In this document: positions 1-64,000 of the stretch, piece by piece
How the letters are laid out: every line of letters starts with the position of its first letter
How positions within the stretch are numbered: the first letter of the stretch is position 1
NCBI GenBank assembly: GCA_963803975.1
Contig: CAWDOY010000025.1
Coordinates: 64,001-128,000 of the forward strand
Source: an uncultured delta proteobacterium
Lineage (GTDB): Bacteria; Desulfobacterota; WTBG01; CAIYCZ01
DNA length: 64,000 nt
Direction: 5' to 3'
Notes under the pieces: model-generated
Seen by the model: the letters and a program-made list of their open reading frames with translations, nothing else
Database searches by the model: none
What the model was told of the DNA's origin: nothing
Translations under genes and position numbers: made by a program

Positions 1-1
1 C

Positions 2-157
2 CAGACTAAGTATCTGAAACTGATTCTTGGTTTTATCGGGTTCACTGATATCCGCCTGCTGACCATCGGGCCCACCCTTAACCAGGGGCCTGACGTCGCA
101 AAAGAGAAGCGGGCCCAAGCCATTGCCAAAGCACAGGAAATGGCACAATCATTTTAA
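2..157 (+). CDS. azoR: FMN-dependent NADH-azoreductase, 3' end (partial at window edge)
   Basis: Manual translation QTKYLKLILGFIGFTDIRLLTIGPTLNQGPDVAKEKRAQAIAKAQEMAQSF*, resembling the AzoR/flavodoxin-like C-terminus (YL..ILGFIG.TD). Confidence 0.7.
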   Translation, partial: QTKYLKLILGFIGFTDIRLLTIGPTLNQGPDVAKEKRAQAIAKAQEMAQSF

Positions 158-418
158 ACACCGCAGCTTGAAAAGGCACATCCGCAGTATGTCAGCTTAT
201 TTGATACTTGATATTGAGGTTGCAGTCGCCGCAGTCCCTGGAAATCGCCTCGCTCAGAGAGCAGTCTGCCGTATCCCGGGCAATAATAGTTGAGGGTTAC
301 GGGCAGCAATGATATAATAATATGTTTATGACTGACAGCACACCTTCTTTTTGCAGAATAAACCATGTAGGAGGAGAGTGTTCTGTTTATCGCGAACTTG
401 CAGACAGGGAGGGACAAA

Positions 419-1896
419 ATGGTTTCTTACAGGGTTACTAATAACTTCTACCGGAGCATTTTATGTCTTCGTTTTTTTCTGTTTACTGCTGCAACTGGTG
501 CTGCAGCAGGCGCACGCACAATCCATCAATCCCCGGAACTGGTCGCCCACGTGGATAAGCCCGGCCTGGCAGCGGCCGGATAACATGACCACGGATGGAG
601 ATATCAGCGTGCCGGGTGACGTGAGCCTTGCCCAGTATATTGACCCGGCAACCTGCAAAGGCTGCCACCCTGACATCTTCGCGCAATGGAATGGCGGCAT
701 GCACTCATCGGCTTTGCAGGACCCGGTGTTCCAGGCTGCAACCAAGCTGTTTCTGGACGCCGCAAATAAAACCGGTAATCAGGGCTACATTGAGGAGGCA
801 AAAAGCTGCACGCGGTGTCACACTCCCGGCGGGGCATCTTTCAAAAACGGTTGAAACCACGGCAGACGATTACAGCAGATTGCCTGCAGAGGATGGCCGG
901 TCAGGTATTTTCTGCGATTTCTGCCACAGCGTAAAATCATCTGCAGGCATCGGCAATGCTCCGTTTAAAGTCTGAACCGGGGGAAAGCGCCACCAGCCCG
1001 GGAACGAAATGGGGGCCGCGTAGCGACTCACCGGATACCGGTTACCATAAGACCGCTGTTTCCCAGCTCCACAGCCGCTCTGAGATGTGCGGCATGTGCC
1101 ATGATGTTTCCCACACGCTCAACGGCATGCCCATAGAGCGGACCTACACTGAATGGAGGGAAAGCCCCTATAATACCGGCGATCCTCATACAACGGTGCA
1201 CTGTCAGGATTGCCATATGCGGCAGAAACCCGGCGTGCCGGCAACCGGTTCAACGGACGGCCGGACAACCCCGGCAAATCCTGTGTTTTCGGCCCCCAGC
1301 GCAGCCACATATTTACCCACTACATCGTCGGCGCGAACGCAGTGCTGCCGTCAAATGAAACCACCAGACAGCTTGCCGTTGAGCGTCTGCAAAACTGCGC
1401 TGAACTTGAGATAATCGTGCCACAGCGTATTCAGCTGCTAAAAGAAAACCATTTCCAGGTGGTGGTGAAAAATGTCGGCGCCGGGCACTATCTGCCAACC
1501 GGGCTGAGCGAAGTTCGGGAGATGTGGCTGCATGTGAAAGTTACCAGCGCCCTGGGCGCAACGCTGTTTGAATCAGGTGCCGTTGCTGCCGACGGCACGG
1601 TTGACACAAATGCCCGGATGTTTAATATTGTACTGGCGGACAAGGACGGAAATCATACCATCAATGTTGCGCTTGCAGACCATATCGTTTCCGACACCCG
1701 CATACCGCCTAAGGGCAGGGCCGCTGAGACATACACTATCCGCGGATCATTACCGGCCCTTGCCGGGGCCACCATTACGGCGACACTCCGGTATCGCAGC
1801 GCGCCGCAGGCGACTATAAACGAGCTTCTTGGCAAGTCAGCACCAATTCTGCCGATTATTGATATGGCCTCCGCGACAAATAAAATAGCGGGCTGA
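419..1896 (+). CDS. Exported multiheme c-type cytochrome (5 CxxCH; c554/c552-like) with C-terminal beta-rich domain; split by several indels
   Basis: CKGCH, CTRCH, CDFCH, CGMCH and CQDCH motifs across ORFs 351-854, 628-975 and 956-1414; GAGHYLPTG..REMWL motif in 1210-1896; signal-peptide-like AHA-Q; GGAGG before ATG 419. Confidence 0.8.
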
Positions 1897-1945
1897 TACG
1901 TTTATAACGTTTTGCTGGTCCATTAAAAATGCCTGGGAGGACGGA

Positions 1946-2299
1946 ATGAAGAAACCTGTAGTGCTGGCTGCCGTGGTATGTTTCTTTCTTGTCTGCAGCG
2001 ATCCGTCACAGGCAAAAGAGAAAAAGAAGGAAAAAGAGCAGCAGGATAAACCCGCTGCCGCAAAGATCATTGATGTAGCACAATGCACCTGTACCGATGT
2101 GCTTAAAGAAAAAGACAAGAGGGTCATTGCAGTCGGTGCAATCTGGGTTGACGGATACCTGAGCGGGAAAACCGGCGAAACCAGGATTGATTTGAACGAC
2201 CTCGATTCGCTCGCAGACCGGGTCAAAGCATATTGCGAAAAGAACCCGACCGCACCGATTCTTGATGCGGTAAAAATTTCATCGGAGCAAAAGTACTAA
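1946..2299 (+). CDS. HdeA/HdeB-family periplasmic chaperone-like protein
   Basis: Signal peptide, ID...TC.D motif, W.DGY and YC..NP..P+LDA pattern. Confidence 0.7.
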   Translation: MKKPVVLAAVVCFFLVCSDPSQAKEKKKEKEQQDKPAAAKIIDVAQCTCTDVLKEKDKRVIAVGAIWVDGYLSGKTGETRIDLNDLDSLADRVKAYCEKNPTAPILDAVKISSEQKY

Positions 2300-2330
2300 A
2301 ATCAGTGATGCATACCGGACTGATTGCTTC

Positions 2331-2368
2331 AGGGACGGCGGCCGCTGCGTTGACGCCGTCCCTTTCTA
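2331..2368 (+). terminator. Intrinsic terminator-like hairpin
   Basis: AGGGACGGCG...CGCCGTCCCT perfect 10-bp stem followed by TTCT, just after stop 2299. Confidence 0.6.
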
Positions 2369-2425
2369 ACTATCTATATATCTATACCGCGCTTTCCTCC
2401 CACACCAAAAGAGCAGGAGAGGTTA

Positions 2426-3096
2426 GTGGATCTCGGGAAAAGCAGTCCGGCTATTGATACTGCGTATTTCCCCAATACAAGCAACGGATTGTATTGGACA
2501 GGAACCACCTGCAGCGGATGCCACAAGCACAAAGCCTTTGCCATGGATTTTAACTGATGGCAGAGTATATTTTGGCAAAAAACAGGTTAATTATAAGGAT
2601 ACGGTGAATCCGCCGATTTATGAGTACTGGTATGTGCGTGCGGTAAGAAACGCTACCGACCCTGATAATGATGGAATCTTTGATCCGGCTGATAACTGTC
2701 CTACTGTATACAACCCTGACCAGAAAGATAGGGATAGCGATGGAATTGGTGATGCCTGTGACGAAACACCGACGCTCATCAATCTCTCTTCCTTTACTGC
2801 CTTCGCCGAAGGCAGGAAAGATTATCCTTGCCTGGACAACCGAGTCAGAGATTAGCAATGCCGGCTTCAACCTGTACCGGTCACACACCAGGGATGGCGG
2901 ATATATCAAAATTAACGACACCCTTATTCCAGCCGCCGGCTCGCCGCTGCAGGGCGCCGCGTATGAATTTGTCGATAACAGCATAACGGCCTGGAAACCG
3001 TATTTTTACAAACTGGAAGATATTGACATGAATGGCACGGCAACAGTGCACGGCCCGGTCTTTGTGTGGCCGCGCATGATGCTCGGTTTCAGATAA
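2426..3096 (+). CDS. 5'-truncated DUF1566/Lcl-type domain + thrombospondin type-3 repeat + C-terminal beta-sandwich domain; two indels
   Basis: [23 protein letters not shown]...YVRAVR (DUF1566-like second half); [30 protein letters not shown] (TSP3); [33 protein letters not shown] tail. Confidence 0.6.
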
Positions 3097-3128
3097 CAGC
3101 TTGACGACACGCGCCATTGCATAAACAT

Positions 3129-3170
3129 AAAAGCCGGCTCGATGCAATCCGCCGGGCCGGCTTTTTATTT
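3129..3170. terminator. Bidirectional terminator-like hairpin between convergent genes
   Basis: AAAAGCCGGC...GCCGGCTTTT stem with A and T tails. Confidence 0.7.
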
Positions 3171-4135
3171 TCAGCGCATCCTGAATTGCAGCGCATCTGC
3201 AGGACATGCTGCAATGCACGCACCGCAGGCATAGCAGTCCGGGCGGAGGCGTTTGCCTGCAAGAATTGCTTCCATTGCTGAGCACGGCGATTTGCTGACA
3301 CACACCCTGCAGTTGTTACACGTTTCTTTGCGCAGACGGATTCTTGCTATCGAGATGTGCTCCAGGAACCACGTTAACGCTCCTATGGGGCAGATGATGT
3401 GACAAAAAGGGCGGTACAGGAAGAGAGATACAACCACGACTATCATTATTACTGCCCAGGCATACAGCGTCCAGAAATCCGTCCCCACGGGCCAGTGCAG
3501 TATCTCGAAGGGATTGAAATAGCCATAGATATACATACCGTAAGCCCAGCAGTAGTGGCACAAACAGAACAAGCAGCCCGATGCGCACGCTGTTGGCGGC
3601 GGCAAAAGGGATCCGGAGTTTTTTGAGCCGCGGGAAGCAGAGATACACTATTTCCTGGAGCGCACCGATCGGGCATACCCAGCCGCAGAACAGCTTGTTC
3701 CCCGCGATGCTTAACAGCGCTATCATGGCAAGCACCCCGGCAAAGACCGGGGGAAATATGAGCCGTCCCTCCTGCAGGCTGAACAGGATGGGTTTGGCGA
3801 ATGCGCACAGCGGGCTTGGATGGGGCGAGAGCCCGGCAAAAAACTCCACGCCATGAAACACCGGCAGCACCGCAAACAGGATGAACACTGCTGTCAGCAG
3901 AATTATTCTTGCCGTGCTTTTTACTCTTACCATCCATGAGCAACAAGCCGCCGCCGATACCCGCCAGCACGCTGAGCCAGATCCTCGGGAACAGCAGATA
4001 CTCGGTAAAGCTGATCATGCGCCTGCCGCCGCCACCATCTTCTGCCCCGACATCCAGGCAGGCTATCAGCAGGAGGATGACGGCACAAAGCAATTGCTGA
4101 ACAGTTTTATCGACACGACGATGCCGGCTTTTCAT
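3171..4135 (-). CDS. Membrane 4Fe-4S-binding protein (NapH/MauN-like); split by indels
   Basis: FCGWVCPIGALQE, RPFCHIICPIGA, CNNCRVC...C and CYACGACIAACP motifs; several TM segments. Confidence 0.85.
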
Positions 4136-4319
4136 ATACCCTCGTTTTTTCGTTGCCTCACCAGGCTTTCAGTTCTAACGCTTCATTCCTGTGGTATACT
4201 ATACATAGCACTTTTACTTGACAGCGACAAACAAGTGTTGTTGCATGTATCCGTTGCGACTCCCGGTATTCCCGCTCGCCGGGAAGAACTCCAGCACCAC
4301 ACATAAACAGGTTACCGGC

Positions 4320-5057
4320 ATGAAAAACAAGAAAACAAACACCTGGCTGTCACAGGACAGCACAGATTTAATTGACTACTATCTGAGCTCTGCTGACATC
4401 ATAGTCATCGAGAGAAAAAGGTTCATAAAGCTGCTGACTGACATCATCGGCTATCATTTCACCGGCAATCAAAAGCTTGCGGTCATGGATGCGGGATGCG
4501 GGGACGGCTCCGTTGCCGCGCATGTTATGGAAAAATATCCCGGGCATAGCTTTGTCCTGATGGACGGATCTCTGGAAATGCTCACGCGGGCGCGGGAAAA
4601 ACTGCGCGGCGCAGAAAACGTTTCTTTTCTCTGCCGGAGCTTTGAAGACTTTTGCGATGACAGCGGGGACGGCGCTGCGTATGACGTTATATTTTCGTCA
4701 AATGCCATACATCACCTGGACTTCACCGGCAAGTCCCGGCTTTACAATAAATTTTACAGCGTTCTGAACAGCGGCGGGCTGTTCATCAATTATGACGTGG
4801 TGCAGCCGTCATCCGAAAGAAGCGAGCAGTGGCAGTTCAATATGTGGCGCGACTGGATGAACGAACAGCTTGCCGCCAAAGATCGCGCTGCAGAGCTCGG
4901 CAAACATGACGGGCTGCCTGACCTGTATAAATCAAAAAAGGATAATCATCCGGATTCTCTCTTTGATCAGTTGCAGGTTCTTGAGAAGACCGGGTTCAGG
5001 GATGTTGACTGCTTCTTTAAATACGGCATTTTTGCCCTGTTCGGGGGCACTAAATAA
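4320..5057 (+). CDS. Class I SAM-dependent methyltransferase (CmoA-like)
   Basis: MDAGCGDG motif I, YDVIFSSNAIHHL, L.SGGLFINYD. Confidence 0.85.
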   Translation: MKNKKTNTWLSQDSTDLIDYYLSSADIIVIERKRFIKLLTDIIGYHFTGNQKLAVMDAGCGDGSVAAHVMEKYPGHSFVLMDGSLEMLTRAREKLRGAENVSFLCRSFEDFCDDSGDGAAYDVIFSSNAIHHLDFTGKSRLYNKFYSVLNSGGLFINYDVVQPSSERSEQWQFNMWRDWMNEQLAAKDRAAELGKHDGLPDLYKSKKDNHPDSLFDQLQVLEKTGFRDVDCFFKYGIFALFGGTK

Positions 5058-5123
5058 TTCACTGCATCTATCAAGCGGGATAACGACCCAACGCCTGCAA
5101 GGCAGAAGAAACGCCACTATCTG

Positions 5124-5841
5124 CTATTCGATGTCCTCACCGGTGATCCGCTGGAGGGTCTTTTTTGCTGCCTCCTGCTCGGCAGCTTTCTTGTTCCTGC
5201 CCAGGCCGGTCTCATACCGGGTGCTGTTTATGGTAACGTGAACTTCAAACAGCTTGTCATGATCAGGCCCTTCTGTCCTGACAACCTCATACGCAGGGAC
5301 TCCACCCAGTGTTGACTGGCTGTATTCCTGGAGCCGCGACTTATAGTCCTTCAACACACCCTTTTCATGTGCTTCGACAATCAGCTGTTGAAAATGTTTC
5401 TCAATCAGCACAAACGCTTTGTGGTAACCCGCCATCATAATAAACAGCGGCCACAATTGCTTCATAGACATTGGCCAGAATTGATTTCTTTGTTCTTCCC
5501 TGGCTTGCCTCCTCACCGCGTCCCAGCAGCACATAGCTGCCCAGGTCAAACCGGCCGGCAATTGATGCAATGCCCTCTTTATTAACAATAGCCGCCCTGA
5601 GCCGGGAAAGCCCGCCCTCTGAATAGTCCGGGAAACGGTCCATGAGTATGTGCGTAATGACCAGCTCCAGCACGGCATCTCCTAAAAACTCCAGCCGTTC
5701 ATTGCCCATGCTGTCTTCCCCGTCTATTTCATTGGCATAGGACTTATGGGTAAGAGCCTGTTTGAGAAGCGAGCTATTTTGAAAAACATACTCAATCTTT
5801 TCCTGAAGCTCACCAATAGTACTATCGCTGTCGGTTGTCAT
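5124..5841 (-). CDS. rnc: Ribonuclease III (indel near 5420)
   Basis: ALTHKS, NERLEFLGDAVL signature, DYKSRLQE..Q and dsRBD GLGRNKKAAEQEAA. Confidence 0.97.
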
Positions 5842-5860
5842 GTGGTTTCTCCCTGCACCG

Positions 5861-6598
5861 CTACCATATTGCCAGAGCGCTGAAAAACGCAGCCTGCGCT
5901 TCCACCGGCACACTCAGGCCGGCTTTCTGAAACAGCAGGTGCTCAGCACGGGCATTATGAAAGATGATATGCTGCTGCATCGGTATATAATCGAATGGTT
6001 CCTGAGACCGGGTGCTTTTTACCATGTGCTGATACGCATCCCCTGCACAGTCGCGTACGGTCCGTATCATATCGGGCCTGAATTCATCTCGTTCTGCAAG
6101 CCAGATATGCCCCCAGAATGCCGGCATGGCATCTATCCTGAGATCCCGGCAGGCAAGACAGTCCCGGTCAGCAGCCAGCTTCAGCTGCCGGAACAGCAGT
6201 TCCCGCTGCTCATCCGTTCCCTGCGGAAGGTGCACGGCAAGCCGTGTTTTGAGGTTGTCTCTCCGTCCGGTTTGGAGACTGACATTGGTTATTGCTGCAT
6301 CCAAAAACATAACCGGGTAGCCTCTTTTCACCAGGCTCAGCGTTCCTGCCAGACGGATGAAAGAACCGGTGGCTCTCCGTTCCGTATTTTTGTATACTTC
6401 AACCAGTCTCAGGCCCTGGTCTGGAGTGGCATACTTTGAGATTATATTGGTGGAAAATGTTTCATCAAGTTCACTCTGAATAATAAAATCACCATATTTC
6501 TTGAGCCCGGGGATATCGGGAAGAGGGATCAGAAAACTTCTGTCAAGCTGTGACGTCGATGGTGACATAAAACCATCCATAAAATCATTTTTTATCAT
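5861..6598 (-). CDS. Hypothetical protein
   Basis: ~245-aa open frame with GGAGG RBS, co-oriented just upstream of rnc; family not recognised. Confidence 0.6.
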   Translation of the reverse strand: MIKNDFMDGFMSPSTSQLDRSFLIPLPDIPGLKKYGDFIIQSELDETFSTNIISKYATPDQGLRLVEVYKNTERRATGSFIRLAGTLSLVKRGYPVMFLDAAITNVSLQTGRRDNLKTRLAVHLPQGTDEQRELLFRQLKLAADRDCLACRDLRIDAMPAFWGHIWLAERDEFRPDMIRTVRDCAGDAYQHMVKSTRSQEPFDYIPMQQHIIFHNARAEHLLFQKAGLSVPVEAQAAFFSALAIW

Positions 6599-6794
6599 GC
6601 ACTCCTCCAAACTTTTTAAATAAGGTTAAATTATATCATGCAAATAATTCTTTAAATAGAAACTTTTTAGTGATATATCTTCTTTTATATAGTACAGCGT
6701 GCGGCATGTAACGGCAGACTTCCAAACTTGGGCGGCGCCTGCACGGTTCAATACAATCACAGAATATAATCTATCAGCTTAAGGGGCACACAGT

Positions 6795-7838
6795 ATGGCA
6801 GCAATGGATATATCTGAACTGCTTTTATTTTCAATCAACCAGGGGGCATCTGACCTGCATCTCAGCGCTGGCGAGCCGCCGATACTGCGCATTCATGGAG
6901 ATATGCGAAAGCTGGAGATGGACTTTCTCACCCAGGACCAGGTCCATAAAATGATCTATGATATTCTCAATGACACCCAGCGCAAGATGCTGGAAGAGCA
7001 TAAGGAACTTGATTTCTCCATAGCCCTCGGAGACTACGGCCGCTTCCGCGTTAATGTTTTCTACCAGAACAGGGGGGAGGCTGCAGTTTTAAGAACAATT
7101 CCCAGCAAGATAATGACCCTGGAGCAGCTGGGACTGCCGCCGGTTGTCCGCCAAATTTGCCGGTATGAACGGGGCCTGGTCCTGGTCACCGGGCCTACCG
7201 GCAGCGGGAAATCAACCACCCTGGCCGCGATGATTGACCTCCTCAATAATGAATATAAAGGCCATATTATTACCATCGAGGATCCTATCGAATTTGTGCA
7301 TGCTTCAAAAAGCTGCCTGATCAGCCAGAGAGAGCTTGGTGCCCACACCAACAGCTTTGCCAATGCCCTGCGCAGTGCTCTCCGGGAAGACCCGGATGTC
7401 ATTCTGGTGGGGGAAATGCGCGATCTTGAAACCATCGCTCTGGCCCTCACCGCTGCTGAGACCGGGCACCTGGTCTTTGCAACCCTGCACACCAATAATG
7501 CGCCCAAAACCATCGACCGTATTATTGATGTGTTCCCGGCAGGACAGCAGGCGCAGATACGCACGCAGTTTTCCGAGACCCTCATGGCCGTCCTCTCGCA
7601 AACCCTGTTTAAGCGCAGGGATGGCACTGGCCGTGTTGCCGCGCTCGAGGTTATGATTGGCACATCTGCCGTCAGGAATCTTATCCGGGAGAACAAAATA
7701 TCGCAGATTCCATCGGCAATGCAGACCGGACAGAAATTCGGCATGCAGACTATGGAGGCCGCTATTAAGGAACTTATCAGCCGTCACCTTATTAATGCAG
7801 AGGACGCTGAAGGCTTTCTCAACACCTCCGGTGTATAG
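6795..7838 (+). CDS. pilT: Type IV pilus retraction ATPase PilT
   Basis: ASDLHLSAG, GPTGSGKST, TIEDPIE, LREDPDVILVGEMRD, TGHLVFATLH, AVRNLIRE. Confidence 0.97.
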   Translation: MAAMDISELLLFSINQGASDLHLSAGEPPILRIHGDMRKLEMDFLTQDQVHKMIYDILNDTQRKMLEEHKELDFSIALGDYGRFRVNVFYQNRGEAAVLRTIPSKIMTLEQLGLPPVVRQICRYERGLVLVTGPTGSGKSTTLAAMIDLLNNEYKGHIITIEDPIEFVHASKSCLISQRELGAHTNSFANALRSALREDPDVILVGEMRDLETIALALTAAETGHLVFATLHTNNAPKTIDRIIDVFPAGQQAQIRTQFSETLMAVLSQTLFKRRDGTGRVAALEVMIGTSAVRNLIRENKISQIPSAMQTGQKFGMQTMEAAIKELISRHLINAEDAEGFLNTSGV

Positions 7839-7904
7839 GCGCCTGCAGTGAGGCGCTGCCTTTCATAAAGTAAACCCGTTAACCATACGCAGGGAGACAG
7901 TCAT

Positions 7905-9032
7905 ATGATCGTAAGGGACCTCTTAGCTACCATGATGCAGATAAAGGCCTCAGATTTATACCTGACTGCAGACAGCCCCCCCATGTTCAGGGTCGAGGGC
8001 ATCACCCGGCCTGCCAGTGACGCTATGCTGAGTGCTCAGAATGTTGAGGAGATCGCCAATTCAATCATGAGTGAAAAGCAGAAAGCCGCCTTTGCCGAAC
8101 AGCTGGAAATGAACCTTGCCCTTTACTACCCTGATATAGGGCGCTTCCGCGTCAACATTTATCAGCAGCGGAACTGCGTCGGTATTGTTATCCGCGAGAT
8201 CCGTATGGACATACCAAGCATTGATGACTGGAAGCTGCCGCCGATACTGAAAGACATCAGCATGACCAAGCGCGGGCTGGTAATAGTGGTTGGCGGGACC
8301 GGGACCGGTAAATCTACCTCCCTTGCCGCCATGATAGAGTACCGGAATACACATGCTCCAGGGCACATTATCACCATCGAGGACCCTATTGAGTTCATTC
8401 ATCCCCACAAAAAATCAATTGTCTCGCAGCGGGAAATCGGCATGGATACGCATGGCTATGCTGCGGCACTGAAGAATACCATGCGCCAGGCTCCCGATGT
8501 GATCCTCATCGGTGAGATTCGTGACAGCGAGACCATGGAGGCGGCAATTGTATTTTCCGAAACAGGGCACCTGTGTCTCACTACCCTGCACGCAAATAAT
8601 GCCAACCAGGCAATTGAACGAATAATGAATTTCTTTCCCCCGGAGCGGCATGACCAGATCTATTTCCAGCTCTCCCTCAATCTGAGAGCAATCATATCCC
8701 AGCGGCTCATTCCCTCTGTTGATGGCAAACGGGTAGCGGCTATTGAAATTTTACTCGACAGCCCCCGGGCCAAGGATCTCATCATGAAAAAACGGATTGA
8801 TACCCTTAAAGAAGTTATGGCTCAGGGGACCCGTGAAGGCATGCAAACATTCGATCAGGCTATTTTCGACCTGTACAAGACCGGGCGGATAATATACGAG
8901 AATGCTATCGTTTATGCTGACAGTGTCAACGACCTGCGCCTGCGCATTAAATTGGAAGGACTGGCTGATGGAACTGTTTCTTCCGAATCTGCTGATGCGC
9001 TGCGTCTTAAGCCTGATTTCAAGGGGTTGTGA
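7905..9032 (+). CDS. pilU: Type IV pilus ATPase PilU
   Basis: Follows pilT; GGTGTGKSTSLAAM, RQAPDVILIGEIRD, LHANNANQA, GMQTFDQA, ADS.NDLRL. Confidence 0.93.
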   Translation: MIVRDLLATMMQIKASDLYLTADSPPMFRVEGITRPASDAMLSAQNVEEIANSIMSEKQKAAFAEQLEMNLALYYPDIGRFRVNIYQQRNCVGIVIREIRMDIPSIDDWKLPPILKDISMTKRGLVIVVGGTGTGKSTSLAAMIEYRNTHAPGHIITIEDPIEFIHPHKKSIVSQREIGMDTHGYAAALKNTMRQAPDVILIGEIRDSETMEAAIVFSETGHLCLTTLHANNANQAIERIMNFFPPERHDQIYFQLSLNLRAIISQRLIPSVDGKRVAAIEILLDSPRAKDLIMKKRIDTLKEVMAQGTREGMQTFDQAIFDLYKTGRIIYENAIVYADSVNDLRLRIKLEGLADGTVSSESADALRLKPDFKGL

Positions 9033-9102
9033 TAACCTGCCCTCTTTTCCCTTCTCTCCGGCGGAAACCATCTGCTAAAGCTTTTGATATTGAGCGCGCT
9101 AG

Positions 9103-9254
9103 CAGGTTGCTGAAAAAGTAGTTTTCTCCCAGGCTGGTCAAAAACATCCGGATGCAAGGCGCGCGAAAGCGTGAGGAATGAGGCGTACGTTACAGTACGT
9201 CGCAATGACCAAGGATGAGCGCAACAAAGCAGATGGGTGTTTTTCAACAGCCTG
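9103..9254. repeat. ~150 bp MITE-like element with terminal inverted repeats, copy 1
   Basis: CAGGTTGCTGAAAAA...TTTTTCAACAGCCTG ends; internal GGCTGGTCAAAAA, TGCAAGGC, TGAGGCGTAC and CAGATGGG blocks shared with 42348-42498. Confidence 0.75.
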
Positions 9255-9268
9255 ATAGTAGCTTGCCT

Positions 9269-10606
9269 ATGGCTGCATGTAATCTCTTCCTTGGAATACT
9301 GTCGTTTCTGTTCGCCGTGGTGATGCTGATACTCGATGTAGAACCATTCTCCAGCTGGTTCTACTGCTTTGCCTGGTGGTCATATATACTGGTCATTGAC
9401 AGCATTGTGTTTAAACGGACCGGCTCGTCGCTGCTGCTGCGCAGAACCGGTGAATTTCTTTTTTTGCTGCCGCTATCTGTCGTTATCTGGACGGTATTTG
9501 AAGCCTTCAACCTGCTGCTTAAAAACTGGTACTATGTCAATGTTATTGAAATAACTGCTCTGCGCTGGGCCGGCTACAGCATCTCTTTTGCCACCGTGCT
9601 TCCCGGTATATTCGAGACCGCCGAGTTTCTGGAAAGCACCCGGTGGCTGAAAGCCTGGAAGGTAAAGCCCGTGAGCTTTTCCGCGGCTGTCCGCACTATT
9701 ATCATGCTCGCCGGGGCTGCAAGTCTTGCGCTGTGCATCATCTTTCCGCGCACCTGCTTTCCCCTGGTCTGGTGCGGCTTTTTTCTTTTGTTTGAGCCAA
9801 TTAATTACCGCTGTGGGGCTCCATCACTGTTCAAAGACTGGGAACAGGGCAGCTTGAGAAAACCAATGCTCCTTATGGCCGCAGGCCTGGTCTGCGGCAT
9901 GCTTTGGGAGTTCTGGAACTACTGGGCAGCCACCAAATGGATATATACCGTACCTTTTTTTGATCGCTTTAAAATCTTTGAAATGACTGCTCCGGGCTTT
10001 CTCGGATTTATACCGTTTGCCCTTGAATGCTATGCCATGACCAGCTTTGTGTATCTTTGCCGGAGCAGGCGCGGCTGGGAACATGCTGCCTGCAGCCAAT
10101 ACCGGGAGAGAAGAATACGCCCGCTGGCAGCAGCAGGTATGTCCGTATCCGTCTTTTTGTGGTGCCTGGCAGTATTTAGCGCAATGGATAAAACTACCGT
10201 TGATTCCTATCGGTCCTTTATCCGGGATCTGCCGGCAATAGGGACAGAGAATAAACAGCAGCTTGAGGCCTGCGGCATTATACTGGTCAAGGACCTTCTG
10301 CGGCTGAAGTCCTCCCGGGAAGGGCAGGAAAAGATGGTGCGCTGCGTGTCTGCTGCTCCGAAAGATTTGTCTGCATGGATAGATACCGCAGACATGGTCA
10401 TGCTCAAGGGCATGGGAATTGTTAATTTCCAGCTCCTGTCTAAGGCCGGCATCGCAGATATCCGGGCGCTTGCGTCACAGGAGGCCCCTGCGCTTCACCG
10501 GGAACTTGAAAAGGCGGCAGCACCAGGCCCGGGCCCGGCGCGTATTCCTGATGAGGCGAAACTACGGATCTGGATTGCCGCAGCACAAAATTCAGTTGCT
10601 TTATAA
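9269..10606 (+). CDS. Polytopic membrane protein with C-terminal DUF4332-like (helix-hairpin-helix) domain
   Basis: Multiple TM helices, LWEFWNYWA..KW.Y..P and FEM..PG+LGF.PFALE motifs; ADMV.LKG+G....LL.KAGI tail. Confidence 0.75.
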   Translation: MAACNLFLGILSFLFAVVMLILDVEPFSSWFYCFAWWSYILVIDSIVFKRTGSSLLLRRTGEFLFLLPLSVVIWTVFEAFNLLLKNWYYVNVIEITALRWAGYSISFATVLPGIFETAEFLESTRWLKAWKVKPVSFSAAVRTIIMLAGAASLALCIIFPRTCFPLVWCGFFLLFEPINYRCGAPSLFKDWEQGSLRKPMLLMAAGLVCGMLWEFWNYWAATKWIYTVPFFDRFKIFEMTAPGFLGFIPFALECYAMTSFVYLCRSRRGWEHAACSQYRERRIRPLAAAGMSVSVFLWCLAVFSAMDKTTVDSYRSFIRDLPAIGTENKQQLEACGIILVKDLLRLKSSREGQEKMVRCVSAAPKDLSAWIDTADMVMLKGMGIVNFQLLSKAGIADIRALASQEAPALHRELEKAAAPGPGPARIPDEAKLRIWIAAAQNSVAL

Positions 10607-10617
10607 AAGGTCTTTGC

Positions 10618-11946
10618 ATGGGTTTGAAACAGCAGACAGGGGTTTTTCGCGCAATCAGTGTTGCCCTGCGGAAGGCAATGATTGAGGTGCCGCAGAAACT
10701 TCTCCATATTATGTTTTTGTCAATAAAACGCTTTTATCACGACAAGCGTTTACTCTGGGCAGCATCCCTTACCTACACCACCATTTTTTCACTGCTGCCG
10801 CTGCTGAGCGTTGTGTTTTTTCTGTTTAAAGTCTTCGGCGGCCTCTCTGACCTTCAGGCGCTGGTACGGCCCTACGTCTATCAAACCATTGCTCCCGGGG
10901 CGCAGGAGAAAGTGATCACCACCCTGAACAATCTGGTGGAGAGCATCAATTTCTCTACCATTGGTGCGCTCGGCACCGGGGTGCTGATTATATCGGTGAT
11001 TCTGCTCCTGAGCGAAATGGAGTATGCGCTCAATGAAATCTGGGTGACGCGTAACCGGCGGCCATTATTTTACCGCATAGCCATGTACTGGACATCGCTC
11101 ACCGTGGGGCCGCTGCTGCTGGCAGTATCACTGGTGATGATGGCCACGCTGCAAAGCAGCAATGCGCTGAAAATTATTGAAGCCTACATTAATATTGACC
11201 TCTTTTCCTGGCTTCCCTATTTTCTGGTGTGGATCGCCTTCACCGGTCTCTATGTATTCATGCCGGGCACCCGGGTGAAATTCAGAGCCGCGCTCACCGG
11301 CGGCTTTATTGCGGGAACGCTGTGGCACCTTGCCGGAAAGGCTTTTACCATATATACGACCCGGTTTGTGTTTTACTATCCCCTGATTTACGGCCCCCTC
11401 TCGGCAATACCCCTGTTCCTGCTCTGGGTCTTCATCAGCTGGATACTCTTCCTGCTGGGGGCCGAGATCGCCTACCACTATGACCATTATGCGTTCTATC
11501 AGGCGGTGTCGCATCCCGTGCGGCTGAACCATGAGGACCGTGAGCACCTGACGCTGCGCATGCTGCTTTTTATTGCCGGGCGCTACCTGCGCTCGCTGCC
11601 GCCGCCATCCCTGCAGATGATTGCGGAAGAGCTGCGCATACCGGTCCATCTGACAGAAGCGCTCACCCTGCCCCTGCGCGCCGGCGGCATTCTCGTTGAG
11701 TCATCACACCAGCAGCGAACCCTGGTTTTCGGCCGTGACCTGCGCACCATTACGGTTGCAGAAATACTCAATATGGTGCGCTGCGACTCATCCCTGCCGC
11801 CCTCGTATCACGCTGACACGGTCGGGCGGTTCCTGCAGCAGAACATCCACACCCCCTATCCTCAGGAGGCCGGTGGCATCGGTGAGAAAAACCTTAAAGA
11901 ACTGCTGCTTGAAGTGGAGCCGAAGCTTCTTCATGAAAGCCGGTGA
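10618..11946 (+). CDS. YihY/BrkB family inner-membrane protein with C-terminal winged-helix extension
   Basis: AASLTYTT+.SL+PLL, E.ALNEIW, IYG.LSAIPLFLLW+++SW+++LLGAE; start may be 10678. Confidence 0.9.
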   Translation: MGLKQQTGVFRAISVALRKAMIEVPQKLLHIMFLSIKRFYHDKRLLWAASLTYTTIFSLLPLLSVVFFLFKVFGGLSDLQALVRPYVYQTIAPGAQEKVITTLNNLVESINFSTIGALGTGVLIISVILLLSEMEYALNEIWVTRNRRPLFYRIAMYWTSLTVGPLLLAVSLVMMATLQSSNALKIIEAYINIDLFSWLPYFLVWIAFTGLYVFMPGTRVKFRAALTGGFIAGTLWHLAGKAFTIYTTRFVFYYPLIYGPLSAIPLFLLWVFISWILFLLGAEIAYHYDHYAFYQAVSHPVRLNHEDREHLTLRMLLFIAGRYLRSLPPPSLQMIAEELRIPVHLTEALTLPLRAGGILVESSHQQRTLVFGRDLRTITVAEILNMVRCDSSLPPSYHADTVGRFLQQNIHTPYPQEAGGIGEKNLKELLLEVEPKLLHESR

Positions 11947-12679
11947 GAGCATTTCTGCCGGGCTGGTGCTGGTGGGCACCGTGCATCATGACCCGCATGG
12001 CTATGATAAATTGCAGCGGGTGCTTGCTGTTGTGCAGCCTGATATTATTACTCTGGAACTGAGTCCGTATGGCCGCGGATTTCGCACCAAGCATTCCCGT
12101 AGAGCTGTCTCAGCGCATACTATCTCGAATACCAGTGGTAGCTGGGCCGGGATCAACTCTCCGGCGGCACTGGAGCATCTGCTTGCTACCATTACGTTTC
12201 CCTTTGAATACCGGGCAGTGCGGGATTATGCCGCCTCCCGCAGCGTGCCGTTCTATTGCATTGACCTTTCTCACGTTTCGCGCCACAAAGTGCGTATGCT
12301 TAAAGCAGAAGCCCTCACCGGTCGCAACATAAAAATGCTGCTCGCGCTTTCTGATAAAGAACTCCCGGATTCAGTAACTATGTGTTATAAGAGGGCCGCT
12401 GCAGTGTGGTGTGAGCATCAGGTCTGCCAGCGGCTTCCGTACCTGGCCGGCGACCCGTCGGCTGTGGAACGGGACGAGCATATGAGCAGACGGCTGCGAA
12501 ACCTTTGCAAACAATTGCCGAAGAAAACCATTGTCCACATAGCCGGCTGGGAGCACTGTGCGAACAGCGCCGGTCCGTCAAATCTGTACGGACTGCTGAG
12601 AGATCTCTGCCCGCAGCGGATCCTGCTCGATGAGGCATGGTCAGACAACCGATTGGTCCCTGACGCGCACGGGTCGTAG
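11933..12679 (+). CDS. Hypothetical protein, TraB/PrgY-like fold possible
   Basis: LVGTVH...L....PD+ITLELS, ERDEHM..RL, VH+AGWEH motifs. Confidence 0.55.
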   Translation: MKAGESISAGLVLVGTVHHDPHGYDKLQRVLAVVQPDIITLELSPYGRGFRTKHSRRAVSAHTISNTSGSWAGINSPAALEHLLATITFPFEYRAVRDYAASRSVPFYCIDLSHVSRHKVRMLKAEALTGRNIKMLLALSDKELPDSVTMCYKRAAAVWCEHQVCQRLPYLAGDPSAVERDEHMSRRLRNLCKQLPKKTIVHIAGWEHCANSAGPSNLYGLLRDLCPQRILLDEAWSDNRLVPDAHGS

Positions 12680-12761
12680 CGCTTTTATTTTCCGTAACGC
12701 TTAAAAGCTGATTGCTGAGAGCTGACAGCTGATAGCTACATACTACGAAAGGATTGATTAC

Positions 12762-13761
12762 ATGGAGCACAAACCCGTTTACATAAAAGACATCAAGGAG
12801 AAGACCCCGGTGGAAGGCACCTTCCTGGTGAGAGATAAAAATCAGGGCATGAAAAAAAGCGGCAGCCCGTATATCGGCCTGATACTTTCCGACAGGACCG
12901 GTGAGGTGAAGGCGCGCATCTGGGATGATGCGGAAAAATGGGGAAACCTGTTCAGCGAGGGGGACATAATAAAAGTGTCGGCCTGGGCAATACTCTATCA
13001 GGGGTCACTGCAGCTCAATATTACGCGCATTGAGCCGTGTGCAGGGGGCAATCTGGAGGTGTACGATTTTCTGCCGGCCTCACGCATTGACCGGGAGGCG
13101 GCCTTTCAGGAACTGCTCTCATGCATTGACCGGATAGACACTGCCCCGGTCCGGGAGCTTCTGCACAGCGTGTTTGATGACCCGGCGCTGGCGCCCCTGT
13201 TTAAAACGGCTCCGGCGGCAAAAACCCTGCACCACGCCTGTGTCGGCGGCCTGCTGGAGCACACCCTGCAGGTCACGCGGCTCGCCTGGGATGTCTCAGC
13301 GCATTATCCGCACGTGAACCGCGACCTGCTCCTTGCCGGCGCCATGCTCCATGACATTGGCAAAATTTATGAGCTCTCCTGCCGCAACACCTTTGACTAT
13401 ACTGATCAGGGCCGGCTGATAGGCCATATTACCATCGGCGTTGAGATTATCGGCGGCAAAATCGCGCTCATTCCTGAATTCCCTGACGTCGCTCGCGCTC
13501 ATCCTGAAGCACCTGATTCTGAGCCACCACGGGGAGTACATCTTTGCCTCACCGCGTCGCCCGAAAACCCTTGAGGCCCTCCTGCTCAACTATCTGGATG
13601 ACCTTGATTCTAAAATGGAGGGGGTGCGCCAGTTTATTCAGAAAGAAAAAAAGCCGGACACAAAGTGGACCGGCTATAATAAACTTTTTGACCGCTATAT
13701 CTACACGGAAACATTTGTTGCGGATGAGAGCGAGAGCGAAGTGCGTGATGACCAGGAGTAA
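12762..13761 (+). CDS. YhaM/CBF1-like 3'-5' exoribonuclease (OB-fold + HD domain); indel near 13490
   Basis: L.DRTGE+.ARIWD, PAAK.LHHA..GGLLEHTL, LHDIGK, ILSHHG..E, P.T.EA.+L.YLDDLDSK. Confidence 0.9.
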
Positions 13762-14171
13762 AACAATACGGCTTATTTTTAAAATTGCTGATTTAAACTG
13801 ACCGTTTCGATCACAACATCTCTACTACATCTGTCAATGGTACACTTCATGATGAAGTCATCAATGAATTTAAACTGCTAAACTTCTATCGCTGTTGATA
13901 CATAAGCTGCACTTTTTTCTTTTTCTGCTCATACAATATCTTGATGATCTACTATTTTCGCTATCTACCCTACCTGTTTTTGTTGCACCATTTATAAATT
14001 GTTTAAATTAGAAATGTTTAAAAACCCCGCTGTAATAGTTCTTGAGTTTTATGAATAATTAGATTAATTTTTGCAAAAATAAATAAGCCAAAACCCTCAG
14101 AGCATTTACTAATTAAACTTTCCCAGGGAGGGGCATAGTGATTTTTGGTGTTAAGGGTTGAATGAGTCAAT

Positions 14172-14214
14172 AACCGCCTTCAGGTTGGTCAATACCTGCT
14201 GGCGGTTTTTTATT
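14172..14214 (+). terminator. Terminator-like hairpin in the 5' leader of the lipoprotein gene (possible attenuator)
   Basis: AACCGCC-tt-CAGGT...ACCTG-ct-GGCGGTT stem + T run, ~15 nt before the GAGGAG RBS of 14240. Confidence 0.6.
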
Positions 14215-14239
14215 ACTAAACACAAAAGAGGAGAAATCT

Positions 14240-15040
14240 ATGAAGTCTTGTAAAAAGATGTTTTTATTGATGTGCTGTGTCCTGCCTCTATATTTTGCGG
14301 GATGCAAACCTGTTGTCACAATAATTGAGCCCGTCAATGGAGACAAGTTTAAAGTTGGTGAAACAATAATCTTCGAGGGAAAGGCTACTGATCGGGAGCA
14401 TCCGAACCTCGCCGACAACGCATTTGTGTGGACATCTGACAAAGATGGAGAGATTGGAACCGGACCCTCGATTGAGTCATCTGGTCTTTCAGAAGGAAGA
14501 CATACCATTACCCTGACCGTTACGGACCCCGCCGGCCAGTCAGGACAAAGTGGCGTTACAATCACTATTGGCAATGGCAATGGTGTCCTACAACGACCAC
14601 TACCATTTGTAATATCGTTCCTCCAGCAGGGCCGGTAACGCCAAGCCCCGGTAAATTCTCCAACCCAAACTTATGTGCTTTGCCCCAGCTATAATTCCGA
14701 ATGTTTAGGTGCCGATTGCTGCGATGATAGTTGCCAATTCAATCAGATACTACCGTGTAAACAGTATGTTGGTACTACTTGTACCTTAGGGTGTGAGGAT
14801 AGTGCTGGGTATCATTCAGCAATTTTCGGAGACGATGAAACGGCGTGGATAACTTATCCAGGCGAATGGGAGTTCAAAATAATAAAACAACTACAAACAT
14901 GAGTTTGTGATTGTACAGACCCAGGCCTATGTCCCAATCCAAGTGCTTGCTGGTGTAATCAGTATTGTGCAGAGGGAGCAGTGTGCGGAGATGAAGAAAT
15001 TAGTATAAAGTTTACCATTATAGACTGCGGTGGCTTTTAA
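14240..15040 (+). CDS. Lipoprotein: Ig-like/PKD domain + Thr-rich linker + Cys-rich C-terminal region; indels and an in-frame TGA at 14900
   Basis: Lipobox FAG-C; F.G.A.D.E......WTSD.DG.+GTG...L..G.H.ITLTVTD; PTTTTTIC linker; Cys-rich frames continue to TAA 15040. Confidence 0.6.
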
Positions 15041-15078
15041 AATCTGATTGCGCGGATTACAGAAGCGCAGCAATCAAT

Positions 15079-15714
15079 ATGAATATTTCCGCAAAGATTT
15101 CCTGGTCCGGACGGTTGATAGCTGTTCAGCCGCGTATTCGACTGCTGCGTTCATTTGATCAGCGAAACCATAACTACCTTGGATTTGTGTTACTTGTTTC
15201 AGGAGTTGTTGATAGTCAGGAACGGGAGTTTTTAGTGGGAATTGGAAAAGCAGCTCAGGCAAAATATCAATTTAAAGCTGGTGATATAGTCAGGGCAGAT
15301 GCGTATCCTGTCGCTGATAGTCGCACAGAAGTGGTAGAGTTCTATAAGACCAGCAAACTGGAAATCATTAAGCAATTCGGTCCTGCCGTTATTACCCCTC
15401 CTCCATGGATTGGTATCCCGCCTGACCTAGAAAGCTATCGCCAGCGAGGCCATCGGCGCCTTGATCCCCGGACGTATGCCTCCCATTGCAGGCAATGTAT
15501 CTGGGGCTGTCTCATGCCGGTTGAGATGATTATCGACCAGTGGAAGCCTGATACAAAACAATACCGGACTGAAACCTTCTGTTATGGCCCTAAATCCTGT
15601 GAGTTATATAAAGCCGGGACAACACGGAAAGTTCCCGGCCGTAAAGGGATGACATGGGAAGAGGAGGACTGGGTTGATGAGGATGCGGTTGCGCATCGCG
15701 GGGTGGATGATTAA
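15079..15714 (+). CDS. Hypothetical protein with putative metal-binding Cys cluster
   Basis: 211-aa ORF; YR.RGHRRL...TY...C..C.WGC.MPVEMI.D.W...ETFCYGPKSC. Confidence 0.7.
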   Translation: MNISAKISWSGRLIAVQPRIRLLRSFDQRNHNYLGFVLLVSGVVDSQEREFLVGIGKAAQAKYQFKAGDIVRADAYPVADSRTEVVEFYKTSKLEIIKQFGPAVITPPPWIGIPPDLESYRQRGHRRLDPRTYASHCRQCIWGCLMPVEMIIDQWKPDTKQYRTETFCYGPKSCELYKAGTTRKVPGRKGMTWEEEDWVDEDAVAHRGVDD

Positions 15715-15849
15715 TTGAGCATAGCGCCAAGGGCTTTCAGGGAGGTTTTTCAAGGAGGGATATTCTTTGAGCGAGCATAGAGGAGGAGGGAAATTTGGGA
15801 AAGTGCAAAATTCCTGGCCGTTCGTGAAATTGACGATAAAAAGAGGGGT

Positions 15850-15884
15850 AAAGGCAGAAACTAAACTGGTTTCTGCCTTTTTTT
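15850..15884 (+). terminator. Intrinsic terminator
   Basis: AAAGGCAGAAAC...GTTTCTGCCTTT + T run. Confidence 0.7.
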
Positions 15885-15977
15885 AGCTCCCCGACAGAAT
15901 TGATTAGGATACTGTTAAACTCCCAGTGTAGTTTAAACGAACAGTTGATTATTGATATGCTGTAGGATTACGCAAGT

Positions 15978-16253
15978 ATGACTGCATTGGATGAAAAACC
16001 AAAAAAAAGACATGATATTGTATCGCATGAACTTGGGGATGAAGTGATGTTATATGATGCTGTGCACGAAAAAGTTCATGTATTGAATCATACAGGTTAT
16101 TTTATTTGGAAACTCTGTGATGTCACCCGTACCTTAACAGACATGATGGAAAAAATGCGTAGCCTATTTCCACAAACTTCTGAATCAACTATTCAGAATG
16201 ATATTGAATTAGCAATGAAAGATTTTAGACAAAATAATTTATTAGGAACATAG
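15978..16253 (+). CDS. PqqD-family / RiPP recognition element protein
   Basis: ELGDEVMLYD....VHVLN.TG.FIW.LCD..RT...+...+...F......+..D+...+..F....LL pattern, 91 aa. Confidence 0.85.
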   Translation: MTALDEKPKKRHDIVSHELGDEVMLYDAVHEKVHVLNHTGYFIWKLCDVTRTLTDMMEKMRSLFPQTSESTIQNDIELAMKDFRQNNLLGT

Positions 16254-16270
16254 TGGCTAATATAACTTAC

Positions 16271-16303
16271 AGGGCAGAATCAGCAATGGTTTTGCCCTTT
16301 GTT
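16271..16303 (+). terminator. Terminator-like hairpin after pqqD-like gene
   Basis: AGGGCAGAAT...GTTTTGCCCT + TT. Confidence 0.55.
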
Positions 16304-16481
16304 TTAAGCCCACATATTGTGGTTACTGGTTAAGCACAATATGTGAATACTTCTGTTATTAGCGCAACAATTCTCACTGCTTAAACAATTCACCACTTCA
16401 TTAAGAAGTTATCTCTAATATGTCAGATCGAGTTCAAATTACTGCTAAACTGCTGTCATCTTCAATCTAAGGTATTACAGC

Positions 16482-19195
16482 TTATTTCTTCATCTTCTTA
16501 AGCGTCAGCGCTTCCCGCACCAGCCGCAGAATATCATCCACCGTGAACGGCTTGTTAAGGATATGGTCGACGCTGCTCTTCTCCATGTCATCCTTATCCA
16601 GGTTAATGCCCCAGCCCGTTATGAGGGCAACTGCTACATCCGGGGCTATCTTCTTTACTGCTGTTGCCACCTCCCACCCTGACATGCCCGGCATGCCGAG
16701 ATCGGTAAAGACCATGTCAAATGCACTGCTCGCGAAGATCTCCAGCCCTTGCCTGCCATCCCTGGCTGCAGCCACCTCGTGGCCGTGTATGGTCAAAATG
16801 TCGCACAGCAGTTCCCGCACATCTTCTTCATCATCTATAACGAGAATTGATGCTTTGTCTGCGTCACGTACTGCCTGCGCCGGCTCCACCCGTGATGCTT
16901 TCTCAATCTCCTTCAAGGGAAATTTTATGGTAAAAACCGTACCGCTTCCCTCCCTGCTCTCAACGGCAATAGTCCCCTGATGCCTGGTGATAATACCGTA
17001 TGATACGCTCATGCCCAGGCCGGTGGACTGAGGTCCCTTGGTGGTGAAAAACGGGTCAAAAATGCGCTCCACAACATGGGGCGGCATGCCGCCGCCGGTA
17101 TCGGTCAGCCGCAGGCACACATGCGTATGTTCCTTAAACGTCTCGACCCTGATGGTTCCTCCCCCGGGCATGGCATCAAGAGAATTGTTGATGAGATTGG
17201 TGAGCACCTCGCGAAGCTCTGCCGGGCTGCCCAGAATTGGCGGCACATCTGACAGCTGTTTAACAATGGTGAAATGTATGCCCTTGAGCTCCGCATTATC
17301 CTTCCACCGGACGCGGGTAAAATCAAGCGCATGCGCAACAACTTCATTGATATCAACCGCAACAGCGTCCTTATCATCAGGCCTGATGCGGGCGAATTCC
17401 TGAATGCGTCTCACGGTTTCAGCGCCGTCAGCTGCTGCCCGCTCAATCACTTCAAGACCCTGCTGTAATTCATGGTACGCTTTGCGGCGCTCTGAGCCGG
17501 CGAACTCATCCAAATGCATCCGCAGCAGCTGCGCCCGTCCCAGTATGGCGGCAAGGACATTGTTAAAATCATGGGCAACGCCACCGGCCAGTTCCCCCAG
17601 GTCCCGCAGTTTTTCCGCCTGCAGCAGTTTTGTTTCCATGGAGCGCTGCTCGGTAACATCCACGCCGGTTTCAAGCACGCCAATAACCCTGCCCTCGGTA
17701 TCTTTAAGCTGCGTGCCCCGGGTAAATAGTATTTTTTCTTCGCCGCTTTTGGTGGTAATGAACTGGTGGTAGGGACTCACCGCAGCGCCGCCGCTTATCT
17801 CCTGGGTCATTTTCGCAAATGCCTCGCTGTCCATGCGCATGGGAATGGTTTTGAGCAGCTCTTTCCCCAGCACTTCGTCCCTGCTGTAGCCGGTCACTTC
17901 CTCGGCCTTGCGGTTAAAAAGAATCACCTGGTCTTCAAGATCAAGGGCAATGATGATCACATCGGCGGTCTCGATGATGGTCCGGGTAAACTCTTTTTCC
18001 CGCTGCAGCGCTTCATCAGCTCGCCTGCGCTCCGATATGTCCCGCACGATACAGGAAAAGAAGACGTCGCTTTGAGCCTTCCAGGTGGCAAAGGACATCT
18101 CGGCGGGGAACTCCTCGCCGCTCTTTCTGAGCCCGGTAAACTCAAAAGAGATGCCGCCGATATCAAACTCTCCCGTCGTTACGACCCGCTCTAATCCGCC
18201 CTGCATATATTCGTGGTAGCGCTCAGGAATGATCAGCGTAAGCGGCTTTCCCAGCATCTCAGCCGGCGCATAGCCAAAAACTGTTTCAGCAGCATTATTC
18301 CAGAATAGTACGATCCCCTTGCTGTCAATGCAGATAATCGGGTCGCTGGCGCTCGTGGCAAGCGCGCTGAAGCGCTCTTCGCTTTCCTGCCGGGCGTCCT
18401 CGGATTGCTTCTGTTCGGAAATATCGCGGGCATTAATGACTATCAACAGCTGTCCCGCTTCATCTGCAACCGCCCTGCCGACACCATGAAGCGTTCGCCA
18501 TGAACCGTCCTTATGCATGCACCGGCAGCTGGCGTTATGGATGGACCCCGGGTTTTGCAAGGCGCTGCCGAGGGCGGTGAGTACCGCGTTATGATCATCG
18601 GGATGGATAAACCCGAGAACATTCTGACCGAGCACTTCCTCAGAGGTTCGTCCGAGCATCTGTTCTGAGGCGGGGCTTACGTACTGCAGCGTTCCGCTGC
18701 TGTCGACGGTGATAATCAGGTCTGTTGAATTCTCCAATAGCAGACGCAGGCGCTGTGTGCTTTGTGCCGCAACTGACTCAAGCCGCATGCGCTCTGAGAC
18801 GTCGCGCACAACGCCGATATAATAATTTTGATTATCAACCGTGTGGATGGACTGGGAAACTTCAGCAGGAAATTCCTCACCGTTTTTTCTCACGCCGATA
18901 GACGTAAATTGTTTTACCAAACTTCGTTGCGTCGCCAGCCTGAAGGCGATCATCAAATTGTCCCTCTACCCTTTTCCGGTTTCGTTCCGGCAGGAGAATG
19001 TTTGCATCAGCTCCGGCTAATTTCATCTTCACTATACCCGTAAATAGCCTCTGCCCCCTTGTTCCAGAAGATAATATGCATGCTGTCATCGACAATAATA
19101 ATTGCTTCCGGTGCTGCGTCAACCAGCGATAGAAACAGTTCCTCCCGGCCGCGCATTAATTTCCTGATAAAATAGTTTCCCTTATGAACTGCCAT
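16482..19195 (-). CDS. Multi-PAS hybrid sensor histidine kinase with C-terminal receiver; N-terminal indels
   Basis: Four PAS-like domains, AGGVAHDFNN H-box, NL+.NS.DAM, FDPFFTTK, TGLGMS, VFTDLGMPGMSG receiver. Confidence 0.93.
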
Positions 19196-19276
19196 GCTCT
19201 CCCTCTGGACGAGAGTATTATAATAATTGCGTTCCGGTGCAGTTTTGCCGTCACGTTATCGAACGGCTGCATATCT

Positions 19277-19954
19277 TTAAACAATCACCGTGCGTTTAAT
19301 GGTCTTCACCACATCATCGGGATTATCAAGGATGGTGACCAGTTCCAGATCATCGGGTGAAATAAGCGTGCGCGCCAGCAGCGTATCTTCAATCCACTTC
19401 CAGAGCGGCTGCCAGTAGTCAGAGCCAAACAGGATGACCGGAAATGGTTTGATGCGCTTGGTTTGAATCAGGGTGATTGCTTCAAATATTTCATCAAGGG
19501 TCCCGAACCCGCCCGGCATACCCACATAGGCCTGGGCATATTTAACGAACATCACCTTGCGCACAAAAAAATATTTAAAGCTGAGGCGTATATCCGCGTA
19601 GGCATTCGGCTCCTGCTCCATGGGCAAATGGATATTGAGGCCCACAGACTTGCCGCCGCCTTCCCGGGCACCTTTATTCCCCGCTTCCATTACGCCGGGA
19701 CCGCCGCCGGTTATTATATGATACCCGTTTTCCGCCAGTTTGCGCGCGATCTCTACGGTCTTTTCATAGGTATCGTCACCGGGCCGGACCCGGGCTGAGC
19801 CAAAGATGGAAACACACGGATAGATATCAGACAATGTTTCAAAACCTTCAACAAACTCGGCCATGATCTTGAACAGGCGCCAGGTGTCCATCACCGTAAT
19901 CGCATCAACGACGTATTGTTTCTCAACCATTCTTTTATCCTTCATCTCGTTCAT
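19277..19954 (-). CDS. LOG-family (TIGR00730) nucleotide-binding protein
   Basis: VSIFGSAR, ITGGGPGVMEAGNKGA, FKYFFVRKVMFVKY, PGGFGTLDE. Confidence 0.93.
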   Translation of the reverse strand: MNEMKDKRMVEKQYVVDAITVMDTWRLFKIMAEFVEGFETLSDIYPCVSIFGSARVRPGDDTYEKTVEIARKLAENGYHIITGGGPGVMEAGNKGAREGGGKSVGLNIHLPMEQEPNAYADIRLSFKYFFVRKVMFVKYAQAYVGMPGGFGTLDEIFEAITLIQTKRIKPFPVILFGSDYWQPLWKWIEDTLLARTLISPDDLELVTILDNPDDVVKTIKRTVIV

Positions 19955-19962
19955 ATGCCTTG

Positions 19963-21355
19963 TTACTCCAGATCAAAGCTTTCATTAAATTTTGGAATCA
20001 CTACCTTCCACCCCAGCCGGGCTTTTATTTTTTCTGCAAGTGCCGTTGAAGCATCAGCCTCACCGTGCACAATGAATGTTTTCAGCGGCGGACGGTTGAA
20101 TCCCATGAGCCAGGCAAGGGTCTCGTTGTAATCCGCATGCGCTGAAAATCCCGAGATGTTTTCAATCTGAGCCCGCACCGGTATTTCCAAGCCATGAATC
20201 TTGACCAGCGGTTTTCCCTCCAGCAGCGCCCTGCCGCGGGTTCCTTCTGCCTGGTAGCCGATAAACAGCACGGTATTGTTTTGATTGGGCAGCCGGTGCT
20301 CCAGATGGTGGAGGATGCGGCCGCCATCCGCCATCCCGCTCGCGGAAATGATGATGGCCCTGCCCGGTATTTTATGCAGGGCTTTTGACTGCTCCGCATC
20401 CTTTAAAAACTGTACCCGGCTGGTCTCAAAAATATGCTTTCCATTCAAAGCAAGAATCCGGGCCTTAAGGTCAAAGTCTCCGATATATTTTTTGAATATC
20501 TCGGTAGCATTAACCGCCATGGGAGAATCAACATACACCGGGACTGAGGGTATTTTCTTTTGCTCTTCCAGCTCCCGGATAAAAAAGAGCAGCTCCTGGG
20601 TGCGGCCCACGGCAAAAGAGGGAACCACAAGGACCCCGCCCCGCTGCATGCTTTCATTAATGACCCGCGCCAGTTCCTCCTCTGGCGGCACCTCGCCGTG
20701 CAGCCGGTTGCCGTAGGTTGATTCCAGCACCAGGTAGTCAACCTCATGCACCTGGACCGGGTCCCACAATATGGGCTGGGACGGCCTGCCCAGGTCGCCG
20801 CTGAATAATGATCCGTCTGATCTTGTCACGGTAGGTGGTCTTGACGTCTATAAACGACGAGCCGAGGATATGTCCGGCATCTTTAAATTTTATGCGCAGG
20901 CTCTCGGTCAGGAATATATCTTCACCGTAATAATGCGGGGTAAAGTGGGCGAGCGCCTTTTCCGCATCCTGCTGCCGTATACAGGGGAAGTGCGGGAGAG
21001 TGCTTTGAAAAGCCCTTCTTGTTTGCCCAGCGGGCATCTTCCTCCTGGAGATGGGCGCTGTCCCGCAGCATGATATCGCACAGGTCCTGGGTGGCATAGG
21101 TGCAGTGTATGCGGCCGTTAAAGCCCTGCTGGCACAGCCGGGGAATATATCCCGAGTGGTCGATATGGGCATGGGTGAGCAGCACCGCATCAATAGTTGC
21201 CGGCGCAATGGGAAAGGCCTCCCAGTTCCTGAGCCGGTTCTCTTTCAGGCCCTGGAATAAACCGCAATCAATGAGCAGCTGTTTTTCAGGTGTTTTTAAA
21301 TGAAACCGCGAGCCGGTAACGTGCCGGTGGAGCCGAGAAAAGTGAGTGTTGACAT
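19963..21355 (-). CDS. MBL-fold / beta-CASP metallo-hydrolase (RNA-processing type); indels
   Basis: [61 protein letters not shown]. Confidence 0.92.
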
Positions 21356-21530
21356 GTGAATCACCTCTGCAGGGTTTATGTATGAAGGACGTGAATGAGA
21401 GCTATACGTGTTCTGTTTTTTTGTGGATAATACTGGAAAGATGCTTACTAATCAAGCGGGAAATAGATGCCCGGGATAGATGCAACGCGAGGCATCTTCA
21501 GTGAGGGTAGAACGTGAGGTTGTCAGGCAG

Positions 21531-21836
21531 CTATGATTTTTTTAACTTTTTCTGGACGGATTGTACCTTGTCGCCCATCTGCACCTTCCGGTCGCGGCGG
21601 TCATCAAGCTTGATGGTGGTGTAGACACGCTGAGCACCCTGGTTAAAGGGTGTTTCATGCATTTTCCTGATAACCGCCAATACGTCTTCAAGGCTGCCCT
21701 CGATGATGGTGCCCATCGGGGTGAGCTGAAATGAGAGCCCTGATTTCTGCAGCTCTGCAATGGCGCCGGCCACATATTCACTGACGCTCACGCTGCCGGT
21801 CCCCAGCGGGACAACGCTCACTTCTGCAATGGCCAT
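21531..21836 (-). CDS. MTH1187/YkoF-like thiamine-binding protein
   Basis: AEVSVVPLGTG..SVS.YVA, LTPMGT+IEG, RVYT.IK+DDRRD. Confidence 0.9.
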   Translation of the reverse strand: MAIAEVSVVPLGTGSVSVSEYVAGAIAELQKSGLSFQLTPMGTIIEGSLEDVLAVIRKMHETPFNQGAQRVYTTIKLDDRRDRKVQMGDKVQSVQKKLKKS

Positions 21837-21842
21837 ACTAAA

Positions 21843-21955
21843 CTCGTGGTTCGTGTCTCGGGGTTCGGGACTCGTGAAAAGGCCAAAAGGCTAAAAGACT
21901 AAGAGGTCAAAAGACCTATTCACCTATTCCTATTACCTATTTACCTGCTTTACCT
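21843..21955. repeat. Mosaic 7/8-mer tandem array
   Basis: (CTCGTGG/TTCGGGA)n + (AAAAGGCT)n + (TATTCACC)n. Confidence 0.8.
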
Positions 21956-22852
21956 CTATCGCTCTCTATACTGCGTACTGAGCACATAGCCGAACTTAAA
22001 CTGCTCATCTTCAAACAGCGCTTTAAGCCTGGCAGCGGACTCATCAATGAAAAACTCCCAGAGCGACGGCCGGCGCTTCTCCGGATACAGTACCCGCGGC
22101 TCTCCCTTGATGCCGCACAGCTGCGCGGCGGTGTCAAGTGCATCCTGAAAATTACCCAGCTGATCAACCAGTCCCAGCGTCTTTGCCTGCTCCCCGGAAA
22201 ATATGCGGCCATCAGCAATCTGAACAACCTTTTCCCTTGGGAGCTTTCTTCCCTTTGCCACTGCATCAATGAACTGATTGTGAACACTATCAATAACGCC
22301 CTGCAGCAGGGCCTGTTCTTCCGGAGACATGGTGCGCGTGGGAGAGAGGATATCCTTGTATTTGCCGCTCTTGATGATCACGCTTTTGAGTCCGATTTTC
22401 CCCAGCAGCTCTTCAATGTTGACAAATTCGATAATCACGCCGATGCTGCCGGTAATGGTTCCCGGATTGGCGACAATTTTATGGGCTGCGCAGGCGATAT
22501 AGTAGCCGCCGGAGGCTGCAACCGATTCCATGGAGGCAATAATCTTCTTTTTGTCGCGCATCTTCATGAGCTCTGAATAGATTTCCTGGGACGGTCCAAC
22601 ACCGCCTCCCGGTGAATTGATGCGCAGCAGCAGCGCCTTGATGCTGTCATCTTTTTTATAGCGGAGCAGCTTATCGACAACGGGTTTTGACTTTGTGATT
22701 ACCCCCTCAATCTCTATAACCGCTATATCATTCTGCCCTGTCAGCAGACGCTCGGTAAGCCCGAAACGCCCCAGAGCCCACAGGACGCAGAGAAACACAA
22801 CGCCAATACAGCACAGTGAGATGAAACCAATTAAGAATGGATGTCTTCGCAT
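21956..22852 (-). CDS. sppA: Signal peptide peptidase SppA (short form)
   Basis: LRINSPGG, AASGGYY+A, TITGSIGV, SGKYKD, ADGRIFSG.QA..LGL+D. Confidence 0.93.
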   Translation of the reverse strand: MRRHPFLIGFISLCCIGVVFLCVLWALGRFGLTERLLTGQNDIAVIEIEGVITKSKPVVDKLLRYKKDDSIKALLLRINSPGGGVGPSQEIYSELMKMRDKKKIIASMESVAASGGYYIACAAHKIVANPGTITGSIGVIIEFVNIEELLGKIGLKSVIIKSGKYKDILSPTRTMSPEEQALLQGVIDSVHNQFIDAVAKGRKLPREKVVQIADGRIFSGEQAKTLGLVDQLGNFQDALDTAAQLCGIKGEPRVLYPEKRRPSLWEFFIDESAARLKALFEDEQFKFGYVLSTQYRER

Positions 22853-22950
22853 AGAATAATCGGGGAAAGAGTCTGTGGAAAAAAGGTCAGGATACCGGCG
22901 GCACGCTGCCAGCGTTTTTCCCGCCGACAGCATGCCGCTGCTATATCTAG

Positions 22951-25001
22951 CTATTCCTGTTTGTCATCCTTTGCCGCGGCGTCATCCGCTACCGATGAGT
23001 CATCACCGGCAGACAGGGGTACGCTGTCAGCATCGGGGGCTGCTGTTTCCTTTATTTCACCGCTTGCCTCTTCTGCAGGCAGCTCATCTTTTTCCGCTAC
23101 CGATGAGTCATCACCGGCAGACAGTGGTACGCTGTCAGCATCGGGGGCTGCTGTTTCCTCTATTTCACCGCTTGCGTCCTCAGCAGGCAGTTCCTCTTTG
23201 TCCGCTTTCTGCTGCAGTCCTCCCTTCAGCACATCCCCGAGTGTCGTCGTTGCCGCCTGTTCCTCGCGCGCCATATATTCCTGGAGATCACGCTGATCTT
23301 CAACTTCTTTCAGATCCCGGATACTCAGGCCGATCTTGCGCCCGCGTTTATCAATGCTGATGATGAGAACTTCAAGCTCATCATTCACCTTGGCAAAATC
23401 TTTAAGGCTTTCGACCTTGTCCTTGCTGATTTCTGATACGTGGATCAGGCCCTCCACGCCTTTCTCGATCTCAAGGAAAATGCCGAAATCAGTCACATTG
23501 GTCACCACACCCTTGACTACCTGGCCGCGCCGGTATTTTTTGGGGACGCTCTCCCAGGGGTCAGGCTCAAGCTGTTTAATGCCCAGCGAGAAGCGCTCGT
23601 TTTCCTTGTCGATGCTGAGCACCACGGCTTTTACCATCTGCCCCTTTTTATATACCTCGACCGGATGCTTTATCTTCTGCGTCCATGATATGTCTGATAT
23701 ATGAACCAGGCCGTCAATGCCCTCATCAATGCCGATGAAGATACCAAAGTCAGTGACATTCTTAATTTTCCCTTCGATGACCGTCCCCTTGGGATACTTC
23801 TCCTCAATAAGAGACCAGGGGTTTGGCTCGGTCTGCTTCAGACCGAGAGAAATTCTCTTGCGCGCTACATCCAGGTCAAGCACCACCGCATCCACCATAT
23901 CTCCGATGGTAAGTATCTGGGAAGGATGTTTCACCTTTTTGGTCCAGGACATCTCCGAGATATGAATGAGCCCTTCTATCCCTTCTTCCAGTTCCACAAA
24001 AGCGCCGTAGTTGGTGATGTTTACCACCTTGCCGCTCACGCGCGTGTTCACAACATATTTTTTCTCAGCAACTCCCCACGGATCTTCCCTGATCTGCTTG
24101 TAGCCCAGTGAAACCCGCTGGTTCTGCTGATCATAGCTCAGCACCTTTACTTTTATTTTATCGCCGGTTGCGAACAGCTCACCGGGTGAATTGACACGGC
24201 CCCATGAAATATCGGTTATATGGAGCAGGCCGTCAATCCCTCCCAGGTCTATGAACACGCCGTAATCAGTGATATTCTTGATAACGCCATCAACGATCGC
24301 CCCCTCCTGCAGGTTTTTAATGGTTTCCGACCGCATGGCTTTCGCGCTCTTTCTCAAGTATCGCCCGGCGTGACAGCACCACATTTCCCCGCTTGCGATT
24401 ATATTTGAGAATTTTAAATTTTTGCGTCTCGACCGATGAATTTATCCAGGTTGCGCACCGGATGCAGATCCACCTGGGAGCCCGGCAGAAATGCCTTCAG
24501 GCCGATATCAACGGTCAGTCCGCCCTTGATGCGGGACAGTATCTTACCTTCTATCACGCTGTCCTGATCGCAGATTTCGCTGATGGTATCCCATACTCTC
24601 CTCTGGTCAGCCTTCTGCTTGGAAAGCACCATCATGCCGTTTTCATTTTCCCATTCCTCGACAAGAACGTCTATAACGTCGCCGGCCTTGACCGTCAAGC
24701 TGCCATCGATGTCATTGAATTCATAGATGGGGATTTGCCCTTCTGATTTATACCCCACATCAATCACGACATAGTCAGGAGTTATTTGCAGAACCTTTCC
24801 TGTGACCACCTCTCCATCCTGGATCGGCTTCAAGCTCTCTTCAAAGATCTTTTCAAAATTCTCCTCATCCAGCAGCTCCTCATCCAGCAGTAGTTCATCA
24901 TGCATCTCGTTCACTCCTTCGACCACGTTGGCACCTTCTGTTGTTGGTTGTTTTGGTTGTTTGGGTTGTTTTAGTTTTGTTGGTTTTGTTGGTTTGTCCA
25001 T
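22951..25001 (-). CDS. rpsA: 30S ribosomal protein S1 (indels near 24360-24430)
   Basis: Tandem S1 domains: DVGYKSEG, AFLPGSQVD, KNITDYGVFIDLGGIDGLLHITD, GLIHISEMSW; follows cmk. Confidence 0.97.
22985..23200. repeat. 2 x 108 bp tandem repeat in the rpsA 3' end
   Basis: Encodes K(E/D)ELPAE(D/E)ASGEI(E/K)ETAAPDADSVPLSAGDDSSVA twice. Confidence 0.9.
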
Positions 25002-25023
25002 GAATTTTTATACCTCTTTCTGT

Positions 25024-25710
25024 TTATTTATGGCACTGAAGAGCGCGTGCATCGATGCTGGAAAGCATTTCCTGCACAACCTCTTCAATTGTCATCGCGG
25101 TAGTATCTATTATGATTGCATCAGCTGCCGGCTTCAGCGGCGCCAGGGCTCTTGAACAATCATCCCGGTCGCGTTGAACCAGTTCTTCGTGTACTTTACT
25201 ATATGCCACTTTCAGTTTTTTTTCAATAAGTTCTTTATAGCGCCGCTGGCTGCGCACTTCTGCCTCCGCATCAAGATAGAATTTGAACCGGGCATAAGGA
25301 AAAATGACGGTACCGGCATCCCGGCCATCAACCACAATACGACCCTGCCTGCCGCAGTCACGCTGCATGCGCACCAGTTCACTGCGCACGCATTTCTCCG
25401 CTGATACGCGGGACGCAAGCATGCTTATCTCCGGTGTTCTTATCGCATCGGTAACATCACCGTCGCCGGAGTACACGCGCATGCCGCCGTTATGCTTGAA
25501 CGCAATGGTGATGGTTGCACACAGGCTGCTGAGTGCTGCGCTGTCATCAGGGTTAATGCCGCGGCGGATGGTCTCAAGGGCAACAACCCGGTACATGGCA
25601 CCGGTATCAAGATAGGTGAAGCCGATGCGCCCGGCAAGCAGCTTTCCAACCGTGCTTTTCCCGGACCCGGTGGGGCCGTCAATTGTTACGATATTGTCCT
25701 GGTCCATCAT
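25024..25710 (-). CDS. cmk: Cytidylate kinase
   Basis: TIDGPTGSGKST, YLDTGAMYR, V+DGRDAGTVIFP, RD..D..R..APL. Confidence 0.97.
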   Translation of the reverse strand: MMDQDNIVTIDGPTGSGKSTVGKLLAGRIGFTYLDTGAMYRVVALETIRRGINPDDSAALSSLCATITIAFKHNGGMRVYSGDGDVTDAIRTPEISMLASRVSAEKCVRSELVRMQRDCGRQGRIVVDGRDAGTVIFPYARFKFYLDAEAEVRSQRRYKELIEKKLKVAYSKVHEELVQRDRDDCSRALAPLKPAADAIIIDTTAMTIEEVVQEMLSSIDARALQCHK

Positions 25711-25712
25711 AA

Positions 25713-25819
25713 TAAGTGAAAAGTGGAAGGTGAAAAGTGAAATTCTTCTGATTTACCTCAGTTCACCTTTTCACGCTTTTTATCTCTTTACCTTTGTGCC
25801 TCTGTGCCTGGTCTGCCTG
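25713..25819. repeat. Mosaic 7/8-mer array, partly palindromic
   Basis: (AAGTGAA)n ... (TTCACCT/TTTCACG) ... (CTTTGTGC/CTCTGTGC). Confidence 0.75.
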
Positions 25820-27120
25820 TTACCGCATAAGCGACTGCAGGCAATTCATGAAACCGGGGAATGACGTTTTGATGCAGGCACAGTCTTCAACGCGTGTTTC
25901 CCCCTGCGCAGCCAGTCCCGCGACTGCCATGGACATGGCCACCCGGTGATCGCCGTAGCTGGTGCAGACAGCAGCGCTCAAGCTCTCTTTGCCCCTGATG
26001 ATCATGCCGTCATCCTGCGCTTCTATATCAGCGCCCATTTTCTTCAGCTCCGTGCACATGGCTGCGATCCGGTCAGTTTCCTTAACCCGCAGCTCCCGTG
26101 CATCCCGTATTATGGTCGTTCCTTCAGCATAGGCAGCAGCAACAGCCAGTATCGGAAGCTCATCAATAGTCCGGGGAATAATCGCACCATTGATAGTGAC
26201 CCCCGTAAGCCTGCCGGCCCTGACTCGAATATCTGCGACCGGCTCCCCGCTCATCTCCCGCTTATTGAGCAGTTCAATGCGTGCTCCCATGTTCTGCAGT
26301 ATTTCCAGAAAACCGGTCCTGGTCGGGTTCACCCCGACGCTGCGCACCAGCACCTCTGCATCATGCGACCAGAAGCCCGGCCACAATAAGAAATGCCGCT
26401 GATGACGGGTCACCGGGAACCTCGATATAGATCGCCGTTCAGTTCGCTGCCGCCGGTAACGGCAATCCCCGTGCCGCTGACCTGCGAGCGGAGCGCCCAG
26501 ATACCGGAGCATGCGCTCCGTGTGATCCCGGGACGGTACCGGCTCCTGCACCATCGTTGTGCCGTCAGCATAAAAACCGGCGAGCAGTATCGCGGTCTTT
26601 ACCTGGGCGCTTGCAACCGGCAGATGCAAAGCGCGCTGCCTGCAGCTTCCCGCCCTGTATGGCAAGGGGCGCGTAATTGCCGTCATCCCTGCCGCTGATC
26701 CGGGCGCCCATTTCCCGGAGAGGCGTCACCACCCGCTTCATGGGCCGGGCATTGAGGGACGCATCGCCTGAGAGCACTGAAAAAAACGGCTGGCCGGAGA
26801 GTACCCCTGTCATGAGCCTCATGGTGGTGCCGGAATTGCCCGCGTACAAAATGGAGCCGGGCTCCTGCAGTCCATGCAGACCTTTGCCGTGAAGCAGATA
26901 CTCAGCAGGGCCTCTTTTTTTTATACTGACACCAAGCTGCTGGAATATTTTTACGGTGCGCCGGTTGTCCTCTCCTGAAGACAGGCCCTTAACCATGACC
27001 TTTCCCTGCGCCAGCGAGCCCAGGATTATGGCCCGGTGGGAAATTGACTTATCCCCGGGAACCGTCACCTCGCCGTGGAGCTGTTCTGGTTTCGTGAACA
27101 ACAATGCTATCTGAGGACAT
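25820..27120 (-). CDS. aroA: EPSP synthase (3-phosphoshikimate 1-carboxyvinyltransferase); indels
   Basis: PGDKSISHRA, GNSGTT.RL, ASAQVK, SRDHTERML, IDELP, ELRVKETDRI, GDHR+AM, TSFPGF. Confidence 0.96.
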
Positions 27121-27179
27121 ATATTAAAAATCTGGAACTCAGAAAATCAGGTTTATGTTTTTCGTAACCCATTACGCGG

Positions 27180-27350
27180 ATTTAGTGGCTCGGGGTTCGG
27201 GGTTAGTGAAACGTGACTATCTGAAAGGTCAAAAGGCTAAAAGGCCAAAAGGTTAATAGGCTAAAAGACTTAATACCTCTTTACCTATTTACCTATTCAC
27301 CTATTCACCCATTCACCGTCCCCTTGGACCCTCGAATCCTTGAACCCTGC
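27180..27350. repeat. Mosaic 7/8-mer tandem array
   Basis: (CGGGGTT)n + (AAAAGGCT)n + (ATTCACCT)n + (CCCTTGGA/CCCTCGAA/TCCTTGAA). Confidence 0.8.
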
Positions 27351-27353
27351 ATC

Positions 27354-28215
27354 TTAAATGCCCCTTCTCGTGTCCCGCGACTGCCTGAACAGGCCCTCAA
27401 GCCTGCTGCCATTGCTTTCCTGTATGGCATCTTTCAGCTCTCCGAGCGAGCGCAGGAAAAAATCTATGGTTGTGAGCAGGTTATCCCTGTTCATCAGGGC
27501 AATGTCCCGCCACATGACCGGATCACTTGCTGCTATGCGGGTAAAATCCCTGAAGCCGCCTGCTGAGTACTGGAGGATGTTCTGCTCAAAGTCCTTCATC
27601 TCGACCAGAGCATTGACCAGGGAAAAGGCAACCATGTGCGGCAGATGGCTGATGGCGGCGATAATTTTGTCATGCGTCTGCCACATCCATTACTACCACC
27701 CGGCTGCCGGCCGCGGTCCACAGGTTCTGAACAAGTTCCAGGGCGCGGGCATCGGTATTCCGGGTGGGCGTCAGTATGCAGACCCGGTTTTCAAACAGCC
27801 CGGCGCATGAGGCTTCATAGCCTGAATTTTCCGTACCCGCTATCGGGTGCCCGCCGATGAAAAGCAGCCCGTCCGGCATGCGCGACTCAAGCGCGGAAAC
27901 AATCGGCCCCTTCACGCTGCCCACATCAGTTATGACCGTTCCCTTGCGCAGATATGGCGCCAGCGCCAGGGCCTGCTCCGCAATCATGCCAACCGGCGTT
28001 GCGATGACCACGGCATCGACATCTGCAGTGCCGTCTTCAAAGCGCTCGTAACATGCATCTATCAGCCCGAGGTTCCGGGCCGCCGTAAGCCGCTCGATAT
28101 TGCGGCCATAGGCGCTGATTCTATGCGCGAGCTTTTTTTCTTTAACGTCGCGTGCCAAAGAGCCGCCGATGAGGCCGAGGCCGACAATTGCTATATGGTT
28201 AAAAATAACATTCAC
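27354..28215 (-). CDS. tyrA: Prephenate/arogenate dehydrogenase; indel near 27680
   Basis: GLGLIGGSLA, TDVGSVK, GGHPIAGTE.SG, HD...A.ISHLPH, GGFRDFTRIA.SDP.MWRDI. Confidence 0.95.
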
Positions 28216-28229
28216 GTGATTGATTTTTT

Positions 28230-29335
28230 CTATGCTTTATTAATGGGTTGCAGAACTTTTTTGAGAGACCTGATAAACCGCTCATTCTCCTCAGGAAGGC
28301 CAATGGTAACCCGCACGTAGTTATCCAGCCCGTAGCTTGCCATGGAGCGGATGATGACGCCTTCCCGGAGCAGTTTCTGATAGACATTTTCCGCCTTCGT
28401 CCCCAGGTTCACCAGCAGGAAATTGGTGTGCGTCGGGATATAGGCCAAGACCCATGCTCTTCAGCTCAGCGTATATATAGCTAAGGCCCGCCTGGTTATT
28501 GTCCTGTGAGCGCTCGACGTGCTGCTCTATCATCAAGCGCTGCCAGGGCTGCCACCTGCGCCAGATAATTCACATTAAACGGCACCCGCACCCGCTCCAG
28601 GTAATTGACCAGCTGGGCCGGACAGAGCGCATAGCCGATCCGTAAACCGGCCAGCCCGTATATTTTGGAGAAGGTGCGCAAAATAATAATGTTTCTTCCC
28701 TGCCGCAGGTATTCAAGTGAATCAGGATACGCCGGGCTCGCGACATATTCACCGTACGCCTCGTCCAGAACCACCAGCACGTCCCCGGGAACCCGCTGCA
28801 TAAATGTTCTCAAGGCATCCGCGTCCACCATGGTGCCGGTGGGGTTATTCGGATTGCTGATAAAAATTATTTTTGTTTTACCGGTAATCTGACCGGCCAT
28901 GGCCTCCAGGTCATAGGTAAAGTCTTTGAGCGGGACCTCTATCACCCGCGCGCCCCGGGCATTGCTCATGATGGGATAGAGGATGAACGTCTGCTCGGAG
29001 GTTATCACCTCTTCTGCCGGCGTGAGAAAGGCAAGCGCTATGAGCTGGATAATTTCATTGGAACCATGACCGAACAGCACCTGGGACTGCTCTATGCCGC
29101 AGTGCTGTGCCAGCTTTTCTCTGAGATAGTAACAGCCGTTGTCCGGATAGCGGTGTATGTCTGCCAGCGCTGCCTGCAGCGCCTGCAGCGCTTTGGGAGA
29201 CGGCCCCAGGGAGTTTTCATTTGAGGCAAGCTTAATGATTTCGTCTATGCCGAATTCGCGCTTCACTTCGTCAACAGGCTTGCCGGGCGGGTAGAGCGGC
29301 AGTTGTTCTATGTAATCCGGTACCAGCTTTTTCAT
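28230..29335 (-). CDS. hisC: Histidinol-phosphate aminotransferase; indels
   Basis: Y.PGKP, KLASNEN.LG, NPNNPTG, DEAY, RTFSKIYGLAGLRIGY, RVTIG..EEN. Confidence 0.95.
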
Positions 29336-30460
29336 CGCGTGCAATTTTTTTCCGGGGATTCGTCGTCCGTGCCGATGGTCTTTTTCTTTCCTTTCGGATA
29401 GGACCCCAGCACCTTCATAAACTGGGAGTTCCGGGTAACCATCTCCAGCGCCTTTTTTATATTCGCGTCTTCAATGTGTCCTTCAATATCGATAAAGAAA
29501 ATGTATTCCCAGGGCTTTTTTCTGAACGGCCGTGATTCTATCTTGGTCAGGTTGATACTGTTTTTAGCAAACGGATCAAGCATCTCAGAGAGGGCGCCAA
29601 TCCCGTCCCGGATTGAAAACATGAGTGATGTTTTATCATCACCGGTCCGGCCCGGCGATTGCTTGCCGATCACCCAGAACCTGGTGACATTCTGCGGGTT
29701 GTCTTCGATCTTTTTCTTCAGCACCGGTATCCCGTATATTTTGGCGGCAAACTCGCTGGCAATGGCGGCCGTTTGCTTCTCTTCCAACGCCAGCTTGGCA
29801 GCCATGGCCGTGCTGAATACTTCCTTCACCTCCGCATGGGCAAGATTTTTACTGAGCCAGCTGTAGCACTGGGCAAGTGCCTGGGGGTGTGAATAAACCG
29901 TGCGGACATCTTCCAAGACGGTCATGCTGGGACAGCAATGAGTGTGATATCTCAAGCATCACCTCAGCGCATATCTGCAGGGGTGACTCGATAAACATAT
30001 CAAGGGTCAGATTGACTACCCCTTCGGTTGAATTCTCAATCGGTACCACACCGTAGTCCGCACGCTCCCGCTCAACCTCGTCAAAAATATCAGCGACACT
30101 TTTTGTGTGTATGAATTGGGCGGCCTGCCCGAACTGCTGGATGGAGGCGATATGGGAAAACGTAGCATCCGGCCCGAGGCAGGCGACGTTCAGGCCCTTT
30201 TCCAGGGAGAGGCATGCTGACATGATCTCCCGAAAAATAGGGCGGATTGACAGCGAGGGGAACGGCCCCCTGTTTTTGCGCACCAGGCGCTGATATATCT
30301 CCTCCTCGCGCTCCAGCACATGAAACCTGCTCTTTTTTTCCTTCTTTATAGCGCCTACATCCATGACCAGCGCTGCCCGCTCGTTGAGGAGATCAAGAAG
30401 CCGGTTGTCCACTTCATCAATTTTTTCTCTTAATGCCTGGAGCTTTTCTTTTTTTTCCAC
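29332..30460 (-). CDS. pheA: Chorismate mutase / prephenate dehydratase; indel near 29940
   Basis: LR.KID..D..LL.LLNERA, YGVVPIENSTEG, SHPQALAQC, N.TRF, INLTKIESRP, LGSYP. Confidence 0.96.
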
Positions 30461-30845
30461 CAGTAGTCCTTTAGCAGAGTGTTACTGATTTGCATTATAC
30501 TCTGACTGCAGGGGATCAATGCACCTGCAACCCGTTGTTCGCTGCTGGTATCCGGATGTGATTAGAATCTTCTACTCACTGTTATAGGGATGTACGTGAC
30601 GTGTGGATAGGAAATCGTATCAGGAAGAGGGTTAGTGGTTACTAGTAAGAAACAAAGTACCCCTTGTTTATCCCTGTTGTTATTCTCCGTTAGTTTCGCT
30701 TAAGGCCAGTCCCCCTTTGCCAGAGAAAGTTTTGTTATCGTATATATAGTAAATTTCCAGCTCTAAAGCAACCCTTTTTTATGCCCGAATCCTGCGGATA
30801 AACGTTTTGTTTTTTTGCGGATTCAATGGTACTGTTCCGGTATCT

Positions 30846-31575
30846 ATGAAAGTAGCACTGCTATCTGATATCCACAGCAATCTGGAGGCATTCCAGGCTG
30901 TTCAGGCATCGCTTGCTGCGTACCAGGCAGAAGAGATTATCTTTCCTGGGTGACATTGTCGGCTACGGGGCTGACCCGAACGAGTGCATTGCATTGCTGC
31001 GCAACCTGGCCGACTGCAGTATCGCCGGCAATCACGATTTTGCCGCTGTCGGAAAAACCGATATCCAATATTTTAATCCCCTTGCCAGGGAAGCCATTGT
31101 CTGGACACAAAAGAAACTGGGCACGGAGAATGCCCGGTTTCTCTCTTCCCTGCCGCTCCATGCAGTACGGCACGGTTTTTTCTGTGTCCATTCCACACCG
31201 ATGCATCCGCAGCTTTGGGATTATATTGTAACGCTTAAAGATGCTGGCGTCAGTTTTGACAATTTTACCGGGCCGCTATGCTTTGTCGGCCACTCCCACC
31301 ATCCGGCCATCTTCATTGAGGACAGCAGCGGGGAACGTTCAGCAGCAGGGAACTCTGCCATTACCCTGGAAAATGATAACCGCTATATTATAAACATCGG
31401 CAGTGTCGGCCAGCCGCGGGACGGCAATCCCCTCGCCTCCTATGGTCTGTATGACACGGAAACAAAAAAGTATCGCCTCATCCGCGTCGCGTACGATATA
31501 GCTGCTGCCCAGCAGAAGATAGTTGATGCCGGACTGCCGTCGTTTCTGGCCGCACGTCTAGCGCTGGGCAGATGA
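30846..31575 (+). CDS. Calcineurin-like metallophosphoesterase; N-terminal indel
   Basis: SDIHSNLEA, LGDIVGYG, GNHD, GHSH, N.GSVGQPRDG. Confidence 0.92.
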
Positions 31576-31576
31576 T

Positions 31577-31658
31577 CAGGGATTCGTGGTTGGGGATTCG
31601 GGATCAGGGACACTACTTTCGTTTCACTTTTCACCTTTCACGTCTGCGTTCTCGCGGT
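31577..31658. repeat. Mosaic heptamer array
   Basis: (GGGATTC)n ... (TTTCACT/TTTCACC/TTTCACG) + CTGCGTTCTCGCGGTT. Confidence 0.7.
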
Positions 31659-32395
31659 TAATATTTTACTTTTTTCAAAAACAGCCCCTGGGGCGGGGCG
31701 GTTATCCCGGCACGCGTCCGGTCTTTCTGATTTAAAATATTTCTGAAATCATCTGCGCTTATTTTTCCTTTCCCCACGTCCACCAGTGTCCCCACGATAT
31801 TTCTCACCATGTGCTTCACAAAAGCACTGCCCGTAATTGAAAATAGTATAAGATGCTTTCTAATCTTTTTAAAATGAACGCTGTTCACTTCCCGCACCGC
31901 ATGCCCGTTTTCCCGGTCCGCTCCCTGGAATGACGCGAAATCCTGCATGCCCACCAGGCACCCGGCAGCCTGCCTCATTGCCGCAATATCAAGTGGTGAC
32001 GGTATGTGCCATGCGTAGCGCTGCAGGAACGCCGATTGCTGCGGGCAGTTCCATATGAGATACCAGTAGGTGCGGCTTCGGGCGTTAACGCGCGCGTGGA
32101 ATGAAAGATCGACTTCCGCAATATCTTTAATCACTATGTCAGCCGGTATCAGCCTGTTCAGCGCCGTGCGCAGCGCCTCTACATCCATGGAATTATCTGT
32201 TCTGAAATTTGCGACCTGCCCCAGGGCATGAACGCCGGCATCGGTTCTGCCCGAGCCATGCAGCGTGACCGGGCTGTTGAGCACCATGGAGATGGTGTCC
32301 CGCAGCACCTGCTGCACGGTCGGCGTTTCCCGCTGTATCTGCCAGCCGTAGTAACGGGTCCCGTCGTATGCAATGGTAATCTTAATATTGCGCAT
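31658..32395 (-). CDS. truA: tRNA pseudouridine(38-40) synthase
   Basis: YDGT.Y.GWQ, GSGRTDAGVHA.GQ, FHAR, F+.HMVR.IVG, TAPPQGL.L..V.Y. Confidence 0.97.
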   Translation of the reverse strand: MRNIKITIAYDGTRYYGWQIQRETPTVQQVLRDTISMVLNSPVTLHGSGRTDAGVHALGQVANFRTDNSMDVEALRTALNRLIPADIVIKDIAEVDLSFHARVNARSRTYWYLIWNCPQQSAFLQRYAWHIPSPLDIAAMRQAAGCLVGMQDFASFQGADRENGHAVREVNSVHFKKIRKHLILFSITGSAFVKHMVRNIVGTLVDVGKGKISADDFRNILNQKDRTRAGITAPPQGLFLKKVKY

Positions 32396-32429
32396 GTTAA
32401 TAGCTAAAAAGCTTTCAGCGGTCAGATTT

Positions 32430-32607
32430 AAACAGAGGACAGACAACAGACTTTCAGAAGACAGACTACAAGTGATTAGTGGCCCGTCGCTCGTGACTCG
32501 TGACTCGCACTCATCGCGTCTTTACTTCGTTCCGCAGTCTCTGCTGCCTTTGCCTTATGCCTCTGTGCCTTATCTTCCACTTTTCCCTTTCCACTTTTCC
32601 CGTTCCA
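32430..32607. repeat. Mosaic 7/8-mer array
   Basis: (CAGAGGA/CAGACAA)n + GATTAGTGGCCCGT + (CTCGTGA)n + (TGCCTT)n + (TTCCACT/TTCCCT)n. Confidence 0.75.
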
Positions 32608-32650
32608 TGCTAATTTATCATAACTATTTAAACTAAAGGAGGATTTTATT

Positions 32651-33523
32651 TTGCAGAAGCTGAAAATCGGCATACCCAAAGGAAGCCTGGAAAATGCGAC
32701 CATTGAACTGTTCAAAAAATCCGGCTGGAAAATAACTACCAGCTCCCGCAGCTATTTTCCCAGTATTGATGATGATGAGCTTACCTGCGTGCTGGTGCGC
32801 GCCCAGGAAATGCCGCGCTTTGTGGAAAACGGCAGCCTTGATGTCGCCCTCACCGGCAAGGACTGGATACTTGAGAACAACTCTATAGTGGAAGTGGTGT
32901 GTGACCTTATCTATTCCAAAACCACCGCACGGCCTGCCCGGTGGGTGCTGGTGGTGAAAGATGATTCGCCGATCAAACGGCTTGAAGATCTGGAAGGGAA
33001 AAAGATTTATACCGAGCTGGTCGGCTTTACCAGGAATTATTTCAGCTCAAGGAATATCAATGTTGAAGTTGAATTCTCATGGGGGGCAACTGAGGCCAAG
33101 GTGGTTGAGGGGCTTGCCGATGCAATTGTCGAAGTCACCGAGACCGGCAGCACCATCAAGGCCCACGGCTTGAAAATCCTCTATGATCTTCTGGAAACAA
33201 ACACCCAGCTCATTGCAAATAAAGAATCATGGCAGGACCCGTGGAAGAAAGAAAAAATCGAGCAGATCGCTCTTCTGCTCCAGGGGGCTTTGCGGGCAGA
33301 CGGCATGGTCGGCCTCAAGATGAACGTGCCCAAAGACAAGCTGGAAGCAATTGTCAAGCTGCTGCCGAGCATCACCGCGCCGACCATTTCCAACCTGTAT
33401 CAGTCTGATTGGTTCTCTGTTGAAACAGTCATCGCGGAAAAGCTCGTTCGCGAGCTCATGCCGAAGCTTTTGAAGACCGGCGCGGAAGGCATTATAGAAT
33501 ACAGCCTGAATAAGATTATTTGA
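32651..33523 (+). CDS. hisG: ATP phosphoribosyltransferase (long form)
   Basis: GIPKGSL, RAQEMPR+[22 protein letters not shown]-terminal LP...PT+..L...GAEGIIEY. Confidence 0.96.
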
Positions 33524-33700
33524 AATAAAATGGATAAGAGCGTCCGAAAATTAACCTGCAAGATGCCGACCAGCACGATGTTGTCTACTGGAAATCACAA
33601 AGTCCAGAGGAGAAGCTTGATACAGTACAGTCACTCAGGAAATCTATTTGCGTATTCAAATGACCTGCCGCCCCATAAAACCTGACACCCAATGAATTGA

Positions 33701-35172
33701 TCACGTAACTCTCTTGAAGTCGATAAAACCCTGCTCCGCGTCAGTATGAACCAGTTGCACGCGCATCCTGTGGCCCACGTCCATTCCTTCGAAGCCATGC
33801 ACCAGTTTCCCTTCAATCGGAGGGTGAAGAAGACGGACCCACGTGCCTTTTGCGGCCGCACCGGTAACGATGGCATCAAACTTTTCCCCGATTCTTGACT
33901 CCAGCAGCAGTGCTGCTGCGGATTTTGCGACCTGCCGTTCGACCTTCTTGGCTGCATCCTCCTCCTCTGTGCAGTGTTTACCGAGCACCTCCAGGCTATC
34001 TTTGTCATAGGGGGTGGGACGCTCAGCCAGCGCAGCCTTCAGCATCCGCTGCGTAATAAGGTCCGGGTAGCGACGGTTAGGGGCTGTGGAATGGGCATAG
34101 TCCCTGACCGCAAGACCAAAGTGCCCCTGGGCAGTGTCTCCGGGAATTTCTGCAACATATTCACCGGGTCCCATGAGTTTGATAATAGAGAGCGAGAGGT
34201 CGGGGAATCTCAGGGGATCGGCTGCTTGCTCCTTACTCAGGAACTCCTCGAGTGCCCGAGAATCTGGATTATCAGGAAGTGTGAACCCGTGTTCCCCGGC
34301 AATATCGACAATTCGTTCCCAGCGTTTTGGTGTTCGAACCACACGGCGCAGAGAAGGAAACTTCTTTTTGAGAGATACCGGGCAGCCACGCCGTTTGCCG
34401 CAATCATGAAATCTTCAATAAGGTCCTTGGCGCGGTTCCTGTTTTCAACTTCGAGTTCACGGATTTCATCGCCATCAAATATCGGCCGTGCCTCAATGGT
34501 TTCAAAACTAAGGGCACCGTTCACATGCCGGAAGTTCTTCATGCTTTGTGCTGCCCGGTCCTGCATACGCAGATTCTCATCAAGTCCCTGGACCGAAGCG
34601 ACAGCCTCGGGCACCATGCCACTCCCTTCCAGCCATGCTCCAACGCTGTTATATGCGAGCTTTGCATGATTGCGGACAATCGCCCGGTATAGATCCGAAC
34701 CCTGCAGGGATCCGTCACTTCCAATCACCATTTCGACGCCAATTGCTAATCGATCCTCATTGAAGTTTAAGGATGTGAGGTTGGTGGAAAGTTTTTCCGG
34801 AAGCATCGGGAATATCGCGGCAGCCGTATATACCGAGGTAGTATTATGAAGAGCGTGATCATCGATTGCTGAGCCCTTCTTAACAAACGAATCCACATCA
34901 GCCACAGCAACAAGAATCTTTATTTTGTCTCCAGGCATTGCCTCGGCAACGGTAAGCTGGTCCAGGTCGCGGGAGTCATCGTTGTCAATGGAAACCCACA
35001 GAAGGTCTCTAAGGTCACGAACCTTTTCTCCATCCATCGTTGCGGGAGCCTGAACTCCGGCAAGTTCGGCGAGTGCCTCGACAGAAAAGTCGGGCAGTAA
35101 TCCTCTCTCAAGCATCGCCCTCCGGGCGATTCTCTGCAGAATAGCACGGTGCTGTTTATCAGTCGCGTTCAT
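33701..35172 (-). CDS. RNB-domain (RNase II/R family) ribonuclease; indel near 34360
   Basis: SIDNDDSRDLDQ, VAVADV, TSVY......PMLP, LIEDFMIAAN, HFGLA...YAHSTAPNRRYPDL. Confidence 0.92.
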
Positions 35173-35708
35173 AGGATATACCTCTTATCTTTGCATACTG
35201 GTTTCAATAGAAAATAAATTCTTATTTTTGTTACATCCAGATGAGGGTTCTCGCTGCACAAAAATAATAATGGAGCGTCCATTCTACATAAGACAAGCAC
35301 ATTATACGGTACTGCAGAACTTGTTTTGGATCAGTTAATACTATCATTTTATGGTGATTAAAAGTCAATCGAAATGAATCCATTGATACCAATATATTGT
35401 GGTGGGCATTAGAGGTAGGAAAGTGTAGACCTTGTATCAGCAGCGAGAGTAGTGAGTCAATTTAAAAACATTGTGGACTTTATCTGGAAAGCGTCAGTGG
35501 CAGTTTAAAAAAATCAAACGCTATCTTGCGACAGATTCTTTATTGACACATAATTCTTCTCATCCTATACTCGCCTCATCTCACAGCGAGTTCCTGTCAA
35601 TAGAACATGCTGCCGGGGATAGTCAGATAAAATTAAAGCCACAAGAATGAGATATTGTTATCAGCAAGGCAGCGTTATCATTTACATAGAAGACAACGGG
35701 AGAACACT

Positions 35709-36723
35709 ATGCGCAGAATGCTGAGGGTGCTGCAATTAATTATGTGTGTTTGTACCATTGTGTCTCTTAGCGCCTGCGTAAAACGCCTGGACACCAGAGT
35801 TGTCATGCATCCCGCTGCGCATGATAAATTTGTAAAAATTAATACTGATGTGCGGGATGTTAATATCCATTACCTCGAGTATCCCGGGGAGGGCGGGGAT
35901 GTTGTTCTGATCCACGGATTTGGATCATCCACATTCACCTGGGAAGCGATGGTTCCAAAACTTCAGAAAATATTTAGAGACCGCCGTAGTCCTGCTCCCC
36001 ATGTGTGGGCTGTTGACATGAAAGGGTTTGGCTGGTCCGACAAGCCGTTTAATGCAAAGTACGACCCTTTTACCTTAACGGAAGACGTGTATGCCTGGAT
36101 GGATAAAATCGGGATTGATAACGCTACGGTAGTGGGCAATTCACTGGGCGGGGCAATTGCCTGGGTACTGGCGCTTGATCATCCTGAAAAAGTCGGGCGG
36201 CTGGTGCTGATTGACGCGGGCGGCTATCCGCCGGACAAAAACAATTTTGCCTCATTTGCATGGGTTCCATTTACGGATTTCTGGGTAAACCTTTGTTTTT
36301 AACCGCGGGCTGGTAAGATGGGGCCTGCATAAAGCTTTCTACGATGCAGGGAAAATAACCGACACCAGGATTGACGCATATTTTAACCGGCTGCGAACCA
36401 GAGGCGGCATTGATTCGCTGGTGGCAGCGGCAACATCTCTTGATCCGAAATTGGCACTGACGTATGCAGGACGCATCCATGACATTAAACAGGAAACCCT
36501 CATTATATGGGGAAGAAATGACAACTGGATTCCCCTGAAAGATGGATGCCGGTTTAATCACGATATAAAAAGATCAACGCTGGTTGTCATTCCACAGTGC
36601 GGCCATGTGCCTCAGGAGGAAAAGCCGGACGATGTTGCACAGATCCTGTATCAATTTCTTACCGGCACCCTGCACGTGCCGGTTGGCAACCAAGGGAGGA
36701 TTGATAAAGATTACAGGGTATGA
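35709..36723 (+). CDS. Alpha/beta-fold hydrolase, lipoprotein-like N-terminus; indel near 36295
   Basis: LIHGFGSS, D+KGFG.S, GNSLGG nucleophile elbow, IWGRND, GH.PQEE.P. Confidence 0.9.
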
Positions 36724-36781
36724 TTTAGGAACTCAACGTAATTTCTGCCTGTGATACACCAAATTATCGCTGTTCAATGAG

Positions 36782-36810
36782 CGATGCGATACTTCTCCGG
36801 TATCGCATCG
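36782..36810. terminator. Perfect 11-bp hairpin between convergent genes
   Basis: CGATGCGATAC-N7-GTATCGCATCG; no T tail. Confidence 0.4.
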
Positions 36811-36891
36811 TCATGGGAAAAGACCGCAGTGAAGAGTTCGTCTGTCATTGTGATGGCTCCATTTTGACCAGCGTTCAGGTTGAACGGATTT

Positions 36892-37272
36892 TTAAGGAAC
36901 CTCCGTAGTAGAGCATAGCCAGTCTATCGCATCCTCATAAGACGTAAATGCATGTATTTGATACCCTCTATTGTGAGAGCATAATTCAAAAAACTTCGCT
37001 TGATCAAAACGTTCACGGGGACAGATAACGGCAGTTTTTCTTCTTAACTTTTCTCCGAAGGTACTAATTTCTTTGGCAAGCTGCCACAGATTTGTTGGCG
37101 ACATAACAGAGTGAGCTTTACGCGTATCGATTATTAGCTGGTAATTATCTTGTGGAACAACAACAGACGCGATTTCCAGGAGTATTCTTTTTGATTCTTC
37201 AAAATCCAATTCTCCTTCAGGCGTTGCCTTAAGAAAGTCCTGGGCGTGGATGATCCTTATTGTTGCGGCCAT
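36892..37272 (-). CDS. Hypothetical protein, STAS/SpoIIAA-like
   Basis: +IDTRKA...., K.AV+......A.FFE....NRG+.+..F.SYE.A+.WL. Confidence 0.65.
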   Translation of the reverse strand: MAATIRIIHAQDFLKATPEGELDFEESKRILLEIASVVVPQDNYQLIIDTRKAHSVMSPTNLWQLAKEISTFGEKLRRKTAVICPRERFDQAKFFELCSHNRGYQIHAFTSYEDAIDWLCSTTEVP

Positions 37273-37438
37273 ACTTCGACCTCCCTTCATGTCGGTAATG
37301 ATCCACCTCCAGCGGCGGTGGCAGTATTTCAATCCTGCATAGGTTTTACCTCCAGGCCCTCTTGCAGGGTTTTTCCATGAGGTAAAACCTGTTTTATCCG
37401 TATGCTTATTGAAACGCTCTAAGCCTTGCGAACCGCCT

Positions 37439-37657
37439 TTATTTCCGGGGCGGATCTTCTGATTTTATCTCTTCACCCCGAATCTTTTTCTCAAGGTTTT
37501 CCAGAATATCCGCTGTCTTGCTTCTGAGTGTTTCCGTCGTGACGCCGAGATCTTCAACTTTGCGCTTCATCTCTTCGATTGATCCTCCGCTTTTTGTGTA
37601 TGCAAGATATGCAAGTATCAGCGCTACTATTGAAATAATGAGTGATAGTACAATCAT
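37439..37657 (-). CDS. Small membrane-anchored coiled-coil protein
   Basis: N-terminal TM helix then charged helix; RBS AAGGGG. Confidence 0.6.
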   Translation of the reverse strand: MIVLSLIISIVALILAYLAYTKSGGSIEEMKRKVEDLGVTTETLRSKTADILENLEKKIRGEEIKSEDPPRK

Positions 37658-37699
37658 GATTACCCCTTTCTTAAAAATAATTTACTGAAACGATTTTAT

Positions 37700-37921
37700 T
37701 TACCCTTCTTTTGCCTTGTTGCTCTTCCTGCGTGCAGTAAGAAGTGAAAGTGAAAGACCGATAATAATGCCGGTAAAGAGTACTATCAGCAGCATGAGAC
37801 AAGCAGACATGGAAACAGACCAGAACAGAAATTTCAGCTGCAAAACAGCCGTATTCTGGTAAATAAAAACTGCAGCAAGCGCAAGCAGCACTACCGTGCA
37901 GCTGATTTTGAAAGTACGCAT
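37700..37921 (-). CDS. LapA/DUF1049-family small membrane protein
   Basis: F+.QN...+.+.FL.W pattern between two TM helices. Confidence 0.8.
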   Translation of the reverse strand: MRTFKISCTVVLLALAAVFIYQNTAVLQLKFLFWSVSMSACLMLLIVLFTGIIIGLSLSLLTARRKSNKAKEG

Positions 37922-37948
37922 ACTAGTGTTCCTCTGCTTTTTTTACCC

Positions 37949-39194
37949 TTATTCAAGGTTTCTCAAGAAGGACGCTAAATCCAAATAAAACTTCTTCAGC
38001 TTTTTAACTTGCCAGGGGAAAGTTATAACTGCCTTTCCGGTAATCTCGCCATGATCCCATTTCAACTTACCCAGGTAAGTTCCACACCCCTTTTTGCGGC
38101 GTCCCTTTGTACATGCGGACACCGTCACTGCAGCCTAATTGTGGCGCTATCATGGAAATGGTGTTAACCCCGCCGTCATTTTCCCGCCAGCCGTCACCAA
38201 GCCCGAACGGATCACCCGGGAGAGAATTCCCATGAAAAACGCATTTGATCTTAATTTTGGATTTATGGTGAGATCCGGCAAATAGATCTGCTTTCCCACG
38301 GGAAAGGTTTTTTCGTTTTCATAGGAAAAGTAGTAAGCATCCGGATCAACGGTTGAAAAGTTTACCGTGCTATTGAGCTCCTGTGCCCCTGCAATTGATA
38401 TGTCCCAGGTGCAGATATCTTTTGTATCGCCCAGGGTGTTAAATGCCCTGTTCATATAATCATTGAAGCTTTCATTTTCCTCTCTTTTAAGTCCCCACTG
38501 CTCAAGTTCAAAGCTATACAGCTGCCCTGGAGTAATATCACCTTGCGGGTTTATTCCGGCAAGTGTCATCAGTGATGTCACTATCGTGACCTTGTCGCTA
38601 AGAATGTCAGACAGTGTAGTGCCGTTATGCGGTGCAGACAAGGTAGTGATGCTTTTTATCCAGCCATTGCCAGGGGTAAACGGTTTGTCATCTTTATCTC
38701 TCAGTATATTGCGAAACCGGGGGTCCTGTCCTGACAGCAGTGCTGAGAGCACCCGGATGGTCTGCCCACCCATGCTATGGCCGACTAAATGCATCGGGTG
38801 GTCTGCATCCCATTGCGGGTAAAGCGGATGATCATAATGTTTTCCTGCCGGCCGCTGGAGGTGACCAAACTGCTTTGCTGTGTTCAAGCCCAAAGTCGAC
38901 CTGTCCGCCTTTAATCTCATAGTAGAGCTCTATTGCGCGATCCCAGTTGCTTGAAAGAGCCCCGACATTGGAAACATAGACCTCATAGCCGTTTTCTTCT
39001 AAAAACTCTTGCAGGTTAGTTTTACCTCCCCAGTAGTAGTTGCCGGCGAGTTGCTCCGAGCCCCAGCCGCCAAGGCCGTGTACCAGAATGATCGGGCAAT
39101 GGGGTTGCGTATCCAGAACTGGTTCTGCCCATAAGGATTGACAGCATGTAATAGGGAATAACAGAAGCATGAGAATGAGGACTGTTTTTTTCAT
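37949..39194 (-). CDS. Secreted lipase (Geobacillus/Staphylococcus-type family); indels
   Basis: PIILVHG..GWG, YWGG, G.LSSNWDRAIEL, HLVGHSMGGQT, +TT+S.PHNGT, END-G and WDH near C-terminus. Confidence 0.9.
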
Positions 39195-39593
39195 TTGGTT
39201 TCACATTACAGAAAAAGGAGATTTGTTTTTAAAGAAAAGGCGTCAGTTGTTTTTTTATTCTGCTCCAGGCCTTCATCGAATTTGTAGTTCCCGTTTTCTC
39301 AGCCCTGCCCGCTGCGCTCATTGAGGGTGTAGTCATCCTGCTTTAGATGCGTGCCATGCCGTTCTCTGTTTGCATCACTGTTGATTATATCCTCATGATC
39401 ATGATGCTGGCAGGTAATGCCCGTCGTATGGGCCATCTCTGTCAAACCTTAAAAAACAGGAGCTTGTTAAAAGCAGAAGAAAACAAAAAACATACGGCAA
39501 AATACTAAAGGAGTTTTTTTACATATGTAATCAGGGGTATTCGTTTCAATGAACACTCAAAAAGCTTTGTATTCATCGTATCCTTGGTTGCGG

Positions 39594-40448
39594 TCATTCA
39601 TCAATGCACAGATATTTTGTCCAAGATACTCGGTTCTGCTGGATGTTATGCAACCGGTCCATTTTCATTGCGGAATTTTCTGGACATGCAGGCTGCGCGG
39701 TCTCTGGCATGCCCCCGTGTTCTTTTTCCCCTTGTTGCTGTTGAGGTTTCTGGCCATCATGCTGCTGAGGTTTCTGGCCATTTTGTTTTTTCTGTTTTTG
39801 GCTATTTTGCTTTTGCTGTTTCTGGGCAGCTGGCTGCTGGTGCTGCGGTTTCTGGACATTATGCTGTTGCGGAGTCTGGACATCCCTCTGCTGACACCCT
39901 TGCTCTTGCTGGTGCTGAGGAGTCTGAACACCCTGCTGGTGACGATCCCTCTCAATACGATTATACCGTTCTCGCCTTGTATCATCCCTTCTCTCATGCT
40001 GATACCAGTCATAACTGTCCCAATGCCGTCCTCGATCCCATGACTGCCAGTTGCTGTGGAAATCATCGTAGTGTATCCGGTGATATCCGGATGGCACGTA
40101 GTGAATATATTCCGGCGGTAGAACAATGATGACTTGCGGGACGATAGACGTCTCGATATAGTCCCAGCGCTCGTTGTAGTGGGAAGACCGGAACCAGCGG
40201 TCATTATAAAACCTGTACCAGTTGCCACCGTAGAAATAGACTCCATCATAATCCGGCACCATATAGACATAGCTTCTTCCACTGGGAACCACGTAGACAT
40301 CAGGCGGTGCGGCAAATTGCAAAGGCGGAGGTGCAACGATGTTAATGTTGACCTGCACCTGTGCCGACGCCTGTTTCGTCCCCCCGAGGCCAAACAAGGC
40401 CCCGAAAAGAACGACTAATCCCAATACACTGCACATACTTTTTTTCAT
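39594..40448 (-). CDS. Exported protein with Tyr/Trp-rich domain and Gln-rich repeat tail
   Basis: Signal peptide, V.VNINI..PPPL.FAAPP, +YFY.G.WYR....WFRS; 8-aa Q-rich repeats; true stop uncertain. Confidence 0.7.
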   Translation of the reverse strand: MKKSMCSVLGLVVLFGALFGLGGTKQASAQVQVNINIVAPPPLQFAAPPDVYVVPSGRSYVYMVPDYDGVYFYGGNWYRFYNDRWFRSSHYNERWDYIETSIVPQVIIVLPPEYIHYVPSGYHRIHYDDFHSNWQSWDRGRHWDSYDWYQHERRDDTRRERYNRIERDRHQQGVQTPQHQQEQGCQQRDVQTPQQHNVQKPQHQQPAAQKQQKQNSQKQKKQNGQKPQQHDGQKPQQQQGEKEHGGMPETAQPACPENSAMKMDRLHNIQQNRVSWTKYLCIDE

Positions 40449-40588
40449 TTTCTAACTCCCTTGCGGCCGAAGGCCGCATTACTACGACTTTTCCCATCAA
40501 AGAATCCACCCTACCCACTGGCAGTGTTTAATCTTCGTTTTGGCTTTGATGGGTATACTCTAATCTTCTCAACCTTATCGACCCATTC

Positions 40589-40816
40589 CTACTTTTTATG
40601 CTCGCCGACTATGTAGCCTGCGACCCCGCCTACGGCAGCACCGGCCGCTGCGCCAACAAGAGGGCTTCCTCCAACGGCTGCGCCAAGTACTGCCCCGCCG
40701 ACAGCGCCAATGCCTGCCCCGCTAAGAGTCGTTTGTTGTGTTCTGGACATGCCAGAACACCCGACGAACGTAAAAACAAAAACAAGAATAATGAAGACAA
40801 CTGCGATGCGGTTCAT
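40589..40816 (-). CDS. Glycine-zipper small lipoprotein (OsmB-like)
   Basis: Lipobox FVG-C; MS..QQ..LSGAGIGA.GGA.LGA...GAA.GA.+GG. Confidence 0.85.
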   Translation of the reverse strand: MNRIAVVFIILVFVFTFVGCSGMSRTQQTTLSGAGIGAVGGAVLGAAVGGSPLVGAAAGAAVGGVAGYIVGEHKK

Positions 40817-40852
40817 ATCATCTCTCCTTTTTAGCTTATAATGTTGTCAGGG

Positions 40853-41326
40853 CTATTTTTTAAGCGGACGACCAGCGATGCCCGTTTTTATATTTGGTTT
40901 GATCATTTCATCCCAGAGTACACTCGTCACGGGCTTTTCAATCTGATCCGGATGCATCTCGTAGTACTTGTCCACCCGGGCAACAACCTCATTCATTGGC
41001 ATATTAGCCATTCCTTCAACAACCTTTGGGACAAGACTCTCCCGTTTAAGCTCCGGGTACTTTTCCATCAGGTAAAATTCAATTGACACCACATGTCCGA
41101 AACCCCAGATAAAAGCCACCTTGCTATCGTGCGTCATCTTTTGCCAGAGATCCCCTTTTAGAATTGGCATTCCCAGGGAGTCTTGCAACCCTTTTTCAAC
41201 GGCTTTTCTGCCGGCCTTTTGCTCGGAAGTTATCCCTGCAGCCAGCACGTCAAACGAGCAGGCCATGAACGCAAGTAAAGGAACGATAATTACGCAACAT
41301 TTTAAAAATACTTTTTTCATATGCAC
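40853..41326 (-). CDS. Exported hypothetical protein
   Basis: Signal peptide; G..W..M..D.K.AF+WG...+D.YY..HPD....PV..V+W. Confidence 0.7.
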   Translation of the reverse strand: MHMKKVFLKCCVIIVPLLAFMACSFDVLAAGITSEQKAGRKAVEKGLQDSLGMPILKGDLWQKMTHDSKVAFIWGFGHVVSIEFYLMEKYPELKRESLVPKVVEGMANMPMNEVVARVDKYYEMHPDQIEKPVTSVLWDEMIKPNIKTGIAGRPLKK

Positions 41327-41497
41327 TTTCCTGGTTAAAAGTTTATGTATTTACCGGGGAGTCTATTCTCGGCTATCGTTCGCCCAAAATGGATCCCAAC
41401 AGATGTTCAACCTGCCCCAGCGAGTAAGACGCCTGCCCTGCGCATCTGCGGAAATATCAGCAGGGCTTTGGCTTGTTGAAGTTTCGGTGAAGCCATT

Positions 41498-41686
41498 TTA
41501 TTGCTTTATCGCTGTATAGCCTTTGCATAGTTGACAAGACTGGTGCATGTTTTTTTGAAATTTATTATGCTCCTGCCGAGTTCTGCACCAGTGTCTCCAC
41601 CCCTCCCAGAACCACATAATTATCAGTCCAATTATCAGTGACCATAGGAGATGCATTGGCTGAAAAAGACCATCAAACATTTTCAT
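41498..41686 (-). pseudogene. TatA/E-like small gene, degenerate or indel-split
   Basis: MFDGLFQPMHLL..L++.L++ then, in a shifted frame, G......G.ELGRSI.NFKK. Confidence 0.45.
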
Positions 41687-41701
41687 TCCTCCGGTTAATT
41701 G

Positions 41702-41902
41702 TTAGTGTTCTTCAGCAGAGGCGATAGGGCTGTTTGCCTGCTTTGGAGTAAATAATAAATTATTACCCCGGTGTTGGGCGCCCTCTTTTTCTTCAAAAAG
41801 CATATATTCATCAAATACGTCACAAACCGGGTTGAAACACAACCTCCCATAAGCTGTGTCTATCAATTCATTATTGCAAACCGGGCATCTATTCTCAAAC
41901 AT
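41702..41902 (-). CDS. Small protein with CPVC...C.NP.C zinc-ribbon-like motif
   Basis: 66-aa ORF with GGGGG RBS and four Cys. Confidence 0.5.
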   Translation of the reverse strand: MFENRCPVCNNELIDTAYGRLCFNPVCDVFDEYMLFEEKEGAQHRGNNLLFTPKQANSPIASAEEH

Positions 41903-42174
41903 ACGTACCCCCTATCCCTTATTTGATCCTGCCATCGGTATAAAGTGATTGGCGAGTCTGAGAAAGAAGACCAACCACGATCAGAACCACTACGAAGTGA
42001 ATTAAATGCATACTGCACCTCCCTGTTCTCTGAGGAATACAGATTTAGGGACAGTTCCGGTTCTGCTCTGTTGAGTACCGTCGATTTCAGATGTACGTTA
42101 ACCGCTATACTTTCAAGCGCTTGGCAGTGTCTGCGGCGACGTGACACCAAACGGGCGCAACCCGTGGCTGCATA

Positions 42175-42330
42175 TTAAATCCGACCCATCAGCAGCAGGA
42201 TGACTAAAATAATAAGGACCAATCCAAGTCCACCGCTGGGATAGTACCCCCATTGCCGGCTATGTGGCCAGGTGGGCAAAGCGCCCAACAGCATTAAAAT
42301 TAAAATGACAAGCAAAATTGTTCCGAGCAT
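42175..42330 (-). CDS. DUF3309 family small membrane protein (51 aa, absent from ORF track)
   Basis: Manual translation MLGTILLVILILMLLGALPTWPHSRQWGYYPSGGLGLVLIILVILLLMGRI*; AGGAGG RBS. Confidence 0.9.
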   Translation of the reverse strand: MLGTILLVILILMLLGALPTWPHSRQWGYYPSGGLGLVLIILVILLLMGRI

Positions 42331-42347
42331 ATCGTTCCTCCTTCTAA

Positions 42348-42498
42348 CAGGTTGTTGAAAAAGTTGTTTTTCCCGGGCTGGTCAAAAATGCACAGTTGCA
42401 AGGCTCCCGAAATCCTCCGGAAGTGAGGCGTACTTCAGGGTACGCCGCAACGACGAAGGATAAGGGAAACGCCTCAGATGGGCGTTTTTCAACAGCCT
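42348..42498. repeat. ~150 bp MITE-like element, copy 2
   Basis: AGGTTGTTGAAAAA...TTTTTCAACAGCCT ends; collinear with 9103-9254. Confidence 0.75.
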
Positions 42499-42546
42499 TC
42501 TAAATAGCGCAATTGGTGACACCGTCTCTTTAAGCGCGAAGCTTCA

Positions 42547-42744
42547 TTACTTGTTCTTTTCCTCGGCTTTCTGTGCGGCATCATCCATTGCATTTTTAGC
42601 TTTATCAACGCTTTCATCAACCTTCTTGCCCGCCTTTTCCATGGTGCCTTCTTCCTTTTGGCAGCCCGAGACGGTGACGAAAAATACCAGAGCAACTATC
42701 ACGGAAAGAATCCCCTTGAGAAATGTTACCATTGATCTTTTCAT
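42547..42744 (-). CDS. Small lipoprotein (EG.MEKAGKK+D type)
   Basis: Lipobox VSG-C, amphipathic charged tail, GGAGG RBS. Confidence 0.8.
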   Translation of the reverse strand: MKRSMVTFLKGILSVIVALVFFVTVSGCQKEEGTMEKAGKKVDESVDKAKNAMDDAAQKAEEKNK

Positions 42745-42811
42745 TGTGACCTCCTTTTTAAGTAACAGTTTATACTGTAACCAACATTATGGGAAACTTC
42801 AGCATGCAGCG

Positions 42812-43387
42812 TTACTTTTTGATCTTCGTGAACTTTGCACCCTTCAGGGAAACGTCAAGCATGAGGCCCTTGGCACCAAAAACAAACGCTACGACCGGGT
42901 CCTTTAATGTAGTGGTGTCGAGCCGCTTGCCGCCGCCTACGTCAATAAGCGCCACGTTGCCGGTTACCCCTACTTCCCAGCCATCGATCTCCTTGAACTG
43001 CCTGAGCGCCTCCTCGGTCATGAAGGCTATGATAATATCCATCTGTTCTGCGCCAGCGGTGAATCCATAGGATCCGCCGACAAGATTATAGTACCCCTTC
43101 GACTTGCCTCCAATTCGAAGTACGCCCTGGCCGTACTCCCCGCCGACAATGAATCCTGCCTTGGTAACGCCGGACATCACCAGGAGCGCTTTCGCGGAAG
43201 AGGTAAGCTCTTTGGCACCATTGACCTCTTTATAGAATCGCTTCAGCGTCTGGTTGGCGTCTGCGTTGATCTCAGCAGCTGTCTTCGCGTACGCATTGTT
43301 GGAAAACGTGCCGAAGGTCGCTATCATTAAGCCGATGAAAATTAACAGTACTGTTTTACCCGAGTTTCTTTTTGCAAATGTTTTCAT
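42812..43387 (-). CDS. YSC84/SYLF-domain lipid-binding protein
   Basis: AKALLV...+.KAGF++GGEYG.G.L, S.G...G, FMT..AL..F, KGLM...SL.G.KFTK. Confidence 0.9.
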   Translation of the reverse strand: MKTFAKRNSGKTVLLIFIGLMIATFGTFSNNAYAKTAAEINADANQTLKRFYKEVNGAKELTSSAKALLVMSGVTKAGFIVGGEYGQGVLRIGGKSKGYYNLVGGSYGFTAGAEQMDIIIAFMTEEALRQFKEIDGWEVGVTGNVALIDVGGGKRLDTTTLKDPVVAFVFGAKGLMLDVSLKGAKFTKIKK

Positions 43388-43528
43388 GGTTTTCTCCTTT
43401 TTAAGTAAAACGTTTTGTTTTAAAAAATTGGTTATTTGAAAAATGAAACGTGTTGCTTTTGACCACTACCTTTCTCCAACCTTCCTGCAACCTCCTTCTA
43501 ATTCAGCCCTTTACTGCCTGAACTGGGT

Positions 43529-44549
43529 CTAAGGGTTGACTCCTTCGTTCAGGATAATAACATCAACCCGCCTGTTCTGCTCTCGTCCTGCCGCGGTATC
43601 ATTGCCGGCCACCGGGGATTCTTCTCCAAACCCCTTGGTTGTAATACGACCCTTGCCGATCCCCTTAGCGACCAGCTTATTGCTCACGGCATTGGCCCGG
43701 TTCAGGGAAAGGTCGAGGTTAGTTCCCTCCGCCCCCGTACTGTCGGTATAGCCCTCGATGAGCACGCTGCGATCAGGGTATTCCCTCATAAAGGCAGCCA
43801 GCCTGTTTATTTCGTTATCAGCCATGGGAGACAGGGTGGCCGTGCCGGTGGCGAACAGCACATCGCCTATCGTCAGGACGATGCCCCGCTCAGTCATCCT
43901 GCCCTTCAGGGCGGCAATCTCTTGCTGCAGCTTATCCGCCTTGTCCGTGGCCTTTTCAGCCTTCTGTGTTTGGGACCAGGCTTCCGCGTTCGACTCTCTG
44001 GGCTGCCGCCTTTGACTCTCTGGCCGCAGCGTTCGACTCCCTGGCCTCCATTCTCGCTATTTGAGCCTCTCGGGTTCGGGACCAGGCTCTCGCGTTCGAC
44101 TCTCTGGCCGCCGCATTTGACTCCCTGGCTTCCGCGTTTGACTCCCTGGCTTCCATCCTCGCTATTTGCTCACGCCCACGCCCCTGAACTACCAACCGTT
44201 CGGTTTCCCTGCTGAGAGCCTTTTTCTCATTTTCTGCCATCTGCTCCTCAGCGGTGGCAACGGCGATCCGGGTTTTCATTTCCGCCAGGTAGGCCAGGTG
44301 ATCCATTTCATCATACTCTCTGGCCTGCTCAGCAGCATCGACAGCCCTGCCGGCATCCATCAGGGGAATCTGGGCATTGATTGCCACATTAGGATTCGCC
44401 CTGGCTTGGGCATACGCTGCTTTGGCGTTCGCCAAATGGTCCCTTGCCATCATTTCCTGCTGGGAGGGGCCGCATCCCGCAAAAATCATTAAGACCGGGA
44501 TGAAAAACCCGAACCCGATTTTAATCACACTGTGTATTTTGTTAGTCAT
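43529..44549 (-). CDS. DUF4398 + repeat coiled-coil + OmpA-like peptidoglycan-binding lipoprotein; indels in repeats
   Basis: Lipobox FAG-C; HLAYLA; TERG+VLT+GDVLF.TG, IEGYTDS.G, LS..RA.AV, GR.QNRRV. Confidence 0.9.
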
Positions 44550-44590
44550 TTTCTGTTCCTCCTTAAAGGGTTGTTATCTTGGATATGCGC

Positions 44591-44974
44591 TCAAGGTCTT
44601 GGCGGCAGGTTCCGGATGTTTTGACGCATCTGTTCAGCGTCCTTTTTTGCTTTCTCGGCTTTAGCCTCGATGCGAGCACAGTCCGCGTCGACCGTCGCTT
44701 TCTCTGCCAAACGGGTGGCCCTCAGGTACTCAGCGTCTGTAAACGCCAGATTAGCCTGCGAGAGTTTATCCTCGGCAGTCCTCAAATCCACGGGGGTGTT
44801 TGTGCTCGCATTGCTTTCCCTGGCGACGCTGATGGCCTTCTCACTCTCGGATATTTTCATGGTTGCGGTGGAAAGGCTGCCGCTGGATGCGCAGCCCACC
44901 GTCAGCAACATGGCGAGGGCCCCCATGAAAAATAAAGGAAAAAACATCTGCCTGTTTGAAGTTTTGTGTTGCAT
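44591..44974 (-). CDS. DUF4398 domain lipoprotein
   Basis: Lipobox VG-C; A+..A....A....P.+L..AE.KL..A...Y..A.RLAE.A.VDA. Confidence 0.85.
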   Translation of the reverse strand: MQHKTSNRQMFFPLFFMGALAMLLTVGCASSGSLSTATMKISESEKAISVARESNASTNTPVDLRTAEDKLSQANLAFTDAEYLRATRLAEKATVDADCARIEAKAEKAKKDAEQMRQNIRNLPPRP

Positions 44975-45048
44975 GTGCTTACTCCTTTCTGCGACTGATT
45001 ACAGTGCACAATTGAAATCTTGTTGATGAATATTCACTTAAATTGTTT

Positions 45049-45507
45049 TTACTTTTTTGTGCCAAAAAAGAACGCCTTGGTCTCATCCTGTTTATCATAA
45101 CCACTTATATTGAGCTGAGAATAGGTAACATTCATCTGGCCGATAATAATGGTATCGATAAGATTTATTCCTTTGACATCAAATGTATATTTATCTAACG
45201 AGTTCTCAGTAATAACTTCATAGTTTGCAGTAAAAGAGATTCCGTCTTCATTAAACGCACCACTGCCTCCCACACCCACGACACCGCCATCAAAGCTGTC
45301 AACTATGAAGTTATCATCATCTTCAAATGTAAACGCATCATGTTTAACATCCCCTTTGCTGCAATAGTCTCCGGCATCATCTCTACAGAACGCCGTTATC
45401 TCATAGTCATTTCCATTAAGAGATACAAGCGTTACAGCATATGATGCTGAAGAGAATGTTAAAAACAAACCAGTAACCATGATTGCTATCATCATTAATT
45501 TTTTCAT
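45049..45507 (-). CDS. Exported beta-rich hypothetical protein
   Basis: Signal peptide ending SYA-V, 152 aa, two Cys. Confidence 0.7.
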   Translation of the reverse strand: MKKLMMIAIMVTGLFLTFSSASYAVTLVSLNGNDYEITAFCRDDAGDYCSKGDVKHDAFTFEDDDNFIVDSFDGGVVGVGGSGAFNEDGISFTANYEVITENSLDKYTFDVKGINLIDTIIIGQMNVTYSQLNISGYDKQDETKAFFFGTKK

Positions 45508-45679
45508 ACATGATTCCCTTTCTTATCTTGAAATTTCTATTACGTGGGTCCCCACCATCCTGTTTTCTCATGGTCAAGCATCAGGTTCGATCTCATGAGC
45601 CCGCAGCTTTCTGCCATTCTGCAGGAGCCTTTCGGCGCTGCGCAGGATAAACTCTGCGGTTAAAACATTTTGCCTCTGG

Positions 45680-45901
45680 TCACCCCTTTCTGTTCCCCAC
45701 GACCAGCAGCACGATGCCTCCCACGAGCGCAATAGCTCCGAGGATCGGCGGCAGGGGAAACGTTTTCGTTTTCTCAGCAGTCATCTGGATAGGACCGAGA
45801 TCGACGACCTTCTCTCTGGTTGTATACGTGATGCCCTGGTACGTGAACACCACGACGCCTACAGCGATCAGTATGATTGCAATTATGGTTTTTGTACTCA
45901 T
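45680..45901 (-). CDS. DUF3185-like small membrane protein
   Basis: LI..G+...YQGITYT.REKV+DLGP+...AEK.KT.PLPP+LG. Confidence 0.8.
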   Translation of the reverse strand: MSTKTIIAIILIAVGVVVFTYQGITYTTREKVVDLGPIQMTAEKTKTFPLPPILGAIALVGGIVLLVVGNRKG

Positions 45902-45939
45902 CTCGAACCTCCAATTTCCTTTTCTCGGTCAAGTGCTTC

Positions 45940-46089
45940 TTACACTGCTCGTCGGCCCTGAATGATGTTGACCAGCACCATGATAACGGCAACCACCATC
46001 AGGATGTGAACAAACCCTCCCATCGTGTAACTGGTCACCAACCCCAGCAGCCACAAAACTATCAGTATCACGGCAATTGTCCACAGCAT
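45940..46089 (-). CDS. lmo0937-family small membrane protein, copy 1 (49 aa)
   Basis: Manual translation MLWTIAVILIVLWLLGLVTSYTMGGFVHILMVVAVIMVLVNIIQGRRAV*. Confidence 0.9.
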   Translation of the reverse strand: MLWTIAVILIVLWLLGLVTSYTMGGFVHILMVVAVIMVLVNIIQGRRAV

Positions 46090-46175
46090 ATGATCCTCCT
46101 TTCAGTTTGCTCTTGGATTCACTGCCGGTTGGTTCAGTCCCGCACCAGCCGGCAGAGATCCAGAGTCTATTGACA

Positions 46176-46973
46176 CTACTCGATGGTCATCTGGTTGTTT
46201 ACGCTCTTCACGCCGTGAACGTCTTTCACGAATTTAGTGGCCAGATCCTTCTCGGACTCGTTTTTGGCCTTGCCACTCAACGTGACCGCTCCATCATTCG
46301 TCTCGACCTTGGTGTTGAGGGCGCTGGTCGAGCGATGATACAGCAACGTCATCTTGACCAGGGCGGTGATGGACGCGTCATCAACCGATTCGCCCACGTC
46401 ATCAATCTTTTCGCCCATTGTTTCGCCCGGTTTTACTGAAGTCTTAGCTACTGTCATCTTGTTTATCACGCTTTTGACGTCTTCTACATCCTTGGCGTAT
46501 TCGGTCGTCAGTTCCTTTTGTGCCTGGCTGGAGGCATTGCCGCGCAGGGTTACGATGCCTTTTTTGGCGGAAACCTTGGTCTGGTAGGCGCTCACGTTGC
46601 GATGGAACAGGAGCGTGGCTTTCACTTTTGCACTGAGCCACGCATCTGAGTTAGCGGCGGCGCGTACCCCTTTGATTTCCAGTTTGTTGTCAACGCTTTT
46701 GACCCCGGGCAGGCTCGCCACGGTCCCCTGAGCCAGCGCGCGGTTCATTTCTTCGGCGACAGTACCCGTCAAGGTGACAACGCCATCACTGGACTGGATT
46801 TTAATATCATCATCCTTGAGGTAGGTCTTGAACACATAGGACTTCCTGGCTGTTGATTCGATGCGGTCATCCGTCTCGGATGCGCGCAGAGGCACGCTGC
46901 TTACCAGCAGAGCGACCACAGCCACCATCAGTGGCACAAAATACATTGCTTTTATTGCTTTCATTGTTCTCAT
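46176..46973 (-). CDS. Triple BON-domain (OsmY-like) protein
   Basis: Three BON repeats: D..I...., GVVTL.G, V..V.N.+; signal peptide. Confidence 0.92.
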   Translation of the reverse strand: MRTMKAIKAMYFVPLMVAVVALLVSSVPLRASETDDRIESTARKSYVFKTYLKDDDIKIQSSDGVVTLTGTVAEEMNRALAQGTVASLPGVKSVDNKLEIKGVRAAANSDAWLSAKVKATLLFHRNVSAYQTKVSAKKGIVTLRGNASSQAQKELTTEYAKDVEDVKSVINKMTVAKTSVKPGETMGEKIDDVGESVDDASITALVKMTLLYHRSTSALNTKVETNDGAVTLSGKAKNESEKDLATKFVKDVHGVKSVNNQMTIE

Positions 46974-47079
46974 GGTACTCTCCTTTATGTTGTTGTATGT
47001 TGTTACGTTTATTTTCGTTTCTGTCTCCCTTGAAAAGAATATGAGCTGCCCCTTCACGCCTTTCTTCCGAGCATCTTCT

Positions 47080-47271
47080 TCACCTGCCCACATAAATCCC
47101 GGGGAAATTGGTTAAAACACCAAACACCCGCAATAGCCACAGAATCACTACAATAATCACGACGATATTCAGTATTTTCTTTATATTAGCATCCATCGGT
47201 ATGTAGTTATTAACCAGCCATAGAAGCACCCCAACGATAACCAGAACAAGAATTAATTGAATTAACGGCAC
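47080..47271 (-). CDS. Thivi_2564-like small membrane protein
   Basis: MPLI....VL+++GVLLWL+N.YIPM...IK.ILN.VV+I.V+LWLL. Confidence 0.85.
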   Translation of the reverse strand: MPLIQLILVLVIVGVLLWLVNNYIPMDANIKKILNIVVIIVVILWLLRVFGVLTNFPGIYVGR

Positions 47272-47428
47272 AGTGTTTCTCCTTTCTTATTTGTTGCAAT
47301 GTTCACAAATTATGTATGCGCGCTGGGTGGTGTCCCACTGCTGATACAATTTTTACATTGCTGGTTACCCGTTTCTCACTCTCATCCTTCATGTCGTCAG
47401 CGCGGTTTTGGTCATGATCTCCCGCTTA

Positions 47429-47578
47429 CTACACGGCACTCCGGCCTTGAATGATGTTGACCAGCACCATGATAACGGCAACCACAATCAGGATGTGAAT
47501 AAACCCTCCCATCGTGTAACTGCTCACCAACCCCAGCAGCCACAAAACTATCAGTATCACTGCAATCGTCCACAACAT
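47429..47578 (-). CDS. lmo0937-family small membrane protein, copy 2 (49 aa)
   Basis: Manual translation MLWTIAVILIVLWLLGLVSSYTMGGFIHILIVVAVIMVLVNIIQGRSAV*. Confidence 0.9.
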   Translation of the reverse strand: MLWTIAVILIVLWLLGLVSSYTMGGFIHILIVVAVIMVLVNIIQGRSAV

Positions 47579-47933
47579 ATGATCCTCCTTTCACTTGTTT
47601 AAACTGGCACAATCCGCACAGCGCCACTTCCCCTGCAATGATCCCGTATGCTGATATGCCTTTGCCCTGCTTGCACACCAAACACCTCATGATTTACGGG
47701 GTGCCGGGTTCGTAATGGATTGTTAATTAGGGCACATAATGTTGTAATAAATTGTCGCAGCGACTATTAATAAAATGACTTGTTCCATGATTACCCTCTC
47801 TTTGCTATTTCTCTTTTTCTGCACATATCACTCTCCTTTGAAAAAGCCTCAGTCAGCAAAAAAACTGAAGGGAACGTTTAGAATTGGGTTGTTCGATTGA
47901 ATAAATCTTAGCTTTAAATATCCCCATTGTCTG

Positions 47934-48278
47934 TCAGGAAAGTTTGACATTTTGTGTAGGGAATGTTTGATTGATTAAGCCCTCCATTCCCGTTGGGTGG
48001 AAAACGGTGTGGAACAGCATTTCATAGGGCTCTTGGAGAAGGCTCATCGCTCCCCGAAGTACCCTGAAACGCCCTGACTTCAGGTAGCTCTTAAGGTTCT
48101 TTTGGGTATCCCATTCCTCAAGAAGACAGAGTTCATTTTCATTCTCCATACTCTGACAAAAGTCGCAGCGCCTGCATCCCTTCTCCGCTCGTATGGAGCC
48201 GATCAGTGAAGCAATCGTCTGTGACAGCTCCATGCGCTTCTCAGAAAGAACCTTCATTCGTATCATGATAAGTATCAT
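47934..48278 (-). CDS. ABM-family (antibiotic biosynthesis monooxygenase-like) protein, copy 1
   Basis: EKR.EL.QT+.SL...IR.EKGC..C.F.QS.E.ENE+.L+EEW. Confidence 0.8.
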   Translation of the reverse strand: MILIMIRMKVLSEKRMELSQTIASLIGSIRAEKGCRRCDFCQSMENENELCLLEEWDTQKNLKSYLKSGRFRVLRGAMSLLQEPYEMLFHTVFHPTGMEGLINQTFPTQNVKLS

Positions 48279-48290
48279 GAAGACTCTAAT

Positions 48291-48306
48291 TGCAAAGGGG
48301 TTGCCA
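48291..48306 (-). promoter_or_regulatory. Sigma-54 -24/-12 promoter, copy 1
   Basis: Minus strand TGGCAA-CCCCT-TTGCA matches TGGCA-N6-TTGCW with correct GG-N10-GC spacing. Confidence 0.8.
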
Positions 48307-48402
48307 ACAACCGTAAAAAACAAAAGTTTTGAATTAATCCTTTAATAACAGGGGTTTGGATTGATAGAAGAGAATTAGAGAAGTAAGAAACGATCTGGTT
48401 GG

Positions 48403-48436
48403 CCACTATATTTAGTGGAACCTCAGCATATTGAGG
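48403..48436. promoter_or_regulatory. Pair of palindromic sites (candidate UAS), copy 1
   Basis: CCACTA-TATT-TAGTGG and CCTCAG-CATA-TTGAGG, ~110-145 bp upstream of the -12. Confidence 0.6.
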
Positions 48437-48555
48437 GATACTTTGAAGGGAGGAGGACCGTCTAATCTGGTTCTTTTGTCTCCGGGCAGACCCAGGAAGA
48501 GCGCAAATGAAAATAATAATTAGAACCGTCCCCTTTTACTTTTAACGAATCGAAT

Positions 48556-50430
48556 TTAAACCATGATCGCGTGGCCGCAATCCGGCTGCAGTTGCTCCCT
48601 GGGTCGAAGCAAGAGCGGCTGGATCAGGAGGCGGATCTGTTCTTGAGCGTCTGCCAACGTCCCAACAACATGAGTTGCTGCGCCGCAACCGATGCGTTCT
48701 TTCGCCTTGTTCAGGTCGCCTTGAACGTTCCACAATCCCACGATCAGATGCGCTTCCGGAAAACGACCACGAAGACGCTTGCACAGGTACCGAGCATGCG
48801 TCGCGGCGGCGGGAGGCATGGCGGAAATACAAACCACATCGGCTTTACGCTGTTCGACAAGGTCAACCATCTCGCTGACCAGAGCCGTCACCGAGACGGC
48901 TTGCACAAGGCATCCCGTCATCTCCAATACTTGCGCGAGCATCATTCCAGCGATTTCATCCGCCGCGTCGCGAGCGGGCAGGCAGAGGATGCAAAGCCTT
49001 GATGAGTCAGTCGCATTAACGAGACTGGAATCTGCGCATATCTTACGTGTATCATTCTTATCTTCTTGTAACTTCAATTCCTGCTGGCGCTCACCCAACT
49101 CTTCAACCGTCTCCTTCAGGCTCTGGAACATGAACTTGTGCCTATCCTCGTTGAGGTCGCCGCGATGCCAATGCGTCTCGGCCATGGCCAGTGCCGGGAT
49201 GAGCACCGTGTCGTAGACTTCGACGAGGGGCCGGTGTTCAAGGTCATCCAGGACCAATTCGGCCGCCTCTTCCTGATCTCCCGCCAAAAGCCGCTGATAG
49301 ACGCGCGTCTTCAGGTCAAAGACCGGTTCATTGCCCAGCAGCGTGTCCAGGAAGGACAGTTGCGGAACGTGCTTGCCGATCACCAGAAGGCACAGGGTCA
49401 ACGGGGTCGCGACGAGCAGCCCTATAGGTCCCCATAACCAGGTCCAGAAGACAGCGGCTACCAGGATGGCCGTGGATGACATACCGGTGTTCTTGCCAAA
49501 TATCCATGGCTCCATGACGTTGGCGACGAAAAGCTCCAGAACCACAAACAGCCCCAACGTCAGGAGAAGCGTTACCCAGCCCGTAGAGATGGCCATGGCC
49601 AGGCCGAGCGGCGCTGCCGCAGCGCTCCACGCGCCGATGTATGGAATAAACCTCAAGGCAGTGGCCAGGATCCCCCACAGGATGGCGCTGGGCAAGCCGA
49701 TGAAGTAAAGCCCGATGGCGATCGAAAGGCCGAAAGTGATATTGATTAACAATTGCGTCAGGAGAAAGCGGCTGACCCGCGTAATGGCGTCTTCCAGTGT
49801 CTGCGTGGTCACGGTCACTTGACCTCCCCCAATCAGGCGAATGAAGCGATCGCGCAAGTCCTCACGCCGGATCAGGAAAAACACCACCAGCACGATGACG
49901 ATGCCGGTCGAGCACATCACCACGAACATCGAGCCGAACGTGCCTCCAATAACTTGCAGGGGGCTCGGTGGCGAGAGGACCACGCGAACCGGCTGGGGCT
50001 TTTCCTCGCGTCCCTGTGGCTCGTCGGCCGGCTCTGATGGCGGCACACTCTGGCCAATGTCTTCGGCTGTTGTTCTGACCTTGTTCAGCGCGGCCCTGAA
50101 ATAGTCGTTGACCGAATGCAGCTTCGTTTGAATGTTCCTCTGGTATGCGGGTATTCTTGGGGCCAAGTCGATCATTTGAACCGTTATTGCCCATGCGCCT
50201 GTGCCCAGCAGCGTGAAAGCCAGAACAGCCGTAACCAACACGGACGGGATTCGACCCAATTTCCGCCGCTCCAACCAGCCACACACGGGAGCCAGAAGAA
50301 AGCTCAGCAGCACGGCCAGCGTCAATGGAATCAGAACGCCCCTGGCCAGGTAAAGAGCCGCCACCACGCCGGCGAGCGACGCCAGCGTCAACATCCACGA
50401 CGACTTAATGAAATGGTCCGAGCTGCTCAT
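48556..50430 (-). CDS. AI-2E family transporter with C-terminal extension (B12-binding-like domain)
   Basis: LIPL.LAVLLSFLL.P, REDLRDRFIRL, LRFIPY+G, FWTWLWGP+GL++ATPLT.CL, YQRLLAGD..EA, DEIAGMMLAQ+L. Confidence 0.9.
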   Translation of the reverse strand: MSSSDHFIKSSWMLTLASLAGVVAALYLARGVLIPLTLAVLLSFLLAPVCGWLERRKLGRIPSVLVTAVLAFTLLGTGAWAITVQMIDLAPRIPAYQRNIQTKLHSVNDYFRAALNKVRTTAEDIGQSVPPSEPADEPQGREEKPQPVRVVLSPPSPLQVIGGTFGSMFVVMCSTGIVIVLVVFFLIRREDLRDRFIRLIGGGQVTVTTQTLEDAITRVSRFLLTQLLINITFGLSIAIGLYFIGLPSAILWGILATALRFIPYIGAWSAAAAPLGLAMAISTGWVTLLLTLGLFVVLELFVANVMEPWIFGKNTGMSSTAILVAAVFWTWLWGPIGLLVATPLTLCLLVIGKHVPQLSFLDTLLGNEPVFDLKTRVYQRLLAGDQEEAAELVLDDLEHRPLVEVYDTVLIPALAMAETHWHRGDLNEDRHKFMFQSLKETVEELGERQQELKLQEDKNDTRKICADSSLVNATDSSRLCILCLPARDAADEIAGMMLAQVLEMTGCLVQAVSVTALVSEMVDLVEQRKADVVCISAMPPAAATHARYLCKRLRGRFPEAHLIVGLWNVQGDLNKAKERIGCGAATHVVGTLADAQEQIRLLIQPLLLRPREQLQPDCGHAIMV

Positions 50431-50688
50431 GCGGTTCTCTAATAAATCGGGATAGTTATTTATTTTGCTTCTCCTCAAACTGTGAATAAACTATTTGGGT
50501 GATTATGTATCGTTATTGTTCATTCGTATTATATCCTGACGAGTTTTTCTGCTTTTCCCTACCTTCGTTTAGCGCCAGCACCTTTGCCGCCACCAGGCCC
50601 GATACCCATATTGCACCCCGGAGGCAACTGAGCAATTTGTCCGGCTTTTCCTGATTTTTTCGATTGCTTTTTCCAGTAACAGAACGGA

Positions 50689-50958
50689 TTAACGGAAAAA
50701 CGCCAGAGCAATGTCGGAGAGCGCGTTGACCACGGGTTGGGCAAACCGGCCGATACGCGAGCGACGAGAGCTTACACCAAAGAGAAACCCCAGTCCTGCT
50801 CCTATCCCTAATGAGATAAGAATTGTCTTGCCCGGATTTTCGCTGCTAAAACTCTTGGCCTGCGCATACGTTTCGCTTACCGCCTGGGCTGTTTTATCAT
50901 AAACTTCATTTACCGTTTCCTGCTTGGGGGTCTCGTTTTCGTTGTGTTCGACATCCAT
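50689..50958 (-). CDS. DUF883/ElaB-YqjD-like tail-anchored protein
   Basis: Amphipathic N-part, ENPGKT+L+.LG+G.G+GFL then basic RRSR. Confidence 0.7.
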   Translation of the reverse strand: MDVEHNENETPKQETVNEVYDKTAQAVSETYAQAKSFSSENPGKTILISLGIGAGLGFLFGVSSRRSRIGRFAQPVVNALSDIALAFFR

Positions 50959-51008
50959 GGTATCCTCCTAAGAAAGATTAAACGTTATTTCTTATTTTTA
51001 ATAACTTT

Positions 51009-51482
51009 TTACGTATCCACTCTCGGGCTACTGGTTGAACCACGTCCTGTCTGCGGTCGTGGCCCGAGGCCATTGCTTGCCATAGCTGTCGAGGTTGCGT
51101 TCTTTATCCAGCTGGCGGCAGCCTTCGTGGCAATAGCCAGCAGGGTCAACTTGATTAGGCCGGGTCCAGTGGCTCCGGCAAGGCCACCGAGTGAGTCGTG
51201 AACTTCCTCGGCAATGGAACTCATGATTCGCTCCATGGGAGTAGCGCGTGTTATGAACATCCATGAGGCAAGATAGCCAATGCCGGCGGCAGCCCCCAGC
51301 GCCCAGTATGGAGAGTCCTTCACATATTCACGCCAATCCAGTTTCTCCTTGATACGATCGCCGATTTGCTCGACGGTCTGGGAAATGTTCTCTTCTCCTT
51401 TAGCTATATCCTCACGTATATCTTCGGCACTGCGCTCGGCATCCGCCTCCTTTGTGTTATTTATATACTCTCTTTCAGCCAT
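51009..51482 (-). CDS. DUF3618-like protein
   Basis: RS..+IR.DI....E.+..TV..+G.++.EKLDWR.YV...P+.ALG.A.G. Confidence 0.75.
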   Translation of the reverse strand: MAEREYINNTKEADAERSAEDIREDIAKGEENISQTVEQIGDRIKEKLDWREYVKDSPYWALGAAAGIGYLASWMFITRATPMERIMSSIAEEVHDSLGGLAGATGPGLIKLTLLAIATKAAASWIKNATSTAMASNGLGPRPQTGRGSTSSPRVDT

Positions 51483-51517
51483 TCCTTGTCCTCCTTTTCA
51501 ACTGTTTGAATTGTCTT

Positions 51518-51874
51518 CTATGTTTTAAGGATCGATTTCTTCAATTGCTTGTAGCCGATGAAAACAATGACGAGACCGATTAAAGCAAGCGCCGCTCCAG
51601 TAACAAGCGCCGCAATGACGGGGGCCATATAAGCAGTGAGTCCGATGATCAATGCAGCGCAAAGAGACATGAATGCGGCAAAACTGATGACCGCTCCTGT
51701 CGCGACGGTTAAGACTCCGCTGCGAACAGCCCTCACCTTTTCGCGAATTCCCTGGACCACGAGCTCAATTTCGTCGCGAAACATCGCGGTTGCGTTGTTG
51801 ACAAGCTGTCCCAACAGTTCAGTGAAGGATTCGCGTTGTGTTGCAGGGTCCTTGTTTACCACGTTGTTGTTCAT
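51518..51874 (-). CDS. Phage-holin-like (DUF1469 / holin superfamily III) membrane protein
   Basis: S..EL+.QL......+.RDE+EL...++.EK, two TM helices; usual neighbour of DUF3618/DUF883. Confidence 0.8.
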   Translation of the reverse strand: MNNNVVNKDPATQRESFTELLGQLVNNATAMFRDEIELVVQGIREKVRAVRSGVLTVATGAVISFAAFMSLCAALIIGLTAYMAPVIAALVTGAALALIGLVIVFIGYKQLKKSILKT

Positions 51875-51891
51875 TGGGAAAAACCGCCTCC

Positions 51892-52245
51892 TTACCGGCG
51901 TCGCACAAGAGCTCCGATAATCAGGCCGACCCCTCCTGTTATCAAGAGGCTGCGCCCCGGGTTCTGCCTGACGTATTCTCGTACCCTGGCATCTGCCTGC
52001 TCATAGTCGAACTGCCGAACGTACGTGGCTGATTGGTCCAACCACTCGGATGCCTGCTTTCCGTACTGAGCTATGCTGGATTGCGCGTCCTGATCTGCCG
52101 CTTTTTCGCCTAAAGCCTCAGCAACAGTATGCAACTTATCAGCAATAATATTTTTGACATTATCGAAGCCGGTTGACTTACCCGAACCTTGAGACTCTGC
52201 CGCGGGTTCTCCCGTTTCATCAACTACCCGATTGTTTATTCCCAT
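51892..52245 (-). CDS. DUF883-like hypothetical protein
   Basis: A..L+..A.Y+R..D....+..+..YVRQNPG.SLL+.G.VGL++G.L+RRR. Confidence 0.75.
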   Translation of the reverse strand: MGINNRVVDETGEPAAESQGSGKSTGFDNVKNIIADKLHTVAEALGEKAADQDAQSSIAQYGKQASEWLDQSATYVRQFDYEQADARVREYVRQNPGRSLLITGGVGLIIGALVRRR

Positions 52246-52290
52246 AGTTCACCTCATAAAAAGTTAAAGGGCGATGCTTGCAAAGCGACC

Positions 52291-52371
52291 TCATGTTTTA
52301 AGGAATGCCAGCAGGTCGGCGTTGAGCTGGTCTTTGTGCGTGTCCGCGAGGCCGTGGGGTGCGCCCGCGTA
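52291..52371 (-). pseudogene. 3' remnant of a non-heme haloperoxidase (alpha/beta hydrolase) gene
   Basis: Manual translation [26 protein letters not shown]; no upstream coding continuation recognised. Confidence 0.7.
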
Positions 52372-52461
52372 GGGGTTGCTTGCCCTCTTTGTCCCGTATT
52401 CCGAGCTCTTGTTATATCAACTCTTTGCTGATCATTAGCCTACCCCCCGCTGTGGATCGAC

Positions 52462-52674
52462 TCAGGTGCACCCACGCAGGAAAAATAGCACCAATAAGAT
52501 CGGGACCGGAACTCCCAATGCCCAAAGTAAAATCCACCCCACTTTCCCTTTTTCTGTTTTGGGGCGCCCTTTACTTTCTTTTTGTTCGCCCGACCCGCGA
52601 TCATGGGACTTGCCGCGTGCCCTCTGCTGAGAATCCCATGCCTTCAGTAGTTCTTTTTCTTGTTGTTTTGTCAT
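52462..52674 (-). CDS. Small protein with C-terminal GWILLW.LG+P+PILL TM motif
   Basis: 70-aa ORF, basic N-part, single TM ending LRGCT. Confidence 0.55.
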   Translation of the reverse strand: MTKQQEKELLKAWDSQQRARGKSHDRGSGEQKESKGRPKTEKGKVGWILLWALGVPVPILLVLFFLRGCT

Positions 52675-52711
52675 GATGCTTCTTCTTTATGATGATTTCA
52701 AAAAAATCCTT

Positions 52712-52891
52712 CTACTTGCCCACCACTTTCTTTACCTGGCCTATCTTTTCCTGAACTTTACCGCCTAAATTTTCTCCCTTGCCTTCGGCTTCCAGATCGC
52801 GATTCCCGGCTATTTTCCCGACGACCTCCTTTATCTTACCTTTTGCCTGGTGCATCTTGCCTTCTGCGTTGTCTTGTGTGCTTGATTTCAT
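52712..52891 (-). CDS. csbD: CsbD family general stress protein (59 aa, absent from ORF track)
   Basis: Manual translation MKSSTQDNAEGKMHQAKGKIKEVVGKIAGNRDLEAEGKGENLGGKVQEKIGQVKKVVGK*. Confidence 0.9.
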   Translation of the reverse strand: MKSSTQDNAEGKMHQAKGKIKEVVGKIAGNRDLEAEGKGENLGGKVQEKIGQVKKVVGK

Positions 52892-53097
52892 GGTATTTCT
52901 CCTGTTTGATTCTGGTTTGAGTCTTTTTTATCTATTTCTTTTTTTTCATGGGATCTTTGCCAGGTTTACTTTTAAACCGCTCCATCATCATCTGCCTGCC
53001 TTGATCGCCGTCTCATATCTTCTATCTTGTCCTGCTTTCGATTTTGCATCATGCAGCTATAAAACACTGTCAGGTCGCTCTCAACATTGAACACGCG

Positions 53098-53547
53098 TCA
53101 CCTCTTTACCACTAGAACCGGGATTTTGGTATCTTCGTGGATCACACCATAGGTAACACTGCCAAGGATCGCAGCTGCTAAAGCGCTTTGTCCATGGGAA
53201 CCCATAACAATAAGGTCTACCTTTGACTTCTTGGCCTCTTTCACAATCTCCGCAACAGGGTGTCCTGGTTTTATAACAGCCTTCGATTGAACATTTTTTG
53301 TTTCACACAGTTTCGTTATTTCTCCAGCATACCCTTCAGCAGCCTCTCGCAGATAATCCTCGATAGGTTCTATTACATGCTTTGCCGTCTGCGCGGCAGG
53401 AACTGTCTGGCCCATAAATGAGCGTTGATCAATAACGCTCAGAACAATTACCGAAGCTTTCAACTGTTTTGCAAGATCAACCCCATACCTTGCTGCCTTT
53501 TGCGCTGTCTTTGACCCGTCTGTCAGCACAAGAACCTTTGAAATCAT
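53098..53547 (-). CDS. Universal stress protein
   Basis: KVLV.TDGS..A.KA, G.P..EI+..A....VDLIVMGSHG, LGSV...V+....PVLVV. Confidence 0.93.
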   Translation of the reverse strand: MISKVLVLTDGSKTAQKAARYGVDLAKQLKASVIVLSVIDQRSFMGQTVPAAQTAKHVIEPIEDYLREAAEGYAGEITKLCETKNVQSKAVIKPGHPVAEIVKEAKKSKVDLIVMGSHGQSALAAAILGSVTYGVIHEDTKIPVLVVKR

Positions 53548-53601
53548 GATCACTCCTTTAAAATCTCCAAATTTAATCTGCAAACAATTTGACTCGTGGC
53601 C

Positions 53602-54279
53602 TCATGAAGGACATTTTTCCGGCGGTTCTTCGCAATAATTTCTTGTATCTATTCCCCCCCCAAACAAACGCTGTCTTCCACATGACGCGCTAAGGGGTAT
53701 TGACAGCATACTCACTATTTCCTGCTTGGTGAGCGGAAGGTATATATTGACCTCCGTAGCTTGTCCCAGCCGTCTCTCTATTTTCATGCTCCCCTGATGC
53801 TGTTTGATAACGCGGTAACCTATCGGGAGAGCCGGACCCTTGCCCTGATTACCGGTTATATAGAATGTCTCAAATATTTTATCTTTAATCTTCTCATCAA
53901 TAACTACGCCTCTATCTGCAAGGGAAATGAATGCGCATGCACCTACCATAGAATCGTCCCCATCGAGAAGAGATTCGATTTCAAAATTGACCTGGTTGAT
54001 ATTCAGTGAAAATTTGCCGCTGCCGGGCATTGCATCCATTGCATTCTTTAAAAGGTGTGTCACTGCTTCTTTCATAAGGGCCATGTCTGCCATGATCCTC
54101 AGGTTTTTTTCTAAAAGTGTTATTGTTATGTCAATATCCCGGTCAACATACTGTGGCAACAAACCCCCCACCATTCTCGTAATCTCGTTGAGATCCGTCT
54201 CCTTCAACCGCTGTTTCTCGTCAAGGCTGAAAGCGGGGAGGATTTTAATTTGGGGTTGTTTTTGATAACTCGCTATCAT
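53602..54279 (-). CDS. HATPase-only histidine-kinase-like protein (no H-box; degenerate G boxes)
   Basis: DLNE+, HLL.NAMDAMP..G, D.G..I...I..KIFE.F, ++KQH.G, T.V.IYLP. Confidence 0.7.
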   Translation of the reverse strand: MIASYQKQPQIKILPAFSLDEKQRLKETDLNEITRMVGGLLPQYVDRDIDITITLLEKNLRIMADMALMKEAVTHLLKNAMDAMPGSGKFSLNINQVNFEIESLLDGDDSMVGACAFISLADRGVVIDEKIKDKIFETFYITGNQGKGPALPIGYRVIKQHQGSMKIERRLGQATEVNIYLPLTKQEIVSMLSIPLSASCGRQRLFGGGIDTRNYCEEPPEKCPS

Positions 54280-54497
54280 TTCACACCTCCAAAGCTATTT
54301 AGTTGGACTCGTTGAATAAGCAAGCCTGCCCCGCAGTCCTTCAAGAGCTTCAGCACTGCCGGAGTAAGCAAATACTCCTCGTCCGTTGGCACCTGCTCTG
54401 AAACCGCTTCAATAAGATCATACAGGGTTGTTGCGACATGAACTGATGGTCTTTGCTTTTGCCGGTACTCCAGAAAGTTACTCGTAACTGTCAGCAT
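54276..54497 (-). CDS. Small hypothetical protein
   Basis: GGAGG RBS, overlaps next start (ATGA); TTLYDLIEA+SE.+...E+.L+..+V..LL. Confidence 0.6.
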   Translation of the reverse strand: MLTVTSNFLEYRQKQRPSVHVATTLYDLIEAVSEQVPTDEEYLLTPAVLKLLKDCGAGLLIQRVQLNSFGGVK

Positions 54498-54630
54498 TTT
54501 TCCTCCCTTTAATCCGGGCTACGGTAAGTAATCCGGAAGCTTTTACAGCAAATTTACTGCTATTGTCATGAACATTCATATACGTATTTTGCAGGAGCAC
54601 TGGGTACAACTCTCATGATCTATTCGATGA

Positions 54631-54888
54631 TTATTCAATGTTCCCCGCATACCCCTGGAACATCACGTGAGCATTCTGCATAACCTGGGTTATTGGAACA
54701 ATCCTGCCGTCCTCAACAATGACGGGCAAAGGCCCTTTTCCATATAAACGTATCAGTTCATTAAATCCCGCTTCATTTTTGCCGACATCCACCTCTCTGT
54801 AGTCAATGCCTTTTTCATTAAAATACTGTTTTATAACGCTGCAGTAGGTATCTGGGGACGTCGTATAAATTTCTCTTTTTCTGCACAT
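54631..54888 (-). CDS. Glutaredoxin-like protein lacking the N-terminal active-site Cys
   Basis: IYTT.PDTYC..+K.YF..KGI.Y.E+DV.......EL....G...+PVI. Confidence 0.7.
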   Translation of the reverse strand: MCRKREIYTTSPDTYCSVIKQYFNEKGIDYREVDVGKNEAGFNELIRLYGKGPLPVIVEDGRIVPITQVMQNAHVMFQGYAGNIE

Positions 54889-54975
54889 ATCACTCTCCCT
54901 TGAAAAAGCCTCAGTCAGCAAAAAAACTGAAGGGAACGTTTAGAATTGGGTTGTTCGATTGAATAAATTTTAGCT

Positions 54976-55341
54976 TTAAATATCCCCATTGTCTGTCAGG
55001 AAAGTTTGACACTTTGTGTAGGGAATGTTTGATTGATTAAGCTCCTCCATTCCCGCCGGGTGGAAAACGGTGTGGAACATCATTTCATAGGGCTCTTGGA
55101 GAAGGTTCATCGCCCCCCGAAGTACCTTGAAACGCCCTGACTTCAGGTGGCTCTTAAGGTTCTCCTGGGTATCCCATTCCTCAAGAAGACAGAGTTCATT
55201 TTCATCCTCCATACTCTGGCAAAAGTCGCAGCGCCGGCATCCCTTCTCCGTCCTTATGGAGCCGATCAGTGAAGCAATCGTCTGTGACAGCTCCATGCGC
55301 TTCTCAGAAAGAACCTTCATTCGTATGATGACCAGGATCAT
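54976..55341 (-). CDS. ABM-family protein, copy 2
   Basis: Near-identical to 47934-48278. Confidence 0.8.
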   Translation of the reverse strand: MILVIIRMKVLSEKRMELSQTIASLIGSIRTEKGCRRCDFCQSMEDENELCLLEEWDTQENLKSHLKSGRFKVLRGAMNLLQEPYEMMFHTVFHPAGMEELNQSNIPYTKCQTFLTDNGDI

Positions 55342-55353
55342 GAAGACGGTAAT

Positions 55354-55369
55354 TGCAAATGGTCTGCCA
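55354..55369 (-). promoter_or_regulatory. Sigma-54 -24/-12 promoter, copy 2
   Basis: Minus strand TGGCAG-ACCAT-TTGCA. Confidence 0.8.
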
Positions 55370-55469
55370 ACAACCGTGAAAAAATCAGAAGTTTTGAATC
55401 ATCCTTTAATAACAGGGGGTTAGATTGAATAGAAGAGAACAGCAGAGAAGTATGAAATGATCTGTTTGG

Positions 55470-55503
55470 CCTCAATATTTGGTGGAACCTCAACATATTG
55501 AGG
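55470..55503. promoter_or_regulatory. Pair of palindromic sites (candidate UAS), copy 2
   Basis: CCTCAA-TATT-TGGTGG and CCTCAA-CATA-TTGAGG. Confidence 0.6.
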
Positions 55504-55528
55504 GATACTTTGAAGGGAGGCGGACAGT

Positions 55529-57508
55529 CTAATCTGGTTCTTTTGTCTCCGGCCGGACTATCCCGAGCTTATGCATCCTCGCTCTCAAGGTGCTCGGGTG
55601 GAGGCCCAGGATCGCTGCGGCCCCGTCCTTTCCCTCGATGCGCCATCGGGTTTCCGAAAGGATTTTAAGAATTTGGTTTCGCTCCGTCTCTTCCAGGGTT
55701 CTCACGGCGGATGAAAGCGGGGGGGATGAAATCTCCAGTTTATCTGCCAGCTGCAAAACCGGCCCGGGGCACAAGATCACGGCCCGTTCAATGATGCTTT
55801 CCAGCTCCCGGACGTTCCCGGGCCACGGATAATCCTGCAGCGCCTTCATCGTCTCCTTCTGGATCGACGTGATCTGTTTGCCCAATTTCCTGGAATACCG
55901 CTCTATGAAGGCCTGGACCATCAGCGGGATGTCTTCTTTCCGCTGCCGTAGTGGCGGGACAGTGATGGGGAAGACGTTGAGCCGATAGTAAAGGTCCTGC
56001 CGAAACCGGCCCTTGCGGACCTCTTCCTCAAGGTTTCGATTGGTCGTTGCCACGATCCGCACATCGACTTTGATGGTATGGGACGAGCCCAGGCGCTCAA
56101 ACTCGTTATGCTGGATCACCCGGAGCAGCTTGGCCTGCATCTCCAGCGGCAGCTCCCCGATCTCGTCCAGGCAAAGGGTGGAACCATTGGCGATCTCGAA
56201 CCGGCCTATCTGCCGGGTATCGGCCCCGGTAAATGCCCCCTTCTCCCGGCCGAACAATTCGCTCTCGATCAAATTGCCCGGCAGGGCAGCACAGTTGACG
56301 GTGATCAGCGGCCGATCCTTGCGGGGACTCATGTTGTGGATGGCGGCAGCGATCAGCTCCTTTCCCGTACCGGTCTCACCGAGGATGAGGACCGTTGTGT
56401 TCGCAGGAGCAACCTGCTCCGCTCGATAGAGAACATACTTGAGACCATCACTTTGCCCGATAATATGCTCAAATTGATGTTTCATTTTGATCTCTTGACG
56501 GAAGTAAATATTCTCGGCCTCGAGTTGGTCTTTCATTGTTTTGATTTCAGAAAGAGCCGTCCGAAGTTCGACAGCTTGTCGTTCCAGTTCGTTGTGAGAT
56601 TTTTGTAAAGCCTCTGCTGTAAGTTTCCGTTCAGTGATATCGCGGATGTTACACTGAATCACTTTATGATGATTAACCAGATAGACATTACTGACAAATT
56701 CCACGGCAATTGTCCGCCCGTCTTTCGTCTCCAGCGGTAAATCATGGTAGCGAACATATCCTTTGCTCTTCAATTCCGAAGAGGTGGCTTTCGATGCTTC
56801 AATATCTCTAAAGGTGCCAATTTCCCAGAGTTTCTTCCCTAAGAGCTCCTCATGTGAATAACCCAACATTTCTACCAAGAATGGGTTAACATCCGCTATT
56901 TGTCCTGTCTCGGCATCGAGGATTAATATTCCATCTTGGGCTGCTTCAAAGAGACGGCGGTAGCGAGTTTCAGAATTCTTTAGCGCCTCCTCCATCTTCT
57001 TGCGCTCGGTGATGTCCACCATTACGGCGCACACCGCACCGGGCATATCCGTGTGCTGAAGGGCACTTATGGAAAGTAAGACAGGTACGGAATTTTCACC
57101 TCCGGTCTGTAAGGCCAGTTCCCCCTTACTGTTCCCCTTTAAACCCTGCTCAACCAATGCCTCAAATAATTGAAGGTCTGTTGATGAAATGTATTGGTAG
57201 ATTGAAGATCCTATTACTTTTTCCAGAGACTCTTTGACGATATCTGCAAAACGTTGGTTACAGAAAAGGATCGTGCCGTCGGAGGCCAGGGTGACGGCCC
57301 CTTCGTTCATGGTTTCGACCATGACCCTGTAAGGATGATCGGCGCCCGATAGGGTAAAGACCCGATCTCCTTCCGCCGTTGAGACAACCAGACCATCCAC
57401 CTCACCGCTTCGGATAGCGCGCAGCGTTTCCTCGGCTTCCATCATCCGCGATGTGAGTTCCTGCAACTCATCCAAAAGTTGCTGGCGTGTTCTATCCGAT
57501 TTGTTCAT
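55529..57508 (-). CDS. PAS-PAS sigma-54 enhancer-binding protein (FhlA/NifA-like AAA+ and Fis HTH)
   Basis: [62 protein letters not shown]. Confidence 0.96.
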
Positions 57509-57518
57509 TGATTCGTAC

Positions 57519-57857
57519 TCATGAATTCTTGGGTTTCAGATCGATGCCTACAAGAAACCTTTCCGTATCCGACATGTCGCCGATGAGCTTCCGGAGCGGC
57601 AGGGGGAGTTTCTTGATGAGCGTTGGGGTGGCAATAATCTGCTCTCCCTTGGCCAGCTTGGGCTGCTGGTAGATGTCTATCACCTCGAGTTCGTAGCGGC
57701 CTGCCAGGTATTTTTCACAGAGTTTCTGGACATTGGCGATTGCCAGGGTTGACTTTGGGGTCATCCCTGTAACATACAGCCGAAGAACGTACTTTGCCCG
57801 GTCTCGCTTCGCTGCCGCTTTTTCGAATTCCTCAGTGCTCGTTTTCCCTCTTTTCAT
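57519..57857 (-). CDS. kaiB: KaiB-family protein (second copy)
   Basis: [14 protein letters not shown]+.N+..+CE..L.GRY.LEVID+.QQP.LA...QIIATPTL+K.LP.P+R++IGD+S. Confidence 0.95.
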
Positions 57858-57889
57858 TCTCCATCGCTGTTACTCCAAAATTGATTTTA

Positions 57890-58222
57890 TCATCCGGAGA
57901 CAGAACGAATGTCGAGTCCCACCAGCACGCGCTCTGTGTTGGCCAGATCTCCGATAATCTTTTTAAGCGGTTCAGGAAGCTTCCTGACCAGTGTCGGTAT
58001 GGCAATAATCTGGTCCCCTTTGGCAAGCTGGGGATTCTTTAAAAGGTCTATCACTTCAATGCGGTATTTCCCCGCAAGGTGCTCTTCGCAGATCTTCTTT
58101 AAATTGGCAAAGGCCGTAATCGATTTCGGGGTCTGACCGGCTACATATAACCGGAGATTCCAGATTTCTTCTGTCGCATCGGTCTTTGCTTTCTTCCCCT
58201 TTCCTGGTGAGACAGCTTTCAT
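57890..58222 (-). CDS. kaiB: KaiB-family protein (first copy)
   Basis: [43 protein letters not shown]+A+[10 protein letters not shown]. Confidence 0.95.
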
Positions 58223-59974
58223 CTTACTCTCCTTTCCCTCTTCTTTTTCGAGCGCTTCGCCGGCGGAGCTGAAGGTTTCCCCTTGCGAAGATGCGCCATT
58301 TCCAAACGGTCTTCTGCCAGGACAGCTTGTCTTTTTTGCTCTTCTTCCGCCATCAAATGCACCTCTTCAGTTTCCACATCGAACTCGGCACGCAGCGCTG
58401 CGATCTTTGTTTCCAGGGCATTCCTCTTGCGCTCCTGCTCGCGGAGCCTGCGATCCGCCTCACGCCGGCATGCCAGCTCAGAGGCCTTTTCCCCGGCTTC
58501 CTGGGCTGCCCGGGCACTGCCGGTTAATACCTCGCCGGAACCGGTATAGATGTCGATCAGGTCAATGCCCTGGTTCGTGAGCAGGAACTCTTGAATCTGG
58601 TTGGAGTGGGCCATGCCGCGGGACTTCAAAATGTAGAGGCCCCGGTTGCGTTCCCCGTTGAGTTCGATATCCCGGAGGAGAAGCCACGTATCGATCAGAG
58701 AAGATATCTCTTCGCTCGTGTGTTCAAGGCTGCCTCCAAAATGGGTGAGGTCCGTAAGGAAAGTAGAGATCTTTTTCATCTTCAAATAGTCGATCAGGCG
58801 CGTTAAGATGGATTTGACCTCTGATGCTGTTCCCGCGGCGCTCAGGTTGCTGATCGGGTCTACAATGAAAACCTGGGGATTGAACTCCTCGATCACCTTG
58901 TGGAAGGTGACAAGATGCATCTCAAGGCCGTAAAGCGAAGGCCGGGCTGAATGAAACTTGAGAAGCCCCTTCTTCACCCACCGGGCGAGATCGATGCCGA
59001 TGGAGCCCATGTTCCGGATGATCTGGCTGGGCGATTCCTCGAAGGCAAAATACAGGCAGCGCTCACCACGCCGGCAGGCGGCGTCGGCAAAGGTAGCCGA
59101 CAAACTTGTTTTGCCTGTGCCCGCCGTACCGGAGACGAGGATGGTGCTGCCCCGGTAGAACCCCTTCCCATCAAGCATTGCATCCAACTTGGGGACGCCC
59201 GTGGAGATGCGCTCCGTGGAAACGGGGTAGTCGAGCCCCAGGGAAGTGATGGGCAGGATAGAGAGGCCGCTCTCGTCTATCAGGAAGGGATACTCGTCGG
59301 CGCCGTGAGATGAGCCGCGGTACTTGACAATACGCAGGCGGCGGGTGGAAATTTGCTCCTCGATGCGGAAGTCGAGGAAGATCACGCAATCGGCCACGTA
59401 TTCTTCGAGCCCGTAGCGTGTCAGGAGTCTTGTCGCCGCTTTCCCCCGTAACGATGGCCGTCACACCGCGGTCTTTCAACCAGTGAAAAAGCCGGCGAAG
59501 CTCTGCCCGAATGATAGCGGCATTAGACAGCCCGGAGAAAAGTGCTTCTATGGTATCCAGGACAACCCGCTTCGCTCCGATGGAATCAATGGCATTCCCC
59601 AGGCGGATGAACAATCCTTCCAGGTCGTACTCACCCGTCTCCTCAATCTCGCTTCGCTCGATGTAGACGTGGTCCGTTGCGATGAGACCACGCGACATCA
59701 TGTCAGGGAGATCAAAACCAAGGGAGATGAAGTTCTTCGCGAGATCCTCCGGCGTCTCCTCGAAGGTCATGAAGACCCCGGGTTCTCCGTAATCCATGGC
59801 GCCCCGCATGAGAAACTCCATGGCGAAAAGTGTTTTGCCGCAACCCGCACTGCCGCAGATCAGGGTTGGCCTGCCTTTCGGAAGCCCTCCCTTCGTGATC
59901 TCATCGAGACCCTTGATGCCCGTCGGGCATTTTTCAAGAACATCAACATCATGTTTTGCCTTAACCATCGTCAT
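58219..59974 (-). CDS. kaiC: KaiC (double RecA domain; KaiC2-type SS site, C-terminal coiled coil); indel near 59425
   Basis: [66 protein letters not shown]. Confidence 0.96.
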
Positions 59975-60286
59975 CTCCCAGCACCTTTACTAATCTGAAG
60001 TAATACCTTTAAGAGTAAAATACTATTAAGACTGCTCAATAAAAACGCATTACAGAAATCATAATCCCCCCATCCGCCGCTGCCTTCTTCAAGGGGGGAA
60101 AGTGAGGGGAATGATGTCATTTTATTTATTGCGTTGTATTAATTTATCAAAAATTCCATTATCTCGCAATATAAAATGAATGCAGAAATATCAAACTGGT
60201 GGTTGCCTATGCTGTAGATAAACTTTCCTTCTGTTTCTTTGACGGTCACTTTGAAGGTCGCTATGTTGTTGTTGCCTTGGAGGAAC

Positions 60287-60489
60287 CATCGTGCAGCCGG
60301 GCAGTCTCCGCTTCTTCTCCTGTTATTCAGTCTCTTCTGCTATACCCGTTTGCCATCCGGTTCTATAGATGCCGTACTATCCATTCTCTGAATGTAAATC
60401 TACTGCTGCTATATGTTCGATCGTTATCCCCCCTGTAAAGTTTTTTACGGTACTTCCATCTTTATAGGAATTTTTAACGAATGGTAACT
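60287..60489 (-). mobile_element. Degenerate 5' remnant of an IS110-family transposase gene, copy 1
   Basis: Minus strand (I)EHIAAVDLHSENG*YGI/IEPDGKRV*QKRLNN; direct repeat of 61250-61450. Confidence 0.65.
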
Positions 60490-60581
60490 TTTAGATTGAT
60501 TCTCAGTTTGTTATATGAAATAGGGAGATGTAGTTCCTTAACCACTTTCCAACCCTACATGCTGCAATAGGAGGTTCGACT

Positions 60582-61202
60582 ATGCGCCAGATATGGGCTG
60601 CGGCCTGGCTTGCGACATTCCTTCTGGTGGACCAGGCGACCGCGGCTGACCAGGCCCAGAAGGCGGAAACCGCCAAGAGCAAGGCGGAGGTGCTGGAGAA
60701 GAAGGCCGCGCCCGATGGCAGTAAGGTGCTACCGACTCCGGCCCAGATCATCACTAAGCCCCAAGCGCAGGCGGTCGATTCGACCGGCAAAGAGCTCTTG
60801 GACGATGCGATCACCTGTCTTGCCCGCAGCATCTACTGGGAGGCCAAGGGCAAGAGTGATGCCGGCATGGAAGCCATCGCCAATGTCGTTATGAACCGGG
60901 TCGGCCATGAGGGCTTCCCAAACACCATCTGTGGAGTTGTCAAGCAAGGCCACGAGCAGGGTGCCTGCCAGTTCTCGTGGTGGTGCGATGGCCGTCCGGA
61001 TGACGCAGAGGAGAAAGAGTCCTACTCGCGCGCCAAGGAAATCGCCCGCAAGGCCCTCAACCGCCAACTCAAGGACCGAACCGGTGGTGCCTTGTATTTC
61101 CACAATCGGAAAGTAGCCCCCAATTGGTCCAAGGAATATATCAGGACGGTCGAGGTCGGCGAGCATGTCTTCTACAAACCGGCTGGCGGCGAGGCCAAAT
61201 AG
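60582..61202 (+). CDS. Cell wall hydrolase (SleB / Hydrolase_2 family)
   Basis: CLARSIYWEAKG, A+A.VVMNR+....FP.TIC.VV.Q, CQFSWWCDG, GALYFH, +GEH.FY. Confidence 0.92.
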   Translation: MRQIWAAAWLATFLLVDQATAADQAQKAETAKSKAEVLEKKAAPDGSKVLPTPAQIITKPQAQAVDSTGKELLDDAITCLARSIYWEAKGKSDAGMEAIANVVMNRVGHEGFPNTICGVVKQGHEQGACQFSWWCDGRPDDAEEKESYSRAKEIARKALNRQLKDRTGGALYFHNRKVAPNWSKEYIRTVEVGEHVFYKPAGGEAK

Positions 61203-61249
61203 GAGGAGGATTTGGATTTGGGGTCACCCATTAAAGGTTCCTTGTCAAG

Positions 61250-61450
61250 ATCGTACAGCAAGGCAGTCTCCGTTTCTTCTCCTGTTATTCAGCCTCTTCT
61301 GATATACCCGTTTGCCATCCGGTTCTATGATGCCGTAATATCCATTGTCTGAATGTTAATCTACTGCTGCTATACGTTCCATCGTTATTCCTCCTGTAAT
61401 ATTTTTTATGGTACTTCCAGCTTTACAGGAATCTTTAACGAATGGTAACT
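61250..61450 (-). mobile_element. Degenerate 5' remnant of an IS110-family transposase gene, copy 2
   Basis: AGGAGG RBS then MERIAAVD*HSDNGYYGIIEPDGKRVYQKRLNN (start 61382). Confidence 0.7.
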
Positions 61451-62807
61451 AATAATATTGCTCAAAGCATCGTTTCAGGGACGGCGAGTGTTTTAACTTG
61501 GCAAGCGCCTTGTCTTCAAGCTGCCGTATCCGCTCCCGCGATAAATTGAATCTGTGCCCGATCTCCTCCAGGGTATGCTCTGCGTCGATTCCGATACCGA
61601 ACCGCAGTTTGATGATTTCCTGTTCGCGGGGGGCAAGTATTTGCAGAGCCAGCTCTGCAGTTTGCAGACGCTGGTCCTTCAATATCTCATCAAGCGGTGA
61701 GGTGTTTGAGGGATCTTCAATAAAATATTTTAAGGGGCCGTCTACTTTTCCCACGGGGGTTTCCAGTGAAATGGTATCCTGCAATATCTGCTGTATCTCA
61801 TCAACATGTCTCGAGGAAATACCCATTGCTTCAACAAGCGATGACCGCACCGGCGCTTTGCCGGTGTCCTGTACGATCTGCCGGGTTATTTTTTTCATTT
61901 TTTTCAGCCGTTCATTTATATAGACCGGTAAGCGGACGCTGCTTCTCTGCCCGTCGATGCAGCGCACTATTGCCTGCCGTATCCACCAGGACGCATAGGT
62001 GCTGAAACGGGCACCCAGGCGATAGTCAAACTTTTCTGCCGCCCGCATCAGGCCGATGTTTCCTTCCTGAATAATATCAGCAAGCGGCATCCCCCAGTTT
62101 AAATACCGCCGGGCAAGGCCCACCACCAGCCGCAGGTTTGATTTCACAAGCCGGGCGCGTGCTCCCTGTGACCGTGCTTCGGCAGTTTCTATTGCCTGCA
62201 TCATGCGCAGTATTTCTTTTTCAGCTTTCACCTTCTGCCGCGCGTTTACACTTGCCAACATGCTTAATTTCTCTGAAGAATTGTGCGGTCTTTGAGCGCG
62301 CGAAGGTCGACCTGCGAAACAACCGCGCAAAACTCACTGACGATTTTCGCTTTGCTGCGGTTGAGCTTCCGGCGCTCATAGGAGCCGGGAACGCTCTTCT
62401 GTATCGAGCGCTCCAGCGTCTTTATTTTTTTCTGCAATGATAGCTGCTGTCATGCATGCCCGCACTATCGGATGCGCATCCGTTGCGGCAGTCAGGAAGC
62501 GCCGCTTATCAATGAGCTGCGCAACGTACAGCAGGAGCTGCCCGGTCAGCTCCTGCTTGTTCTTCTCCTGCTCCACGCTTTCTTTGCCCAGCGTAATTTC
62601 TTCCTGTGGTGTGAGCAGCACGCTGGTGCGCAGCTCCTTTAAGTAGGCTGACAGTATATCTTTATCCCGCGCCTCTCTGGTTGACTGAGCGGTTGAATCA
62701 TCCGCTGTATCTGCAGCCGCATCATGGCCGCTATTGAGCAATGGTTCATTCTCTTCAACGCTTATGATTTCTTCCAAGTGTGTATCCAATGCGTAAACAG
62801 TTTCCAC
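61449..62807 (-). CDS. RpoD/RpoS-like sigma-70 factor; indels near 62300-62430
   Basis: D.L.AYLKE+....LLT..EE..L, LV.SNLRLVV.+ARRY, D+IQEGNIGLMRAAEKFDY..G.RFSTYASWWIRQAI, TLEEIG..F.LSRERIRQ+E. Confidence 0.92.
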
Positions 62808-62853
62808 GTTCGCACCCCCTTTGAAAATGTTGTTGTCTCTTGTCTGTCCTCTG

Positions 62854-63306
62854 TCATCTGTCTTTGTGATGCGGTGCGCGCAGCACCAGCACCGGACAGG
62901 TTGCAAGTCTGATGACTTTCTCTGCTACTGAGCCGAAAATGAAATGGTGAAAGGCTGATTCCCCGTGAGTGGCAATGATAATAAGGCCCATGTTATTCTC
63001 ATCAGCACATTTCACTATCTCTGCCGCAGGGCTTCCCATTTTGAGTATGGGATGAATCTGCAGCTCGCCCCCACCATGCTCTGCGGCAATTTTTTGTAAT
63101 GCAGTGCGGGTAGACTCAATAAGTTCCTGCTCGAACGCGGGCAGGCTGATGGTCAGCTCAGCACTGAATGCGGTAACAGGCTCTACGACATGAATCGCCC
63201 ATACTTCACTGGATAATCTGGCAGCAAGCTCTTTCACTGTTTCAAGTGCTTTGTACGACGCCTCACTGAAATCAGTTGGCCAGAGTATTTTTTTTAACGG
63301 CAACAT
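62854..63306 (-). CDS. Universal stress protein
   Basis: KIL.PTDFS..S..AL, G.PA.EIV..A, LI+IATHG, FGSVAEKV+R.A.CPVL. Confidence 0.93.
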   Translation of the reverse strand: MLPLKKILWPTDFSEASYKALETVKELAARLSSEVWAIHVVEPVTAFSAELTISLPAFEQELIESTRTALQKIAAEHGGGELQIHPILKMGSPAAEIVKCADENNMGLIIIATHGESAFHHFIFGSVAEKVIRLATCPVLVLRAPHHKDR

Positions 63307-63451
63307 GCGCTGCGACTCCTTTCTTTATTGGCGCTCACTTCTGCATCTGGTAACGAAAGCTAATGGTAAAAGCTGTTTTATCTGCCCCCTAATTTACAAA
63401 TTCCCCGCAGCAAATGCAATTTGCAGAAACACCCATTTTTATATGGTTAAA

Positions 63452-63484
63452 ATACGTATTTTTCGTATGGGTAGAAATACGTAT
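63452..63484. promoter_or_regulatory. Inverted repeat upstream of the usp-sigma unit (candidate response-regulator site)
   Basis: ATACGTATTT-N13-AAATACGTAT perfect 10-bp IR; ATACGTATTTT recurs at 54580. Confidence 0.4.
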
Positions 63485-63486
63485 AA

Positions 63487-63733
63487 GGAGTTAGAGGAGT
63501 TGAGGAGTTGGAGTTGAGTAGCTGGGGAGTGAATCGGCTGAGTCGGTCGACAGCTGGCCTAGGCGACAGCCAGGCATGAGGCACGACGCTTCGCACAGGC
63601 TACGGTGAAGCAGGTGAAGAGGCATAACAAAAGGTAACGAGTTTAATAGGTAACTATAGCTTTTTTCCTCTAGCCATTTTCACGTTCCACTATTCACGTA
63701 TTCACTGTTCACTATCCACGGGCCACTAATCAG
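63487..63733. repeat. Mosaic 7/8-mer array
   Basis: (AGGAGTTG)n ... AGGTGAAG/AAGGTAA ... (TTCACGT/TTCACT)n + ACGGGCCACTAATCA. Confidence 0.75.
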
Positions 63734-64000
63734 CTACACCTCGTGTTTTTCCTTAAAGCCGGGGGATAAATAAAAGTCTCCGTTGCGGACAGTTTTGATG
63801 GCGGAAAATATTTCCGAGTCCATCTCTCCCTTCAGCAAATACCCTTCAGCCCCGCCGGCAATGGCGTATTCGAGATATTCTTTATTGTCGTAGATGCTCA
63901 GAAACAATACTTTAACTGACGGGTACACCAGCTTAATCTGCCGGGCGGTTTCAATCCCGCCGAGGTACGGCATGGATATATCAAGGATAACCAGATGCGG
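63734..64000 (-). CDS. NarL-type response regulator receiver, 3' part (partial at window edge; no HTH after receiver)
   Basis: LVILDISMP.LGGIE..R.IK...P.VKVL.LS.....EY+..A+..GA.GYLLK....AI..V..G..Y+SP then stop. Confidence 0.85.
   Translation of the reverse strand, partial: PHLVILDISMPYLGGIETARQIKLVYPSVKVLFLSIYDNKEYLEYAIAGGAEGYLLKGEMDSEIFSAIKTVRNGDFYLSPGFKEKHEV

Follow-up and report, generated by a model that had tools for sequence, protein, structure and literature searches.

In this uncultured delta proteobacterium, a kaiC gene and two kaiB genes are followed directly by the gene for a sigma-54 enhancer-binding protein (EBP), an enhancer with a -24/-12 promoter, and a long series of co-oriented genes whose family names suggest a role in general stress. 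The arrangement is real and conserved, and the wiring from the Kai proteins to the EBP and on to the genes is predicted. In the explanation that we consider best overall, with a probability of roughly 0.55, the EBP reads a pair of tandem palindromes, KaiB2 binds an N-terminal module of the EBP, and KaiC switches the system by the energy state of the cell. The sequence itself shows the operon, the unbroken EBP, both enhancer-promoter cassettes and the co-oriented cargo; we found no published description of a KaiB-EBP-sigma-54 wiring in the literature.

Within the window (the whole 64,000-nucleotide stretch analyzed), the minus strand carries kaiC (58219..59974), kaiB1 (57890..58222), kaiB2 (57519..57857) and, 10 bp further on, a 659-aa EBP gene (55529..57508), and then 28 ORFs in the same orientation from 55341 to 39594. 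Coordinates and domain searches confirm the gene order and the roughly 16 kb of co-oriented downstream genes given in the initial annotation, and the absence of kaiA, which had been noted for the window, extends to the 98% complete, 4.25-Mb genome, where no PF07688 match was found. This genome has one kaiC, two kaiB and one rpoN gene and 15 EBP ATPase domains. Rfam and tRNA searches of the window returned no matches.

The KaiC protein is of the KaiC2 or Rhodobacter sphaeroides type, with two ATPase domains carrying Walker A and EE motifs, Ser-Ser phosphosites (found in 58 of 59 KaiC homologues) and a C-terminal coiled-coil tail of about 50 aa. Its closest solved chain is 8dba (416 bits, aligned through residue 545), compared with 221 bits for cyanobacterial KaiC. 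Of the two KaiB proteins, KaiB1 is the nearer to R. sphaeroides KaiB (8fwj), and KaiB2, the predicted partner of the activator, has an N-terminal helix and a YQQ motif replacing LKN. An AlphaFold model of KaiB2 alone was of low confidence (pLDDT 61) and served for secondary-structure labels only. Positive autoregulation of kaiC was considered and rejected, as a same-strand cassette lies upstream of kaiC in just two loci, neither of them this one.

As assembled, kaiC carries a single additional base near 59428 that breaks its reading frame. The frameshift is probably an assembly error, judging from the homologous sequences: the frame is open in 55 of 55 homologues and in the contigs of three of four runs (X1, X15 and X16), which do not have the extra base. 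Against this, run X3 shows 0 deletions at 59428 at a depth of 17. That kaiC is instead a true pseudogene in this strain, leaving the Kai input dead, would fit the fact that the split gene is the only kaiC in the genome, and no read set of the strain was found (best share 0.46). This seems quite improbable, however, given that rpsA, aroA and pheA in the same window and one of the 15 EBP ATPase domains are split as well, and that both halves of kaiC are 98-99% identical to an unbroken copy in a related locus (L021).

The EBP is FhlA-like, although its score of 399.7 bits is far below the cut-off of 830 for the FhlA equivalog and it has PAS rather than GAF domains. Domain searches identified two PAS domains, Sigma54_activat, an AAA lid and HTH_8 (HTH at 55609-55574, minus strand). 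The GAFTGA loop (residues 424-429; 56239-56222, minus strand) is intact, as previously claimed, and Walker A, Walker B, the R-finger, sensor II, RxDLYYRL and GNVREL are all present. Residues 1-170, comprising the input module with PAS1 (56999..57508, minus strand), precede PAS2 and are predicted to fold as a helix (8-34), a beta-hairpin (39-52) and a PAS domain, with a conserved motif at residues 24-38 (57439-57395, minus strand). Foldseek and PDB searches with this module gave generic PAS matches only. A G-E-V-D in the module resembles the G-E-Y-D of the KaiC B-loop, which is only an idea at this time.

The linkage of kai genes to the activator is conserved: the module comes directly after kaiB in 69 of 71 loci, and in 16 of 19 loci of an unbiased sample. 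Elsewhere it is also found at the N terminus of kinases, cyclases and LuxR proteins, and in Pararhizobium it heads a hybrid kinase after kaiB. At E values up to 1e-30, 3825 families match the module, some of which are plain PAS matches; a cluster look-up for 10 representatives returned almost no taxonomy. Candidate KaiB-output fusions were set aside as Rosetta-stone evidence, as the in-frame KaiB2-EBP of locus L044 crosses a run of N, and the 39 longer KaiB proteins are nearly all single-member clusters, several of which look like frameshift read-through.

The module is missing in all 10 EBPs that have a readable N terminus and no adjacent kai genes. These EBPs belong to the same lineage and lie mostly in genomes where kaiB was not found, and Kai therefore appears to be one swappable input. 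The PAS2-AAA-HTH body is 80-97% identical between the Kai-type EBP and the Kai-less ones. Since relatives whose EBPs lack any PAS1 (L164-L167, L169) retain the enhancer and cargo, the module seems dispensable for activation. By these comparisons, the locus is a sigma-54 regulon to which Kai supplies one of several possible inputs. We claim no direction of domain swapping, because in our quick tree 33 of 67 branches are open, Kai-type rows are over-sampled and three rows (L069, L078 and L079) were mislabelled as Kai-less.

Enhancer 1 (55470..55503, minus strand) is a pair of palindromic sites at a distance of 18 nt, first CCTCAA-N4-TTGAGG and then CCACCA-N4-TTGAGG, located 134 nt before the -24 box of sigma-54 promoter 1 (55354..55369, minus strand) and so within the 100-150 nt upstream of a -24/-12 promoter where an EBP enhancer is sought. 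The spacer holds an IHF-like site at 55383..55395; such sites occur in 53 of 73 spacers, against a mean of 16 in shuffles. An ABM-domain gene (54976..55341, minus strand) has its start codon 12 nt past the promoter motif and no Shine-Dalgarno sequence. A terminator after this gene was rejected, the hairpin there not being significant (z -0.77). The stretch 55558-54869, about 690 bp, is duplicated with 92% identity at 48491-47807. This second cassette (47807..48491, minus strand) comprises a 3' remnant of the EBP gene, enhancer 2 (48436-48403, minus strand), promoter 2 (48306-48291, minus strand), a second ABM-domain gene (48278-47934, minus strand) and the start of the glutaredoxin gene. Both promoters described in the initial annotation as heading two arrays are present, but they derive from one duplication and are not independent. 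The tandem enhancer and the ABM gene heading each array had been missed.

The palindrome pair occurs at only these two places in the genome, and the loose -24/-12 motif TGGCA-N6-TTGCW has 20 occurrences in 4.25 Mb, or 0.09 per 20 kb. Promoters 1 and 2 are the top-scoring sites of the genome for a matrix trained on relatives alone, namely on 58 promoters that are among those then counted in the loci. The spacing from enhancer pair to promoter is fixed (129-134 nt in 56 of 58). Across 73 cassettes, which share descent in part (mean pairwise identity 62%), conservation of the enhancer pair and the -24/-12 box is 0.89, 0.94 and 0.85, compared with 0.72, 0.57 and 0.63 in the spacer and flanks. The enhancer and promoter stand straight 3' of the activator gene for 37 of 48 close HTHs and 1 of 12 divergent HTHs. 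This co-occurrence suggests that the EBP very probably reads the tandem palindromes.

Array 1 (48556..54888, minus strand) starts with a glutaredoxin-like gene, a 73-aa ORF and an orphan HATPase_c, and continues with Usp (53547-53098), CsbD (52891-52712), a 70-aa ORF, a DUF883-like gene (52245-51892), holin-X (51874-51518), 157-aa and 89-aa ORFs and an AI-2E protein with B12-binding-like domains (50430-48556), all on the minus strand. Array 2 (39594..47578, minus strand) holds lmo0937 (DUF5670; 47578-47429), Thivi_2564 (47271-47080), a triple BON/OsmY gene (46973-46176) and a second lmo0937 (46089-45940), likewise on the minus strand. A DUF3185-like gene, a 152-aa ORF, DUF4398, a frameshifted DUF4398-OmpA and a Ysc84/SYLF lipoprotein follow, and then a small lipoprotein, DUF3309, a 157-aa ORF, an OsmB-like glycine zipper and a 284-aa ORF. 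The glutaredoxin-like, orphan HATPase and Thivi_2564 genes had not been noticed before. Gaps in array 2 reach 854 nt, and a dispersed structured repeat at 42345..42500, with 94 BLAST matches in the genome, may interrupt read-through.

Much of the earlier list of stress families stands, with CsbD, three BON domains, Usp, holin-X, AI-2E, DUF3309 and both DUF5670/lmo0937 genes above threshold, along with two DUF4398, OmpA, Ysc84 and the OsmB-like glycine zipper. DUF3618, in contrast, has no Pfam match among the ORFs of the window, nor has the second DUF883-like ORF (50958-50689), and the DUF3185 and DUF883_C matches are sub-threshold only. Contigs of RNA runs X15 and X16 cover the kai, EBP, BON and DUF883/holin genes; these were set aside as expression evidence, being derived from mixed relatives without strand, level or transcript span.

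In 300 genomes of the phylum, we found the palindrome pair in 15, the EBP lineage in 17 and both in 14, with Kai-type EBPs in only three of the 17. Of 72 loci, 22 have two to four cassettes, and one relative (G171) has up to six. Genes of the core stress families follow downstream in 22 of 31 loci, without exception on the promoter strand, and are found upstream of kaiC in 3 of 22. The sets of csbD, BON, lmo0937, DUF3309 and OmpA genes behind the cassette change among relatives, and within 2 kb of the promoter 37 of the 62 Pfam-matched ORFs (137 scanned) belong to BON, CsbD, DUF3309, DUF5670 or OmpA/DUF4398.

Modeling supports a KaiB2 contact with the activator. The complex of KaiB2 with the EBP N-terminal module scored 0.72, compared with 0.07 for the best of three controls, with at least 91% contact agreement between runs and a partner pLDDT of at least 79. 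The score mark is reached by 116 of 157 solved pairs and 2 of 215 mismatched pairs; the score expresses model confidence, and our job, with its own alignments, was unlike the calibration. KaiB1 and KaiC remain candidate partners, because close cousins can pass the mark. Across 143 distant families, EBP interface residues are conserved at 0.73 compared with 0.54 (0 of 10000 permutations), and the interface, of 37 of 87 residues, includes only 4 of the 13 positions that discriminate KaiB1 from KaiB2, which is no enrichment. The predicted interface spans beta2, alpha1 and alpha2 of KaiB2 plus stretches 74-79 and 90-96. According to the accessible parts of two secondary papers, from which we took the face assignments, beta2 and alpha1 form the KaiA/CikA face (PMC6378743) and alpha2 the KaiC face (PMC6769508), and an interface predicted to cover both fits competition. 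Two described systems speak against this wiring: KidA PAS domains, when they bind KaiB, do not block KaiABC assembly (PMC9478674, in part), and in P. putida KaiC itself is described as binding the N-terminal PAS of a kinase (bioRxiv 2022.01.26.477890, in part). That Kai signals through the activator to sigma-54, as first proposed, is partly supported: the conserved linkage and the predicted contact favor it, but the same body, enhancer, promoter and cargo occur without Kai in 10 EBPs.

In the mechanism we favor, the activator would bind the palindromes and start transcription by sigma-54 of the stress and envelope genes next to it; KaiB2, bound to the module, would let KaiC switch the EBP by energy state. 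On the model, KaiB2 probably binds a dimer of EBP residues 1-170. By analogy with R. sphaeroides, where KaiB is described as binding ADP-bound KaiC inversely to ATP/ADP (bioRxiv 2022.11.28.518275, in part), KaiC may bind KaiB when ADP rises, a step for which the odds seem slightly under even. Least certain is the sign, and we only tentatively suggest that KaiB2 is an anti-activator from which the EBP is released when ADP-bound KaiC takes KaiB2 up. Such a system would answer energy stress by partner switching and would not keep 24-h time. Alternatively, fold-switched KaiB2 bound to KaiC might show its beta2 edge to the EBP and activate it in a ternary complex, as KaiB does with CikA. The lowest-error contacts pair KaiB2 59-61, 36 and 40-41 with PAS 81-82 and 95-100; beta2 belongs to the side of KaiB used by KaiA and CikA, and in the available text of PMC6378743 CikA binds cooperatively with KaiC. 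The alpha2, 74-79 and 90-96 contacts, however, would clash with KaiC, and EBPs without the module retain their targets, making this unlikely.

Somewhat less likely again is that the EBP drives promoter-proximal genes only, with RpoS-like sigma-70 promoters reading most of the 16 kb, which would only share the island. The genome has six sigma-70-family genes, including an RpoS-like one on contig C53 and a split paralogue (62906-61449) that adjoins kaiC, and paralogues of distal array-2 genes cluster on contigs C48 and C36 with no enhancer or sigma-54 box, all of which, with the long gaps and the repeat, would suit such a division. Relatives, however, place csbD, BON, lmo0937, DUF3309 or DUF4398-OmpA less than 2 kb from the cassette, often first, an intact ABM gene follows only 16 of 64 promoters, and a sigma-70 gene is present in only 1 of 72 loci. 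Sigma-70-like sites (27, compared with 21.5 +/- 4.8 by chance, in a scan for generic sites) and terminator-like sites (21 and 21.7) are at chance levels. It is improbable that the Kai genes are mere operon passengers, the module inert and the EBP answering a small ligand in PAS2: the body shared with Kai-less EBPs and the loss or exchange of PAS2 in many Kai-type copies would allow it, but the module and kai genes co-occur or are lacking together, and the predicted interface is conserved. Equally improbable is a daily hourglass timer cycling the stress genes over 24 h; KaiC and KaiB1 belong to the R. sphaeroides type, which behaves as an hourglass in vitro, but there is no KaiA, the distribution is patchy and mobile (18 of 300), the nearest holders are sediment and wetland metagenomes and Desulfobacterota-type MAGs, and Pseudomonas KaiC acts in stress resistance in the available part of bioRxiv 2022.01.26.477890.

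The energy branch of SigB and anti-activation by NifL and PspA work like the proposed partner switch, with no shared proteins. OsmY/BON, OsmB-like, lmo0937, Usp and YtxH are marker genes of SigB, RpoS or EcfG regulons, and all occur here or in relatives, as does csbD; here they would be read by sigma-54 and the EBP from two cassettes in the genome. For csbD, the accessible text of PMC7083833 describes control by EcfG in a general stress regulon. A close relative in design is the kaiC-kaiB-PAS/histidine-kinase operon of Rhodopseudomonas palustris and R. sphaeroides, which shares the KaiC2 type, SS sites and coiled-coil tail (PMC4794148 and bioRxiv 2022.11.28.518275, each in part), the lack of KaiA and a PAS protein directly after kaiB; here there are two kaiB genes, and the output is not a histidine kinase but Sigma54_activat and HTH_8 domains with their own enhancer and targets. 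The cyanobacterial KaiABC clock differs in having KaiA, and KaiB here scores below the TIGR02654 cut-off. In Synechococcus, KidA, CikA and SasA likewise place a PAS region or output protein on fold-switched KaiB, using beta2, as far as the available text goes (PMC9478674, PMC6378743), but these are a cyclase and kinases acting through RpaA, whereas here KaiB would dock on the DNA-binding activator itself. Pseudomonas KaiC-histidine kinase modules share a non-circadian KaiC, a stress role and a neighbor's N-terminal PAS, although there the PAS is bound by KaiC itself and the regulators are not DNA-binding proteins (bioRxiv 2022.01.26.477890, in part). In the one-component sigma-54 regulons of Desulfovibrio, the EBP likewise neighbors a palindromic site and -24/-12 promoter of its own, and for two EBPs of D. 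vulgaris (DVU3305, DVU3381) stress targets are listed; the accessible part of that paper (PMC4641369) mentions no kai link.

The field still asks what KaiBC systems outside the cyanobacteria control and by what route their state is passed on from the complex. Here 5 kb hold the sensor, a DNA-binding activator with its site and targets, and a predicted direct contact between proteins whose residues can be named, so that clock-like proteins would gain a direct, testable route to switching genes. The same module also stands at the head of many other outputs linked to Kai, so that a single experiment would be informative for the class as a whole. The locus also offers a candidate for a sigma-54 stress regulon, with sensors that can be exchanged, in uncultured anaerobes. 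It may be, although we put this forward with some reserve, that KaiBC outside the cyanobacteria serves as a switch set by energy charge. Its usual outlet would then be a KaiB-binding helix-hairpin-PAS module not described before, joined in thousands of families to kinases, cyclases, phosphodiesterases, LuxR proteins or sigma-54 activators. In these anaerobes, partner switching would connect it to a general stress response based on sigma-54, which would stand as a fourth type next to those of SigB, RpoS and EcfG.

The kai operon runs kaiC-kaiB1-kaiB2-EBP, all on the minus strand and beginning with kaiC at 59974-58219. The initial annotation read it as kaiC-kaiB-kaiB followed after 10 bp by a PAS-PAS sigma-54 activator with an intact GAFTGA loop, and genes, places and gap all agree with ours. 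This activator, an enhancer-binding protein (EBP) of 659 amino acids, has two PAS domains, a complete sigma-54 AAA+ domain with GAFTGA at residues 424-429, and an HTH. The source genome (4.25 Mb, 98% complete) carries one kaiC, two kaiB genes, one rpoN and 15 EBP ATPase domains, and the absence of kaiA remarked on for the window extends to all of it. KaiC belongs to the R. sphaeroides type, scoring 416 bits to 8dba versus 221 to cyanobacterial KaiC in an alignment that reaches through the coiled-coil tail; 58 of 59 KaiC homologues have SS phosphosites.

In the assembly the kaiC frame is broken by one extra base near 59428. This is likely an assembly error, since the gene is in frame in all 55 homologous loci where both halves can be placed, the base is absent from contigs of three sequencing runs (X1, X15 and X16), and rpsA, aroA and pheA are likewise split in the same window. 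A fourth run, X3, did not show the deletion at 59428. The split genes, which also include a lipase gene and a DUF4398-OmpA gene, lie at 22951-30460, 38150-39194 and 43529-44549, and single-base errors seem to be common in the assembly.

The first 170 residues of the EBP form a module in which a long helix and a beta-hairpin precede a PAS domain. Used as the query against GTDB genomes, this module gave 72 loci, mainly in uncultured Desulfobacterota-type MAGs but including a planctomycete, a Methylobacter and others. The proposed linkage proved to be conserved: kaiB lies directly upstream of the module in 69 of 71 loci and kaiC in 49 of 52, while a sigma-54 ATPase follows the module in 47 of 56. 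An unbiased sample of 300 genomes, with scoring limited to 11 candidates per genome, had the module in 18; kaiB precedes 16 of the 19 matches with upstream DNA, the three exceptions being among the weakest matches. In two related loci (L047:3511-11788 and L029:8222-11983) all or part of kaiB2 has been duplicated in tandem along with the gene that bears the module, a hint that the two act as a pair. Another, L069, has kaiB1 only.

The two arrays of genes downstream had been described as each headed by a consensus -24/-12 promoter. Both boxes are present, but as copies within one 690-bp duplication, which runs from the last EBP codons to past an ABM-domain gene. In both copies two palindromes stand 18 nt apart, the pair lying 134 nt upstream of the -24 box in the first copy and 130 nt in the second; a scan of the genome with a matrix trained on 58 cassettes of relatives found the pair at these two sites only. 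Over 73 cassettes, conservation is 0.89 and 0.94 in the palindromes, 0.85 in the promoter, 0.72 in the spacer, and 0.57 and 0.63 in the flanks; 53 of the 73 spacers have an IHF-like site, versus 16 in shuffles. In the second cassette (48403-48436) the second site is now a symmetric CCACTA-N4-TAGTGG palindrome. The ABM genes (55341 and 48278) start about 12 nt past the -24/-12 motif, lack a Shine-Dalgarno sequence and would thus be near-leaderless; the ORF has decayed behind most relatives' promoters. A pattern search of 300 genomes of the phylum, independent of the training cassettes, found the pair in 15 and its reversed control in none. The EBP C-terminal lineage occurs in 17 of these genomes and together with the pair in 14, mostly side by side, a count inflated by physical linkage and kinship. 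From sequence, we strongly infer that the EBP is the obvious reader of the enhancer.

Downstream of the EBP are 28 co-oriented ORFs, reaching 39594. Most of the stress-family names first given to them hold, although DUF3618 has no match and DUF3185 and DUF883 have weak matches only. Among the relatives, 78 enhancer pairs were counted in the 72 loci; a promoter stands at the expected distance from 71 of them, and 22 loci have two to four cassettes. Of the 31 loci offering 3 kb of DNA or more, 22 have core stress families downstream of the first cassette, compared with 3 of 22 upstream of kaiC; none of the 53 stress-family matches behind first cassettes is on the opposite strand. Within 2 kb of a promoter are 137 ORFs, 62 with a Pfam match, of which 37 are BON, CsbD, DUF3309, DUF5670 or OmpA/DUF4398. 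The ABM gene is intact after only 16 of 64 promoters, so the cassette persists while its cargo changes. At L042:14506-15369 the gene immediately behind a cassette promoter encodes a sigma-70 factor, and at L057, L067 and L081 genes for PEP-CTERM proteins take that place.

Several features argue against a regulon of the full 16 kb. Gaps as long as 854 nt occur, a dispersed repeat sits at 42345-42500, paralogous clusters on contigs C48 and C36 lack the enhancer, and there are RpoS-like sigma genes on contig C53 and, split, next to kaiC. The repeat is structured (fold z -2.6) and MITE- or REP-like, with 94 BLAST matches in the genome and no Rfam match. The paralogous envelope clusters, all lacking this enhancer (C48:20262-29387, C36:68341-71890 and C42:86334-88681), encode Ysc84, OsmB-like, OmpA and BON-LysM-like proteins and small lipoproteins, as well as MscL- and aquaporin-like proteins recognized by eye. 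The frameshift-split RpoD/RpoS-like sigma-70 gene (61449-62906, minus strand), between a Usp gene and kaiC, is 50% identical to its C53 paralogue; any sigma-70 gene occurs in just 1 of the 72 related loci. A 200-bp duplication (90%; 60288-60489 and 61250-61450), copying the sequence that immediately follows the sigma gene, flanks a plus-strand cell-wall hydrolase gene. Further co-oriented small genes at 36892-37921 (minus strand), for a LapA-domain protein, a 72-aa membrane protein and a SpoIIAA-like protein, may extend array 2.

The same regulon also exists without Kai. Only 4 of the 15 genomes holding the enhancer have a KaiB match. Ten EBPs with readable N-termini have PAS2-AAA-HTH or AAA-HTH at 80-97% identity, as well as the enhancer and, as far as the DNA extends, ABM, lmo0937, BON, AI-2E or csbD genes, but their N-termini have a different coiled coil and PAS, or no PAS1. 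In a quick tree (careful search unfinished, three rows mislabelled, and no direction of swapping claimed), Kai-type and Kai-less EBPs interleave in one clade (SH-aLRT 98), and the module is also on two further ATPase lineages. Kai is therefore a plug-in to the regulon, and the original proposal that it signals through the activator to sigma-54 at this locus is supported in part. The module is lost whenever the adjacent kai genes are lost, in support of a functional pairing, and since module-less EBPs retain the targets, negative control of the EBP is suggested.

Modelling of KaiB with the activator N-terminus, as had been advised, predicts that KaiB2 contacts the module. Two module copies folded with KaiB2 scored 0.72 against 0.07 for the best control, with contact agreement of at least 91% and partner pLDDT no lower than 79. 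In calibration 116 of 157 solved pairs reached the mark, as did 2 of 215 mismatched ones, figures that apply to this prediction only approximately. Predicted contacts include G35, D38, I99 and G100 of the EBP and I40, V59, D61 and Y63 of KaiB2. Across 143 distant families, conservation is higher in the 41 interface residues of the EBP than in the remaining ones (0.73 versus 0.54). On KaiB2 the predicted interface comprises beta2, alpha1 and alpha2; the beta2/alpha1 face is the one used by KaiA and CikA (PMC6378743), and alpha2 is the KaiC face (PMC6769508). The main rival to negative control is a CikA-like ternary complex, which would act positively. Direct binding of KaiC to PAS, in the style of P. 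putida, may be another route; KaiB2 was the one partner modelled. R. sphaeroides KaiB is described as binding ADP-bound KaiC, inversely to ATP/ADP (bioRxiv 2022.11.28.518275). By analogy, in the negative reading preferred here, KaiB2 would hold the EBP off until energy falls and KaiC captures KaiB2, whereupon the freed EBP would oligomerise on the palindromes and the sigma-54 promoters would open.

Published work already describes kaiC-kaiB-PAS/HK operons (PMC4794148), PAS partners of KaiB (PMC9478674) and, for Desulfovibrio, EBPs with stress targets (PMC4641369). A link from Kai to sigma-54 was not found in the literature searched, which took in few subscription papers and no supplements; PMC12316311 does not mention Kai proteins. 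In P0143 (658 aa), KaiB and the beginning of the module are joined to a protein with a SpoIIE phosphatase and a HATPase; frameshift read-through is the probable cause, but the arrangement suggests that Kai may feed into an RsbU-type phosphatase. On a Pararhizobium plasmid, kaiC-kaiB-kaiB stands ahead of a module-bearing hybrid kinase. For 76 of 150 listed distant representatives, the outputs are 44 histidine kinases, three HD-GYP, two sigma-54, one GGDEF-EAL and one LuxR, with 25 having no assigned output. Found at many kai-linked loci and with varied outputs, the module is an input associated with Kai in general.
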